Positions 1 through 64,000 of a stretch of DNA of 64,000 nt are shown here, piece by piece. The DNA comes from a virus: the IMG/VR virus record IMGVR_UViG_3300009320_000011, positions 1 through 64,000 of that record, one strand, 5' to 3'. A program made the translations under genes and the position numbers. A model generated the notes under the pieces. The model was not told where the DNA came from, did no database searches, and was given only the letters and a program-made list of their open reading frames with translations. Position 1 is the stretch's first letter, and every line of letters begins with the position of its first letter.

Positions 1-190
1 AAGAAACCACAATGTTTGCATACAAGGAGTTTTGGTTTGATTTAGCTACTCCAAATATTGAGCAAGTAGTTACCGAACATGGATTTGAACTAACACAAAC
101 GTATAAAGATTTATTGATAATACTACAGGAACGAATAATATAACATTGGAATCTACCAATGTCAATCTAAATAGATTATAAAGGAAAATT

Positions 191-1072
191 ATGAAATTAA
201 CAGAAGATATATCAAAAAAATATAAAATTAATGAAGCAAAACCCATAGAGGTTAAAGTTGCTAAATTTATAAATACTTTAGGTGATAATGGTAATGATTA
301 TAATGTTGCTGTAAGAAAATCATCTGGAGATATTCGGAAATATTTAATAACAGTCGTTCAAGATAAGAATGCATATCGAGATTTTTTGAGTAGAGATGAT
401 TTAGAAAAATATATATTCGAGGAAAAAGATGATATTGATGAAATGAATGTTACTGGTAATATGGATGGTGGTGAAGGACCACCAAAAGTACCAGGTGCAT
501 TTGCAAAAAGAACTAAAGATACAGAAGACGGAGCTGGAAACGGTAAATTGCTCGGATATACGAATATTAATAAGAAACAACAGCGTAGAAATTTTAAGGA
601 ATCAAAATTAATTAAGTTGAAAGAAGATTATATTCATATTCTAAAGCGTAATGATGGGTATGCTATAATGCATAGTAAATTTGAAGATCCAAAACTTGGT
701 GGACAAATAATAAAAGGAAAAATGTCTAAAAATGATGCAAATAGTTTTGCTGAAAAAATGGCAAAAAGATGGAAATCAAAAATAAAATCAGAATCAACTT
801 ACAAAAAAATAATGGGCGAATTACATGAGGTAAGTTATCCAGAATATAGAGATGATGAAAAAGTATCTCAAAAGAATAAAGTTAACAATTCAATAAAAGA
901 AATAAATCGAAAATTATTTGAAATTGAGAGAATAGCAAAACAAAATGTAAGGTTAAAAACAGAAACTGGTGTAGCTTCTGATAAATATTGGAAGTCAACA
1001 AAAACAAAATTAATAAAGATAGCTGAAAGAATGATTAGAGTGTCAAAAATGATAAGAGAATTGAATGGGTAA
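191..1072 (+). CDS. Hypothetical virion/head-associated protein with several [LI]xE motifs
   Basis: 293 aa ORF, AAGGA upstream, just ahead of the head genes; starts MKLTE. Confidence 0.55.
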   Translation: MKLTEDISKKYKINEAKPIEVKVAKFINTLGDNGNDYNVAVRKSSGDIRKYLITVVQDKNAYRDFLSRDDLEKYIFEEKDDIDEMNVTGNMDGGEGPPKVPGAFAKRTKDTEDGAGNGKLLGYTNINKKQQRRNFKESKLIKLKEDYIHILKRNDGYAIMHSKFEDPKLGGQIIKGKMSKNDANSFAEKMAKRWKSKIKSESTYKKIMGELHEVSYPEYRDDEKVSQKNKVNNSIKEINRKLFEIERIAKQNVRLKTETGVASDKYWKSTKTKLIKIAERMIRVSKMIRELNG

Positions 1073-1431
1073 TGATAACAATAGATGTGGAAATAGGCAC
1101 GGTAATTCTTACTGGAAAATTTAAGAATAAGAAAACTGTCGTAAAAACTATCGGCACTGATGATCACGGCATGCCCACAATAAACGGGAAAAGAGCATGT
1201 ACATTTCGTATAGCAAAGGAACAACCAATGGAAAACAAAATACCGAAATTGAAAGATATAATTAAAGAAGATGTATCTATAGATGAGTTGACTTCTAATA
1301 AAAAATGGAGAGATGGTAAAGATTTATTAATAAAGGGATTTTTAGAATTAAAGAAAGAACATCATTTATCTGATAAAAACATAAATACTTTAATAGACTT
1401 AACCGTAGAATTAATTAGACGTAAAGTATAG
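1072..1431 (+). CDS. Hypothetical protein; internal MENKIPKLKDIIKE leader at 1228
   Basis: TAATG overlap with the previous gene; contains a 55-bp copy of the start of the next gene. Confidence 0.55.
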   Translation: MITIDVEIGTVILTGKFKNKKTVVKTIGTDDHGMPTINGKRACTFRIAKEQPMENKIPKLKDIIKEDVSIDELTSNKKWRDGKDLLIKGFLELKKEHHLSDKNINTLIDLTVELIRRKV

Positions 1432-1480
1432 CAAAGGAACAACCAATGGAAAACAAAATACCAAAATTGAAAGATATAAT
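1208..1480 (+). repeat. 55-bp direct repeat (1208-1262 / 1426-1480), 1 mismatch
   Basis: GTATAGCAAAGGAACAACCAATGGAAAACAAAATACC(G/A)AAATTGAAAGATATAAT read directly in both places. Confidence 0.95.
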
Positions 1481-1937
1481 GTTAAAAGAATCATACTGGA
1501 CTTTACCACCAAATAGTTTTACTGATTTGGAAAGAGCTAGGGATTATTTAAATGTAGTATATAAGGATGTATATAGCAATAATTTATCAGATATAAAATA
1601 TTTGGATATTATTATTAAAAAACTTCAGTCTATTAGGAAAAAAGCAAAGTTGGTTAACGAAAATAAAATATCAGAAGGAATAGATAATATCTCAGAAGAT
1701 TTAACTAGACGTGATGTGGCTAAAATTAGTTCTAAACTACATCCTGCTAGTTTCAAATCTAAGGGTAAAATTGAATCCATTCGTATATATAAAACAAAAA
1801 AAGGAATAAATTTTATACAAGTAAGATATTCTAATTATGGTGACACCAGTAAAATTACAAAAATTGTAACCGATCTTGGATATCAACAAAAATCCAAACA
1901 ACGAATTGGTGGGAGTAACCAATTATATTTTCAATAA
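1446..1937 (+). CDS. Leader-bearing hypothetical protein (MENKIPKLKDIMLKE)
   Basis: 163 aa ORF, AAAGGA upstream. Confidence 0.6.
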   Translation: MENKIPKLKDIMLKESYWTLPPNSFTDLERARDYLNVVYKDVYSNNLSDIKYLDIIIKKLQSIRKKAKLVNENKISEGIDNISEDLTRRDVAKISSKLHPASFKSKGKIESIRIYKTKKGINFIQVRYSNYGDTSKITKIVTDLGYQQKSKQRIGGSNQLYFQ

Positions 1938-1949
1938 ATAAGGAGAAAA

Positions 1950-2579
1950 ATGAAAAACATATTAGTAGATTACACACCATTTGAAGTATCACCACAACAA
2001 ATCAAAGAATCATTCGCGAAAAATGGGAAATTAGTTGTGAGTGGAATATTGCAGACTTGCGATGTTGTAAATCAAAATAAACGTAAATATCCAAAAAACA
2101 TATTAATGCGTGAAGCAAAAAAATATGCTGGTACTTTTATAAAAGAAAGAAGAGCTCTTGGTGAACTAGACCATCCAGATAGTTCTGTAGTAAACTTAAG
2201 CAATACATCTCACAATATCGTTGAAATGCACTGGAATGGAAATAATCTAATTGGAACAATCGAAGTATTATGCGATCGTCCGGGAGCAAAAGGAACACCA
2301 GCCGGTAATATTTTGAAATCATTATTTGATAATAATATAAAACTTGGGATATCATCTCGAGGAATCGGCTCAGTTAAAGAATTATACGAAGAAGATGAAG
2401 ATGGTGTGGTTGAAGTTCAAGATGATTTTGAATTAGTAGCATTTGATTTTGTAAGTAATCCAAGTACTCACGGAGCATTTATGGGAAAATTACACGAATC
2501 AAAAAATCTAAATTCTGAGCAACAAATATATTCTAATATAGAAAATATAATCATGGATATCATAACAACAAAAATATAG
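1950..2579 (+). CDS. gp21: Prohead core protease (T4 gp21-like)
   Basis: Motifs NQNKRKYP, ALGELDHP, GISSRGIGS, FDFVSNPSTHGA; upstream of scaffold and capsid genes. Confidence 0.93.
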   Translation: MKNILVDYTPFEVSPQQIKESFAKNGKLVVSGILQTCDVVNQNKRKYPKNILMREAKKYAGTFIKERRALGELDHPDSSVVNLSNTSHNIVEMHWNGNNLIGTIEVLCDRPGAKGTPAGNILKSLFDNNIKLGISSRGIGSVKELYEEDEDGVVEVQDDFELVAFDFVSNPSTHGAFMGKLHESKNLNSEQQIYSNIENIIMDIITTKI

Positions 2580-2590
2580 GGGATATAATT

Positions 2591-2851
2591 ATGAAATTAT
2601 CAGAATTAAGACAAATAATAAAGGAAGAAATTAAATTTCAATTAGCCGAAAGAAAATCTTATCCAAAGGGAACAAAATCATACTATCAAGTGGATAATGT
2701 TGGGAAAGCAAAATATACTATTAATTTCCACGATGGGTCTAGTACACATAAAGATGGTAGTAAATTCTATGGTATAAAAATTTTAAAAAATAAAAAGGAT
2801 TTAGCGAATTTCATATCAGATTTATCAAAAAAGGGATATAAAGCTGAATAA
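2591..2851 (+). CDS. Leader-bearing small protein (MKLSELRQIIKEEIKFQLAE)
   Basis: 86 aa ORF with the shared leader. Confidence 0.7.
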   Translation: MKLSELRQIIKEEIKFQLAERKSYPKGTKSYYQVDNVGKAKYTINFHDGSSTHKDGSKFYGIKILKNKKDLANFISDLSKKGYKAE

Positions 2852-2870
2852 ATAATTAAGGAAAAATATT

Positions 2871-3449
2871 ATGACCAAATTATCAAAATTAATAAAAGAG
2901 TCTTGGTTAGAAGACAAAAAAGAAGAAACATCTAGCGACCAAAAAAAGGAATTTCTAGAAGCAGTATCTAAATTTCATGATTATGGAAAATCAATATATC
3001 GTGAACATGATCTAAAGGATGTAACGAAACAGATTGGTGAGTTAATAACTACTGCATCTGAATTAACAATATCCGAAAATGAGCGGGATGATGGCTGGTT
3101 CGATAAAATGACTATAAATCGCCATGTGAAACAACTTAAAGAGAGTTATAAGGTATTCGAAAAAACAGCAAAAGAGATGACTATACTGCAGAATAGATTA
3201 GATTCTTCATATGATACTATCGGCGAAGTGTTATCTAAATATTTTGAAATTAATGAACGGATTGATGATCAACTCAAAGAAGAAGATTCAGCATACCAAG
3301 AATTCTTCAAACAAGCATTAGCTAAATTTAAGGTTAGTTCACCAAATGATTTTAAGTCAGATGAAGCAAAGAAGAAGTTTTTTGACTACGTAGACCAAAA
3401 CTATAAATCGAAGAATGAATCCACAAAACTAAAATCATTAATAAAATAA
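2871..3449 (+). CDS. Hypothetical head-region protein (MTKLSKLIKE)
   Basis: 192 aa ORF, AAGGA upstream. Confidence 0.6.
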   Translation: MTKLSKLIKESWLEDKKEETSSDQKKEFLEAVSKFHDYGKSIYREHDLKDVTKQIGELITTASELTISENERDDGWFDKMTINRHVKQLKESYKVFEKTAKEMTILQNRLDSSYDTIGEVLSKYFEINERIDDQLKEEDSAYQEFFKQALAKFKVSSPNDFKSDEAKKKFFDYVDQNYKSKNESTKLKSLIK

Positions 3450-3829
3450 TGGATAAACTAACACCACTACTTAAAAAACTAAATATACCAGCGGGCATAC
3501 ATAGTAAAGTTACACAATTATTAGTATTCTTTGCTGCAAATCCACATTATTTGAATATAGTAATGAAACAACTAGGAGAATCAAAAATGGATGCAAATGA
3601 AAAACTAAGAAAATCAATCAGAGAAGAAATAAAAAATCAACTAAAAGAATACTCCTTCAAAGATTATGTTGTATCATACCAGGGAACAAGTATAGTAATT
3701 AAAAATGCATACAAATACTCAGATGATGAAAAAATGTGGAATAGTATATATGAAAAGCTTGCAACAATATCCTTAAACATAGCAAGACAAACAAAAGCAA
3801 AACCAAAAGAAATATCAATTACATTATAA
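3449..3829 (+). CDS. Hypothetical protein with internal leader copy (KLRKSIREEIKNQLKE)
   Basis: 126 aa ORF, TAATG coupling. Confidence 0.55.
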   Translation: MDKLTPLLKKLNIPAGIHSKVTQLLVFFAANPHYLNIVMKQLGESKMDANEKLRKSIREEIKNQLKEYSFKDYVVSYQGTSIVIKNAYKYSDDEKMWNSIYEKLATISLNIARQTKAKPKEISITL

Positions 3830-3840
3830 AAATAAGTTAT

Positions 3841-4119
3841 ATGAAAAAAAATGTAGAGAACAAAACCCATAGTTTCAAAAAATCAAAAATTAACGGCACT
3901 AAAGTCATCGTTAAAGACAACTCAGACCAGGCAATCGATTCAGCAATATATAGTTTTAAGAAACTGGTAAAAGACAGCGGTAAATTAAATGAGTTACGAG
4001 ATAGACAAGAATATTCAAAACCATCTAAAAATCGTAGAGAAACAATACAATATGCTGTCAGAAGACAAAAAAGACTGACAGAATATGAAAAATATATCGA
4101 TTCTCTGTCATATAATTAA
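3841..4119 (+). CDS. rpsU: Phage-encoded ribosomal protein bS21
   Basis: VIVKDNSDQAIDSAIYSFKKLVKDSGKLNELRDRQEYSKPSKNRR matches the bS21 pattern (V.V...IE.ALRRFKK...G.L.E.R.R..YEKPS..RR); lies between protease and scaffold. Confidence 0.85.
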   Translation: MKKNVENKTHSFKKSKINGTKVIVKDNSDQAIDSAIYSFKKLVKDSGKLNELRDRQEYSKPSKNRRETIQYAVRRQKRLTEYEKYIDSLSYN

Positions 4120-4272
4120 CAGATTTTCTATTTTTCTGATATGTATATATGATTGGTAATTCAATCAAGAAATACACTGTCCTACCTTTATATAGTGTTT
4201 ATAATTAATATTCCTATTATAGTTTTTCAATAACTATATTTCCTAAACTAAAAATAATTTTGGGAGAAAAAA

Positions 4273-5256
4273 ATGCCAAAGAAAAAACAATTATTAGACG
4301 AGGTTATTCTCGATGCTAAACTTGTCAGGGAAACAGCTCTTGAACAAGCCAGACTAGCACTTGAAGAAGCTTTTAAACCAAAGATTCAGTCGATGTTGTC
4401 TAAAAAATTACAACAAGAACAAGAAGACGAGGAAATCGAAGACGAAGAACTTCCAGTCGAAGATGAATTTCCAGTTGAAGATGAAATTGAAGATGAAGAA
4501 GAAGTAACTGAAGAAGAAGAAATCGAAGATGAAGAAGAAATTCCAGTTGAAGATGAAGAAGAAGAAACTGAAGATGAAATCGAAGATGAAGAAGAAGTAA
4601 CTGAAGAAGAAACAGAAATTGAAGATGAAATCGAAGATGAAGAAGAAATTCCAGTTGAAGATGAAGAAGACTTAGATTTAGAAGCCGTTATCAAAGAGCT
4701 TGAAGATGAATTAGATGAAGAAGAAGTTCCTCCAGTTGAAGATGAAGAAGAAGAAGTAACTGAAGAAGAAATTCCAATCGAGGATGAAGAAGAAGATGAA
4801 GAAATCGACATCGAAGAAATCATTAAAGCTTTGAAAGAAGAAGATGATGAAGAAGCAGAAGAAATGACTGAAGAAGATGCAGAAGAGGGAGTTGAAGAAT
4901 TAAAAACAGAACTCGAAGAAGCGTATAATGTAATTAATGAATTGAAAAATGAATTAAATGAAATCAATATGTTAAATGCTAAACTGTTGTACTCAAACAG
5001 ACTATTTAAGAAACACAATATGACTCAAAATCAGAAGATGAAAGTTATTGAAACTTTTGATAGAACGAATAGTATTCGTGAAATTAAACTTGTTTACGCA
5101 ACACTAGCAGAAACATTAAACAACACAACTAAAACAAGAAAAAACTTGAAAGAAAGTTTTGCATCTGATACCGTAAAATCAACGAAACCAACAAAAATCA
5201 TCAAAGATGAAGATTCGTTAGCATCAAGGTTCAGAGAATTAGCAAATCTTAAATAA
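4273..5256 (+). CDS. Prohead scaffolding/core protein, long Glu/Asp-rich middle
   Basis: Directly upstream of the capsid gene; acidic repeats (EDEEEVTEEE) and coiled-coil C-terminus. Confidence 0.8.
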   Translation: MPKKKQLLDEVILDAKLVRETALEQARLALEEAFKPKIQSMLSKKLQQEQEDEEIEDEELPVEDEFPVEDEIEDEEEVTEEEEIEDEEEIPVEDEEEETEDEIEDEEEVTEEETEIEDEIEDEEEIPVEDEEDLDLEAVIKELEDELDEEEVPPVEDEEEEVTEEEIPIEDEEEDEEIDIEEIIKALKEEDDEEAEEMTEEDAEEGVEELKTELEEAYNVINELKNELNEINMLNAKLLYSNRLFKKHNMTQNQKMKVIETFDRTNSIREIKLVYATLAETLNNTTKTRKNLKESFASDTVKSTKPTKIIKDEDSLASRFRELANLK

Positions 5257-5268
5257 TAGGAGAAATAA

Positions 5269-6918
5269 ATGAGTTTACAGAAAATTATGGAATCAACTAA
5301 AGTTTACGACAAGAAACTTCGTGACGAAACTGAAGTGTTGGTTTCAAAATGGAAAAGAACTGGTCTCATGGATGGTCTCGAGAAAACGAAATACGAAAAA
5401 TACTTCGTAGCTCAATTACTCGAAAATCAAGCCAAGCAATTAGTCGTTGAATCATCTAGGACTGGAACAGCATCAAACTCAGAGGAATGGTCAGGAGTAG
5501 CTCTACCGTTGGTACGTAGAATTTTTAGCGAAATAGCAGCTAAAGATTTTGTTAGCGTTCAACCAATGAGCCTACCATCAGGACTAGTATTCTGGGTAGA
5601 CTTCAAATACGGAACTGGGCAACCAGGATTCACTACAGGATCTGGTAAAGATTCTGAAGCTGACTCTGTATTTGGTATAACAGGAACCATCGGATCTGAC
5701 GCAAGTCAAGGTCTTTATGGAGCCGGCAGATTTGGTTATTCAATCAATGAAGCTGATACAGCAAATCTTGTAACAGGATCAACACCATCATCAACAGAAG
5801 TTGCTACTGCATCTATTGCTGCAGCTGACTATAATTATGATACGTCATTCTCACAGTCATACGCAGGACAATTTGATAGTAGCGCAACTGCTGGTATGTT
5901 TAAGATAACAATGGCGTCGTCTTCAATGACTAATCCAGACTTTGAAGGTATTCGTGCATATAAAATTCGTGGACCTGGTATTTCAACATACTTCCCACAA
6001 TTTACAGTAGCCAATTCAAACAATTCACAGATATCGTTTATTATATCTGGGTCTCAATCATCGTTTAATGGTGGTGGTATTGCTGTAACATACCATAAAC
6101 AACCAACTGATATTACTCGTGGTGACTTTGAAGCTACATCTGATACGGACATCAATATTCCGGAAATCAACGTAGAAATGAAATCTGAACCTATCGTAGC
6201 TAAAACGAGAAAACTAAAAGCTATCTGGACTCCTGAATTCGCACAAGACTTAAATGCATATCACTCAATTGACGCTGAAGCTGAACTAACATCAATGTTA
6301 TCTGAGTACATCTCAATGGAAATTGATCTTGAGATTTTGGATATGTTGATCAAAAATGCAGCAACAACTGAACGTTGGTCAGCACAAATCGGTAGATATT
6401 ATGATAACGCAGCAAGTGCATTCGTTGATTATGCAACGGCTCAAGCACAAGCAGCAGCATTTAACCAAGGAACATGGTTCCAGACTCTGGGAACAAAAAT
6501 CCAGAAGGTATCTAATAAAATCCATCAAAAAACAATGCGTGGCGGAGCGAACTTCTTAGTTTGTTCACCTGAAGTAGCAACTGTTCTGGAATCAATCCCA
6601 GGATATTCAGTTGACACTGACGGCGATAAACCACAATTCGCGATGGGCGTACAGAAAATTGGTCAAATCAATAACAGGTTCCAAGTTTATAAAAATCCAT
6701 ATATGTTAGAAAATACAATTCTTCTAGGATATCGTGGATCACAATTCTTGGAAACAGGAGCTGTTTTTGCACCATATATTCCGTTGATTTTAACTCCATT
6801 AGTATATGATCCTAACAACTTTACTCCAAGACGTGGAGTTATGACACGTTATTCGAAGAAGTTGATTAGACCGGAATTCTACGGAAAGATACATGTAACT
6901 GATCTACCAAACGTGTAA
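5269..6918 (+). CDS. gp23: Major capsid protein (T4 gp23-like)
   Basis: LPLVRR, VSVQPMSLPSGLVF, AKTRKLKAIWTPEFAQDLNAYHSIDAEAEL, APYIPL, GVMTRY. Confidence 0.96.
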   Translation: MSLQKIMESTKVYDKKLRDETEVLVSKWKRTGLMDGLEKTKYEKYFVAQLLENQAKQLVVESSRTGTASNSEEWSGVALPLVRRIFSEIAAKDFVSVQPMSLPSGLVFWVDFKYGTGQPGFTTGSGKDSEADSVFGITGTIGSDASQGLYGAGRFGYSINEADTANLVTGSTPSSTEVATASIAAADYNYDTSFSQSYAGQFDSSATAGMFKITMASSSMTNPDFEGIRAYKIRGPGISTYFPQFTVANSNNSQISFIISGSQSSFNGGGIAVTYHKQPTDITRGDFEATSDTDINIPEINVEMKSEPIVAKTRKLKAIWTPEFAQDLNAYHSIDAEAELTSMLSEYISMEIDLEILDMLIKNAATTERWSAQIGRYYDNAASAFVDYATAQAQAAAFNQGTWFQTLGTKIQKVSNKIHQKTMRGGANFLVCSPEVATVLESIPGYSVDTDGDKPQFAMGVQKIGQINNRFQVYKNPYMLENTILLGYRGSQFLETGAVFAPYIPLILTPLVYDPNNFTPRRGVMTRYSKKLIRPEFYGKIHVTDLPNV

Positions 6919-6947
6919 TAACTAACTAAATCTTAATTGATATATTG

Positions 6948-6977
6948 AAAAAGACGGTCATATGACCGTCTTTTTTT
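6948..6977 (+). terminator. Rho-independent terminator after capsid gene
   Basis: AAAAAGACGGTCA-TA-TGACCGTC followed by T7. Confidence 0.9.
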
Positions 6978-7070
6978 ATGCTCTATTGAAAATATAATGG
7001 TTATTTCTTGTATCTATTAATTATTTTTTGTATATTTATATGTGAGTACACCAATAATTGGAGTGAAATT

Positions 7071-8846
7071 ATGAAAAATAAATGTAAAATTTGCGGAAAA
7101 GAAATATTAAAACATAGGATATATTGTTCAAATGCTTGTAAGTTTTCTGACGATGAATATAATAAAAGTAGGTCAATTAAAAAGGAAAATGATGGAAGTA
7201 ATGAAATGCGATGTACTATATGTGGATGGCAAACACTAGATATATATAATTATGGTGGACATTTAGCGACGCATTTAAGAAAAAAACATGATATACTTGA
7301 TAAAAATTACAATTTATATTATAACAAAATATCAGTACCGCTAAAGGATGTATTTAAGTGTCCATACTGTGATTGGAAAACAAATGATATAATTAATAAA
7401 TCTGGAGCATTTACAAAGCACTTAATTAATGAACATAAAAAAAATATATTTGATTATATAAAAGAATACCCCGACCACGATAAATTATTTGTTAAATATG
7501 TTAAAAAAACTAATTATGATGAGTTTATAGCTGATGATGCGCGGAATGGTATTAAGTGTGAAGTGTGTGGAAAATATTTTAAGAAAATATCAAATTCACA
7601 TCTAAAACACCATAACATGTCGCCGCAGGAATATAAAGATAAATATAATATAGTAAAAACTACATCAAACACAACTTCATTAATACAATCTACCAAAACT
7701 AAAAAACACAATGCGCGCATGATGAAGTATTATCAAGATAATAATATTCCAATGCCGTGGCATTCTAGTGAAGTATATACCAAAAAAGTACAAAGTAAAT
7801 TTGAAGATTATAAAACCAAACTTGGAGATGAATTTACTATATGTTTTGATTATAATACATATTGGCATGGGAGTGTATTTCAATTTATATGTGTGAAGTG
7901 TGGAAATAGTTTTGATAGCGGATATAGGTATCCACGATGTTATGTATGTAATCCACCGTCATCTGGAGTGAGTGATGAAGAGAAAGAACTTCAGAAATAT
8001 ATTCGAGATGATTTGAAAATAAATATAGAATGTAATAATAGAAAATTAGTTAAACGAACTGAAGTTGATATATATATACCAAGTATGAATATAGGAATAG
8101 AATATGATGGGCTATATTATCATTCAGAATTATCTGGTAAGAAGGACAAAAACTACCACATTGAAAAGACTTTCAAATTATCTAATTGTGGAGTTAAATT
8201 AATTCATATAACTTCCGATGAATGGCTAAATAAGCAAACCATAGTTAAAAATAGGATAAAACATATGTTAGGTGTAACTGATAGTAGTATACATGCTAGA
8301 TTGTGTGATATTAAAGAGATTGATTCAAAATTAAAAAATAATTTTTTGAATAATAATCATATACAGGGAGGTGATAATAGTAGTATTAAAATAGGAGCGT
8401 TTTATAATAATGAATTGGTTGCTGTGATGACTTTTGGTAGCTTGAGGCGAGCATTGGGTAGTGAAAAAAAAGACAACGAATATGAAATGGTTAGATTTTG
8501 TTTGTCTGATCATAAAATAACTGGCATTTTCGGAAGGCTTTTGGGGTATTTTGTAAATAATTATAATCCATTAAAAATAATAACTTATAGTGATATACGC
8601 TGGTCTCCAGATAAATTAAATAATGTTTACGTTAAAAATAATTTTAAGTTAATTTCTCAGACTCCTCCAAACTACTGGTATATGAGTGGTTATAAATCTA
8701 GATTACACCGATTTAATTTTACAAAGCACCGCATAGTTGAAAAACACGGAGGTGATCCAACTTTATCCGAGTGGCAAAATATGCAGTTAATGGGATACGA
8801 CCGAATCTGGGATTGCGGATCATATAAATATGAGTTTATAGTATAA
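7071..8846 (+). mobile_element. Free-standing homing endonuclease (Zn fingers + Vsr-like PD-(D/E)xK + conserved C-terminal domain, Hef-like)
   Basis: CxxC/C2H2 repeats, EVDIYIP..IGIEYDGLYYHS, C-terminal IWDCG; ATG at 7071 after GGAG preferred over the TTG at 7008. Confidence 0.75.
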
Positions 8847-8852
8847 TTTCTC

Positions 8853-8885
8853 TTTGAAAATTCAACTATTCTTTGTATATTCGTA
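8853..8885 (+). promoter_or_regulatory. Bacteroidota-type sigma-A promoter (-33 TTG / -7 TATATTCG); similar sites at 9713-9743, 16548-16578, 35918-35947, 39337-39367, 53959-53989
   Basis: Six intergenic sites with TTG then 19-20 nt then TATATT(C/T)(G/A), matching the known TTTG / TAnnTTTG consensus. Confidence 0.65.
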
Positions 8886-8899
8886 AAAAACCAAATCAC

Positions 8900-9706
8900 A
8901 TGCAAGACTATAAAATCACACACACGATAGATTTCTTATCTTACGGAATCACTGAAAAACCAACTATTGGCATCATAACTGGTACTGGTATGGGTGATAT
9001 CGTAAATCATCTAACCAAACCATCAGCAGTGGACTATCGAGAAATTCCAAATTTCGTAACATCAACTGTCGAGTCGCATCGTGGAAAACTAGTATTTGGA
9101 AAACTGGAGGATAAGAATGTAGTTGTTATGCAAGGCCGTTTCCATTATTACGAAGGATATTCAGCTGAAGAGATTACGTTTCCAGTTAGAGTGATGAAGA
9201 AATTAGGAGTAGAGCACTTGATAATAACTAACGCGGCTGGCTCGCTTAATCCTGAGTTTAAGAAGGGATCCATAATGTTAATTGATGATCACATAAATTT
9301 GATACCAGACAATCCACTGCGAGGCACGTTTCATGAACCACGATTTCCGGATATGTCTCAGCCATACGACAGAAAAACGAATCAAAAAATAGAGAATATA
9401 GGTTTGGATGAATTAATATCAGTGCATCGTGGAGTTTTCGTTGCAGTACCAGGACCAAATCTTGAAACAAGTGCTGAGTATAAATATCTTAGAATAATCG
9501 GAGCTGATGCAGTTGGAATGTCAACTGTCCCAGAAGTGATCGTTGCAAATCAGTGTGGAATTAAGTGTACAGCTTTTTCGATTTTAACAGACGAAGGATT
9601 CCACGAGGTATTAGAGCCAGTAAGTTTATCAGATGTAATTGAAGTTTCACGACAAGTTGAACCAAAACTGATAATTTTAATTGAAAAACTTGTAAAGTAT
9701 TTGTAG
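8900..9706 (+). CDS. punA: Purine nucleoside phosphorylase (trimeric PNP family)
   Basis: GIITGTG, MQGRFHYYEGY, TNAAGSLNP, GPNLETSAE, GADAVGMSTVPE. Confidence 0.93.
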   Translation: MQDYKITHTIDFLSYGITEKPTIGIITGTGMGDIVNHLTKPSAVDYREIPNFVTSTVESHRGKLVFGKLEDKNVVVMQGRFHYYEGYSAEEITFPVRVMKKLGVEHLIITNAAGSLNPEFKKGSIMLIDDHINLIPDNPLRGTFHEPRFPDMSQPYDRKTNQKIENIGLDELISVHRGVFVAVPGPNLETSAEYKYLRIIGADAVGMSTVPEVIVANQCGIKCTAFSILTDEGFHEVLEPVSLSDVIEVSRQVEPKLIILIEKLVKYL

Positions 9707-9778
9707 AATTTCTTGTTTCTTTCAAGAATTAGTATTATATTCGTACTGTAAATTAGTAATATAGTGGAAGATAAAAAT

Positions 9779-9871
9779 AATGTTTCATTAATCTGTGATA
9801 CGCATCTTACGAATCGAGAGAGATTGCAACTTGTGGATCGTCGATATGGAGATAACAATGACTGAAAAAAT
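9779..9871 (+). repeat. 93-bp exact copy of 12704-12796 (gp14-like 3' end plus start of next gene)
   Basis: Identical sequence AATGTTTCATTAATCTG...ACTGAAAAAAT; near-identity continues ~28 bp further. Confidence 0.95.
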
Positions 9872-9917
9872 TAGAGAAATAATTAGAGAAGAAATTAAAT
9901 TCAGTAAAACCAAATAA
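9858..9917 (+). pseudogene. Leader-only mini-ORF MTEKIREIIREEIKFSKTK
   Basis: Manual translation; GGAG upstream. Confidence 0.55.
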
Positions 9918-9918
9918 T

Positions 9919-10293
9919 ATGGACAAAATTGCAATTAAACTACAGGAAAATATTGATGCATATAAAGTCAAAAGATCAAAAAAAGGTTTTATGGCAAAAA
10001 ACTTATCTAAATTCGAAATGTTTACAGTTAGACTTGATTACTTACTATCCATCTTGAATAAAATGACCGATCAGAAACATATTACCGTGACTGAAAAGCT
10101 TGAAAGAATTAAAAAAATAAACGACATTAAACAGCACGCATTTTCATCTAAAAATAAGCACGGCAAATTTACTGGAATGAGCAAAGATGAAATTGATTAT
10201 TTGGCTGAAGTATGGAATTTGTATGTTAAATTTTTGAAAGAACAAAATATTTCTGATGAAAAAATTAAATCTCTCCTTATAGTAACTCAGTAG
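9919..10293 (+). CDS. Hypothetical protein
   Basis: 124 aa ORF. Confidence 0.55.
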   Translation: MDKIAIKLQENIDAYKVKRSKKGFMAKNLSKFEMFTVRLDYLLSILNKMTDQKHITVTEKLERIKKINDIKQHAFSSKNKHGKFTGMSKDEIDYLAEVWNLYVKFLKEQNISDEKIKSLLIVTQ

Positions 10294-10322
10294 CATTTCT
10301 CAATTTATTTTTTTCTTTTTTG

Positions 10323-10331
10323 ATATTTATA
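10323..10331 (+). promoter_or_regulatory. Putative phage late promoter ATATTTATA (also 7032, 16605, 21905, 23403, 27374; ATACTTATA at 22499, 46958)
   Basis: Recurs shortly upstream of neck, tube, TMP-operon, leader-array and endonuclease genes. Confidence 0.6.
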
Positions 10332-10359
10332 TTAAAGAGGAAATTAATGGAGTGCTCTA

Positions 10360-11508
10360 ATGGCAGTTAATATACCAATCTGGGACGGCAGTCCTGGAAT
10401 AATATCTGGTTCCACACCGTTTGGATTTTACGATGACGACTCACAGTTTCAAACTGATGGTCCTAAATTTGCTAAGTATTGTGCGAAAAGATTGGGCTAT
10501 CCAATCATGGACGTCGAGCTACAATCCGGATCACTATATACAGCATTTGAAGAAGCAATAACTGAATATAGTCACCAGGTTAATCAGTTTAATATACGTG
10601 AAAATTTATTAAGTTTACAAGGATCATCAACCGGCAGTAATTTAACTCAAAGAGTAATTACACCAAATCTTGGTATGATATCCACTATATCTGAACAGTA
10701 CGGGACAGAAGCTGGAACGGGTGGATCTGTGAAATATCATACTGGCTCAATCGCAGTATCTTCTAGTATACAACGATATGATTTAGATGTATTATATAAA
10801 GATCACTATCACTCGGGCGATGAAATTGAAATCAAAAAAGTATATCATGAAGCAAAACCAGCAATCGTTAGATATTTTGATCCATATGTGGGTTCCGGCT
10901 TAGGTAGTCAGAATTTATTAGACTCGTTTGGATGGGGAGCATACTCACCAGCGGTATCATTTCTTATGATGCCAATGTATGCTGATATTCTTAGAGTCCA
11001 AGCCATAGAATTCAACGATCAAATCCGAAAATCAGGATATAGCTTTGAATTGATTAATAATGAAATCCGAATATTCCCAATACCAACAACAGATTATAGA
11101 TTATATTTTGATTATATTGTCAAATCAGATAGGAGCGATCCGCTCAAATTAACCAACCAAAATTTAATATCAGATGTGTCAAATGCTAGTTACCAAAATA
11201 TGCAGTATACATTTATTAATTCTGTTGGCAAGCGTTGGATAAATAAATATGGTTTGGCAATTGCAAAGGAAATGCTTGGTTGGATTCGTAGTAAATATAA
11301 TACAGTACCAATACCCGATAATGAAGTAACATTGAATGGCGACGCGCTGATTACGTCAGCTGAAACTGATAAACAACATTTAATTGAGGAATTGCAAGCA
11401 ACATTAGAGGAATCAAGTAGAACAAAATTATTAGAAAAACGAAAAGATGAATCAGAATTCGTTCAGGAAGAAATGAATAAGATTCCTCTCCAAATTTACG
11501 TTGGGTAA
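10360..11508 (+). CDS. gp13: Neck protein (T4 gp13-like)
   Basis: RLGYPIMDVEL N-terminus, AKEMLGWIRSKY..VPIP..EVTLNGDALI C-terminus; synteny. Confidence 0.8.
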   Translation: MAVNIPIWDGSPGIISGSTPFGFYDDDSQFQTDGPKFAKYCAKRLGYPIMDVELQSGSLYTAFEEAITEYSHQVNQFNIRENLLSLQGSSTGSNLTQRVITPNLGMISTISEQYGTEAGTGGSVKYHTGSIAVSSSIQRYDLDVLYKDHYHSGDEIEIKKVYHEAKPAIVRYFDPYVGSGLGSQNLLDSFGWGAYSPAVSFLMMPMYADILRVQAIEFNDQIRKSGYSFELINNEIRIFPIPTTDYRLYFDYIVKSDRSDPLKLTNQNLISDVSNASYQNMQYTFINSVGKRWINKYGLAIAKEMLGWIRSKYNTVPIPDNEVTLNGDALITSAETDKQHLIEELQATLEESSRTKLLEKRKDESEFVQEEMNKIPLQIYVG

Positions 11509-11512
11509 AATT

Positions 11513-11935
11513 ATGATAAAATTAAAACAAATATTAGAGTATGGAGAAACTCTTAAAGCTTTGCATAAAGCATCATCCACAAAAGAGATTGAAGCACTTA
11601 AGAAAGACATAAGAAAGGATTCAGGCTGGAGTAATAGTGATATTGATTATATGTTGAGAAAATATAGAAAAGACATAAAATATAAAGGACCGGATATATA
11701 TCAACCACCACCAAAAACTGTTCCAGTTAAAAAAATACAATGGAATGATTCAAAATATAAGAAATGGATTAAAGACTCAGCATCTGGTGGTGGAAAATAT
11801 CATTCATATGATATGGCACAGAATGCAAAAATGGAGCATGGTTTATTGGATTTTGTAAAGAAAAAAATTAGAAGAGAATATGGTGATGAAACGCCTTTAG
11901 AAAGAATTCAATGGGATATTGAAGCTCATATATAA
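11513..11935 (+). CDS. Leader-bearing hypothetical protein (MIKLKQILE)
   Basis: In-frame ATG at 11513. Confidence 0.55.
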   Translation: MIKLKQILEYGETLKALHKASSTKEIEALKKDIRKDSGWSNSDIDYMLRKYRKDIKYKGPDIYQPPPKTVPVKKIQWNDSKYKKWIKDSASGGGKYHSYDMAQNAKMEHGLLDFVKKKIRREYGDETPLERIQWDIEAHI

Positions 11936-11936
11936 T

Positions 11937-12287
11937 ATGAAATTACTCGAAAAAATAATAGGACAACTATCTGATAAAATTGATGTAGTGGTTATGATCG
12001 ATAAAACGCAGCACGCCGGAAATCGTCAAGATCGACATGAAGATCATATTGAAGAACCCGAAATTATGACTGTAGCGAATAAATCAATTGAACAAGTAGC
12101 AAAATTATTAATGTTCGATAGAATAGATGTAGGTGATTATATTCATATACATGATAAAAGGTCTGATCTAAATTTAGTTGGGTTAATACAAACAAATGGA
12201 AATCGGCTACAAATTAAAGTAATTACTGTGATGAGAAAAAAGAATTTCAAAGCAAAAGAAAATACATATACAGTGGAGGTGAATTAA
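11937..12287 (+). CDS. Hypothetical protein (MKLLE...)
   Basis: In-frame ATG at 11937. Confidence 0.55.
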   Translation: MKLLEKIIGQLSDKIDVVVMIDKTQHAGNRQDRHEDHIEEPEIMTVANKSIEQVAKLLMFDRIDVGDYIHIHDKRSDLNLVGLIQTNGNRLQIKVITVMRKKNFKAKENTYTVEVN

Positions 12288-12790
12288 TGCTCTGGGGATC
12301 TGATCGGGATGTGAGCTTCATTAAAAAAATTAATGAAGAATTAATAACAGATGTTATTGATACCGAAGTTGCGGTATATAAACTTATTGTCGGACAATCA
12401 GGAAAAAATGTATATGATGAATCTGGTGGCAAAAATAAATCGTATTATTATCCAATTAAAATATCATGTCTGATCAAACGAGATGTACAGCAATTTGAAT
12501 CAGACGAATTTGGTGTCAACTATAAAGCAGCTGGTAGATTTGCATTCTTACGTGATACGTTAGTTGAAAAATCATTATATGTTGAAGTGGGTGATATAAT
12601 CGAATGGGATAATGAATTTCATGAAATCGATACAGTTGAAGAAAATAAATATTTTGTAGGCAAAAATACAGAAACAGATCTAGGCGGAAATACGCATGGA
12701 TACAATGTTTCATTAATCTGTGATACGCATCTTACGAATCGAGAGAGATTGCAACTTGTGGATCGTCGATATGGAGATAACAATGACTGA
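12287..12790 (+). CDS. Head completion/neck protein (gp14-like)
   Basis: NVYDES, VEVGDIIEWDNEFHEI; between gp13-like and gp15-like genes. Confidence 0.65.
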   Translation: MLWGSDRDVSFIKKINEELITDVIDTEVAVYKLIVGQSGKNVYDESGGKNKSYYYPIKISCLIKRDVQQFESDEFGVNYKAAGRFAFLRDTLVEKSLYVEVGDIIEWDNEFHEIDTVEENKYFVGKNTETDLGGNTHGYNVSLICDTHLTNRERLQLVDRRYGDNND

Positions 12791-13001
12791 AAAAATAAGA
12801 CAAATAATTAGAGAAGAAATCAAAAAAGCAATCAACGAAGGATCAGCCATAAATAAAGCAGATAATGAGATATATCGTGGTCTAACTGAATTAAGAAAAG
12901 CAATTATGAAAGAGAAACCCGAGGCTATAGAGGAATTTAGAAAGATAAAAAAGGCGGTAGATAAAGCATTGTCTAATTTTTATCAAAAATATGATTTATA
13001 G
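12783..13001 (+). CDS. Leader-bearing small protein (MTEKIRQIIREEIKKAINE)
   Basis: ATG at 12783 after GGAG. Confidence 0.7.
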   Translation: MTEKIRQIIREEIKKAINEGSAINKADNEIYRGLTELRKAIMKEKPEAIEEFRKIKKAVDKALSNFYQKYDL

Positions 13002-13226
13002 GAGATAATCGAGAGTGTTAGGCTTAGTATACGTCCACACCCATATAGTAAAAAAGATGAAAAAATGATAATGAAAGTTGTAAAGGACTATGGTGGTAAA
13101 CTCGAAGATGTGGGAGATAAAGGAGCAACATTCATTTTCAACTCACCAACAATGAATGATTATAAATTAGCGCAAGCACTTAGAAATGCAAAACTAAAGA
13201 ATTATGATGTTACTGAAATAGGATAA
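13002..13226 (+). pseudogene. Start-less 74-codon open frame (EIIESVRLSIRPHPY...VTEIG)
   Basis: Open and in frame right after the TAG at 12999-13001; AGGAG present but no ATG at the expected position. Confidence 0.45.
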
Positions 13227-13228
13227 AC

Positions 13229-14107
13229 ATGGCACGCACTTACCGAAAACCGGAACTAAAAAAGACTTACAGCTCAACTTCTGATAACAAGGAATTTGTT
13301 AGAGCGGAACAGGTTCGTCATGATAAAGACGATGTAAAAGACCTTGGAATTGGGTTAGAGGATATTGATGAAGCATTTAAGTTCTTTTTAACTGATATAA
13401 TTAAACCACATATAACTGAAGGCGGTGAAAGAATAAAAGTGCCGGTGTTATATGCAAATTCTGATAAGTGGGTCTCAATACAAAAAAATGGCGTATTACG
13501 TGATGAAAAAAATAGACTAATGCTGCCATTAATTGCATTTAGACGCAATTCAATTGAAGAGAGAGCTGATCTAAAAAGATTGGAAGTCAAAAAATTCGAT
13601 AATGATGCTAGATATACATTTTCAACTCAATATAACAAATATAATAGCTATAGTAAATTTTCAAAATTAAATAATGTAAAACCAGCAAAAGAATTTTATA
13701 CAGTAACAATACCAGATTATGTACGAATTCCATATGATGTGATTATTTGGACGCAATATAACGAACAAGTTAATAAAATTATCGAACAAATAATATTTCA
13801 TGAAGGCAGTGCATATGGTGAAAAATATAAATTCACAATTAAATCTGATGATTTTACGTTCGAATCTGTAAACGAAACAGGACAAGATAAATTGGTCAAA
13901 TGTACAGCTACACTACACGCGAATGCCTACATAGTACCAGAGGATGTTGGATTTATTACAAATATGAAGAAATCATTTTCACCACAAAAAATAGTATTAA
14001 CTGAAAAAGTAACGGACGATATCAACCAAGTATCAGCTCCAGCGAATACTGTGAAGAAAAGTTACATTTCTAGTGAAAAAATTAACGAAAAAAACAGAAT
14101 AAATTGA
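13229..14107 (+). CDS. Tail terminator/sheath stabiliser (gp15-like)
   Basis: RIKVPVLYA, LPLIAFRR, PDYVRIPYDVIIWT..QVNKIIEQI; upstream of sheath. Confidence 0.7.
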   Translation: MARTYRKPELKKTYSSTSDNKEFVRAEQVRHDKDDVKDLGIGLEDIDEAFKFFLTDIIKPHITEGGERIKVPVLYANSDKWVSIQKNGVLRDEKNRLMLPLIAFRRNSIEERADLKRLEVKKFDNDARYTFSTQYNKYNSYSKFSKLNNVKPAKEFYTVTIPDYVRIPYDVIIWTQYNEQVNKIIEQIIFHEGSAYGEKYKFTIKSDDFTFESVNETGQDKLVKCTATLHANAYIVPEDVGFITNMKKSFSPQKIVLTEKVTDDINQVSAPANTVKKSYISSEKINEKNRIN

Positions 14108-14167
14108 TTTTGAAGTTTTTTTCTTATATATATAGATGAACAATTAATCAAAAAAAACAAAAAATTT

Positions 14168-14431
14168 ATGGAAGAAAAAATTAAGTTTTCAGAAGAAGAA
14201 TTATCCAAATTAAAGGATATTCAAACTGAGTTTGCAAATATTGTTAGTAATCTTGGCCAACTTGAAGCACAAATTATTAACATAAACAATCAAAAAGGAT
14301 TTTTAATTGAAAAATACAATGAAATCCAGACAAATCAAAATAAACTAGCACAAGAATTTAGTGCTAAATACGGAACGGGGACATTAGATCTTGAAACAGG
14401 TGAGTTCGTTCCACAAGAACAAACGGAGTAA
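14168..14431 (+). CDS. Small coiled-coil protein (KYGTGTLDLETGEF)
   Basis: 87 aa ORF. Confidence 0.65.
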   Translation: MEEKIKFSEEELSKLKDIQTEFANIVSNLGQLEAQIININNQKGFLIEKYNEIQTNQNKLAQEFSAKYGTGTLDLETGEFVPQEQTE

Positions 14432-14433
14432 AA

Positions 14434-14658
14434 ATGAAAAAATCTGAATTCCGAGAATTAATACGAGAAGAAGCTAAGAAACAATTAAATGAATACGCAC
14501 TAGATGCATCACATAGACGCTTAAATGAATCTATAAAACATTATGTTAAAGAATACCAAAGTGCGTTCGGTGATGAATTTTTACATGAAGGAATAGCACA
14601 GTCATTAAAAAGATTCGTACCAGCAGACCAAGTTAAAAAGATAAAAGAATATTTATAG
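14434..14658 (+). CDS. Leader-bearing small protein (MKKSEFRELIREEAKKQLNE)
   Basis: 74 aa ORF. Confidence 0.7.
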   Translation: MKKSEFRELIREEAKKQLNEYALDASHRRLNESIKHYVKEYQSAFGDEFLHEGIAQSLKRFVPADQVKKIKEYL

Positions 14659-14719
14659 TAGGAATTTAGAAAATTAACAAAAAAACAAACATAATTAATA
14701 ACAAAAAAGGAGTTAAATA

Positions 14720-16486
14720 GTGAGTAGTGAAAAAATTATTTCTGCTGGTGTATTTACCAGAGAAAATGATCAATCTTTTTTACCACAAGGAATAGGAGAA
14801 ATTGGAGCAGCAATAGTTGGTCCAACCGTAAAAGGTCGAGCATTGGTACCGACGTTGGTATCATCTTATGCTGAATACCAGGAATTGTTTGGTGATACAT
14901 TCGATTCGGGTAGTGACTCATATCAATACTTGACATCAATGTTAGCCGATAGTTATCTGAAATATGGTAATAATTTATTGGTAACAAAAATATTAGCTGG
15001 CAGTTATAGTGCAGCTGATAGTCAAATTCCAAAAACCGGTAGTCTTTGGACAGATGCAGAGAATGTAGCTGCATCAGCATCATTTACATTATATACACTG
15101 GGTGATGGAGCTATTTTGAATAGTACAAGCTCAATCGGCACAAATAACCTATTATCAAGTGGTTCAAAAGATAACTTCCAGTGGGAAGTATCAAACGTAA
15201 ATAGTACTAAAGGAACATTTACATTATTGATTCGTCGTGGTGATGATAATATAAAACGTAAGGTTATTCTTGAACAATGGAATAACTTGAACATGGATCC
15301 AAAATCATCCAATTATATTGTAAAAAGAATCGGAGATCAAGTATATACAATACGTGATTCTGGTACGACAACACCATTCTTACAATTAAGTGGATCATAC
15401 GAGAACAAATCAAAATATGTACGCGTATCAATTAATAGTACATACCAAACACCAGATTATCTTGATGAAAACGGGAACGTAAGAAAACCAGAATATAGTG
15501 GTTCACTACCAGGACCATCAAGTGGATCATTCGCAAACGGCTCAGACGGTAATGTAAAACATCCACAAAATTTCTATGAAAATATCGCAAACGCAAATAC
15601 ACAAGGATACGATCCTAATGTAGAAGGCAGCGGTAGTACAGCATATTTAGATGCTTTGAAAATTTTATCAAATCAACTAGAATACGACTTTAACTTACTA
15701 TTGTTACCGGGAATCATCGACAACCAATCAAACCATGAAGCAGTAGCAACTAAAGCAGTTGATGTATGTGAAGATCGTGGTGATTGCTTCTGTATACTTG
15801 ATCCATGTATTTATGCATCATCAATTACAGATGCAACTACTGAAGCGGGGACACGTGATACAAACTACTCGGCACACTACTGGCCGTGGGTAAAAATGCC
15901 AGATATTCAAACGGGCAAAAATGTGTGGGTACCAGCGTCAATCGCTGCAGCACGTGCATTTACATTCAATGATAAAATCGGTTATCCATGGTATGCACCA
16001 GCAGGTCTAAATCGTGGAGCATTAGATAATGTAATATCAGCAGAAAGAAAACTGACTAGAGGTAATTTAGATGATCTATATGATGCTAATGTTAATCCAG
16101 TAGCAACATTCCCAAGAGAAGGTGTAGTAATTTGGGGACAAAAAACACTCCAAAAGAAAGCATCGGCACTTGATCGAATTAATGTTCGTAGATTGTTAAT
16201 AGCAGCTAAGAAATTTGTTGCATCAAGTTCGAGATATTTAGTTTTCGACCAAAATACAACAGCATTAAGAAATAAATTCTTGAATATCTGTAATCCTTAT
16301 TTCGAGGACATACAGAGTAAACAAGGACTTTATGCATTTCGTTGTGTTATGGATGAAACAAATAATACATCTGATACTATTGATCGTAACGAATTACATG
16401 GAGCAATATATCTGCAACCTTCTAGAACAGCGGAATTTATTTTAATTGATTTCAACATTTTGCCGACTGGCGCTGTTTTCGCTTAA
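14720..16486 (+). CDS. gp18: Tail sheath protein (gp18-like)
   Basis: SAGVFTRENDQS, YWPWV, WYAPAGLNRG, WGQKTLQ..SALDRINVRRLL, PSRTAEFI. Confidence 0.95.
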   Translation: MSSEKIISAGVFTRENDQSFLPQGIGEIGAAIVGPTVKGRALVPTLVSSYAEYQELFGDTFDSGSDSYQYLTSMLADSYLKYGNNLLVTKILAGSYSAADSQIPKTGSLWTDAENVAASASFTLYTLGDGAILNSTSSIGTNNLLSSGSKDNFQWEVSNVNSTKGTFTLLIRRGDDNIKRKVILEQWNNLNMDPKSSNYIVKRIGDQVYTIRDSGTTTPFLQLSGSYENKSKYVRVSINSTYQTPDYLDENGNVRKPEYSGSLPGPSSGSFANGSDGNVKHPQNFYENIANANTQGYDPNVEGSGSTAYLDALKILSNQLEYDFNLLLLPGIIDNQSNHEAVATKAVDVCEDRGDCFCILDPCIYASSITDATTEAGTRDTNYSAHYWPWVKMPDIQTGKNVWVPASIAAARAFTFNDKIGYPWYAPAGLNRGALDNVISAERKLTRGNLDDLYDANVNPVATFPREGVVIWGQKTLQKKASALDRINVRRLLIAAKKFVASSSRYLVFDQNTTALRNKFLNICNPYFEDIQSKQGLYAFRCVMDETNNTSDTIDRNELHGAIYLQPSRTAEFILIDFNILPTGAVFA

Positions 16487-16509
16487 CATACACTAAAATA
16501 AAAACTGAG

Positions 16510-16538
16510 AAAAGATGGTAGAAATACCATCTTTTTTT
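16510..16538 (+). terminator. Rho-independent terminator after sheath gene
   Basis: AAAAGATGGTA-GAAA-TACCATC followed by T7. Confidence 0.9.
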
Positions 16539-16629
16539 ATGCAAAACTTGTTTTTCTCAACTAATAGTATTATATTCGTACTACAATACTTTCTTAATTT
16601 TCTTATATTTATACTAAAGTGGAGCATAA

Positions 16630-16908
16630 ATGAAATTGAAGGATATTCTCAGAGAATCAAAAGAACGAATAATAGCTAATGACATATCAGATTACTGGAG
16701 AACACATATTGGCAAATGGTCTCCAATATTATTCAAATCAAAACTAGAAAAATATATAGATGACGTACTACAATATCACAGCGTAACATCAGATGATTTA
16801 CCAAAAAAAGTAGCTGACTACTGGTTTAATAAACTGCATGGTACAACAAATGAAAATTCCATAAAACAAAAGATTAGAAGCTTTATTGAAAAGGAGCTAA
16901 AAAAATGA
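16630..16908 (+). CDS. Leader-bearing small protein (MKLKDILRE)
   Basis: First gene of leader array 1. Confidence 0.65.
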   Translation: MKLKDILRESKERIIANDISDYWRTHIGKWSPILFKSKLEKYIDDVLQYHSVTSDDLPKKVADYWFNKLHGTTNENSIKQKIRSFIEKELKK

Positions 16909-17123
16909 AAAGATCAGAACTAAGAAAATTAGTACGAGAAGAAGTTAAGAAAGCGCTTTTAAAAGAAAATGCTAAAGAAAAACTGATAGATAAATTACTA
17001 AACACAAAATATGCGGACGATGATCCAAAATACGATCAATCAAATTATAAATATCTAAATAGTTTGCCTATTCAGAAGTTGAAAAAGATGATCGACGACT
17101 GGGATGATTATGAAGAAAGATAA
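16905..17123 (+). CDS. Leader-bearing small protein (MKRSELRKLVREEVKKALLKE)
   Basis: 72 aa ORF, AAGGAG upstream. Confidence 0.7.
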   Translation: MKRSELRKLVREEVKKALLKENAKEKLIDKLLNTKYADDDPKYDQSNYKYLNSLPIQKLKKMIDDWDDYEER

Positions 17124-17126
17124 TAT

Positions 17127-17282
17127 ATGAAAACATCTGAATTCCGAAAATTAGTACGAGAAGAAATTAGAAAAGAATTAAAATAAGTGGAGTAAAACAA
17201 TTATGAAACGATCAGAATTAAAACAAATATCAAAAAGTTAATTGACAAATGGTCAACTGACGTAAAAAAGAAAGGTATTTAA
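17127..17282 (+). pseudogene. Two leader-only remnants: 17127-17186 MKTSEFRKLVREEIRKELK and 17203-17241 MKRSELKQISKS
   Basis: Manual translation. Confidence 0.6.
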
Positions 17283-17287
17283 ATAAA

Positions 17288-17614
17288 ATGAAACGAAGAA
17301 AGATAATATATGAATCAGAACTAAAACAACTAATTCGGGAAGAAATTAGAAAGCAATTAAGTGAAGTAAATTTAGACAATAATCAAAAGCTTGAATTAAT
17401 TAAAAAAGAAAAGGGATATATCGAATTTCGGGGCCAAAAAATGGAAATCATCTCAGTGAGAAATAAATTAATATTTTTTGATAATGGTTCGACTTTACAA
17501 GACATATATCCAGAAGCTTTAACTCTTTCAGATAAAAAGTATAAAGGCAAAAATGTTTGGAAACTGAGTTTGGACAAAGCATTCCAGAAACATTATCTAT
17601 ATAATATAAGGTAA
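17288..17614 (+). CDS. Leader-bearing small protein (ESELKQLIREEIRKQLSE)
   Basis: 108 aa ORF. Confidence 0.7.
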   Translation: MKRRKIIYESELKQLIREEIRKQLSEVNLDNNQKLELIKKEKGYIEFRGQKMEIISVRNKLIFFDNGSTLQDIYPEALTLSDKKYKGKNVWKLSLDKAFQKHYLYNIR

Positions 17615-17666
17615 AAACATTTGGATTTGGAATGCAGGATTCAAAATAAATGGGAGTAATAACATT

Positions 17667-17699
17667 ATGAAACGATCAGAACTAAAACAATTTAGTTAA
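17667..17699 (+). pseudogene. Truncated leader remnant MKRSELKQFS
   Basis: GGAG upstream; near copy of the 17189-17230 start region. Confidence 0.55.
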
Positions 17700-17744
17700 A
17701 AAATTAAAAGGCTGGAAATATAAACTAGTATCAGGAAAAATCAT

Positions 17745-18005
17745 ATGAAAAAATCAGAACTAAGACAAATCATAAAAGAAGAGATTATAAAAGAGTTGAA
17801 TGAATTTAATTGGCCACAATCGAAATTGAGTCCAATATTTGTCAATCATTTAAAAACTGAACTTGATTCTAAATTTCGTGGATATGATATATATGGGAAA
17901 GGATATGACATATATGTAGATGGCATAAAAATAATGACTGTGAATCCAGATAAAGACTCAGTTAATACTATAGTTCAAAAAATAAAACAAACACTGGGAA
18001 AATAA
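17745..18005 (+). CDS. Leader-bearing small protein (MKKSELRQIIKEEIIKELNE)
   Basis: 86 aa ORF. Confidence 0.7.
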   Translation: MKKSELRQIIKEEIIKELNEFNWPQSKLSPIFVNHLKTELDSKFRGYDIYGKGYDIYVDGIKIMTVNPDKDSVNTIVQKIKQTLGK

Positions 18006-18007
18006 CT

Positions 18008-18256
18008 ATGAAAAAATCAGAATTAAGACAAATCATAAGAGAAGAAATCAAAAGTATTCTAAAAGAGAGCTATAAAATTGATACCGACTCAGCATCTGAT
18101 GCTGATAAAATAAAAGATATACTAAGGAAAAAGAAAATTAAATTCAAACAAACTGGATCTATAATTACAATTATGTTAAATAGAAAATCAGCACAATCAT
18201 CTATGATAAATTCACAATTTGATAAGATTGTTGGCAACCATTGGAAAGAGATATAA
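18008..18256 (+). CDS. Leader-bearing small protein (MKKSELRQIIREEIKSILKE)
   Basis: 82 aa ORF. Confidence 0.7.
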   Translation: MKKSELRQIIREEIKSILKESYKIDTDSASDADKIKDILRKKKIKFKQTGSIITIMLNRKSAQSSMINSQFDKIVGNHWKEI

Positions 18257-18259
18257 TTT

Positions 18260-19141
18260 ATGAAAAAATCAGAAATAAGAAAAATAATTAAAGAGGAAAT
18301 CAAAATTGCTATACGTGAATCTAATATTCCCAGCAATATCGAAAAATGGATTAAGCAACGTGGACCAGAAACTACTAGAGATGTTAGAACGATAGGCAAT
18401 TGGGTGAAAAAAATTACAGGTCACGGAATTTCTGGTGGGACTGCAATTGGGAAAGGATATGATACTCTCGTACTAGACATTAAATACCAAGATGCTGCTA
18501 TTTATTATGATACTTATGAAGGAACAATAAAATTATATGGAAAAAAGGTCGTTGGATTTCAAGAATTCAAAAGAGTATTTCAATATTACAACACTAAATT
18601 AACTGAATCCAAAATCAAAAAAGGTGATATCGTAAAACCAAAAATTGGTCCACACAAAGGACTAAAACATAAAGTTATCCATGATTTTGGTAATGGTAAA
18701 TATAATATACAGCCAATCGGATTGAAACCAAAACAAATAAGATATAGATTGGGAGCTGCTGGAGCAAAAGAACAAGATTTGGAATTAGTGGAATCAAAAG
18801 AACCAATTTTAGAGAAAGAAGATATAACCCCACAAGACGGACAATATCTAAGTTTCAGTGATGCAGATAGAAATATTAGACCAATTTGGGTAAAGGGTAA
18901 AAAGATTAAGGTTGGAAACAAAGGAAAAGCACCATATGCTGTTATAGGAAAAAAGAAAGATAAACTTCAATTTATAGGCAATTATTTTTATGTTGATATT
19001 GATAACATAAAACAAAGAGGAACAATATCTGGTAAACCGGCTTGGATACTAAAAAATTATAAGAAAGCAATCAATGGAAAAGACTTAGAAGCAAAATTAC
19101 TCAATCGAAGCGGTGATTTTGTATATTATATAAATCTATAG
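18260..19141 (+). CDS. Leader-bearing multi-module protein (MKKSEIRKIIKEEIKIAIRE; internal LTE-S, LVE-S)
   Basis: 293 aa ORF. Confidence 0.7.
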   Translation: MKKSEIRKIIKEEIKIAIRESNIPSNIEKWIKQRGPETTRDVRTIGNWVKKITGHGISGGTAIGKGYDTLVLDIKYQDAAIYYDTYEGTIKLYGKKVVGFQEFKRVFQYYNTKLTESKIKKGDIVKPKIGPHKGLKHKVIHDFGNGKYNIQPIGLKPKQIRYRLGAAGAKEQDLELVESKEPILEKEDITPQDGQYLSFSDADRNIRPIWVKGKKIKVGNKGKAPYAVIGKKKDKLQFIGNYFYVDIDNIKQRGTISGKPAWILKNYKKAINGKDLEAKLLNRSGDFVYYINL

Positions 19142-19143
19142 AT

Positions 19144-19323
19144 ATGAAACTAAAACATCTCATAGAATCTGATCCGCAAACATATAAACGATTATCATAT
19201 GTCCGAGCGAGCATTGGTAATATAAGGCGAACACTTCGTCAAATAGACTGGACGAAAGCAACTGATAATGAAAAACGAGAAATCAAAAGAACGATACAAC
19301 AGTTAGTTCAAATTATAAAGTAG
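19144..19323 (+). CDS. Leader-bearing 59-aa protein (MKLKHLIE-S...)
   Basis: Manual translation; below the ORF-track cutoff. Confidence 0.6.
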   Translation: MKLKHLIESDPQTYKRLSYVRASIGNIRRTLRQIDWTKATDNEKREIKRTIQQLVQIIK

Positions 19324-19330
19324 GAGAAAT

Positions 19331-19554
19331 ATGAAAAATCAGAATTAAGACAAATCATAAGAGAAGAAATTCAAAAAGCATTAAATGAAATTTCTAGATT
19401 ATCATTTCGAGAATGGTTTGCTGAAAACAAAAATTCAGATGAGCTAACACATATGTATAATGATTATAAACACGAACAAAAACAAATGGGACTTAAAGCA
19501 GATCCATTCATTAAATGGGCTAAAGAATACTTCAAGTCTGTAATAGATAAATGA
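19331..19554 (+). pseudogene. Leader-bearing gene with a 1-nt deletion in the A-run after ATG (restored: MKKSELRQIIREEIQKALNE...)
   Basis: ATGAAAAATCAG here versus ATGAAAAAATCAG in paralogues; frame otherwise open to TGA 19552-19554. Confidence 0.65.
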
Positions 19555-20153
19555 AAAATCTACTAAAAATACTACTAATAGTACTTCTTACATCATGTGC
19601 AACATTAACATATGATTATGATGATGTATATTATACTACAGAGCAAACCGTTAATTTTATACCTGGAATATATCAATACTATACTCCACCACTAATATTC
19701 TATTGGGACTATACGTATTCCGGATGGCAGTATAATTTATATTGTAATTGCTATCAGTATTATAGTTGGTATTCATGTCGTTGGTATAATTATTATTGGA
19801 TATACAATCAATATCCAAGATGGTATGCATACAATCACTATTATGGAAGACGCTATTCACCAATGCCGAATCATAAAAGACAGGTTCAAAAAATTACAAC
19901 ACCAAACCAAAGACCAGTAACATCAAATAAAAGACAAATCATACCAAAACAAAGACCATCAAATAATCGAACTAGACAAATCACACCAAAACGAAGACCA
20001 CCAACTTACCAAAATTTTACACCAAGAACTCAATCAAATAAAAATAAATCACATATATATAATAGAAGCACACCACAAAGAAGAAGTGAACCACAAAGAA
20101 TTAATCCAATACGAACTGCACCAAAATCAAAAATAGGAGCTAGAAGAAAATGA
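19551..20153 (+). CDS. Predicted lipoprotein, Tyr/Trp-rich middle and Arg/Pro/Gln-rich tail
   Basis: Signal peptide with lipobox LLTS-C; DDVYY motif. Confidence 0.7.
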   Translation: MKNLLKILLIVLLTSCATLTYDYDDVYYTTEQTVNFIPGIYQYYTPPLIFYWDYTYSGWQYNLYCNCYQYYSWYSCRWYNYYWIYNQYPRWYAYNHYYGRRYSPMPNHKRQVQKITTPNQRPVTSNKRQIIPKQRPSNNRTRQITPKRRPPTYQNFTPRTQSNKNKSHIYNRSTPQRRSEPQRINPIRTAPKSKIGARRK

Positions 20154-20371
20154 CCGAAATCAAACAAAAAATTAGAGACATGATTGCGGAGGAAATCAAA
20201 AATTTCAAATCAATCAAAGAAGCAACCACTGAAAAAGTGGATGGAATTCTTGTCGTAACAAATTCAAACGGATCAGTTGAACTGCATTTACCACAAGGTA
20301 TGAAAGGCGTAGAGCTTAAGAAATGGTTAGCAAAACATCCAGACATAGATAAGAAGTGGTCTAAGAAATAG
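20150..20371 (+). CDS. Leader-bearing small protein (MTEIKQKIRDMIAEEIKNFKSIKE)
   Basis: 73 aa ORF, AGGAG upstream. Confidence 0.65.
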   Translation: MTEIKQKIRDMIAEEIKNFKSIKEATTEKVDGILVVTNSNGSVELHLPQGMKGVELKKWLAKHPDIDKKWSKK

Positions 20372-21827
20372 TCAATAAGAATTTATAGTTACCACAATCC
20401 CAGAATCTCTTATATCCATTATTATACATATTAGCGACTTCAGTTAGGAGAGGATCAAAATTCTCCAACCGGTCCTTTAATTTATGTTTCTGAAATACTT
20501 GTCGATTATATATATTTAAGGCATTCTTAAAATAATAGTAATTTGGTTTGGTAGCATTAATTAATTTGAATCCATTTTTGGTGTATAAATCACCGATACT
20601 AAAACATCTATCAGCATATGATAAGATGTTTTTTGGTGCGTAGTTTTTTATAAAATGGGATAACATTTTTGAGAATCCACCCGTAATAGTTGTGAACAAT
20701 TCAGATGAATATCTGGTTAGTTCCCAATCGTAGTTTTTATCAAATCTCGATTTATTAAAACAAATCATAGATACTAATATATCGTCATAATATAATCCAA
20801 TATTTATTGAGGTATTACAATTACCTTGCAGGTGAGTTCTATCTAAAAAATCTTTTTTATCTTTAGCGGATACTAGTTTGATGATACATTTTCTTGCATA
20901 TATTCTGGTATTCTTATTTAGTTTAGAAGATAATATAGACTTTACAATATCTTGTTTTAATATCCACTGGTGGGAGAATATATGTATTAACTGAATGCCC
21001 TTAAAAGCGCATTTTTTTGTTTTATTAATGTGGTATTTTTCATCTATAAATAGATTTGAATGCCAATATAATCCATCATGCTCTACTCCAATATTGTGAT
21101 CCGGAAGGAGTATATCTATTTCAAACCCATTTAATATTTTTCTATCATTTCGAATTATTGGAATATTAAAGTTGGATAAATATAATGCTATCTCATCTTC
21201 TGGTTTTGATTTATTTGAACTAGATGACTTAGAGCACATTCTACAATGTGGTATATATCCATCATCTAAACAAGCTTTTATTTTATAACCACATACGGCA
21301 CACTCAAAGTCATATTGCACTCTGGTTGAAACACCATTTTTTTCAAAGAAATCTTTATCAAATAATGGAGTGATATGTTTCCAGTTTAATACTTGATCAT
21401 ACTTTTTTAATCTTCTGGCCATAAAATTATTGTACCCACGACTGCCATATCTTTTTAATTTTGTTTCCATCATCTTTTTTGGGTTGCTGTAATTTAGATT
21501 ACCATATCGATCTAATTTTGTTTTATTTATCTTTGATATAATTTCATCAGAATGGAACGGAGAATCAACGCCATATCGCTCTATCATGGTCTGCTTGTAT
21601 TTATCTTTAACATCAGGATGGTTGGTATAATGCACGCCACCATACTTAGTATCTACTGTATTTTTCATTGAATTATTTTTTTTGTTTATTTCAATTGGTG
21701 ATGTGTTCGAACATTTTTTACTACAATATAATTTTGGTCTTTTTTTATTGATTTCAAATGTGTTACTGCAATCTGGATGACTACATAATCTAATTTCATA
21801 CAAATCATTGTTCTTTTTTCTTGGCAT
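20361..21827 (-). mobile_element. Free-standing homing endonuclease, same family as 7071-8846
   Basis: EIDILLP..IGVEHDGLYWHS, IYARKC, FWDCG; only convincing minus-strand gene in the window; ATG at 21827. Confidence 0.75.
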
Positions 21828-21948
21828 AATAATTTTGTTTTGGTTTGAATACAACTATAATTATATCTTTTTTATTAAATAAATACAAGAAATAAAAAAA
21901 AGTTATATTTATACTAAACAAAGTACAACAACAAAAAAGGAGAATAAA

Positions 21949-22437
21949 ATGCCAGACTTGTTAGATCCACAAGAAATAATGTTCACAAGTTTTGAACCGA
22001 AAGTAGCTAATAGGTTCATTATGTACGTAGATGGAATACCAGCATATTTAATTAACGCAGCAGGCACGCCGAATCCATCATTTGGTGAAATTACACTTGA
22101 ACATATAAACGTAAAACGCAAATTAAAAGGAAAAGCTGTTTGGGCTGATATCACGATATCATTATACGATCCAATTGTACCATCAGCTGCTCAAGCGGTA
22201 ATGGAGTGGATTCGTCTATCTCATGAAGCAGTAACTGGCCGCGACGGCTACTCAGATTTCTATAAAAAGGATTTGACATTTAATGCACTTGGACCAGTGG
22301 GCGATAAAGTTGGTCAGTGGACATTAAAAGGAGCTTGGATCAAAGATGCTAAATTCGGTGATTACGATTGGGCAACTGAAGATGCTATAAAAGTTGAGGT
22401 ATCAATAGCATATGACTACGCAATATTAGATTACTGA
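21949..22437 (+). CDS. gp19: Tail tube protein (gp19-like)
   Basis: FEPKVANRF, WADITISLYDP, YKKDLTF..LGPVGDKVGQWTLKGAW, YDYA. Confidence 0.9.
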   Translation: MPDLLDPQEIMFTSFEPKVANRFIMYVDGIPAYLINAAGTPNPSFGEITLEHINVKRKLKGKAVWADITISLYDPIVPSAAQAVMEWIRLSHEAVTGRDGYSDFYKKDLTFNALGPVGDKVGQWTLKGAWIKDAKFGDYDWATEDAIKVEVSIAYDYAILDY

Positions 22438-22525
22438 TTTTTTAACAATTAAATCTAAGAAAACATAATCAAAACTCATTCTAAAACTTCTTTTTCGTAT
22501 ACTTATATGAAAGAGGAGTTTTTTT

Positions 22526-23403
22526 ATGCAACAATTTCAATGTAAAATATGTAATAAAGAATTTGAATCATATGATTCTTTACGTCGTCATTCGGGAAAT
22601 GTTCACAAAATTAAGTCTGAACAATTTAATGTCGACTTTTACCACAACGGAATCCATCCGACTTGCAAATGTGGTTGTGGAGAAGAAACAAATTTCAATG
22701 GTCGCGGCTTTAAAGATTATAAGCGGGGACACATAGCCAGAATCCATAACAACTGGGGACATAACCAGAAAGCAATAGATAATTCATCTAATACAAGACG
22801 CGAACAATTCAAATCTGGCGAACGAATCCAATGGAATAAAGGAAAATCATGGGACGAAACATTCAGTAAAGAAGTACAAGAAAAATTGTTGAATGATCTA
22901 AGAGATCCAGTTCGATGCAAAAAAATATCAAAATCACACACCGGCAAAAAACATTCAGAAGAACATAATAAGAATAATGCCGCTTCAGTTAAAAAAGCTT
23001 GGGAAAATCCAGAGTTGAGAGAAAAACAGAGATTCAATAGGATCGAATATTTTACAAAACATAGAAAAATAGCAAAACAAAATTAGAAGAAGTGTTTTGT
23101 AAAATATTAGATGACATGGGAATAGATTATTATTTTCAATATGCAGTTGATGGATATTTATATGATTTTAGGATTAAGAATCAAAATATATTGATCGAGG
23201 TTGATGGTGATTGGTACCATTGTAATCCAGAAAGAGGAATTATACCGGAATATGCTATTCAGAAACATACAGTGGAACATGATTTGGTAAAAGATAAAGC
23301 AGCTAAAGATAATGGTTATACCCTACTTCGTTTCTGGGAAAATGACATAAACAACAATCGAAAAAATGTTATAAAAGAGCTAATTAAAAACATTTATTTT
23401 TGA
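22526..23403 (+). mobile_element. Homing endonuclease (Zn finger/NUMOD3 + DUF559/Vsr-like), frameshifted near 23065-23070
   Basis: CKCGCG, HTGKKHSEE in ORF 1; YDFRI..ILIEVDGDWYH, LLRFWE in ORF 2; one extra A joins them. Confidence 0.7.
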
Positions 23404-23427
23404 TATTTATACTAAAGTGGAGCATGT

Positions 23428-23688
23428 ATGAAAAAATCAGAATTTCGAAAATTGATCAGAGAAGAAGTCAAATCAATACTTAAAGAGGGAGCTGACTGGA
23501 TTGTATTAGATTCTATACATTCTTTAATTGATAGTTATACTCTAGCAATATATCCAATGGTTAATGGTAAAATCAATATACACGTTGAAGTTGAGCCAGG
23601 AACTAAAGATTATAATATGTTGATCAAGAAATTAGATTCCAAAGATCGTAAAATATACACATCAGTTAAAAAAGAGGCAGGAAAATAA
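23428..23688 (+). CDS. Leader-bearing small protein (MKKSEFRKLIREEVKSILKE)
   Basis: First gene of leader array 2. Confidence 0.7.
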   Translation: MKKSEFRKLIREEVKSILKEGADWIVLDSIHSLIDSYTLAIYPMVNGKINIHVEVEPGTKDYNMLIKKLDSKDRKIYTSVKKEAGK

Positions 23689-23689
23689 A

Positions 23690-23953
23690 ATGAAAATATC
23701 AGAACTAAGACAAATGATAAGAGAAGAATTAAAATTATTTGAAGCATCACAAGCAACATGGGAAGTCATATTTGATGATTTGAATTTAAGTGGATTTGAT
23801 TTTCCACGTGGAGTAGAATTGCGTAGAAAAAATAAATATAAAGTTAAAGCTAGAGGAACTGATGAAGCAATTAGAAAAGCAGCCAAAGAAGCTGGTGTAA
23901 AAGGCAATGGTTGGATGGCAGTTGATGTATATTCTGTGAAAAAAATGGGTTAA
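23690..23953 (+). CDS. Leader-bearing small protein (MKISELRQMIREELKLFE)
   Basis: 87 aa ORF. Confidence 0.7.
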   Translation: MKISELRQMIREELKLFEASQATWEVIFDDLNLSGFDFPRGVELRRKNKYKVKARGTDEAIRKAAKEAGVKGNGWMAVDVYSVKKMG

Positions 23954-23958
23954 AAATT

Positions 23959-24477
23959 GTGAAAAAATATACCATATATCGTGGATGGCATTATGCATTT
24001 TTTCTAATCGGAAGATTATTCGGATGGCACTATAATAAGAAAAAATTCAAAATTACATTTAAGGTAGACCAAGATGGGTATTGGGAACCACCTCGTAATT
24101 ATGATGATTATGATCTAAATAAGGTATCAGGACTAACTTTTGGATTATTTGGCATTCATGAAAATAGCGTACGGCTAACATCTGTTCCAGATTTTGATAC
24201 TAAAAATATTTTGGATATATATGGATATACATATGATTCATCTATAAAAGAGCATACTGCTAAAATATTATGTAGTATAACATGTGGTATAGAACAAGTA
24301 GCAATAGTAGAATTACATGAGAAGCATTATTATTTTTTATTGAATGGTCGTGTATTAAAAATGAATAATAAAACACCAGACCCAAAACTCCAAAAAGAGA
24401 ATTATCCATTTCATGGTGGAAATAATACAGCACCAAATACATATAGAGTTTGGACAAAAGTAGAGGTAATAAAATGA
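23959..24477 (+). CDS. Hypothetical protein (no leader)
   Basis: 172 aa ORF, GTG start. Confidence 0.55.
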   Translation: MKKYTIYRGWHYAFFLIGRLFGWHYNKKKFKITFKVDQDGYWEPPRNYDDYDLNKVSGLTFGLFGIHENSVRLTSVPDFDTKNILDIYGYTYDSSIKEHTAKILCSITCGIEQVAIVELHEKHYYFLLNGRVLKMNNKTPDPKLQKENYPFHGGNNTAPNTYRVWTKVEVIK

Positions 24478-24986
24478 AAATATCAGAACTAAGACAAATA
24501 ATACGAGAAGAAATCAATCTTCAGTTAAATGAGAAAAATATAAAAACCCAAAAGTGGAATAAAGTACAGAGTTGGGAGACCACACCAAAAGGTGTTCCAC
24601 CAAAATATGAAGCCGACCAGATATTATTTAAAATTGAAGATGATAAAGGAAAAATAAAAGAATCATTAATAAGAGAAGCTAGTCTTGATGGCGAAATCCA
24701 GAAAATGCTTAGAACATTAGCAAAAATTAAAGCCGATCCAAATAGGGAAGAATATGTAATAGATGTTGGTGAGTGGACAAGACACCCAGCAAATTTAATG
24801 GTTACTCTGAATTACAGAGATAAAAAAATGAATAATAAAATGAAATTTCAACCATTACTTGCGTTTCCAAAAAAATTAGATATATATAAGGTTGTTAGAA
24901 AAACACTAACAAAATTAGAGAAGGCGGGTTATTCTATTAATATAGGTGGCGGTGAAAAAAATCTTATAAAATATACATTAAAATAA
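24474..24986 (+). CDS. Leader-bearing protein (MKISELRQIIREEINLQLNE; internal IKE-SLIRE-A)
   Basis: ATG at 24474 after GAGG. Confidence 0.7.
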   Translation: MKISELRQIIREEINLQLNEKNIKTQKWNKVQSWETTPKGVPPKYEADQILFKIEDDKGKIKESLIREASLDGEIQKMLRTLAKIKADPNREEYVIDVGEWTRHPANLMVTLNYRDKKMNNKMKFQPLLAFPKKLDIYKVVRKTLTKLEKAGYSINIGGGEKNLIKYTLK

Positions 24987-24997
24987 GGAGAAACAAA

Positions 24998-25153
24998 ATG
25001 AAAAAATATATTATACCAGCATGCATTTATGCAGCAATAATAGGATTACTAATATTTACAATTGTTGAAAAGGCGTGGGTTGGAACTGGAATATTTAGTG
25101 CAGCATTACTAGGATTCTCAGGATTTTTATTTTACAAATCAAAACAGAAGTAA
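24998..25153 (+). CDS. Small two-TM membrane protein (51 aa)
   Basis: AAGGAG upstream; MKKYIIPACIYAAIIGLLIFTIVEKAWVGTGIFSAALLGFSGFLFYKSKQK. Confidence 0.65.
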   Translation: MKKYIIPACIYAAIIGLLIFTIVEKAWVGTGIFSAALLGFSGFLFYKSKQK

Positions 25154-25156
25154 AAA

Positions 25157-25456
25157 ATGGAATTAAGTAAAATAGCTAGAGAATTAATTAAAGAGGATGC
25201 ATCTACTCTAATAGATTTGAAAAAAATAGCAAAATTAATACAAGCAAAAACCAATGGTAAACTAAAATATATATCAAATTTACGTAATTCTGTTAAAGTA
25301 TCAATAATGGGAAACGATGATATATTAGAAAAAGTATCTAGGAAAGGTGTGTATAGAATAAAAAAATTGGGATTTGTAGATACGCCAAAATATTTGATAG
25401 ATTTGGTAAAAGATTATAGTCCTCCAAAAGGCGGAACTCAATCTTCACAATTTTGA
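25157..25456 (+). CDS. Leader-like small protein (MELSKIARELIKE)
   Basis: 99 aa ORF. Confidence 0.6.
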   Translation: MELSKIARELIKEDASTLIDLKKIAKLIQAKTNGKLKYISNLRNSVKVSIMGNDDILEKVSRKGVYRIKKLGFVDTPKYLIDLVKDYSPPKGGTQSSQF

Positions 25457-25474
25457 AAAGTAGAGGAAAATGAT

Positions 25475-25996
25475 ATGAAACTAAAAAATCTAATTATAGA
25501 AGCATTACCATCCAGCATAACAGATAAGTATTCTCTGCATGATTGGAGACATTATTTAAGACAACTGGGACTAAAGCCATGGCATATTAAAATAACACAA
25601 AATGGGTTTGAAGCTAGTTTAAGTTCTGCTAGTAAAAATAAACCAAACTTAAGTGATTTTACACAAGTAAAAGGTAGTTGGGTTAGACTATCTTTTAAGG
25701 ATGTACATAATAAAAAAATAACAAAATCATTATATGCTCTATTTCAACCCATAAAAGAAGAAACCGGTCTAACTAAAATATTTGATAAAACTGTATCTGA
25801 ATATAAGGAACTTCTTGTAAAACAAGAGAAGATAAAAAAGGAATATTTATCAAAATCACCAGAAGAAAAAGCAAAAGCTAAAGATGCTTACATAAGATCA
25901 ATTAAAAAAATCAATAATGATATTAAAAAAGCTGAAGTTAAATTAAATAGCGCGATAATAAATTTAAGAGTTCCGGCGGAGGATGAATTATTATGA
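25475..25996 (+). CDS. Leader-bearing protein (MKLKNLIIE)
   Basis: 173 aa ORF. Confidence 0.65.
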   Translation: MKLKNLIIEALPSSITDKYSLHDWRHYLRQLGLKPWHIKITQNGFEASLSSASKNKPNLSDFTQVKGSWVRLSFKDVHNKKITKSLYALFQPIKEETGLTKIFDKTVSEYKELLVKQEKIKKEYLSKSPEEKAKAKDAYIRSIKKINNDIKKAEVKLNSAIINLRVPAEDELL

Positions 25997-26295
25997 AATT
26001 AAAAAATTTACTTAAAGAAGAAAAACTGGCTGAAGCAACTCAAAAGGCATTTGGAGGCATAAAATTCAATGTTAGATTTTATCCAAAAGATAATATTATT
26101 AATTTTACACAAGTAAATTCAAGAGATAACCCAGATGAAAGTAAAATAAAATCTGAAATATCAACGTATCTAAATAAAAAATTAAATTTGAAAATTAATG
26201 CCCCCAGATATCCAATAAAATCACCAATATCAGGAATCAATTTCAAATTATATGACAATGACATCGAAGAACTAATACTTCGACAATTAAAATAA
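25993..26295 (+). CDS. Leader-bearing protein (MKLKNLLKE)
   Basis: 100 aa ORF. Confidence 0.65.
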   Translation: MKLKNLLKEEKLAEATQKAFGGIKFNVRFYPKDNIINFTQVNSRDNPDESKIKSEISTYLNKKLNLKINAPRYPIKSPISGINFKLYDNDIEELILRQLK

Positions 26296-26322
26296 ATGTT
26301 ACATTAAAAAGGAGTTACAAAA

Positions 26323-27141
26323 ATGACAAAAGTTACAGATCAAGAATTAAAAAAAATGGCCCTAGAAGGGCACACTAAAAAATCAAATTTTCCTACTGAA
26401 GTAATTGATTTACCAAGCAAGGGCTTGTTATATCCAGAAAATCATCCATTACGAGAAGGCAGAATCGAAATCAGATATATGACTGCAAAAGATGAAGATA
26501 TTCTAACAACTCAATCCCTAATTAAGAAGATGATTGTTATTGATAAACTATTGGAATCAGTTATAGTCACACCAGTTAACATGAATGATTTGCTTATTGG
26601 TGATAAAAATGCTATTATGATAGCAACTCGTATATTGGGATATGGTGCTAAATATAACGCGACAATATTATGTCCCAATTGTGGTTTCAAAAATAAAAAA
26701 ATTGTAGACCTAAATTCACTAGAACATAAACCAATTGATGAATCACTATATAAGAGCGGCAATGAATTTTCATTTGAATTACCACAATCAAAGGTAAAAA
26801 TTAAATTCAAATTATTAACACATCTTGATAATAAGCTGATTGACCGTGAGATTGAAAAAACAAAAATCAACTTGAAGAAATCTGGTGTCGAAGGAATTGA
26901 TTCTAGTCTAACAACCAGACTATCTAGTTCAATTACATTAGTTGATGGCAATGATGATCCAAAACACATTAAAGAATTCGTTGATACCATGTTATCAAGC
27001 GACTCAAGAGCGTTGAGATCATATATTTCAGAAGTATCACCTGACGTTGATATGGATATACCATTTGATTGCGACGATTGTGGTAACGAGGATATGGTTC
27101 GGTTAGTACCAGACGTTGAATTTTTTTGGCCTGGGGTCTGA
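26323..27141 (+). CDS. Baseplate hub / tail assembly chaperone (T4 gp26-like)
   Basis: LPSKGLLY, MTAKDEDIL, two CxxC pairs, C-terminal FFWP. Confidence 0.75.
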   Translation: MTKVTDQELKKMALEGHTKKSNFPTEVIDLPSKGLLYPENHPLREGRIEIRYMTAKDEDILTTQSLIKKMIVIDKLLESVIVTPVNMNDLLIGDKNAIMIATRILGYGAKYNATILCPNCGFKNKKIVDLNSLEHKPIDESLYKSGNEFSFELPQSKVKIKFKLLTHLDNKLIDREIEKTKINLKKSGVEGIDSSLTTRLSSSITLVDGNDDPKHIKEFVDTMLSSDSRALRSYISEVSPDVDMDIPFDCDDCGNEDMVRLVPDVEFFWPGV

Positions 27142-27358
27142 ATATAGGCCCGTTCTACATTCCGAGATATTCGACTTGGTTTTCCATTCAAAGGGCGGAT
27201 TCGACTGGGCATCAGTATATTTTGACATGCCCATCTATTTACGACACTTTTATATCAAAAAATTAGATGAGTACAATAAAAAACGGAACAAGGAAATTGA
27301 AGATGCAAATAAAGGTTCTAGCGGAAAATCAATTAGCAAACCTGGCATTCATCAATAA
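27116..27358 (+). CDS. Chaperone extension frame, likely reached by frameshift from 26323
   Basis: Overlaps the T7 run at 27121-27127 in the +1 frame; no RBS before the TTG. Confidence 0.6.
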   Translation: MNFFGLGSEYRPVLHSEIFDLVFHSKGGFDWASVYFDMPIYLRHFYIKKLDEYNKKRNKEIEDANKGSSGKSISKPGIHQ

Positions 27359-27399
27359 AAAAGTTAAAATTTTATATTTATATAAAATGGGAGCATAAT

Positions 27400-27588
27400 A
27401 TGAAAAAAAGGAGACTTACCGAAGGAATACTAACATCAGTATTTAAGGTGTTATTTAAGGGAAAAGTAGATGTTATAGAAAAAGCATTAAGAGACGACCC
27501 AATATTAAAACAACAAGTAAAAAAAATACACAAAAATTTAGATGAATTAACAAAATATGTTGAAGATAATTTTGGTGAAAATTATTAA
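27400..27588 (+). CDS. Small hypothetical protein (MKKRRLTE)
   Basis: GGAG upstream; TAATG-coupled to the TMP gene. Confidence 0.6.
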   Translation: MKKRRLTEGILTSVFKVLFKGKVDVIEKALRDDPILKQQVKKIHKNLDELTKYVEDNFGENY

Positions 27589-30500
27589 TGGGAAATAATG
27601 ATAATCTAATAAAACAACAGATTCAAAAATTAAGTTTACAAGAGAAAGAGCTTAAAAGCAAGAGGAGTGCTCTGCAATTGGAAAAACAGACAGAATCTGT
27701 CAAAAAGAAAATATTAAAGTTAGATAAAGAAATTCAAGATGTTAAACAAAAAACAAATGAAATTCAAGAAAAATTTAATACTTCTGAAGCCGAGATTAAT
27801 CAATCTGAAGCCGAGATTAATCAAATATTATCACAAAATAGAGATAAAATAAAAGATATACTTAATTTGTCTAACGACTTGAGTGCTGATTTATCTAAAC
27901 AACTTGGGGTTAAACAATTAATCAATATTGTAGATCGGGTACAAACTGATAATGCTAGAAGAATCAATCAGGATAAGGCTAAGGAATATAATATAAGATT
28001 GCAAATAAATGATATAGGTGATGAAATATTAAATAATGAAAAAGAAATATTATCCGGCAATTCAGATGGGTTGGATATTTCTCAACAATTATTAGATGTC
28101 GAGTATATTAGGCGAGATATACTAGAATCATCTAAGGATCTGAGTGATGAGCAACAAAAAAAATTATTAAAAGAATTAAATGTAAGAGAGAAATTACTAG
28201 AGACTCAACAAGAAATAATTATACATGAAAAACGCAGGAATGAATTAATAGACGAGGGAGTGGGCAAGATAGAATCAGCATTTGAATCTATTGAGTCTGG
28301 TTTGAAATCTATTCCTGGCGGAGGTATGCTCTCTAAAGTTCTTGGAATAGAAACATTTGGAAAAGATTTTACCAAAACAATTAAGGATAATTTAGTAGCC
28401 GGAAGATCGGCATTTGAAGGACTTGGATCAACTGTGTCATCATCATTCAAGGTGATTGGAAGCGCACTTACATCAACACTTGGATCTGTATTGGGATTAG
28501 TTGCGATTTTTGCAATATTGTATAGTGTATTATCTGGAATCACAGAACAAGTAATGGAAACTTCCAAAGAGTTGGGAATATCTACTGGTCAAGCTAAGAA
28601 ACTGGTCGATAATTCAAAGGAATGGGTCGGGCGTCTGGGACATGGATTAGCGACATCAGAGGAAATATTAAAAGCTCAAGGCGCTATTGTTAAAGAATAT
28701 GGATCAACTAATAATATATCAGAAGAACTAACTGATAACATACTAACAATGGAACATGCATTCGGCGTCGCGGGGGAAACTACAGCCAAAGTATCAAAAT
28801 CATTGGAAGGAATGGGGCTTAGCAAGGAATCAATTGCAACATCTAATATATTAGCCGGAAATTTAGCGGAAGCAGCTGGTGTACCAATCGATGCTGTTAT
28901 GGAGGATGTTGCAAATAGTTCCGAAATGATACACAAGTTTTTACCAAAAATGGGTCCAGAAATATATAAGGCAGCAGTTGAAGCAAAACGTCTTGGTCTA
29001 ACATTGAGTGAAATTGGTAAAGTTGGTGAACAATTACTAGACGTACAATCAAATCTTGAAAAGGAAATGACAGCTCAAGTAATGTTGGGTAAACAAATCG
29101 ATTTTGATAAATCAAGACAATTATTTGCAAATAAAGAACCACTGAAAGCAATTGAAGTTTTAATGAAAGGTATTGGCGACATAAATGATCTTAATTATTA
29201 TAAACAACAAGCAATCACAGAAGCAACTGGATTGACTGTTGATCAAATCGCTGAATATCAAAGAAAACAAAAAGAGATTAATGAATTAAAAATAAAAGAT
29301 CCAATCGCACACCAAGCATATAAGAAAGCTATAAAGGATTTGGAAGATCTAAACAAATTGAAGAAACAATCAGTTGAAGAAGAAGCAGCATCAAATCTCG
29401 AAGCCAGGAGAATGGCTATTTTGTGGGATGAAATAAAGCAATCGTTGATAAAAGCATTGGCGCCAATAGCTGAAAGACTGCTCCCAATATTGAAGGCTAT
29501 AGCTTGGGTACTTAGCGGTATAGCAGAACAAGGTTGGATAATCCAGGGAATATTTATTACATTGGGAACAATATGGGCTGGAAAACTTCTATTAGGAACA
29601 ATAACTAAATTGAAAAAATTGGGAAGTTTAGCGAAAACAGTTTTTACTAAAATGATTTCGCAAAGAGCGGCAGCAACAGGAGGATCTGGTGGTTATAGTT
29701 CTTTATTTAATAAACAAGCAACACCGAAAACACCCACCGCAGGTACTGGTGGCAAACCATCCAAAATGATGCAAGGTTTATCAAAAATTGACTGGAAAAA
29801 AATGTTAGCCGGAGCAGCCGCGATGTTGATAGTAGCGGCAGCAGTTTGGGTAATGGCTAAAGCGATGCAAGAATTTAGTACCGGCGTTAAATGGTCGGGA
29901 GTAGCGAAGGGGTTAGTTTCTCTAGGAGCACTAGCAATTGTTGTTGCTGCATTAAGTTTTATATCTCAAAATATTATTCTTGGTGCTGTCGCCATGGTGA
30001 TAATGGCCGGTGGATTGTGGGTATTAGCAAAAGCAATGCAAGAATTTAGTACTGGCGTTGAATGGGATGGTATATGGAAAGGATTGACCGCGCTGGGCGC
30101 CTTTGCAATAGTTACAGCGGCCATGGCATTCGTGGCACCATTAATTTTAATTGGTGCAGCTGCTATAATAGTTATGTCTGCTGGGCTTTGGGTTTTTGCT
30201 ATAGCGTTACAAGCAATTGCTAGTGTTGATACTGATTCCATCTTTAATGGGCTCAAATCATTAGCCGATATAGGACCAGGGTTATTATTGGCGGCAATAG
30301 GCATCGGAGCTATATCTCTGGCAATGGCCGCGTTTGCTGGAGGATCTATATTGGGATTAATTGGGTCTGTATTTAGTGAAATTGGTATAGTTCGCACATT
30401 AACAAAACTAAGCAATTTGGCACCAGGATTAAATAGTGTCGCTGAATCATTAAACTCAATAAAAGCATCAATGGATAGTTTGGATGGAACCAAAGCCGAC

Positions 30501-30833
30501 ATCAGTATAAATATTCCCAGCAATATCGAAAAATGGATTGAGCAACGTGGACCAGAAACTACTAGAAGTACCAATAAAGCGGAAACAATAGGAACTGAAG
30601 GACAGAAAATTACACCACAAACACAAAATATACCAGTAACTGCTACAACAACTTCAGGAACAGATGGGTTGGATCGTATTGCATTATTGATTCAACAATT
30701 AATTGGATCTGTAAATCAACCACAAAAGATATATATTGGAAACAAAGTAATAAATGAAATAACAAGACAACAGCAATTATCAAGACACCAATCCGCTGGA
30801 TTTGATGGTAAGTATGGATATGCAATACAGTAA
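27588..30833 (+). CDS. Tape measure protein
   Basis: 1081 aa, coiled-coil N-terminus, Ala/Gly-rich hydrophobic repeats (KAMQEFSTGV.W x2); follows the chaperones. Confidence 0.85.
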   Translation: MGNNDNLIKQQIQKLSLQEKELKSKRSALQLEKQTESVKKKILKLDKEIQDVKQKTNEIQEKFNTSEAEINQSEAEINQILSQNRDKIKDILNLSNDLSADLSKQLGVKQLINIVDRVQTDNARRINQDKAKEYNIRLQINDIGDEILNNEKEILSGNSDGLDISQQLLDVEYIRRDILESSKDLSDEQQKKLLKELNVREKLLETQQEIIIHEKRRNELIDEGVGKIESAFESIESGLKSIPGGGMLSKVLGIETFGKDFTKTIKDNLVAGRSAFEGLGSTVSSSFKVIGSALTSTLGSVLGLVAIFAILYSVLSGITEQVMETSKELGISTGQAKKLVDNSKEWVGRLGHGLATSEEILKAQGAIVKEYGSTNNISEELTDNILTMEHAFGVAGETTAKVSKSLEGMGLSKESIATSNILAGNLAEAAGVPIDAVMEDVANSSEMIHKFLPKMGPEIYKAAVEAKRLGLTLSEIGKVGEQLLDVQSNLEKEMTAQVMLGKQIDFDKSRQLFANKEPLKAIEVLMKGIGDINDLNYYKQQAITEATGLTVDQIAEYQRKQKEINELKIKDPIAHQAYKKAIKDLEDLNKLKKQSVEEEAASNLEARRMAILWDEIKQSLIKALAPIAERLLPILKAIAWVLSGIAEQGWIIQGIFITLGTIWAGKLLLGTITKLKKLGSLAKTVFTKMISQRAAATGGSGGYSSLFNKQATPKTPTAGTGGKPSKMMQGLSKIDWKKMLAGAAAMLIVAAAVWVMAKAMQEFSTGVKWSGVAKGLVSLGALAIVVAALSFISQNIILGAVAMVIMAGGLWVLAKAMQEFSTGVEWDGIWKGLTALGAFAIVTAAMAFVAPLILIGAAAIIVMSAGLWVFAIALQAIASVDTDSIFNGLKSLADIGPGLLLAAIGIGAISLAMAAFAGGSILGLIGSVFSEIGIVRTLTKLSNLAPGLNSVAESLNSIKASMDSLDGTKADISINIPSNIEKWIEQRGPETTRSTNKAETIGTEGQKITPQTQNIPVTATTTSGTDGLDRIALLIQQLIGSVNQPQKIYIGNKVINEITRQQQLSRHQSAGFDGKYGYAIQ

Positions 30834-30847
30834 GAGAGGTATATTAA

Positions 30848-32800
30848 ATGGCGTTAGTTGATATGAAATCTAATTTGGTTAAAGAACCAATCAAGCGTGT
30901 AATTGATCCATATGGTTTGCATAAAAAACCACACATAGCCGATCATTCGAAGTTGGATATAGATACTTTACCAGAAGTATATAACAGAGAAAGCGCTTTC
31001 TCTAATGATGCTATTAACCAACAATACGATAAATTTAATCTTCGAAGAGATGCTCATAATTCTAGTTATATAAAGGAACCATATATACTTCATGGAATTC
31101 AAAAGGACGGAGGATCAACACCAAATACACCACCATATTTAACTGGAGCAGAGCATCTGGTTGAAGATATTGCTCGCATAGGGAAATTCTTTATTAGTCC
31201 AAAGGGACTGGTATTTTTAGCAAAACAGGTTGGATTACAATTAATGAATCCAAAGGTGGAAACTTTACCAAATTGGCCAGTGGCGCTTATACCAAGTACT
31301 AGGATATATAATCTTGGTGTTAATACAATGGCAGCGGTTGCTACACCTATGTTACACCCATGGATATATATGCAGAGACATGGAGTGGATCCATTGGGAA
31401 TAATAGGTCCGGATTACGGAAAAGTTGTAAAGTGGAATAATGTGCTTGGACTTAATAGATTGGTTAGTATGACGAGTGATAATATGATATCAGACAGCGC
31501 TGACGGAACAGAGGCCAGCGAAACTCGAAGAGATAATAGAAAAAAATATTATAATATACTACAGGCTAAAGCGGGGAATGATCCACTGTTTAATTTCTTG
31601 AAAGGTTTCTTTGGATCATCATTCGGACAAAAGGTATTTAATATAATAAACCAACCAAAATATTTTGAAAAAAGAAGTATACTTAAAGAATTTAGACAGA
31701 TGAATATTGGATCGGTGTCTGGTCGGATGGGTCCAAATTCATTTTTTGGCATCGGCCGGACAAATATAAAAATTAGTAAAGACAGAACTCCACAGAGTTC
31801 TCTAGGATCATTGCCATGGTTCAACCTTCTTCCAGGAAGCAAACCAGAAAAATATTCAATAGGCACAGATCCGGTTTCACTAAATAGACCATTAAATGAA
31901 GCTGAAAAAACTGATTTTACTAAAAAATTAAGAGAATCAGTAAAACATCCACCGTCTTTTAGTGATGAATCAAGATATTCGACATTAGCATATAAGAACT
32001 TTCCAGTAAACGGGCAGTATCTAGATACACTATCACCCATGCCGATTCCTGTGGGAGAATTTCCCGATTTTAGAAATGGATTAGCTGAACCTTCGCGCAA
32101 GATTTATAAAGATTATAATCCGAAAACTAAATTTGGGATGGCTGATTATAAGCAATCAACTGACAAGGATAAGAGTGATTATACAACAGAACTGCCAGAT
32201 GCTTCAGATAAAATCAATGCACGGGACTATGATGAAAAAACTAAAAAGAGCCTAGAATTACCAAATAATATTCGTGATTACGTAACATTTAGATTTAGTA
32301 ATTTTAATGAAAAAGAACACATTATATTTAGAGCAACAATAACTGGTTTAACTGATACATTTTCTCCATCATGGAACTCAGTAAATATACTGGGAAGAGC
32401 CGATCCAGCTTACATATACTCTCAGTTTGAGAGAACAGTATCATTTAATTTTGCTGTTGCAGCTATGTCAAGAGCTGAATTAACAACAAATTATAAAAGA
32501 CTTAACGCTTTGGCTGGATATACAACACCAGAATATTCAGATCATGGTATGGTAGCTCCTTTTATTCGTGTAACAATCGGCAATTACTTTAAAAATACAC
32601 CAGCAATAATAACTGGACTAACATATACTGTTAATGATGAATCACCGTGGGAAATTAATTTAGAAGGAAAACCAGAAGCACCACAATTACCGCACGTTAT
32701 TGATGTACAACTAGGATTGACAATCATAAATAACTATAGACCTGAATTTGGTGGAAAATTCTTTAGCGTTGATAAAGAAATAATAGAAAATCCAGTTTAA
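30848..32800 (+). CDS. Baseplate / tail-tube initiator-like protein
   Basis: C-terminal FSPSWNSVNILGRADPAYIYSQFERTVSFNF...PWEI; follows TMP. Confidence 0.6.
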   Translation: MALVDMKSNLVKEPIKRVIDPYGLHKKPHIADHSKLDIDTLPEVYNRESAFSNDAINQQYDKFNLRRDAHNSSYIKEPYILHGIQKDGGSTPNTPPYLTGAEHLVEDIARIGKFFISPKGLVFLAKQVGLQLMNPKVETLPNWPVALIPSTRIYNLGVNTMAAVATPMLHPWIYMQRHGVDPLGIIGPDYGKVVKWNNVLGLNRLVSMTSDNMISDSADGTEASETRRDNRKKYYNILQAKAGNDPLFNFLKGFFGSSFGQKVFNIINQPKYFEKRSILKEFRQMNIGSVSGRMGPNSFFGIGRTNIKISKDRTPQSSLGSLPWFNLLPGSKPEKYSIGTDPVSLNRPLNEAEKTDFTKKLRESVKHPPSFSDESRYSTLAYKNFPVNGQYLDTLSPMPIPVGEFPDFRNGLAEPSRKIYKDYNPKTKFGMADYKQSTDKDKSDYTTELPDASDKINARDYDEKTKKSLELPNNIRDYVTFRFSNFNEKEHIIFRATITGLTDTFSPSWNSVNILGRADPAYIYSQFERTVSFNFAVAAMSRAELTTNYKRLNALAGYTTPEYSDHGMVAPFIRVTIGNYFKNTPAIITGLTYTVNDESPWEINLEGKPEAPQLPHVIDVQLGLTIINNYRPEFGGKFFSVDKEIIENPV

Positions 32801-32812
32801 GGAGAGCGAATC

Positions 32813-33124
32813 ATGAATATTGAAAGATACGGAACAAACAAAATCATTCTAAAGAATAAAAAACGGATGTATAATACAACAATATATCCTAAAATAGAAA
32901 AAAGCGCTAAAGATATATATATTTATACTGTCAAAGGCGATCGACTGGATTTGATAGCTGAAGATTATTATAATGATGTTGAACTGTGGTTTGTTATAGC
33001 ACATGCAAATGGCATTGGACGTGGTAGTATGTATGTCGAACCAAATAAACAGGTTAGGATACCAGAGATAACAAAAGTAAATCAATTTCTATTGGAATTA
33101 GAAGACTTGAATAAAGTAAGGTAA
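32813..33124 (+). CDS. LysM-like baseplate protein (gp53/tail X-like)
   Basis: TVKGDRLDLIAEDYYNDVELWFVIAHAN...VRIP. Confidence 0.8.
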   Translation: MNIERYGTNKIILKNKKRMYNTTIYPKIEKSAKDIYIYTVKGDRLDLIAEDYYNDVELWFVIAHANGIGRGSMYVEPNKQVRIPEITKVNQFLLELEDLNKVR

Positions 33125-33128
33125 CCAA

Positions 33129-33455
33129 ATGAAATATTCAGAAATAATTAAAAATTATACCGATAAAATATCTGGTGGTAAAGGCGATAATAGTAAACCA
33201 GAAGATTTTGATAAAAAAGAAGTAATCGTAGGACTATACGTGGAAAGAGAGCATACAAGCAATCCACAAGAATCATTATCAATTGTGCTGGATCATCTCA
33301 CTGAAAATCCAAAATATTATACCGACTTAGTTAATTCTGGAATCGTTGATGAAAAAGAAGCAATCACCGCAGCCAAAAAATTTGGAATGATAAATGATGA
33401 ATCAATTAAAGAAATGGTCAGACTATTAATAAGAAAAGAATTAAAAGGTTTTTAA
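33129..33455 (+). CDS. DUF5661-like protein
   Basis: GLYVEREHT....SIVLDHLTENPKYY. Confidence 0.55.
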   Translation: MKYSEIIKNYTDKISGGKGDNSKPEDFDKKEVIVGLYVEREHTSNPQESLSIVLDHLTENPKYYTDLVNSGIVDEKEAITAAKKFGMINDESIKEMVRLLIRKELKGF

Positions 33456-33456
33456 C

Positions 33457-35280
33457 ATGGCAGGCCGCTCAAAAGCATATTGGGAAAAGGATAGAACAAA
33501 ACCAATAGCATATGAATTCCCGTATCAAAAAACGGTGAAGGCATCTGTTAGTTGTAAGGGTCAAATTATATCTACTGATCAAAGTAAGTTCGATGATTTT
33601 TATGATACTGACCGGCACTTACCAAAATCAGCAACACTAACATCTATTGATATATCAACAGAAGGATATATGGGTACAATAAAAAAAGCAAGTGTTAATT
33701 TTACAATTCACGACATTAGAGATATAGGATCATATGAAAATGGATTACTTAGACCAGGAACAACTGTGACCATTAATTATGGTTGGTCGGGAGATGGCAA
33801 ATCTCAAGGCGGAGGCGAGTTCGTGGGAGAGACATTTAATTTTGGTTTTTCAATGAATGATTATGGTGGAGCGGATTGCAATTTAGAATGTCTAGGACCA
33901 GGCGCTAGTGCTTTATGGTTGTCTGTAAATAGAGATATACCAAATGGACCAGAGGATGAAGATGAACACGGACACAGCATGATAGTAAATACAATAATGG
34001 CATTTATTAGAGATTATATACGCGTGAATAGAGAAAAGTCTATACCAAAATACATGATAAATACAAAGAACGGCGTCGGTCAGTTTGAAATAAATGGAGG
34101 AGAAGAAGACAAAGATGAAGACAGTGATTCTTTTTCATATCCAGGATGGTATATTTCTTTAGGATCTTTAATAAAGTTAATGAACAAATATTGTTTATAT
34201 ACGGCGATCATATCTGAAGATAAAGCATATGAACCAATAAATACTATGCCGACGGCACGATATGTAAAGGGCATACCATCTGGCAATTATCTAAAATTTG
34301 CATTTCCAAATCCAGAGGGATATTATAATAAGAAAGTAACTTTCGAAAAGCATTCAGCTGCTCAAAAGGTGCCTTTTGTTGAAGGCGATAAAGCTCTTTT
34401 GGGAAATGCATTAATAAATATTGATTATCTATTTTCTATTTTTGAACGTGATATTGCTAAAGATGATAATGTTGATGTTACCGTAAAAACTCTATTCAGG
34501 GTTCTTTTTAGAGATTTATCTGAAGTTAGTGGAGGCGCCTATAATTTAGCACTAACACTTAAACCGAACGTCGGCTCCAACAATTTATGGTACAATAAAA
34601 GAGTAGCGTTACACATACATGATATATCGGATTATGGTAAAGACGGACCCAAAGAATATACATTTACACCATTTGTAGAGGGATCTGTTGTCCGAAATAT
34701 GTCATTATCAACTCAAATACCTGATTTACTGGTTAAAGAAATGTATTTGGTTGCTAGGGGAGAAGCATCCAAAAATAAACTTGTAAATTTTATGATGGAT
34801 AAATCAGATAATGCGATAGATCAAAATCAAACTTCAACTAATCCGTTTGCTTTCCCATTGCCCGTCCCAGAAAGTACGTATAGTGGCGTCGGCATAGATT
34901 GGGAGCTGCTGGAGCAAAAGCAAAAGCAAAAGCAAAAGGAATTACAAGCTGCCTATGAAAAAATTAAAAAATTAAAAGAAACACTTGCTGAACACAATGG
35001 AGCACCTGAAATGGCTACACAACTTATATCAGCGAATAGAGATGCCGTTAGCCAAGACCCAAAGTCTACAGTAAATGATTCTATATATCCATTAAATTTA
35101 AGCGTAACACTTGATGGTGATGATAAAATTTTACCAGGAGATTATATAACTAGTGGTTGGCTTCCAAGAAAATATCAAAAAGGTCTTGATTTTATGGTAA
35201 CAAAAATTTCACATAAAATAACTGTCAATGATTGGGAAACAGACATAGAAACACAGTGCAAGGTTAAGAAATCATCATGA
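33457..35280 (+). CDS. Baseplate hub-like structural protein
   Basis: PGTTVTINYGWS; C-terminal FMVTKISHKITVNDWETDIE; synteny. Confidence 0.55.
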   Translation: MAGRSKAYWEKDRTKPIAYEFPYQKTVKASVSCKGQIISTDQSKFDDFYDTDRHLPKSATLTSIDISTEGYMGTIKKASVNFTIHDIRDIGSYENGLLRPGTTVTINYGWSGDGKSQGGGEFVGETFNFGFSMNDYGGADCNLECLGPGASALWLSVNRDIPNGPEDEDEHGHSMIVNTIMAFIRDYIRVNREKSIPKYMINTKNGVGQFEINGGEEDKDEDSDSFSYPGWYISLGSLIKLMNKYCLYTAIISEDKAYEPINTMPTARYVKGIPSGNYLKFAFPNPEGYYNKKVTFEKHSAAQKVPFVEGDKALLGNALINIDYLFSIFERDIAKDDNVDVTVKTLFRVLFRDLSEVSGGAYNLALTLKPNVGSNNLWYNKRVALHIHDISDYGKDGPKEYTFTPFVEGSVVRNMSLSTQIPDLLVKEMYLVARGEASKNKLVNFMMDKSDNAIDQNQTSTNPFAFPLPVPESTYSGVGIDWELLEQKQKQKQKELQAAYEKIKKLKETLAEHNGAPEMATQLISANRDAVSQDPKSTVNDSIYPLNLSVTLDGDDKILPGDYITSGWLPRKYQKGLDFMVTKISHKITVNDWETDIETQCKVKKSS

Positions 35281-35921
35281 CAGTCTATAGAAAAAGAATA
35301 TATTATCCCGAATCCCAAATGACGTTGGGACTAACTACTGATGGTGGCGAATATATGACATTAGATGATGTTGAATATATAGGAGCGTATCATAAATATA
35401 GTGATGGCGCAATATATACTGGTGGTTCATATACATCTAATTCAAAACCATTGATCAAATATAGATTAAATGAACCAGAATCGTCTTTGTTATATGATAA
35501 AATAGTCCAACATGCATTTCCTAAAAAATCACTATTAACACCACAGCAACCAATATTAACAGAAGATGATTATAAGATTGGCAGCATTTCGAGATATATA
35601 GCAGTGAGAATTAATGATTATACTGGTGATTCTGTAATTGAAATATCAGAAAAAGACTATACAAAATTTAGAGTAAAGAAAACATCAGCGTCGTTCATAT
35701 ACAATCTCATCGAAATCAAATGGAAATTAACTGGATCAATGAATGATATATATGATAAAGATGTTAGATTGGAAAGTGGCGTGTATGATACAAACAAACG
35801 GATCATAGAATCAGCGTCACAGAGAACTGGATTCTCATGTCTAAAAAATGTTATAACTGACTATTTGAGATATACCATATATGATCCAAATACACCAGTT
35901 CAGATTAAAAATATGTTTTGA
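35277..35921 (+). CDS. Hypothetical (likely baseplate) protein
   Basis: 214 aa ORF overlapping the previous gene. Confidence 0.5.
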   Translation: MTVYRKRIYYPESQMTLGLTTDGGEYMTLDDVEYIGAYHKYSDGAIYTGGSYTSNSKPLIKYRLNEPESSLLYDKIVQHAFPKKSLLTPQQPILTEDDYKIGSISRYIAVRINDYTGDSVIEISEKDYTKFRVKKTSASFIYNLIEIKWKLTGSMNDIYDKDVRLESGVYDTNKRIIESASQRTGFSCLKNVITDYLRYTIYDPNTPVQIKNMF

Positions 35922-35951
35922 TAATTCAAGTTTTTTTTGTATATTTGTATA

Positions 35952-37289
35952 ATGATTATTGATAATTTAGATGGCTTTAATGTTTTTTTGGAAGATGCTT
36001 CCAAAAAGAATGTATTATTGATTCCAATATATTCTGATATAAACAAACATTCGGTTAATAACCGAATCAGTCTGCTTTATATTCATGTAATTGGCGGCAA
36101 TACATATGTGATTCCATCAAATCATTCCGAATCACTAGTGGATAAAAAGTTAATTGACAAAATAAAACTCGATGGTCTGGTTTTTGTATTAAACAAAAAG
36201 AGGTTCATGTATCATATGAAATTTGAATCAATGTTTGATTATAATACATTGAATTACTTTTATACAAATAATCCAATTGACATAGAATCATATGAAAATA
36301 ACTGTATATCATATTATACTAGACGTCGTGGCAATATCAAGAATATTATTGACATAGTACCGCTTATAAAAATAGTGGAAATGTGTAATAAGATCAGAGA
36401 TAATTTTATAGAATTCTATAAAAATACAAAAATCACCGATCAATTTGCATACTATGATCTGGCGTTTAATGATACATTGTTTAATATTGAAAAAAATGGA
36501 TTAAAAGTAACTGATAGATTCCATCACTTGTTTAACTACAATCAACTAGTGTCATCTCTTGTGTACAGCGAGTATAATATATTCACACGCACAGGTCGTA
36601 CGAGCAATGCATTTGGTGGCGTAAATTTTTCTGCAATCAATAATAACGAAGATCGAGAGTGCTTTATTAGTAGATTTGGCAAAGATGGCATGATGATCCA
36701 ATTTGACCATACAGCATATCATTTATATTTGGTTGCATCTTTAATTGGTTATACATTTCCAAAGGACGTGAGTGCTCATGAATATCTGGGTAGATTTTAT
36801 TATAATAAAGAATCACTGACTGAAGATGAAATTGCAGAAGCAAAAAAAATAAATTTTAATATATTGTATGGCGGCATAGATGAGGATTTCTTGAGCATAC
36901 CATTTTTCAATTTAACAAATTCTTACATAGAAGAACAATGGAAAAGTTTTGAAAATGATACTTATATCTGTAGTCCGATTTTTAAGAGGAAAATCAAAAA
37001 ATCATCTATCGATGATATGAGTCCAAATAAACTGTTTAACTATTTAATTCAATCAATGGAATCGGAAACAAGTATAATGAATATTAATAAGGTCGTTAAA
37101 CTACTGGATAGTTTCAAATCAAAAATAATATTATATACTTATGATAGCATATTGGTTGATTTTAATAAAGCTGATGGGGGTGAATTGATTACGGATATTA
37201 AGAATACTTTGGAATGTGAAGGAAAATATCCGACATCAGTTAAAATTGGTTATGATTATTTCAATATAATAAATGTAGATAAACTATGA
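35952..37289 (+). CDS. Family A DNA polymerase-like protein (divergent, short)
   Basis: RTGRTS, QFDHTAYH (motif A), AKKINFNILYG (motif B), YTYDSILVD (motif C). Confidence 0.7.
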   Translation: MIIDNLDGFNVFLEDASKKNVLLIPIYSDINKHSVNNRISLLYIHVIGGNTYVIPSNHSESLVDKKLIDKIKLDGLVFVLNKKRFMYHMKFESMFDYNTLNYFYTNNPIDIESYENNCISYYTRRRGNIKNIIDIVPLIKIVEMCNKIRDNFIEFYKNTKITDQFAYYDLAFNDTLFNIEKNGLKVTDRFHHLFNYNQLVSSLVYSEYNIFTRTGRTSNAFGGVNFSAINNNEDRECFISRFGKDGMMIQFDHTAYHLYLVASLIGYTFPKDVSAHEYLGRFYYNKESLTEDEIAEAKKINFNILYGGIDEDFLSIPFFNLTNSYIEEQWKSFENDTYICSPIFKRKIKKSSIDDMSPNKLFNYLIQSMESETSIMNINKVVKLLDSFKSKIILYTYDSILVDFNKADGGELITDIKNTLECEGKYPTSVKIGYDYFNIINVDKL

Positions 37290-38893
37290 TAAATCAAAAA
37301 TTAATACTTAAAAAGTGGGCACAAAGTATACCCAATGGTGTAATTGATACTAAAAATATTGTACATCAAGCAAATTTAATTGAAATATTGCGAGATATGA
37401 ACATTGAAGAAGATCAAATTCAAGAAGTAATGTCGAGTATTCGTGGCGAAATCAATGAAGAACAAATGGTACCCAATCCAAATCCGAGTCCAAATAAAAA
37501 AAAGGACATGGTTACACTAGCGTATGCTAGAACATTTTATGAGAAGGGCGGTGATACTGGACTATCTGATGATGAAATAGTGAAAAAAGCAAAAGAGGAT
37601 AGTAAAGGTAAAGATAAAAAGGAAACTGAAGACACCAAACAGAAAAAGGATGTAATTAGTGTATCTGATAAAACTAAACAGGATTATTCCGAAATCTTAT
37701 CAAATATGGATACGATGACCGAACAAGCTGATCAAACCACAAAAGATAGAATAAAAATTCTAAAGCAATCAATTAATAAATTTATGGAATCGGATAACTA
37801 TGAAGACCAAGTATCAGCAATACGTGAAATGGTTGAATATGGTTTAATAGAGGCTCCAATTGGATCTAAAAGTAAAAAAATATATTTATCAGATAATACA
37901 ACACTACCATATAAATTTATTACTAAAAGTAGTGGAACTCAACTAACAGCTGCTATGATAAAAATTATTAGGGCTGAAGGAATAGACGTTCCACTCCGAT
38001 CAAGTGGCAGAAGAACCGGATCAGCATACTATGGAGCTCACAATGAGAGTGGAATTGCATCTTATGTTTTTTCAAGTAAAGAAAATAAAGATATATATGA
38101 ATCTGCTAAAACAGAACTAATTGGAGCTGGAGAAACCGAAGAACAAAAATATGATGATATAAATAAAAAAACAGCAAAACTTATATTAGAAGCATTGCCG
38201 GAAGGATCTAAGGTTACGGATTGTTTAGCCGTTGGTGGAATAGGTAAATTGGAATTAGAAAAAATGGGAATATCCAATAGAACGGATCCAACCGATATCG
38301 TGGTTACCTATAAAGATAAGGAAGGCAACACTAAATACACGAAATTATCAGCCAAAATATATTCTGATCCGAGTAGAATTACAATGAAAAATGCTGGAAT
38401 GACAGACGCTGGAGTAACATATTTGGGTGACGCTGGAAAAGAAGTAGATGATGTTGTTCTAGCTATGAGAGAAAAACACAAGTGGGATGATTCGATGTCT
38501 GTTCAAGAGAAAAAACAAAAAAAGGTAGATTTTAAGAAGGAATATATGAATATGTTTTTCTCAAAAATGGAGGAATTATCCAAAACAGATGCGGGACAAG
38601 ACCAACTCATTAAAATGTGGAGTGATATACATGGCTGCGGTGCAGATGTAAGTACATCAATAGCAAATAAACGCACAGGGAATGTTGAATTAAAACCACC
38701 AAATTATTATTGTATTGGTATAAAAAAACCACTCAAAACATCACACGATGGAACTAAAATGATAATTGAAGTAGATGGTAATAATGATTCTTTTATTCAA
38801 ATTGATGTTAAAACAGAGGATAAAGCAGCACCGGTATTGTTATTTAGACATATAACAAAAAAAATTAAAAAAACAAAAGATGATAAAAAATAG
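37286..38893 (+). CDS. Hypothetical protein, possible PD-(D/E)xK nuclease-like C-terminal half
   Basis: 535 aa; DPTDIVV...KLSAKIY. Confidence 0.45.
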   Translation: MINQKLILKKWAQSIPNGVIDTKNIVHQANLIEILRDMNIEEDQIQEVMSSIRGEINEEQMVPNPNPSPNKKKDMVTLAYARTFYEKGGDTGLSDDEIVKKAKEDSKGKDKKETEDTKQKKDVISVSDKTKQDYSEILSNMDTMTEQADQTTKDRIKILKQSINKFMESDNYEDQVSAIREMVEYGLIEAPIGSKSKKIYLSDNTTLPYKFITKSSGTQLTAAMIKIIRAEGIDVPLRSSGRRTGSAYYGAHNESGIASYVFSSKENKDIYESAKTELIGAGETEEQKYDDINKKTAKLILEALPEGSKVTDCLAVGGIGKLELEKMGISNRTDPTDIVVTYKDKEGNTKYTKLSAKIYSDPSRITMKNAGMTDAGVTYLGDAGKEVDDVVLAMREKHKWDDSMSVQEKKQKKVDFKKEYMNMFFSKMEELSKTDAGQDQLIKMWSDIHGCGADVSTSIANKRTGNVELKPPNYYCIGIKKPLKTSHDGTKMIIEVDGNNDSFIQIDVKTEDKAAPVLLFRHITKKIKKTKDDKK

Positions 38894-38940
38894 AATTTTG
38901 GTATTGAAAATTTAATTAGCAAAATACTCGGAGAAAATGA

Positions 38941-39333
38941 TTGAAGTTACAACTAATAGTCACATTCACTAACAAAAAATCACTACAAAATGTTACTAAA
39001 AACATCGTAGATAAATTTGATAACATATTAAATAATAAAATATATGTACTATCAACATCTGGCGAAAAATTAATATGTAGTTATTCTGTTCAGTTAAAAG
39101 AGCCAATAGCTTTTCTATCTGATAGTATTTTGGTACATAGGAAAAAATATACGAATACGTTATATTCTATAAATGCACTAAATTTCATAATAAAAAGAAT
39201 GAACAATGGTTTGTTAGATAAAACATTACAAATTCCATGGGACAATTATGAGAATTGCTTATTAATTATTGATAACGGAGAATTAAAAAAAATAAATACA
39301 AACCTATCAGAAATAATAAATATTGAAAAATAA
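38941..39333 (+). CDS. Hypothetical phage protein
   Basis: TTG start with GGAG; VHRKKYTNTLYSINALN; upstream of SSB. Confidence 0.6.
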   Translation: MKLQLIVTFTNKKSLQNVTKNIVDKFDNILNNKIYVLSTSGEKLICSYSVQLKEPIAFLSDSILVHRKKYTNTLYSINALNFIIKRMNNGLLDKTLQIPWDNYENCLLIIDNGELKKINTNLSEIINIEK

Positions 39334-39410
39334 AGCTTGTACAACTGAAAAAAAAGTTGTATATTCGTGTAAATTAAACATTAATTAAAACTAAAAAAGG
39401 AGAATTAAAA

Positions 39411-40232
39411 ATGCCAATTGACAAAAAAATTATTAAAGAGAAATTAGAAAGAATTTCACAATCAGCCAGACGTAGAAAAATCGTTTGGAAACCAGACGCA
39501 GGAGACCAATATGTACGTATTGTTCCTTATAAATCAAATCCGGGCTTCCCATTTATTGAACTATATTTCCATTATGGATTTATGGGTAAGAACATTTTAT
39601 CACCAACAACATTTGATGAACCAGACCCATTGGTAGAATATGCCAATAAACTGAGAGAATCAGGTGATAAAAAGGATTATGAAAATTCTAAAAAGTTATT
39701 TCCAAAAATGAGAGTTTATGCTCCGATCCTTGTTCGTGGTGAAGAAGGAGAAGGTGTTAAATTCTGGGGATTTAATAAAACCATTTATGAAGAATTCTTA
39801 GGAATATTAAGTGATCCTGTTTGGGGCGATATTACTGACCCAGCAGAAGGTAGAGATGTAAAAGTAACATTTATACCAGCAAAGAGTAAGGATACATATC
39901 CAAAAACTACTATTGTGGTACAACCAAATATTACACCAATTAGTACAGATACGGCGATCATATCTGAAGTGAAGAATCAAGCACCAATATCTGATGCTTA
40001 TACAACACCAACATATGAGGAAATGGTTGATTTGTTAAATGAATATTTGGAGGTTACACCTGAATCAGATGAAGAAGAAGAAGACAAACCGAAAGAGCCA
40101 ACAGAAAAAGGTTATGATGATCTACCATTCGATAGCAAAGAAGTTCCAGAAAAAAAGGAATCAACCAAGAATGTTAGAGGCATCGATAAACTAAAAAGCG
40201 AGTTGGATAACTTATTCCCATCAGAAGAATAA
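39411..40232 (+). CDS. gp32: Single-stranded DNA-binding protein (gp32-like)
   Basis: WKP..G.QYVRIVP, ELYFHY, WGDITDPAEGRDVKV, acidic tail. Confidence 0.85.
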   Translation: MPIDKKIIKEKLERISQSARRRKIVWKPDAGDQYVRIVPYKSNPGFPFIELYFHYGFMGKNILSPTTFDEPDPLVEYANKLRESGDKKDYENSKKLFPKMRVYAPILVRGEEGEGVKFWGFNKTIYEEFLGILSDPVWGDITDPAEGRDVKVTFIPAKSKDTYPKTTIVVQPNITPISTDTAIISEVKNQAPISDAYTTPTYEEMVDLLNEYLEVTPESDEEEEDKPKEPTEKGYDDLPFDSKEVPEKKESTKNVRGIDKLKSELDNLFPSEE

Positions 40233-40250
40233 ATAAATTAAGAGATTTTT

Positions 40251-49620: not shown

Positions 49621-52362
49621 ATGTACCAAAATCTTTTTTTCGATCGAGAAAGTTATGTAATGCACGTCTTCGACGATGCTAAAGGATACTATAAATCCAA
49701 ATACAATTCGTATGCCTATGTATTAGATGCTGGTGGTATGTATAATACACTGGATGGCAAAACTGTTAAGAGGATACCGGGATATAAGGTTAAAGAATAT
49801 GATAAAAGTTTATTATATGAATCAGATGTAAAACCAGAAATAAGGTTTTTGATCGACAAGTACGGACTATCAGATGAACCATCCAAAAATCATATTACAC
49901 TATTTTTTGATATCGAAGTCGAATCAGCTGATGGTTTCCCAGACCAAGTATTAGCTGAGCAAGAGGTAACTGCAATATCATGTTGGATAAAAGAGATAGA
50001 TTCATCTATACTACTTCTTCTTGATAAAAGCGACATTATAAAAGATGTAAATAAGAAAAATGTTAAAATTATATCATTCAAAGATGAAGTATCTTTATTG
50101 GATGAATTTATTAATATATTACACAAAATCAAACCAACGATACTAACTGGTTGGAATATAAATAACTTTGATATACCATATCTATATAATAGGTATACCA
50201 ATATATTTGGTGAAGATGTAGCAAAACAATTAAGTCCAATTAACATAGTTAAAGAGGATCATTATAACGACGGTGAATATAAAATAGCTGGTGTAAATTG
50301 TTTAGACTATTTATTATTATATAAGAAATTCGAATCAAACCAGAAACAAGCATATTCACTTGATTTTATTGGTGAATTGGAGATAGGACTTGGCAAGGTA
50401 AAATATGACAAATCATTGGATGATCTATACAATACAGACATCGAAGGATTTATTGAGTATTGTTTTCGTGATGTTGAAATTGTAAAACAACTTGATGAAA
50501 AATTAAACCATATTGAACTGACTAAGATGGTATGTCATAAAGGACACGTACCATACGAAGATATATTTATGTCGTCTAGATATTTAGAAGGAGCGATATT
50601 AACGTATTTGAAAAATAATGAAATAGTATCACCCAATAAAAAACCAGAAATCAAACTTGTATTATCTCGAGATCATAACTTAGATGAATCAAAATTATAT
50701 GTTAGAAGCATACCAAAAGAAACACCATTAAGTGGTATGTTAGGCATAAAGAAATCAAAATCCTCATTTGTATATGTCGACTATAAAGAATATAAGGGGA
50801 ACTATTTCATATTAAAGGAACCACTAAAAGAATATATAGATAAAACTTATAAGGTATCGTTCGAGTTTACAGGAGCTAGAGTTAAACCACCAAAACCAGG
50901 TAGGTTTAAGTGGATGTTTGATTTAGACTTAAAATCAATGTATCCGTTTTCAATTATTACATTGAATATATCTCCAGAAACAAAAAAAGGCAAAGTATTT
51001 GAATTTGACCCATATGAGTTTTATAATAATAAAGACGCAAATATAAGAGTCATATTTGACTCAGATGAATTATTGATTACGTATTCTGAATTAAGGAAAT
51101 TGTTGATAAAATATAATTGTTCTATATCATCCAATGGAATAATTTATTCACTTGAAAAACGTGGTTTGATACCAAATATACTTGAATTGTGGTCTTTTGA
51201 GCGCGATGATGTAAAGGAAAAACGCGATGAACATAAAGAAGGATCAAAGAAATATCAGTATTTCGATAGACTCCAGGAAAGGCAAAAGGTTTTGCTTAAC
51301 TCAATTTATGGGTGTCTTGGTCTGCAATCATTTCGTTGGTATGATTTAGATAATGCGGAAGCAACAACGTCGAGTGGAAGGACATTAATAACATATTCAG
51401 AAAAAGTTGCAAATTTATTTTATAATAAAGAGTTAAATATCGATGTAAGTGCATCAAAAAATAATCAAGTAGATTATTGTGCTTACATCGATACGTAGAT
51501 GGATTCATTATTCTTTTCAACTTTACCAATTATTGAAAAAAGATATCCAACTGAGGATTATGAAAATGATTCTTTTATGATTAATAAAACACTTGAAATC
51601 ACTAGAGAAATACAAAACTTTATTAATGATTCGTATAAAAATTATTCAAATGGATTTCATTGTGTTAAAAATCATAGCTACAAAATTAAGCAAGAACTTG
51701 TAGCAAAATCCGGATTTTGGTTAGATGTAAAGAAACGATATGCATTACTAATAGTTGATAAAGAGGGCGTGAGACTTGAAAAACCAAAATTAGATGTAAA
51801 GGGATTGGATACTGTACGTAGTGATTTTCCAAATAGTATGCGTGAGTTTATGAAGGAAACATTAATGCATATATTAGAGTTTAAGTCAAAAGAGTTTTTG
51901 GATAAACATATTGAGCAATTCAAAGAAAAAATAAATTCAATTGAAGTAAAAGATATCGCTCGACCATCTTCAGTAAATGGTATTGGTAAGTATTCTGGAA
52001 GAAAAACACCAGGAGGATTGACTGAAATTAAAAAAGGAGCTCAATCACATATAAAAGGATGTATATATTATAATGATTTGATTAATATATTTGATCAATC
52101 AAAAGATTACGAGCACATCAGGAATAAAGATAAAATTAAGAGTGTTTACTTGAAAGACAATCCATATCAATTTGAATCTTTATCTTATCGGGGATATGAC
52201 GATCCGCCAGAAATTATTGAATTTATTGAAAAATATATAGACCGAAATAAAATCTTTGAATTATTGCTGGTAAATAAATTAAATTCATTCTATAAAGCTT
52301 TGGGCTGGGGCGAGATTAATGCGTTAATAAATAAAAACATAAATAAATTTTTTGATTTTTAG
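49621..52362 (+). CDS. gp43: Family B DNA polymerase (gp43-like), interrupted in motif C by TAG at 51496-51498
   Basis: FDIE, GWNINNFDIPY, DLKSMYP, KVLLNSIYG, YIDT*MDS, KKRY, KGLDTVRSD. Confidence 0.92.
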
Positions 52363-53115
52363 ATGATATACAATTATAAAGACGGAGACATAGACTTTAG
52401 TGATATAACTCTTAATTTAAGAGCTGATCAAAAGAGAAAAGTAAGAACTAAAAATACTGATATACTATACAAATATCAGAATAAGTATTATACGAAATAC
52501 AAATCGAATTACCGACGGTTGCTTTGGAATACTAAGACCGCGATGAGTAATAATTATATTTTGGCATGCAAATTTATAGATTTCAGCACGGTCGATTCAT
52601 TTATCGATATTGGATGTGGAACTGGAGAGTTTATAGATTATGTTATATCAAATCATGAAATAGACAATATTGTTGGCGTCGATGCCGTACCAAATTTTGT
52701 TGATTATGCTAAAAAAGAAAATAAAAATCATAATGTAGAATTTATAAATGACAATCTATTTAATATACCAAATAACGATGGCATTAAAACATATGATCTC
52801 TGCACTATGATTGGTGTATTGCAGGTATTAGATCTAAATTCAATGGAGCATATTTTTGATGTAATCAAAGAAGTAGTAAATAGTGGCGGTCAAATTTGGC
52901 TAACATCAGTTAATTATTATAAGTATATAAAACATCGTTTTAGTACAGACAATCGACGATTGGCTGGAACTTGGAAACATAAAGTTGAAGAAGTGGTATA
53001 TTATATGAAAGATGATTTTCATGATATTAAATTCGGTTCTTTCGATAAAGATGGAGAAATAGCTGAAAATAAATACGACGGCAGATATATTTTCGTTTAT
53101 GGAGTTAAAAACTAA
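52363..53115 (+). CDS. Class I SAM-dependent methyltransferase
   Basis: FIDIGCGTG, VGVD, GGQIWL. Confidence 0.8.
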   Translation: MIYNYKDGDIDFSDITLNLRADQKRKVRTKNTDILYKYQNKYYTKYKSNYRRLLWNTKTAMSNNYILACKFIDFSTVDSFIDIGCGTGEFIDYVISNHEIDNIVGVDAVPNFVDYAKKENKNHNVEFINDNLFNIPNNDGIKTYDLCTMIGVLQVLDLNSMEHIFDVIKEVVNSGGQIWLTSVNYYKYIKHRFSTDNRRLAGTWKHKVEEVVYYMKDDFHDIKFGSFDKDGEIAENKYDGRYIFVYGVKN

Positions 53116-53121
53116 TTAAAA

Positions 53122-53955
53122 ATGGATCCAAATAAAATTAAAATAGATGATTTTTTCTCGTTGCCATATTATATTTCATTTTATAATCTGATGTGCAAGC
53201 CACTTCCAAATAATATTGGATTCATAAAGAATAAGAATCAAATGGTATTATTCAAGCAAGAATATATCGAAGACGCTCAGCCATTTCTAGACGGCATAAA
53301 GAAAATTATACTGTTTAATATGAGCGAGGATAATTATGATTTATTTCTGAAACGTGGAATAAAGCATGCTAAATCTAAAAATGATAGCATTATTTCAATA
53401 TTTGATGGTGATTTTTTCAAATTGGAAGGAAAAAAACATAGACATTTAAGATATAGAAGAAATCATTATACAAAACGATTTAATTTTGAGGTTAGAGACA
53501 GCGTTAGATCAATGTATGATTTTGATATTTTTATAAAGAAGTGGAATAATATGAGAAAAGATGCACACTTTCAATTACATACTGGCTATGATGTTAGATT
53601 CATTAAAGAGAATCTGAACAATTATAAAGATAAACTAGTGCAAAAGTGGTTTTATGATGATAATGAATTAGTCGGATATTCAGTCGTTGATAGAGCGTCT
53701 AATGGCAAATATAATCTATTATGTAGGAAAGCTTTCACTGATGAAAAATATACTGATTTATGTATGTATATGGATTATTGTGTATTCAAATTAATCTACG
53801 ATGATATAAAAAAACCTTATTTAGTTAATATGGGCGCTGGACAATCTGGAGTTAAACAATATAAAGAGACTAAATTTCCATATTTTGCTTCATATAAATT
53901 GATAACAGCTAAATATGATGTAGTTAATGACCAGGTAGTAAATAATTTCTGGTAA
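53122..53955 (+). CDS. DUF2156 / aminoacyl-transferase-like GNAT protein
   Basis: LEGKKHRHLRYRRN, VNMGAG..GVKQYK. Confidence 0.45.
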   Translation: MDPNKIKIDDFFSLPYYISFYNLMCKPLPNNIGFIKNKNQMVLFKQEYIEDAQPFLDGIKKIILFNMSEDNYDLFLKRGIKHAKSKNDSIISIFDGDFFKLEGKKHRHLRYRRNHYTKRFNFEVRDSVRSMYDFDIFIKKWNNMRKDAHFQLHTGYDVRFIKENLNNYKDKLVQKWFYDDNELVGYSVVDRASNGKYNLLCRKAFTDEKYTDLCMYMDYCVFKLIYDDIKKPYLVNMGAGQSGVKQYKETKFPYFASYKLITAKYDVVNDQVVNNFW

Positions 53956-53994
53956 AGCTTGTAGCTGTCCCATAATTTTTGTATATTTATATAA

Positions 53995-55527
53995 ATGAAG
54001 TATTTTTACGAGAAAACAGATTTCGACAAATTCAAATCAAATATATCATATGATGATATACTGGGCATGGACGAATGTCAATTTACCGCTTGGGTAAAGC
54101 TATTGAGATTAGAAGTCATCCAGAACTGGAACAATGGAATCCCTCCGGTCGTAGGAAAAAATGAAATTGATATCATAAAGTCATTCCGGAAAATCAGAGG
54201 GTTTTTTACACCAGACTTGATTTTACCAGACAAGGATTGCTTGGGAATAATCCGAAATTTCAATAAAACTGGAAGTGAAATAAATCAATTTTTCCCAACA
54301 ATGCTCAAAACTAAAATTACTATAAGTAAAAACCCAGATAAAGCAAAATCAATATATGATGTGATTTCAAAGGATTGTTTTCTAGATAGGTTTATTCATA
54401 TAATGAAGCGGACACTCAAACGTGATTCAATGTACATATATTCAAAATCGCTAACAAAACAGACAAATGAGGATGAAATTTGTTATATGGGCGGTGATGG
54501 ATATAAATGGATTATTGATAATATTAAAAAACTAACAAATTATGGCATATGGTTAAATGAAGTAGATGATTGCAGTGATGATGAATACGTATATCTCATC
54601 AAATCAGACATCGAAAAATTAATTGAATCAAATCATATAACGCAAAAAGAACTAACAAATATATCCGATCTAAAAGACGATAAAAAATACTTAATTCGAT
54701 ATTATAAAAAAAATCAACAAATATTTCCAGGAATAATTCAAATACTCAGACTAAGTCTTGGAACGCAACCAGTTGTGAATTTTCCACCAACTACTGCAAA
54801 ATTACTGTACGAAAAGTATACAGAACACATAGATAAGGATGTGATCAATATATATGATCCAAGTGCTGGCTGGGGCGGTCGTATTTTGGGAGCAATGTCA
54901 TTATCAAAAAGAGTACATTATGTTGGAGTAGATCCAAATATAGATAATTTCATATCAGGACCCAATATTACAAGGTATGAATACTTAGCTGACTTCTATA
55001 ATGAAAAATGTATTGGATCAACAAATGAAAATTTTAATAAGTTTTTTGAATCAAAAGAAAATAAAAATACATATGACATATATCCATCGGGAAGTGAAAA
55101 TATACACTTGAATCCCGATTTTCAAAAATATAAAGGAAAGATTGATTTTGTGTTTACGTCGCCTCCCTACTTTAATCGAGAACAATATGGCGATTCTGAT
55201 GGTCAATCATATATTCAATATCCTAAATATGAAGACTGGAGGGATAATTTTCTAAAACCAACATTGAAAACAGCAGTTGAATATCTGGACAATGATAGGT
55301 ATTTGGCGTGGAATATAGCATCAATTAAAATAGGCAAAGATGAGTATTTACCGTTACAAGAAGATTCAGTGCAAATACTGAAGGATTTGGGAATGGAATA
55401 TATTGGATATTATCGGATGTTAATGACGAAAATGATTGGAATCCGACCGAAAGGAGTATTAAATTGGATAGAGATAAAAGGAGTTTGGTATAAATATGAG
55501 CCAATATTTCTGGCATATAAAAATTAA
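53995..55527 (+). CDS. Amino-DNA methyltransferase-like protein
   Basis: YDPSAGWGGR (motif I), FTSPPYF (motif IV). Confidence 0.8.
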   Translation: MKYFYEKTDFDKFKSNISYDDILGMDECQFTAWVKLLRLEVIQNWNNGIPPVVGKNEIDIIKSFRKIRGFFTPDLILPDKDCLGIIRNFNKTGSEINQFFPTMLKTKITISKNPDKAKSIYDVISKDCFLDRFIHIMKRTLKRDSMYIYSKSLTKQTNEDEICYMGGDGYKWIIDNIKKLTNYGIWLNEVDDCSDDEYVYLIKSDIEKLIESNHITQKELTNISDLKDDKKYLIRYYKKNQQIFPGIIQILRLSLGTQPVVNFPPTTAKLLYEKYTEHIDKDVINIYDPSAGWGGRILGAMSLSKRVHYVGVDPNIDNFISGPNITRYEYLADFYNEKCIGSTNENFNKFFESKENKNTYDIYPSGSENIHLNPDFQKYKGKIDFVFTSPPYFNREQYGDSDGQSYIQYPKYEDWRDNFLKPTLKTAVEYLDNDRYLAWNIASIKIGKDEYLPLQEDSVQILKDLGMEYIGYYRMLMTKMIGIRPKGVLNWIEIKGVWYKYEPIFLAYKN

Positions 55528-55530
55528 ATT

Positions 55531-55755
55531 ATGAAAAAAGAAGAAAAAGTAATTAATGGGGTCTTAGAACATATTTCATCAATAGAAGAAAAAACTGGTT
55601 TTGCTCATAGAATAATATTTGAAGTCGTAAACTGGTCTTCAATGAATTATTATGAAGCAATGGGATTACTAGAGGGAGTAAAAATTGATTATCACGAAAC
55701 TTGGAGCAAAATCATACAAGAAGAAAATGAAGAAGATAGAAAAAAATTAAATTAA
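55531..55755 (+). CDS. Hypothetical protein
   Basis: 74 aa ORF. Confidence 0.5.
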   Translation: MKKEEKVINGVLEHISSIEEKTGFAHRIIFEVVNWSSMNYYEAMGLLEGVKIDYHETWSKIIQEENEEDRKKLN

Positions 55756-55765
55756 ATAATAAATT

Positions 55766-56056
55766 ATGAAAGAATATAATGTAAAATATAAAGTGGGTGC
55801 CGATGTTTATATATTATCATCAAAGAAAATTTATAAAAGTAGAATTGACAAAATTAGAGTTATAGAAAGTCAACCATACAGTGAATTTGAGTATGGTAGA
55901 CATCCTGGAGAAAAAGGAAGCGTTGTTGAAAAAGATGGAATTGAAATTGATTATTTAGTAATTACGTATAAAACCGATAATTATACATCATATGATTGGT
56001 ATAGTCAAGATGATATTTTTGATAATGAAGAAGAACTAATAAGGAAAATTAAATAA
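55766..56056 (+). CDS. Hypothetical protein
   Basis: 96 aa ORF. Confidence 0.55.
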   Translation: MKEYNVKYKVGADVYILSSKKIYKSRIDKIRVIESQPYSEFEYGRHPGEKGSVVEKDGIEIDYLVITYKTDNYTSYDWYSQDDIFDNEEELIRKIK

Positions 56057-56071
56057 TAATAAAAACAAATC

Positions 56072-56794
56072 ATGAAAAAAGAAAGTTTATTACAATTCAT
56101 TGACAAGTACAGTCTCGGAGATAATATCTCTACTGTACTAATTAAATCAGAGAACGACACAGTATCTGTTGATTTTATATCTGATGATAAAACAACAAAA
56201 GGAACTGTCGTGATGAATGATTTTAAGGACTTGGGTGAAGCCGAACTTGGAATCTATAATACCGGAAAGCTAAAGAAAATGCTTGATGTACTGGACGATA
56301 CTATTGATATTGAGTACAAAAAAGAATCTTCAGCAAACAAAATATCATCTGTCATTTTATCGGATAAAAAAATCAAAACAAAGTATGTTGTATGCGAACA
56401 GAGTGTAATTCCGGTAGTTCCAAAAATGAAAGCAGAACCACCATATGAAATCGAAGTTGATATCGACACAGATTTTATTGATGATTTTATTCGAGTAAAT
56501 AATGCTATTGATGCAGAAACATTTACTGCAATTGCAGACGATGATTCTATTAAGTTTGTTTTTGGTTATGTAAAACATACCAATACAAATACAATTACAC
56601 TTGATATTAAGGCAAAAACGCAATCAAAAATTGATGAAGTAACATTAAATTCAAATATGTTAACTGAAGTATTGAAAGCAAATAGAGGCTTAAGTGGATC
56701 AATTAAAATATCATCTGCTGGGTTATCATTTATTAAGTTTACTTCTACTAAATTTGAAACTGAATATTATTTAGTTGCTGCTCAAAGTATTTAA
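56072..56794 (+). CDS. gp45: Sliding clamp (gp45/PCNA-like)
   Basis: 240 aa, LGIYN...KISSAGL...EYYLVA; near clamp loader genes. Confidence 0.7.
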   Translation: MKKESLLQFIDKYSLGDNISTVLIKSENDTVSVDFISDDKTTKGTVVMNDFKDLGEAELGIYNTGKLKKMLDVLDDTIDIEYKKESSANKISSVILSDKKIKTKYVVCEQSVIPVVPKMKAEPPYEIEVDIDTDFIDDFIRVNNAIDAETFTAIADDDSIKFVFGYVKHTNTNTITLDIKAKTQSKIDEVTLNSNMLTEVLKANRGLSGSIKISSAGLSFIKFTSTKFETEYYLVAAQSI

Positions 56795-56796
56795 TT

Positions 56797-58002
56797 ATGT
56801 CTGCTAAAACTGGATATACACCAACACCACTACATCCTTATTTTGAGAGATTTTTGAATCGGGAACCATACCTCTATATTACAAAAGAGGAACACGATTA
56901 TATAGTTAAAAATTTCGAAGTAAGAGAAGGTAGGATACAGTTAGCAAATGTTATGGTTACTTATCCACCACCGATCCGCGAACATTCGTTGAAAGATTGC
57001 TATGTCGATTATCTGAAATTGAAGTCTACTCGTCTTAATGAGTTGTTTGTTACTGGCGATTGGAATTTTAGGAATGAAAAGGATTTTAAGCATTCTGTTA
57101 AACTAGATGGTAAGAACACATACATAAGACGCATAATGACTGGCAATATATCTAGTGATTTCTTCCATATAAAAAATAGATGGAGTTCATCTTCAATTAG
57201 GTTTCCAGCTCCAATTGATGTATGGAATCAACACAAATATTCGTACTTAATAGCTGGAGCTTTTTATACACTTGGGTTTGAAGAATTCAATCTAAGTGCG
57301 TTTAAGACTATGACAGCATTGCGTACATATATATGTTCTCAGTTTAAGCCAAACGTAGCTAAAGTACTGTATGATTATTTCAAAGCAGAATCTGTCTTGG
57401 ATTTCTCGATGGGATGGGGAGATCGACTAGCTGGGTTTTTCGCAGCAAACACAGCACAATTATATGTTGGCGTAGATCCAAAAGTTGATAATCATCCGAT
57501 ATATAATGAACAAGCCGAGCATTATCAAAAATGGAACGGCTGGTTTGAAGTTAGCAAAAAAACAGACTTCATAATTGCTCCAGCTGAAGATGCTGATTTA
57601 TCAAAATATGAAAATAAAATTGATTTGGTATTTACATCACCACCATACTTCGATACAGAAGTATATTCTGGTGAAGAAACTCAATCATGCAATAAATATA
57701 AAACAATCAACGACTGGAATGAATTATTTCTACATAAAGCAATAGACAATGTATGGAAAACAATAAAACCAGGCGGACATATGTTGATCAATATAGCTGA
57801 CGTAAAAAGAGGCAATACATATATGAATATATGTGATATAATGATTGAATATGTTGAAGGAAAACATAAAGCAAAATACATAGGAGCAATTGGAATGCAA
57901 ATGACGCTGAGACCAAATTCAGCCGCGAGAACTGAAGAGTTCGAAGGTGATAAGAATTCAGTATTTTGCGAGCCAGTTTGGATATTTAAGAAACTAGGAT
58001 AA
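56797..58002 (+). CDS. Amino-DNA methyltransferase-like protein, paralogue of 53995
   Basis: SQFKP, LDFSMGWGDRL, FTSPPYF, EPVWIF. Confidence 0.8.
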   Translation: MSAKTGYTPTPLHPYFERFLNREPYLYITKEEHDYIVKNFEVREGRIQLANVMVTYPPPIREHSLKDCYVDYLKLKSTRLNELFVTGDWNFRNEKDFKHSVKLDGKNTYIRRIMTGNISSDFFHIKNRWSSSSIRFPAPIDVWNQHKYSYLIAGAFYTLGFEEFNLSAFKTMTALRTYICSQFKPNVAKVLYDYFKAESVLDFSMGWGDRLAGFFAANTAQLYVGVDPKVDNHPIYNEQAEHYQKWNGWFEVSKKTDFIIAPAEDADLSKYENKIDLVFTSPPYFDTEVYSGEETQSCNKYKTINDWNELFLHKAIDNVWKTIKPGGHMLINIADVKRGNTYMNICDIMIEYVEGKHKAKYIGAIGMQMTLRPNSAARTEEFEGDKNSVFCEPVWIFKKLG

Positions 58003-58005
58003 ATT

Positions 58006-58251
58006 ATGAAAAATAGAACAAAACAGGAAGTAGTAGTGAATAATATAATATTAGACACTCCAAAAAAGTATAAATCAGCCGTTAATAAAATGGCAAAAAT
58101 GTTAGCAAAAGATGACCCAGATGGTAAAATTTTAGAGGAAATGAAAAAACTAGAGAAGGCTGGATTTGATAATAATTATATCATGAAATATATGGTCCAT
58201 GCAATGAAACACAGTAATAGAACTGATGCTGATATGGAATTATTTGATTAA
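58006..58251 (+). CDS. Hypothetical protein
   Basis: 81 aa ORF. Confidence 0.5.
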   Translation: MKNRTKQEVVVNNIILDTPKKYKSAVNKMAKMLAKDDPDGKILEEMKKLEKAGFDNNYIMKYMVHAMKHSNRTDADMELFD

Positions 58252-58266
58252 TAAATTTAAGATTAT

Positions 58267-58515
58267 ATGATTGACAAAAATAAAGAACATTTTTTCTGGA
58301 ATGAGCGGTACCGCCCCCAAAATTTAGATGATTATGTGGGCAATGAAGCATTAATACAGAGCGTCAAAATATGGATAGAAAGTGGCGAAATCCCAAATCT
58401 ATTATTATATGGGAAAGCTGGGACGGGCAAATGTTTGGATTATTCTGAGTATATTGATATTGAGATGGAAGTATCTGATGATGAATATAAGATACTAAAA
58501 CAATATGAAATTTGA
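58267..58515 (+). CDS. gp44: Clamp loader AAA+ subunit N-fragment + 27-aa split intein N-half (58432-58512)
   Basis: WNERYRPQNLDD, LLYGKAGTGK|CLDYSE. Confidence 0.85.
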   Translation: MIDKNKEHFFWNERYRPQNLDDYVGNEALIQSVKIWIESGEIPNLLLYGKAGTGKCLDYSEYIDIEMEVSDDEYKILKQYEI

Positions 58516-58536
58516 AATATTTTCTAGAAAACATAT

Positions 58537-58653
58537 ACTAATTTAATATTCTTATGCCATTCGTGTCATGCTAGAACCGCAAACTCGCATGATGATGGTT
58601 GGATTGATTATTATGTAAATAAAAATAAACAGTTTTATGAAAAAGAAATTTAG
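58537..58653 (+). pseudogene. HNH endonuclease C-terminal remnant between intein halves
   Basis: Manual translation TNLIFLCHSCHARTANSH... Confidence 0.65.
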
Positions 58654-59812
58654 GTTACCAGTTGGAGAACTTTTTAAGTTTTTTAATTTATTGGATATTG
58701 ATGATAATGATACTGTTGATATTAATAGATATTTAGCTATTAAAAATCAATATAATAAATATAAACGTATTAATTCTTTAATAAAAAAACAGGGTCAAGT
58801 AAATATATATAAATTTGAAGATGATATAAATATTAAATGTGATGAAAAACATTTAGTTAGATGTAATAATAGATTTATATGTATAAAAGATGCCGATACA
58901 GTTGATACAATATATGGAAATAAAAAAAAGATGGGGGCAATATCAGGAACTATTAAAGATGTTTATGATTTTTCAATAGATAGTCCACACGAATATATAA
59001 CATCTAATGGTGTTATTTGCCACAATACATCTTTAGCAAAATTATTGGTTAAGAATATAGATTGTGATTTCATGTATGTTAATGCCAGTGATAAAGGTAA
59101 TATTGATTTTCTTAGAAACGAAATCATACCATTCGCAACATCAATTGGATTTAAGGATCGTAAAATTATAATTCTTGATGAAGCGGATTATTTATCATTT
59201 GGTGGAATGGGTGGTTCTCAACAAGCACTTAGAAATACAATGGAAGCATCATCTAGAAATACAAGATTTATTTTAACTTGTAATTATGTTGAAAAAATAA
59301 TTGATCCAATCAAAAGTCGTTGCGATGTATACCATATAACACCACCATCCAGGAAAGAGGTCGCTGTATTATTAACTAAAATTCTTAATAAAGAGCAAGT
59401 GGAATATGATGTATCTGATTTAGCAGTAGTTGTTAATTCAACATATCCGGATATGAGGAGAGCTATTAATTTGATTCAACGACAATCCATTAATGGTAAA
59501 CTTAAGATTAGCAAACAATCAATTATTGAATCAAATTATATGCTAAAAATAGCAGAAGAACTAAAATCCAATAAAGAACCAAAAGAAAAATTCAAATCAA
59601 TACGTAAAATAATATCAGATAGTAAAGTAAGAGATTTCGAAGATTTATATAGATTTCTATTTGATAATGTAGATGACTATGCAAAAGGAAATATAGCATC
59701 TGTTATATTAGAAATAGCCGAGACTCAGTTTCAGTCGACTTTCGTGGTGGATAAAGAAATTGCGGTAACAAGCTTATTGGTGAAATTAATTAGGACCATA
59801 AATGAAAAATAA
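58637..59812 (+). CDS. gp44: 130-aa split intein C-half + clamp loader C-fragment
   Basis: CDEKHL, VYDFSI, ICHN|TSLAK, NASD, ILDEAD, FILTCN, IKSRC. Confidence 0.88.
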   Translation: MKKKFRLPVGELFKFFNLLDIDDNDTVDINRYLAIKNQYNKYKRINSLIKKQGQVNIYKFEDDINIKCDEKHLVRCNNRFICIKDADTVDTIYGNKKKMGAISGTIKDVYDFSIDSPHEYITSNGVICHNTSLAKLLVKNIDCDFMYVNASDKGNIDFLRNEIIPFATSIGFKDRKIIILDEADYLSFGGMGGSQQALRNTMEASSRNTRFILTCNYVEKIIDPIKSRCDVYHITPPSRKEVAVLLTKILNKEQVEYDVSDLAVVVNSTYPDMRRAINLIQRQSINGKLKISKQSIIESNYMLKIAEELKSNKEPKEKFKSIRKIISDSKVRDFEDLYRFLFDNVDDYAKGNIASVILEIAETQFQSTFVVDKEIAVTSLLVKLIRTINEK

Positions 59813-59827
59813 AGGAGGAATAAAATA

Positions 59828-60028
59828 ATGACAAAACAAAATATTAATATATCTGGTTTACCAAAAATTACATGTGAAGAATGCGATAGCGAAGTATTTG
59901 AACAAGTGTTCGTAATACATAAATTATCAGCATTAGATCCAGTAAATCCAGATGGACAGGAAAGAATAATTCCTGCAATGGCTTTTAGATGTGCAAAATG
60001 TAGAGAAATACTTGACTATGAATACTAA
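59828..60028 (+). CDS. Small zinc-ribbon protein
   Basis: CEEC...CAKC; AGGAGG upstream. Confidence 0.65.
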   Translation: MTKQNINISGLPKITCEECDSEVFEQVFVIHKLSALDPVNPDGQERIIPAMAFRCAKCREILDYEY

Positions 60029-60488
60029 GAAAAAAGATGGCAACAAGGCAAAGACTATATTTGATAATATAAATGACCTAACAAATAAAAAAACACCGTG
60101 GTCAGAATATGATGAAATGGATAGAAAATCATTTAATGTATTTATGTTAAATAGATGGTTATCTATGGATTTTGATTTAATTGATCTAGTTGATTATTTA
60201 CAACAATATACAATTAATATACTGGATAAAGCATCTACATATAAAGTATATTTTGATCTATTACCAAAAAAGAAAATATATAACAAATATATTGGCAAAT
60301 CAAAGGGAAAAAGTAATAAGGAATTACTCGAAATATTATCAAAACATTTCCAAATCAGCCACACAGAAGCAGAAGATTATTTGGAAATAATAAATAAAAA
60401 TGAAGATGGAAGATTATATCTTATTGGTGTAATGAAAATATACGGAATGGACGATAAAGAAATAAAAAAAATAATCGGAAAAACATGA
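60018..60488 (+). CDS. gp62: Clamp loader small subunit (gp62-like)
   Basis: FMLNRWLSM, LPKKKIYNKYI; follows gp44. Confidence 0.7.
   Translation: MNTKKKDGNKAKTIFDNINDLTNKKTPWSEYDEMDRKSFNVFMLNRWLSMDFDLIDLVDYLQQYTINILDKASTYKVYFDLLPKKKIYNKYIGKSKGKSNKELLEILSKHFQISHTEAEDYLEIINKNEDGRLYLIGVMKIYGMDDKEIKKIIGKT

Positions 60489-64000: not shown

What the first reader, a model, noticed from the sequence alone, without database searches (positions are those of the whole stretch)
2591..26295. Family of ~25-30 unrelated small proteins sharing an N-terminal leader ending in [LI]xE: putative capsid-targeting cargo system
Seen: a long leader (MK(K/R/I)SE(L/F)R(Q/K)(I/L)I(R/K)EE(I/V)K...[LI]xE) at 2591, 12783, 14434, 16905, 17288, 17745, 18008, 18260, 19331, 20150, 23428, 23690, 24474 and inside 3449. 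A short form (MKLKxL[LI]xE-like) occurs at 1446, 2871, 11513, 16630, 19144, 25157, 25475 and 25993. Sequences diverge completely after the terminal E. All lie in the virion module and none in the replication module. Known: T4 internal proteins use a short capsid-targeting sequence removed by gp21 after [LI]xE, and are injected (IPI* blocks GmrSD). Inference: an expanded library of packaged, protease-matured effectors such as anti-defence or host-takeover proteins.
Basis: partly seen in the sequence, partly recalled or inferred. Interest (0 to 1): 0.85.

Follow-up and report, generated by a model that had tools for sequence, protein, structure and literature searches.

The report
Capsid-targeting leader peptides on phage cargo
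An uncultured marine T4-like phage puts one of two short N-terminal leader peptides, each ending in the cut motif of its head protease, on about 23 otherwise unrelated small proteins; this is most likely an enlarged version of phage T4's system for loading proteins into the capsid, but neither cutting nor packaging has been shown.

Summary
Fourteen + strand genes between 2.6 and 25 kb start with a 20-residue helix, MK(K)SE(L/F)(R/K)x(I/L)I(R/K)EE(I/V)xxx(L/I)xE. One is frameshifted, one is degenerate and one starts inside an ORF. Nine more carry a short M(I)KLKxxLxE-type leader, and four leader-only remnants exist. No such gene lies in the other 48 kb of the contig. The parts after the terminal Glu are unrelated to each other and match no Pfam or PHROG family.

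The phage encodes an intact T4 gp21-type prohead protease (Peptidase_S77). Both leaders are widespread in IMG/VR, and the scans stopped at their limit of about 120 contigs each. They usually lie next to head and tail genes of this lineage. The predicted capsid-protein maturation site, the scaffold ends and the joints of related multi-module proteins all carry [LIV]xE followed by a small residue.

I read the leaders as T4-style capsid-targeting propeptides (confidence 0.62). An effector or anti-defence role is untested. The idea is known from T4, and this scan has noted the same kind of system on other phage DNA. The 20-residue leader and the number of genes are new. In a complete relative, leader genes also lie outside the virion module.

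The parts
1950..2579 (+). Prohead core protease (T4 gp21 family), the presumed leader-removing enzyme
   Evidence: Pfam Peptidase_S77, E 4.3e-27. Aligns to T4 gp21 structure 5jbl at E 3.7e-14, with the GELDHP His and SRGIGS Ser motifs kept.
4273..5256 (+). Scaffold (gp22-like) protein with an acidic repeat core
   Evidence: Lies just upstream of the capsid gene. Relatives conserve LLKE|A near the N-terminus and [IV][IL]xE near the C-terminus.
5269..6918 (+). Major capsid protein (gp23-like) with predicted maturation site VVE61|S62
   Evidence: Matches T4 gp23 structures at E 7e-29. ENQAKQ[LI][IV]xE|[ASG] is conserved in 10 lineage members.
2591..2851 (+). Long-leader gene, 86 aa, directly after the protease
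   Evidence: profile E 3e-10. A homologous cargo follows a leader in L023.
3587..3829 (+). Long-leader gene starting at an internal Met of ORF 3449-3829
   Evidence: profile E 2.3e-4. AGGAG lies 8 nt upstream.
12783..13001 (+). Long-leader gene (MTEKIRQIIREEI variant)
   Evidence: Its first 40 nt and the upstream 80 nt are duplicated at 9779-9899 (98% identity).
14434..14658 (+). Long-leader gene, 74 aa, just upstream of the sheath gene
   Evidence: Profile E 6.8e-12.
16630..20371 (+). Leader-gene array between sheath and tube. Short-leader genes: 16630 and 19144. Long-leader genes: 16905, 17288, 17745, 18008, 18260, 19331 (frameshifted) and 20150. Remnants: 17130, 17203 and 17667. It also holds one lipoprotein-like gene without a leader (19551).
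   Evidence: A promoter-like ATATTTATACTAAA lies at 16604, and a terminator hairpin follows the sheath gene at 16510.
18260..19141 (+). Largest cargo (293 aa): leader, domain A, KOW-like domain B and a disordered tail, with [LI]xE at residues 20, 116, 178 and 185
   Evidence: Homologs. AF2 model with domains at 25-115 and 124-178. Weak fold matches to KOW domains.
23428..26295 (+). Second leader-gene array after tube and homing-endonuclease genes. Long-leader genes: 23428, 23690 and 24474. Short-leader genes: 25157, 25475 and 25993. Two genes without a leader: 23959 and 24998.
   Evidence: The same promoter-like motif lies at 23403.
1228..1937 (+). Two genes upstream of the protease with a duplicated MENKIPKLKDI(I/ML)KE leader (1228 inside ORF 1072-1431; 1446-1937)
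   Evidence: A 64-nt direct repeat, 92% identical and including the ribosome-binding site.
2871..3449 (+). Short-leader gene (MTKLSKLIKE|S), acidic, conserved next to the protease
   Evidence: 46% identical homolog beside the protease in G006.
11513..11935 (+). Short-leader gene (MIKLKQILE|Y)
   Evidence: The MIKLK leader family occurs in at least 120 IMG/VR contigs.
9858..9917 (+). Leader-only remnant (19 codons) created by a 121-nt duplication

Best explanation
The two leaders are N-terminal propeptides of the T4 capsid-targeting-sequence (CTS) type.

Proposed mechanism. Late in infection, the arrays are transcribed from the same promoter type as the tube, sheath and neck genes. The amphipathic leader carries hydrophobic residues 7, 4 and 3 places before the terminal Glu. 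It binds the assembling scaffold core, so the attached protein is enclosed in the prohead. The gp21-type protease then cuts after [LIV]-x-Glu, removing the leader, and it also separates the modules of multi-domain cargo. The mostly small and basic products stay in the head with the DNA and probably leave it with the DNA at infection.

Shown here: the leader families, their sharp end at the Glu, the unrelated cargo, the intact protease, the same motif at the capsid, scaffold and module borders, and the linkage with head genes across many contigs.

Inferred: binding to the core, cleavage, packaging, ejection, and any effector role.
For: 1. Leader families. There are 14 long-leader and 9 short-leader genes, all in the first 27 kb, and none of the 60 genes beyond has either leader.

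2. Selection on the peptide. Leader copies are only 64-80% identical in DNA. One third of identical residues use different codons.

3. Sharp end at the Glu. I examined 136 non-redundant IMG/VR leader ORFs found with a DNA pattern covering codons 1-14 only. In the unconstrained columns 15-20 they still keep K16, [VIAL]17, [LIV]18 and E20. Information content falls to about 0.1 bit from column 22. Of the 136, 123 have [LIVMF]xE ending at residues 17-26, and the next residue is A, S or G in 48% of those.

4. Protease. An intact Peptidase_S77 protease is encoded. The predicted capsid maturation site ENQAKQ[LI][IV]xE|[ASG] is conserved across the lineage, and the scaffold has conserved [LIV]xE sites at both ends.

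5. Modularity. One cargo (xDIIPVGPDGN...) occurs behind three different leaders, with the junction exactly after the Glu. The homolog of the leaderless window gene 1072 carries the short leader in L150.

6. Polyprotein joints. In homologs of gene 18260, module A is preceded by [LIV]xE three to four residues upstream in 11 of 11 cases (background 0.11). This holds whether a leader or another module comes before it. Module B is preceded in 7 of 12 cases (background 0.21). In the AF2 model the four [LI]xE sites lie at domain borders.

7. Linkage with head genes. 44 of 119 long-leader loci and 54 of 120 short-leader loci hold head or tail genes of this lineage, and in the short-leader loci the protease is the commonest such marker. 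The protease is present in both relatives that are at least 90% complete.

8. Match to T4. T4 IPII and IPIII start with MKTYQEFIAE|A, and IPI has a 19-aa propeptide. In T4, residues 4 and 7 target and residues 8 and 10 direct processing (PMC9026906). The hydrophobic pattern is the same in the short leader and in the last seven residues of the long one.

9. Cargo charge. The window's cargo is basic, like T4 internal proteins: median pI 9.5, with 17 of 24 above 8.5, against 14 of 38 other small proteins.

10. Promoter. The promoter-like ATAT[AT]TATA precedes the neck, sheath and tube genes and both arrays.

11. Published virion proteomics. In the cultured distant relative Atu_ph07, gp53-gp63 all start with M(R/K)WxQL(T/N/I)E, and all eleven were detected in virions by ESI-MS/MS (Table S5 of PMC6102473; N-termini read).
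Against: - There is no direct evidence of cleavage or packaging for any protein with the long leader.
- A conserved N-terminal helix joined to diverse domains would end abruptly whatever its role, and G, S, N and D after a helix are ordinary capping residues.
- [LI]xE is frequent in these K-, E-, I- and L-rich proteins: 18% of unrelated N-termini have one at residues 8-15.
- At 18-26 aa, the long leader is at or beyond the 10-19 aa known for T4.
- In the complete relative G006, leader genes also lie beside replication genes and in a distant array, so the placement argument is weak.
- In the wider IMG/VR sample only half of the cargo is basic.
- The Atu_ph07 proteins are paralogs of one family with a different leader, and their N-terminal processing was not reported.
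Confidence: 0.62

Rival explanations
1. The leader is a permanent N-terminal amphipathic helix that stays on the mature proteins. It gives them a shared property other than capsid entry, such as oligomerisation, binding to one common partner (DNA, a host protein, the tail) or stability.
For: The leader is predicted to be a helix (residues 3-19 in the AF2 model) with one hydrophobic face. No cleavage has been shown. Many arrays lie between the sheath and tube genes rather than beside head genes. Leader genes also occur outside the virion module in G006.
Against: It does not explain why the conserved block always ends in [LIV]xE and never continues. It does not explain why the same motif marks the capsid maturation site, the scaffold ends and the internal module joints. 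It does not explain why two unrelated leader classes with the same hydrophobic-x-x-hydrophobic-hydrophobic-x-Glu ending coexist.
Confidence: 0.2
2. The conserved leader is mainly a DNA-level recombination handle. It would be a shared 60-nt stretch that lets cargo cassettes be swapped, duplicated and lost, with no targeting role for the peptide.
For: Leader-only remnants, a frameshifted copy, a 35-nt stretch identical between 18013 and 19335, and a 121-nt duplication at 9779/12704 all show turnover at leaders. Marine metagenome contigs share only the ~40-nt leader segment, with unlike flanks.
Against: Leader DNA is only 64-80% identical between copies, and one third of conserved residues use different codons. 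Selection is therefore on the peptide. Upstream DNA is not conserved apart from the ribosome-binding site. Recombination at leaders fits as a by-product of the best explanation and does not replace it.
Confidence: 0.06
3. The leader is a recognition sequence for another enzyme, as in RiPP-like systems where one maturase serves many precursors. It could also be recognised by a host or phage protease unrelated to head assembly.
For: That note is unchecked by me.
Against: Every window gene from 191 to 27141 that I scanned against Pfam lacks a radical-SAM, cyclase or other maturase domain. The non-structural neighbours are homing-endonuclease-like genes, a zinc-finger protein and a purine nucleoside phosphorylase. 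The only enzyme repeatedly found beside leader genes is the S77 protease.
Confidence: 0.05

Closest known systems
Phage T4 internal proteins IPI, IPII, IPIII and Alt, with the capsid targeting sequence (CTS) removed by prohead protease gp21
   Same: Both have an N-terminal leader on otherwise unrelated, mostly basic proteins. Both end in L/I-x-Glu followed by a small residue and have hydrophobic residues 7, 4 and 3 places before the Glu. The protease belongs to the same family (Peptidase_S77), and the leader-bearing genes are variable in content (PMC3012670, PMC9026906).
   Different: T4 has three or four such proteins, whereas this contig has about 23 in 27 kb. The 20-residue MKKSELRQIIREEI...LxE leader has no counterpart in T4, and two leader classes coexist here. 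The genes sit in arrays inside the tail and head gene clusters. No sequence homology to the T4 CTS can be shown because it is too short. Cleavage and packaging are unproven here.
Protease-processed head and inner-body proteins of giant phages (phiKZ gp175, 201phi2-1, SPN3US)
   Same: Many virion proteins have propeptides that a gp21-related protease cuts after Glu at short motifs. Some are multi-site or polyprotein-like, and paralogous sets are packaged in the head (PMC9026906).
   Different: Those motifs are reported as different short motifs before the Glu. Their propeptides are longer and do not form one shared leader. The phages are not close relatives of this one.
Agrobacterium jumbo phage Atu_ph07 gp53-gp63
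   Same: Eleven consecutive proteins share an 8-residue M(R/K)WxQL(T/N/I)E start. All were detected in purified virions, and the phage has a gp21 homolog (PMC6102473 Tables S3 and S5).
   Different: The cargo there are paralogs of about 30 kDa and not unrelated proteins. The leader sequence is different. The authors did not discuss the leader or N-terminal processing.

Membership tests
T4-type capsid targeting sequence (CTS) propeptide | Located at the extreme N-terminus of the precursor | tested here: met
   All intact copies start at, or within 9 residues of, the initiator Met. The exception is the copy at 3587 inside ORF 3449, which has its own ribosome-binding site.
T4-type capsid targeting sequence (CTS) propeptide | Length of 10-19 residues (PMC9026906) | tested here: inconclusive
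   The short leader is 8-15 residues and fits. The long leader is 17-26 residues, mostly 20, which is at or just beyond the known range.
T4-type capsid targeting sequence (CTS) propeptide | Ends in the gp21 cleavage motif L/I-x-Glu | tested here: met
   23 of the 24 window leaders tabulated do; 11937, which lacks it, is not counted among the 23 leader genes. So do 123 of 136 IMG/VR long leaders, in columns not constrained by the search pattern.
T4-type capsid targeting sequence (CTS) propeptide | Targeting residues at T4 positions 4 and 7, that is, hydrophobic residues 7 and 4 places before the Glu | tested here: met
   T4 has Y4, F7 and I8. The short leader has L4, I/L7 and L8. The long leader has I/V14, V/I/A/L17 (80%) and L/I/V/M18 (79%). 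This is a pattern match only, and some window copies have Q or A at the middle position.
T4-type capsid targeting sequence (CTS) propeptide | A gp21-family prohead protease encoded by the same phage | tested here: met
   Peptidase_S77 at E 4.3e-27, with catalytic His and Ser motifs kept. It is present in both near-complete relatives with leaders.
T4-type capsid targeting sequence (CTS) propeptide | The leader is removed by the protease in the prohead | not testable with these tools
   Needs N-terminomics or an in vitro cleavage assay.
T4-type capsid targeting sequence (CTS) propeptide | The leader is sufficient to package a foreign protein | not testable with these tools
   Needs a leader-reporter packaging assay.
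T4 internal proteins (IPI, IPII, IPIII families) | Sequence homology of the mature protein to a named IP family | tested here: not met
   No Pfam or PHROG family matched any cargo. The cargo are therefore not members of those families and only work like them.

The most novel reading that the evidence does not exclude
This abundant marine far-T4 lineage runs a plug-in virion-loading system with two interchangeable address peptides: a 10-residue T4-like one and a 20-residue one whose last seven residues mimic it. Each genome would then ship dozens of fast-turning-over orphan proteins and protease-jointed polyproteins into the next host. The two leaders may specify different amounts, places or release times in the head. 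The cargo would be a large untapped pool of injected anti-defence or takeover proteins, and the leaders a ready-made packaging tag for non-coli phages.
Probability: 0.25. Interest if true: 0.8.

Novelty: new variant of a known kind. Interest (0 to 1): 0.6.

Why it matters
If the leaders do what the T4 CTS does, the virion of a common marine phage lineage carries a far larger and more changeable protein payload than the T4 model suggests. The 137 distinct long-leader proteins sampled here fall into 113 unrelated groups. The first minutes of infection would then be shaped by proteins that no annotation now recognises.

The leader gives a simple sequence handle for listing these proteins in metagenomes. 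It could also serve as a candidate tag for loading chosen proteins into phages of Bacteroidota-type hosts.

The principle itself has been known since the 1990s, and this scan has already met it on other phage DNA. The gain is in scale, in the new leader class and in the evidence for polyprotein joints; no new mechanism is proposed.

Tried and rejected
- Complex prediction. Scaffold (alignment A3) with the leader protein 18008-18256 gave 'no answer' (score 0.00). This is no evidence either way.
- Cargo function. Pfam and PHROGs gave nothing above threshold for any cargo. Foldseek of the 18260 model against PDB gave only weak KOW/Spt5/L24-type rows, with nothing at E 0.001 or better. BFVD gave one uncharacterised phage protein. 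The protein-atlas look-ups for 24474 and 25475 gave no usable hit. Gene 24474 has no homolog in the 5.8-billion-protein set.
- Leader in cultured phages. tblastn of a leader protein against the phage collection found nothing, probably because of the low-complexity filter. blastn of the leader DNA found only the immuto phages credibly (E 3e-4). The Polaribacter, Flavobacterium psychrophilum, Lactococcus and other rows are short chance matches inside unrelated genes.
- Sequencing runs. No RNA holder was listed. The four marine DNA runs hold only short pieces. No contig spans the A-run at 19331, so the frameshift could be neither confirmed nor dismissed as an assembly error.
- Canonical T4 late promoter. 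TATAAATA occurs 15 times on the + strand, always inside genes, so it is not used as in T4.
- Placement. I dropped 'virion module only' as an argument after looking at G006.
- Radical-SAM-type maturase rival. I considered it and found no such gene in the window.

Full report
**What the window is.** The window is the first 64 kb of a 75-kb viral contig with about 30% G+C. Its major capsid protein is 61% identical to that of Microcystis phage Mel-JY01 and 52% identical to that of Flavobacterium phage vB_FspM_immuto. It is about 31% identical to those of pelagiphage HTVC008M and jumbo phage XacN1. It aligns to T4 gp23 structures at E 7e-29. Almost all genes are on the + strand.

The gene order from 0.2 to 39 kb is as follows:
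- core-protein genes and the prohead protease (1950-2579; Peptidase_S77, E 4e-27);
- a ribosomal-protein-S21 gene;
- an acidic scaffold gene (4273) and the capsid gene (5269);
- an insertion with a homing-endonuclease-like gene and a purine nucleoside phosphorylase;
- neck genes, and the gp15-like gene (13229);
- the sheath gene (14720) and the tube gene (21949);
- a baseplate gene (26323) and the rest of the tail genes.

Replication genes follow from 39 kb.

**Check of the observation: long leader.** A strict pattern for the leader core finds 12 places, all on the + strand and all at ORF starts between 2603 and 24486. Reading the starts and scanning with a 22-column profile (A1) gives 14 long-leader genes. 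One, at 19331, has lost one A from the A6 run after the ATG, and the leader and a 54-residue cargo continue in the next frame. One, at 20150, is degenerate. One, at 3587, starts at an internal Met with its own Shine-Dalgarno sequence. Four leader-only remnants also exist (9858, 17130, 17203, 17667).

**Check of the observation: short leader.** The short form is convincing for the M(I)KLK type (16630, 19144, 25475, 25993, 11513) and for 2871. It is weaker for 1446, 1228 and 25157. A bare [LI]xE at residues 8-15 is found in 11 of 60 unrelated genes, so that criterion alone is not specific. None of the 60 genes beyond 27 kb has either leader.

**Check of the observation: cargo.** After the terminal Glu the proteins are unrelated. 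The best pairwise E-value was 0.002 in a 24-sequence database. None matches a Pfam or PHROG family.

**Peptide or DNA.** Leader copies are 64-80% identical in DNA. Among residues that are identical between copies, one third are written with different codons. The DNA upstream of the ATG is not conserved beyond the ribosome-binding site. The peptide is therefore what is under selection. There are also clear marks of turnover at leaders: the remnants, the frameshifted copy, a 35-nt stretch identical between 18013 and 19335, a 64-nt duplication at 1208/1426 and a 121-nt duplication at 9779/12704.

**Spread of the long leader.** A degenerate DNA pattern for codons 1-14 hit 119 IMG/VR contigs before the scan stopped at its limit. 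Up to four copies lay within a few kb. The 161 ORFs begin with the leader and continue into diverse sequence. The 137 distinct proteins fall into 113 similarity groups, of which 98 are singletons.

The columns the pattern did not constrain (15-20) remain conserved: K16, [VIAL]17, [LIV]18 and E20. Information then drops to about 0.1 bit from column 22. Of 136 ORFs, 123 have [LIVMF]xE ending at residues 17-26, and the residue after it is A, S or G in 48% of those.

**Spread of the short leader.** A pattern for MIKLKD(I/L)LxE likewise hit 120 contigs at the limit. The matches lie at ORF starts and the cargo is diverse.

**Linkage with head and tail genes.** Of the fetched stretches, 44 of 119 (long) and 54 of 120 (short) contain head or tail genes of this same lineage. 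For the short leader the protease is the commonest neighbour (25 loci). In relatives, the gaps between sheath and tube and between tube and baseplate genes are filled almost entirely with leader genes.

Ten long contigs were tested for Peptidase_S77. Both that are at least 90% complete have it. The five without it are fragments estimated at 21-50% complete.

**Evidence that the terminal [LIV]xE is a protease site.**
1. In ten capsid proteins of the lineage, the N-terminal region contains ENQAKQ[LI][IV]xE followed by A, S or G, just before a variable stretch and the conserved VALPLVRR block. By alignment to mature T4 gp23, this lies upstream of the mature N-terminal region.
2. The scaffold proteins conserve LLKE|A at the N-terminus and two [LIV]xE sites near the C-terminus.
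3. One cargo family (xDIIPVGPDGN...) is found behind the long leader and behind a different leader (MTPDKFKQLLKEF...LQE). Homology starts directly after the Glu in every case.
4. Homologs of the 293-residue cargo 18260 are mosaics of at least two modules. Module A is preceded by [LIV]xE three to four residues upstream in 11 of 11 occurrences, whether a leader or another module precedes it (background 0.11). Module B is preceded in 7 of 12 occurrences (background 0.21).
5. In the AF2 model of 18260 (mean pLDDT 69; domains at 84-94) the leader is a helix (residues 3-19). The [LI]xE sites at 20, 116, 178 and 185 all fall at domain borders.

Because homologs are not independent, the binomial figures overstate the case. 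The flanks do differ, however, while the motif stays.

**Comparison with T4.** T4 IPII and IPIII begin MKTYQEFIAE|A, and IPI has a 19-residue propeptide ending ITE|A. According to the review PMC9026906:
- gp21 cuts after L/I-x-Glu;
- IP propeptides are 10-19 residues long;
- residues 4 and 7 of the CTS matter for targeting and residues 8 and 10 for processing;

Rao and Black (PMC3012670) state that T-even internal proteins are diverse and share only the CTS.

The short leader here (L4, I/L7, L8, E10) and the last seven residues of the long leader (I14, V17, L18, E20) have the same hydrophobic-x-x-hydrophobic-hydrophobic-x-Glu pattern. The window's cargo is mostly basic, like T4 internal proteins: median pI 9.5, with 17 of 24 above 8.5, against 14 of 38 other small proteins. 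In the wider sample only half are basic.

**Expression.** The canonical T4 late promoter TATAAATA is never intergenic here. A different motif, ATAT[AT]TATA (often ATATTTATACTAAA), lies 25-71 nt upstream of the neck, sheath and tube genes and of the first gene of both leader arrays (16630, 23428). It has 17 + strand copies, 11 of them intergenic. Hairpin terminators follow the capsid and sheath genes. This fits co-expression with structural genes, but the timing is inferred and not shown.

**Experimental anchor in a distant relative.** I checked it. The paper's Table S5 lists gp53-gp63 among proteins detected by ESI-MS/MS in purified virions, and Table S3 lists a gp21 homolog. Translating the deposited genome shows that all eleven begin M(R/K)WxQL(T/N/I)E. 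This shows that leader-marked proteins are virion components in a far-T4-like phage. It says nothing on cleavage, the leader differs, and those proteins are paralogs.

**What weakens the reading.**
- No tool could show cleavage or packaging.
- In the complete, syntenic relative G006 (181 kb), leader genes also lie at 51 kb among replication genes, at 100-103 kb before the terminase gene, and in an array of seven consecutive MIKLKDILxE genes at 165-169 kb. The confinement to the virion module seen in this window is therefore not a rule.
- An abrupt end of similarity is expected for any N-terminal module.
- The long leader is longer than known CTSs.

**Verdict.** The most likely mechanism is a T4-style capsid-targeting propeptide system, enlarged to about 23 genes and with a leader class that matches no Pfam or PHROG family and that I did not find described in the papers read (confidence 0.62). 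The effector or anti-defence role is open. The principle is known from T4, and the scan has reported the same kind of system on other phage genomes, so I rate it a new variant of a known kind.

Noticed in passing
window 3841-4119 (+): A ribosomal protein S21 gene (Pfam Ribosomal_S21, E 1e-8) sits inside the head module between the protease and the scaffold gene. Mel-JY01 has one at the same place.
   Followed up: partly
window 7008-9917: An apparent insertion between the capsid and neck genes. It holds a 612-aa ROS/MucR zinc-finger plus MTES_1575 endonuclease-like gene and a purine nucleoside phosphorylase. It ends in a 121-nt copy (9779-9899, 98% identical) of 12704-12824, which carries a leader-only remnant.
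   Followed up: partly
window 20361-21854 (-), 22526-23403 (+): The only sizeable minus-strand gene (DUF7487; its C-terminal part is related to 7008), plus a C2H2 zinc-finger gene followed by a DUF559/MTES_1575 endonuclease gene after the tube gene. The zinc-finger gene is conserved at this place in many relatives. These are probably homing-endonuclease-type elements flanking the leader arrays.
   Followed up: partly
window 19551-20153 (+): A 200-aa gene inside the leader array has no leader but a lipoprotein-type signal (…LLTSC), a Tyr/Trp/Asn-rich middle and a basic Pro/Arg/Gln-rich repeat tail. Its function is unknown.
   Followed up: no
window 10323, 14126, 14649, 16605, 21905, 23403, 27374, 45087, 46957, 53983: The intergenic motif ATAT[AT]TATA (often ATATTTATACTAAA) lies 12-71 nt before start codons. 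It is a candidate late-type promoter of this lineage. The canonical T4 TATAAATA is never intergenic here.
   Followed up: partly
window 6949-6981 and 16510-16542: Two similar hairpin-plus-T-run terminators lie directly after the capsid gene and the sheath gene.
   Followed up: no
window 1072-1431 and residues 124-178 of 18260-19141: Both show a KOW/SH3-like small beta-barrel signature (GxxVxxGxFKNKK, KKGDIVxPxxGPHKG). The homolog of 1072 in L150 carries the short leader, while the window copy does not.
   Followed up: partly
window 4417-4910: The scaffold gene contains a long array of imperfect GAA/GAT-rich repeats that encode an Asp/Glu-rich core of about 150 residues. Its length varies among relatives.
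   Followed up: no
L132 (Atu_ph07, MF403008 39.5-50.6 kb): gp53-gp63 form a run of eleven genes that all start M(R/K)WxQL(T/N/I)E. All were detected in virions in the published proteome, but the paper does not mention the shared start.
   Followed up: yes

Follow-up and report, generated by a model that had tools for sequence, protein, structure and literature searches.

A conserved hairpin-stop cassette interrupts the catalytic DTDS motif of a marine T4-like phage DNA polymerase and may direct a six-nucleotide ribosomal hop

The window (the whole stretch of DNA analysed, 64,000 nucleotides) belongs to a 75-kb record of an uncultured marine T4-like phage and contains a gene for a family B DNA polymerase (PolB) carried in two reading frames. 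Polymerases were assigned to the T4 gp43 type by the presence of 3'-5' exonuclease and polymerase domains together with motif A (DxxSLYPS-like), motif B (KxxxNSxYG), and motif C (YxDTDS). The window PolB has both domains, and its motifs A and B read DLDLKSMYPFS and KVLLNSIYG, respectively. Matches to PF03104 and PF00136 cover both halves, with E-values of 2.5e-27 and 5.1e-19 for the upstream frame. The closest named relatives were polymerases of T4-like cyanophages and pelagiphages, with a top identity of 37%, and the downstream frame was 81% identical to P0122 and also to the C-terminal part of the fused polymerases P0002 and P0004. The features of the locus, all on the + strand, are as follows.

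49621..51495, + strand: upstream frame of PolB (gp43-type), with the exonuclease domain, motifs A and B, and motif C as far as YIDT
51436..51471, + strand: stretch containing an 8-residue (24-nt) insertion relative to fused sister alleles, from which the 5' arm of the hairpin derives; precise limits ambiguous
51438..51493, + strand: RNA hairpin, outer stem 51438-51453/51478-51493 and inner stem 51461-51466/51472-51477
51493..51495, + strand: ACG for the Thr of DTDS, proposed take-off codon
51496..51498, + strand: in-frame stop TAG, which would be in the A site at take-off
51499..51501, + strand: ATG, proposed landing codon and possible restart codon
51502..52362, + strand: resume frame, with motif C from DS onward, the remaining palm, and the thumb

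The upstream ORF (49621-51498, 625 aa) has the C-terminus ...DYCAYIDT and a TAG at 51496-51498, and is directly abutted by a second ORF (51499-52362, 287 aa) with the N-terminus MDSLFF. Across 51493-51504 the gene reads ...YIDT, TAG, ATG, DS..., and both ORFs and the junction sequence confirmed the original prediction of a motif C split as YIDT-stop-M-DS. When the six bases 51496-51501 were deleted in silico, the junction became YIDTDS, and only then was motif C whole. No ORF lies between the halves, and the 625-codon upstream frame has no split further upstream.

The bases preceding the stop fold into a hairpin of 22 bp, composed of an outer stem of 16 bp (two of them G.U) and an inner stem of 6 bp. 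Its 3' arm codes for C-A-Y-I-D and stops on base 1 of the Thr take-off codon. The fold returned the same arms that had been predicted earlier, namely 51438-51449 paired with 51482-51493, four more inner pairs, and an ATAATC/GATTAT stem. The minimum free energy (MFE) was -23.3 kcal/mol compared with -8.2 +/- 2.2 kcal/mol for 200 shuffled sequences (z = -6.84), none of which equaled it. A search of 41000-52600 against Rfam at E <= 1 gave zero matches. The split forms (the window and P0003) carry 8-11 additional residues before DYC which are absent from the closest fused forms, P0002 and P0004; the spacing from NKEL to DYC is 12 residues in the window and 15 in P0003 versus 4 in both fused polymerases. 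The comparison of split and fused alleles, proposed earlier as a check, thus placed the 5' stem arm in an insertion that accompanies the stop.

Including the window, seven PolB genes were found to carry an interruption immediately 3' of the DTDS Thr codon (the others, all metagenomic, are L076, which is the same as L090, and L077, L079, L083, L089, and L291). The stop-containing gap amounts to 5, 6, or 8 bases in total, and the six other than the window have gaps of +5 or +8, out of frame. After the gap, translation resumes in a frame of 280-292 codons that opens exactly with Asp-Ser. The take-off codon stands directly before the stop both in the window (ACG TAG, 51493-51498) and at the six other loci, and TAG, TAA, and TGA all occur at the stop position; the constancy of the stop after Thr is not independent evidence, because the search patterns for these cassettes required a stop or TGG after Thr. 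The take-off/landing pairs in the relatives are ACC/ACC, ACT/ACT, ACG/ACT (twice), ACT/GCT, and ACG/ATG. Immediately before the resume codon, four of the seven cassettes have a Thr codon, and the other three have a codon that matches the take-off codon at two of three bases. In the window, ACG/ATG would allow two Watson-Crick pairs and a middle G.U (A-U, U.G, and G-C with the ACG-reading anticodon). The same ACG-to-ATG pair is found in L077, after a 28-codon leader. Leaders in the relatives have MKIKxI(R/K) in common, and the window has no such leader. On a quick tree, the only phylogeny made, the distribution of the cassettes was patchy, which implies repeated gain or loss. A further contig scan with the DYCxYIDT pattern gave 61 chance matches and zero polymerases.

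In L076, L079, L089, and L291, no ATG, GTG, or TTG occurs in the resume frame from its preceding stop to the Asp codon, so a separate chain bearing this catalytic Asp cannot start canonically. Judging from these sequences, only a ribosomal hop would be able to restore DTDS in the four genes.

The hairpin was found in every interrupted PolB allele (13-22 bp, MFE of -15.4 to -23.3 kcal/mol), with the terminus of its 3' arm within 1-3 bases of base 1 of the take-off codon. It was absent from 110 uninterrupted PolB genes with the same DYCxYIDT coding (MFE of -1.4 to -11.8 over the same 63-nt segment) and from six split PolB genes without the gap (-0.8 to -5.5, 63-nt segment). Double compensatory changes were observed among the cassettes at stem positions -1, -4, -7, and -10. 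Further, the sense strand was more stable than the antisense strand in seven of eight cassettes owing to G.U pairs, which points to a role of the hairpin at the mRNA level.

A second cassette is present in the same genome, in the gene for a 5'-3' exonuclease.

41437..41526, + strand: second cassette, with a 28-codon leader ending VDGL, a hairpin, and CTT TAA CTC
41469-41481 with 41509-41521, + strand: exonuclease hairpin (z = -5.32)
41518-41520, 41521-41523, and 41524-41526, + strand: take-off CTT, stop TAA, and landing CTC of the exonuclease cassette

This cassette, which was located without the stop-or-TGG pattern, is in frame, has a gap of 6 nt, and contains no start codon; the first start afterwards is the ATG at 41563. 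The second ORF of the gene matches PF02739 from profile position 9 only, and 78 of 80 exonuclease relatives read DGLN unbroken. Two exonuclease genes of a diverged lineage (L259 and L278) have CTT TAG CTT at the same place, with a different hairpin. When all 75 kb of the record were scanned for such an architecture, the PolB and exonuclease sites were returned and nothing else apart from one match at record position 74405, which was rejected as a false positive since it lies within an ordinary 228-codon ORF.

In three of the interrupted PolB genes (L076, L079, and L291, with a remnant in L089), the cassette is located just 3' of a free-standing endonuclease-like ORF that splits PolB and gives its parts an additional C-terminal tail and N-terminal leader. 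In L076 and L079 the intervening ORF encodes 286-298 aa and matches phrog_22677 (PHROGs, no annotated function); Pfam gave only a sub-threshold restriction-endonuclease-like match, and a comparison with PDB sequences gave none. It has repeat motifs in common (E = 2e-4) with an endonuclease-like ORF of the window (46993-48117) that belongs to a fractured reductase gene, an arrangement which occurs twice in the ribonucleotide reductase of this genome. Its position and the common repeat motif suggest that the L076/L079 ORF is a putative homing endonuclease. At the window PolB there is neither an endonuclease nor a gene split of the kind that marks a mobA-type mobile cassette. True split inteins are present in the polymerases P0133 and P0136 at DTD|S, one residue later than the break in the window. 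For the window junction, where the upstream frame ends in YIDT and the downstream frame starts with MDS, a split intein was rejected because there are no extra residues.

Our best reading, which we consider probable, is that the window PolB undergoes a programmed 6-nt stop-hop from ACG to AUG, which would yield YIDTDS in one chain. The re-pairing of the Thr-tRNA from ACG to AUG was already part of the original prediction, and the comparative evidence favors it. From the comparisons we infer the hop, and with it the hairpin as forward driver and the purpose discussed below. Counting against a hop, the gap in the window is in frame, an ATG follows the stop, and pairing at AUG would need a G.U in the middle position. 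In addition, a second polymerase gene is possible because the record is only about 38% complete, and this also weighs against a hop.

The main rival explanation is a two-chain polymerase, in which the ribosome that terminates at TAG re-initiates at the ATG next to it and the 625-aa and 287-aa chains assemble non-covalently. The ATG lies immediately 3' of the stop, and TAGATG is used again at 52360-52365, where, as noted earlier, it forms a real junction between the next two genes. Among 74 same-strand junctions of the phage, 36 overlap or are 1-15 nt apart and two more are exactly adjacent (that of PolB and that of the next gene); the short or overlapping junctions mostly lack a Shine-Dalgarno (SD)-like motif. 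With TAGATG reused and close junctions without SD common, such a restart would be mechanistically ordinary. No SD-like motif was found within 20 nt upstream of the ATG, which is weak evidence because only 29 of 76 genes of the phage carry one. Moreover, ATG occupies the landing position directly before Asp in two of the seven PolB cassettes, above chance expectation, so restart may be selected there. In many relatives the split lies 12-20 residues before DTDS, and activity is known for the split gp43 (43A/43B) of Aeromonas phages (PMC2988022). Against this explanation, the four homologous PolB cassettes named above and the exonuclease cassette of the phage itself have no start codon. Restart in L077, which has the ATG form, would give a 28-residue peptide bearing the first catalytic Asp. 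Two chains would also leave the gap-specific, co-varying hairpin without a role, and the break separates the two Asp residues of DTDS, an invariant turn outside of which all other natural splits found are located. On balance we regard a two-chain enzyme as unlikely, although termination and restart at the ATG may partly accompany a hop.

Much less probable is readthrough of the TAG, directly or by a suppressor tRNA, giving a single chain with YIDT-X-M-DS. It would be compatible with a gap that is in frame in PolB and in the exonuclease gene alike, but it would add two residues within DTDS, as found in none of the 110 relatives, and it would not rescue the homologous cassettes with gaps of +5 or +8. 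Further, TAG, TAA, and TGA are all found at the same position while the genes of the record end normally in all three, and a tRNA search of all 75 kb found no tRNA gene, which also means that no phage tRNA is tied to the hop. Reassignment of the stop codon was rejected, since translation table 11 leaves the long ORFs unbroken, the polymerase gene itself terminates in TAG at 52360, and tRNA genes are lacking. For the +5 cassettes, -1 or +2 frameshifting is less likely; it would place 1-2 variable residues inside DTDS, and no slippery heptamer is present.

An inactive gene (a recent pseudogene) or an assembly or sequencing artefact is very improbable. The sequence comes from a metagenomic contig, and read depth was low in the two runs that contain it. 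However, the exact N-terminal product was found on three contigs and the exact C-terminal product on four, and a Logan contig, possibly derived from the source sample, spans 51439-51653 with zero differences. The relative P0003 (82% identical) terminates at the same residue in a comparison at the protein level; it is encoded with P0122 on one ENA contig of 3932 bp. Sequencing error, which the original prediction had named as a refuting outcome, is thus unlikely, given that multiple contigs and the relative agree with the break. Both PolB halves are about 81-87% conserved with fused relatives, and long open resume frames have been kept in seven lineages. The gene call of P0122 begins at the equivalent of Met27, a mere hint that no start follows its stop. 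There was no RNA run among the runs containing the stretch, and one RNA run gave no contig there, which is uninformative on expression.

It is equally improbable that a hairpin-guided RNA process (micro-excision or editing) removes or changes 5-8 bases and leaves an intact message to an ordinary ribosome; a conserved sense-strand hairpin does adjoin the gap, but it had no Rfam match, and we know of no bacterial or phage mechanism that removes 5-8 bases from mRNA.

If the programmed stop-hop is correct, ribosomes would translate the polymerase frame to Thr (ACG, 51493-51495), upon which the stop TAG would occupy the A site. At this point the 5' arm of the hairpin would already be outside the ribosome and the 3' arm (the C-A-Y-I-D codons and the first base of ACG) within the mRNA channel; because the hairpin abuts the take-off codon, its lower half would be unfolded at take-off, and its role as a driver is a model. 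Zipping of the hairpin may draw the mRNA backwards through the ribosome, in line with the proposal for T4 gene 60 that pairing of the exiting mRNA is a forward driver (bioRxiv 10.1101/2024.12.09.627546). The peptidyl-tRNA(Thr) would then release ACG and re-pair six bases on at AUG, and decoding would restart at GAT TCA. Nine bases would thereby encode one Thr, as in E. coli constructs in which hops over a stop also use nine bases per residue (as cited in bioRxiv 10.1101/2022.08.31.505936). The predicted product is one polypeptide of about 911 aa in which YIDTDS is intact, and a hop would give a fused tryptic junction peptide, ...VDYCAYIDTDSLFFSTLPIIEK. By analogy with T4 mobA/gene 60, the extra bases may break the DNA target of the putative homing endonuclease that adjoins the cassette in the relatives; with its target broken, the gene would escape cutting while still giving normal protein.

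The T4 gene 60 bypass covers 50 nt and lies within a mobA homing-endonuclease cassette (Bonocora 2011, as cited in bioRxiv 10.1101/2022.08.31.505936; PMC5009743). As in gene 60, a replication gene of a T4-like phage has a stop right after the proposed take-off codon, the candidate landing codon is identical or similar to it and adjoins the resume codon, and the take-off codon is part of a conserved mRNA structure. In relatives the cassette is also found, as in mobA/gene 60, beside a free-standing endonuclease-like ORF by which the gene is interrupted. In contrast to gene 60, the gap of the PolB cassettes is 5-8 nt instead of 50 nt, and the whole hairpin is located 5' of the stop rather than being an A-site or take-off stem-loop with the stop inside it. 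The genes here encode a DNA polymerase and an exonuclease rather than a topoisomerase, with the site inside a catalytic motif; the window has no endonuclease or split, and its landing ATG could double as a start.

Hops over a stop between similar codons, such as CUU UAG CUA, with nine bases per residue, have been obtained with E. coli constructs (Weiss et al. 1987, as cited in PMC5009743). The proposed event would likewise be a 6-nt in-frame hop over a stop between similar codons, and the exonuclease sites (CTT TAA CTC, and CTT TAG CTT in L259/L278) are of nearly the same sequence type as that construct. The construct hops were unprogrammed and inefficient, whereas the phage sites are conserved, lie in essential motifs, and have a dedicated hairpin. 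According to the same review, no natural in-frame stop-hop is known (PMC5009743). The mitochondrial byps of Magnusiomyces capitatus are 27-55 nt long, have an unassigned codon in the A site, and seem to be context-independent (PMC5009743). Like the hops proposed here, they involve many short inserts bypassed in essential genes, with take-off and landing codons that often match at only two of three bases, but they are longer and mitochondrial.

Split gp43 (43A/43B) has been described in the Aeromonas phages 25 and 44RR (Petrov and Karam, as cited in PMC2988022 and PMC2677866); by these accounts a homing-endonuclease gene lies between the parts in one case, and the chains co-purify and are active. 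As in the window, a T4-like PolB is divided there into two reading frames within the palm. However, the Aeromonas cistrons have their own starts with an untranslated spacer or an endonuclease gene between them, while the frames of the window abut within DTDS, with a hairpin and no SD. Fractured genes that combine split inteins with free-standing endonucleases (Dassa et al. 2009, PMC2677866) resemble the reductase of the window genome (twice) and the PolB inteins of P0133 and P0136 at DTD|S, but at the window PolB junction there is no intein sequence and only six bases between YIDT and DS.

To our knowledge, efficient translational bypass has been proven only in T4 gene 60 and the yeast mitochondrial byps, and we found no paper describing polymerase hop gaps of this kind in the literature searched. 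Shorter counterparts of such bypasses have long been presumed (2016 recoding review, PMC5009743). If the hop reading is true, the two in-frame cassettes of this genome would be the first programmed in-frame stop-hops known from nature, and the window cassette would be the first without an endonuclease or gene split, making the hairpin and gap a self-sufficient recoding module. The recoding signal would be compact (about 60 nt), with an upstream hairpin as the hop driver and with natural variants in gap size (5, 6, and 8 bases), stop codon (all three), and take-off/landing pair (several). Such a signal would be portable to E. coli reporters, in which a forward push by pairing of the exiting mRNA could be tested. 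For annotation, these essential enzymes (polymerases and exonucleases) appear as split or truncated genes in the output of gene callers.

We consider the chances about even that these loci represent a micro-bypass family of marine T4-like phages (hairpin, stop, and a gap of 5-8 bases), which would drive efficient hops in catalytic motifs of replication enzymes and may spread or persist by destroying the targets of homing endonucleases. If so, the idea developed for mobA and gene 60, in which a bypass guards against a homing endonuclease, would reach other genes and other phage groups.

The family B DNA polymerase (PolB, T4 gp43 type) of the window was encoded by two open reading frames that part within motif C (YIDTDS):

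49621-51498, plus strand, PolB upstream ORF (625 aa), ending in ...DYCAYIDT and followed by TAG
51499-52362, plus strand, PolB downstream ORF (287 aa), opening with ATG GAT TCA (MDS...)

These boundaries bear out the break read as YIDT-TAG-ATG-DS in the original prediction, and omission of six bases (51496-51501) restored the invariant YIDTDS. By Pfam, the first ORF holds the exonuclease domain together with the initial portion of the polymerase domain, the remainder of which falls in the second. The hairpin had been described exactly: an outer stem of 16 bp (51438-51453 with 51478-51493) plus a 6-bp inner stem, with a minimum free energy (MFE) of -23.3 kcal/mol (z = -6.84; 0 of 200 shuffles as stable) and a 3' arm whose last base opens the Thr codon. 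A SAM-dependent methyltransferase gene (52363-53115) directly followed PolB, again across a TAGATG. The 75-kb record, ~38% complete by the IMG/VR estimate and 31% G+C, was found in marine metagenomes, and its T4-like replication genes included a UvsX/RecA-like gene, a 5'-3' exonuclease, and a DnaB-like helicase, mutually adjacent.

The break is contradicted as a sequencing error by its recurrence: the exact N- and C-terminal products occurred on three and four contigs, respectively, in the protein collection, and a marine run yielded a Logan contig, possibly from the source sample itself, that spanned 51439-51653 with 0 differences. A relative with 82% identity (P0003) stopped at the same residue (...DYCIYIDT), its partner (P0122) being on the same contig. 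The two other closest relatives, P0002 (87% identity, 890 aa) and P0004 (81%, 904 aa), were fused with DTDS intact. Both split forms carried 8-11 additional residues immediately before DYC that neither fused form had; in the window these are the coding sequence for the hairpin 5' arm, which agrees with the suggestion that this arm is an insertion linked to the stop.

DNA-pattern scans of IMG/VR and a metagenome collection revealed six further PolB genes broken right after the same Thr codon (L076 [=L090], L077, L079, L083, L089, and L291). The gap was 8 bases in L076 and 5 bases in the other five, and all three stop codons were represented across the PolB cassettes. The resume frame opened exactly at Asp-Ser and stayed open for 280-292 codons; in L076, L079, L089, and L291, no ATG, GTG, or TTG separated the Asp codon from the stop that precedes it in this frame. 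Take-off and pre-resume codons were ACC->ACC, ACT->ACT, ACG->ACT (twice), ACT->GCT, and ACG->ATG, the last in L077 being the same as in the window. The interrupted frame in these six began just 22-31 codons upstream, with a leader opening MKIKxI, because the polymerase is additionally split there.

All seven interrupted alleles had a stem of 13-22 bp, the 3' arm of which ended within 1-3 bases of the take-off codon's first base, with MFE of -15.4 to -23.3 kcal/mol. The corresponding 63-nt segment gave -1.4 to -11.8 in 110 uninterrupted genes encoding DYCxYIDT and -0.8 to -5.5 in six genes split without a gap; the hairpin is a feature of the gapped alleles. Coding constrains the 3' arm, whose synonymous differences between loci were matched by differences in the 5' arm, including double compensatory changes at stem positions -1, -4, -7, and -10. 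G.U pairs numbered 0-4 per stem, and the sense strand was the more stable in seven of eight cassettes, which fits a function in mRNA. No Rfam family was matched.

An architecture scan of the full record returned only the PolB site, one in the 5'-3' exonuclease gene (FEN/RNase H-like, 41437-42462), and a third, false match inside a normal ORF.

41437-41526, plus strand, exonuclease cassette: 28-codon leader to ...KVLIVDGL (CTT), TAA, CTC, then NLYIR...

CTT TAA CTC lies in frame inside the VDG-LN motif. The downstream ORF's match to the exonuclease N-terminal domain began only at profile position 9, the first start codon past the stop was 13 codons on, beyond the VDG motif, and 78 of 80 IMG/VR relatives were unbroken (...DGLNTFIR). 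A 13-bp stem (41469-41481 with 41509-41521; z = -5.32) took in the take-off codon. Two loci ~44% identical to the window's exonuclease (L259 and L278) were broken in frame at the same place, reading CTT TAG CTT, with a different hairpin formed from their own codons. The exonuclease cassette is probably a second hop over a stop in the same genome.

A single mechanism would explain all PolB and exonuclease loci. With the stop in the A site, the peptidyl-tRNA would quit the take-off codon, the mRNA would shift by 5-8 bases, and the tRNA would re-pair with an identical or similar codon before decoding resumes; skipping the gap in this way restored the family consensus in every case. The window PolB is reasonably likely to be made by such a hop. 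Its closest competitor is termination followed by restart alone at the ATG, yielding a two-chain enzyme broken inside DTDS, which we consider unlikely. The window is nevertheless the ambiguous member and restart a real rival there, since the gap is in frame, the landing codon is ATG, TAGATG recurs at the next junction, overlapping or closely spaced junctions without a Shine-Dalgarno sequence are common in this phage, and a two-cistron gp43 is active in Aeromonas phages (PMC2988022). However, restart is impossible at loci without a start codon, and would leave L077 with a 28-residue peptide bearing a catalytic Asp. Restart and hopping could also operate side by side in the window. Frameshifting would bring variable residues into DTDS, and readthrough of the stop could not rescue the +5 and +8 forms; across the loci, the alternatives fit less well than hopping.

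The hairpin position suggests what might drive a hop. Its 5' arm would lie outside the ribosome and the final 12-16 bases of its 3' arm inside the mRNA channel, so that stem completion would pull the mRNA in the forward direction; it would also have to pull the opening base of the take-off codon away from the anticodon. For gene 60, a forward-driving role has been proposed for base pairing in the mRNA as it exits (bioRxiv 10.1101/2024.12.09.627546). Hops over a stop that let nine bases specify a single residue are known from E. coli constructs (bioRxiv 10.1101/2022.08.31.505936; PMC5009743). A natural in-frame hop over a stop was not known to a 2016 review (PMC5009743). In our full-text literature search, gene 60 homologues were reported in topoisomerase genes only, and no paper describing short hops in a phage polymerase or exonuclease gene was found.

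Compared with the close uninterrupted L153, L089 had a block inserted exactly before DYC (C-terminal tail, endonuclease-gene remnant, and leader) and the 5-base gap 24 nt beyond. Endonuclease-like ORFs lay between the PolB halves, ending ...YEN and overlapping the leader's ATG:

L076, 8754-9611 (oriented), endonuclease-like ORF
L079, 403-1296, endonuclease-like ORF
L291, upstream of 1338, endonuclease-like ORF
L089, 2392-2589, remnant of 66 codons

The ORF was intact (286-298 aa) in L076 and L079, and lost with the overlap sequence kept in L077 and L083; these states look like decay stages of one element. Many relatives split PolB just before DYC (N-fragment ends and leaders of L076, L077, L079, L083, and L089; proteins P0005, P0020, P0029, P0051, and P0069). 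The N-fragment tail is beta-rich (~35-45 residues, ..ELEDG....V.V.R.G......L.E.D.I) and resembles a Hint-domain start without the catalytic Cys, and the C-fragment leader is MKIKxI...; together they may represent a split intein that has degenerated and now only holds the two chains together. Upstream of PolB in L076 (4040-6867, oriented), another gene was broken up by a split intein and had an ORF lying in between; therefore, that contig holds at least two such elements.

The layout of tail, endonuclease, leader, and bypass in L076, L079, and L089 is that of the T4 mobA/gene 60 element (bioRxiv 10.1101/2022.08.31.505936), and by this analogy the gap might guard the gene against endonuclease cutting. 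In a quick maximum-likelihood tree of C-terminal PolB parts, interrupted alleles were scattered, the window being sister to fused P0002 and L089 to L153. Branches with SH-aLRT support of at least 95% forced at least three changes of state; therefore, the cassette was repeatedly gained or lost, as would be expected if it is associated with a homing element. Elements of this kind have colonised the genome heavily, as in its ribonucleotide reductase:

43868-45070, 45858-46931, and 48104-49255, three reductase pieces joined by two split inteins
45121-45888 and 46993-48117, free-standing endonuclease-like ORFs, one between the first and second pieces, the other between the second and third

Dassa et al. 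2009 (PMC2677866) described such an arrangement as a "fractured gene"; here it occurs twice in one gene. The window PolB has a gap and a small insertion, and neither an endonuclease nor the additional split; it may be a reduced cassette, comparable in its reduction to the topoisomerase genes called "hit and run" (Manning and Atkins, bioRxiv 10.1101/2022.08.31.505936), except that here the bypass would have been retained.
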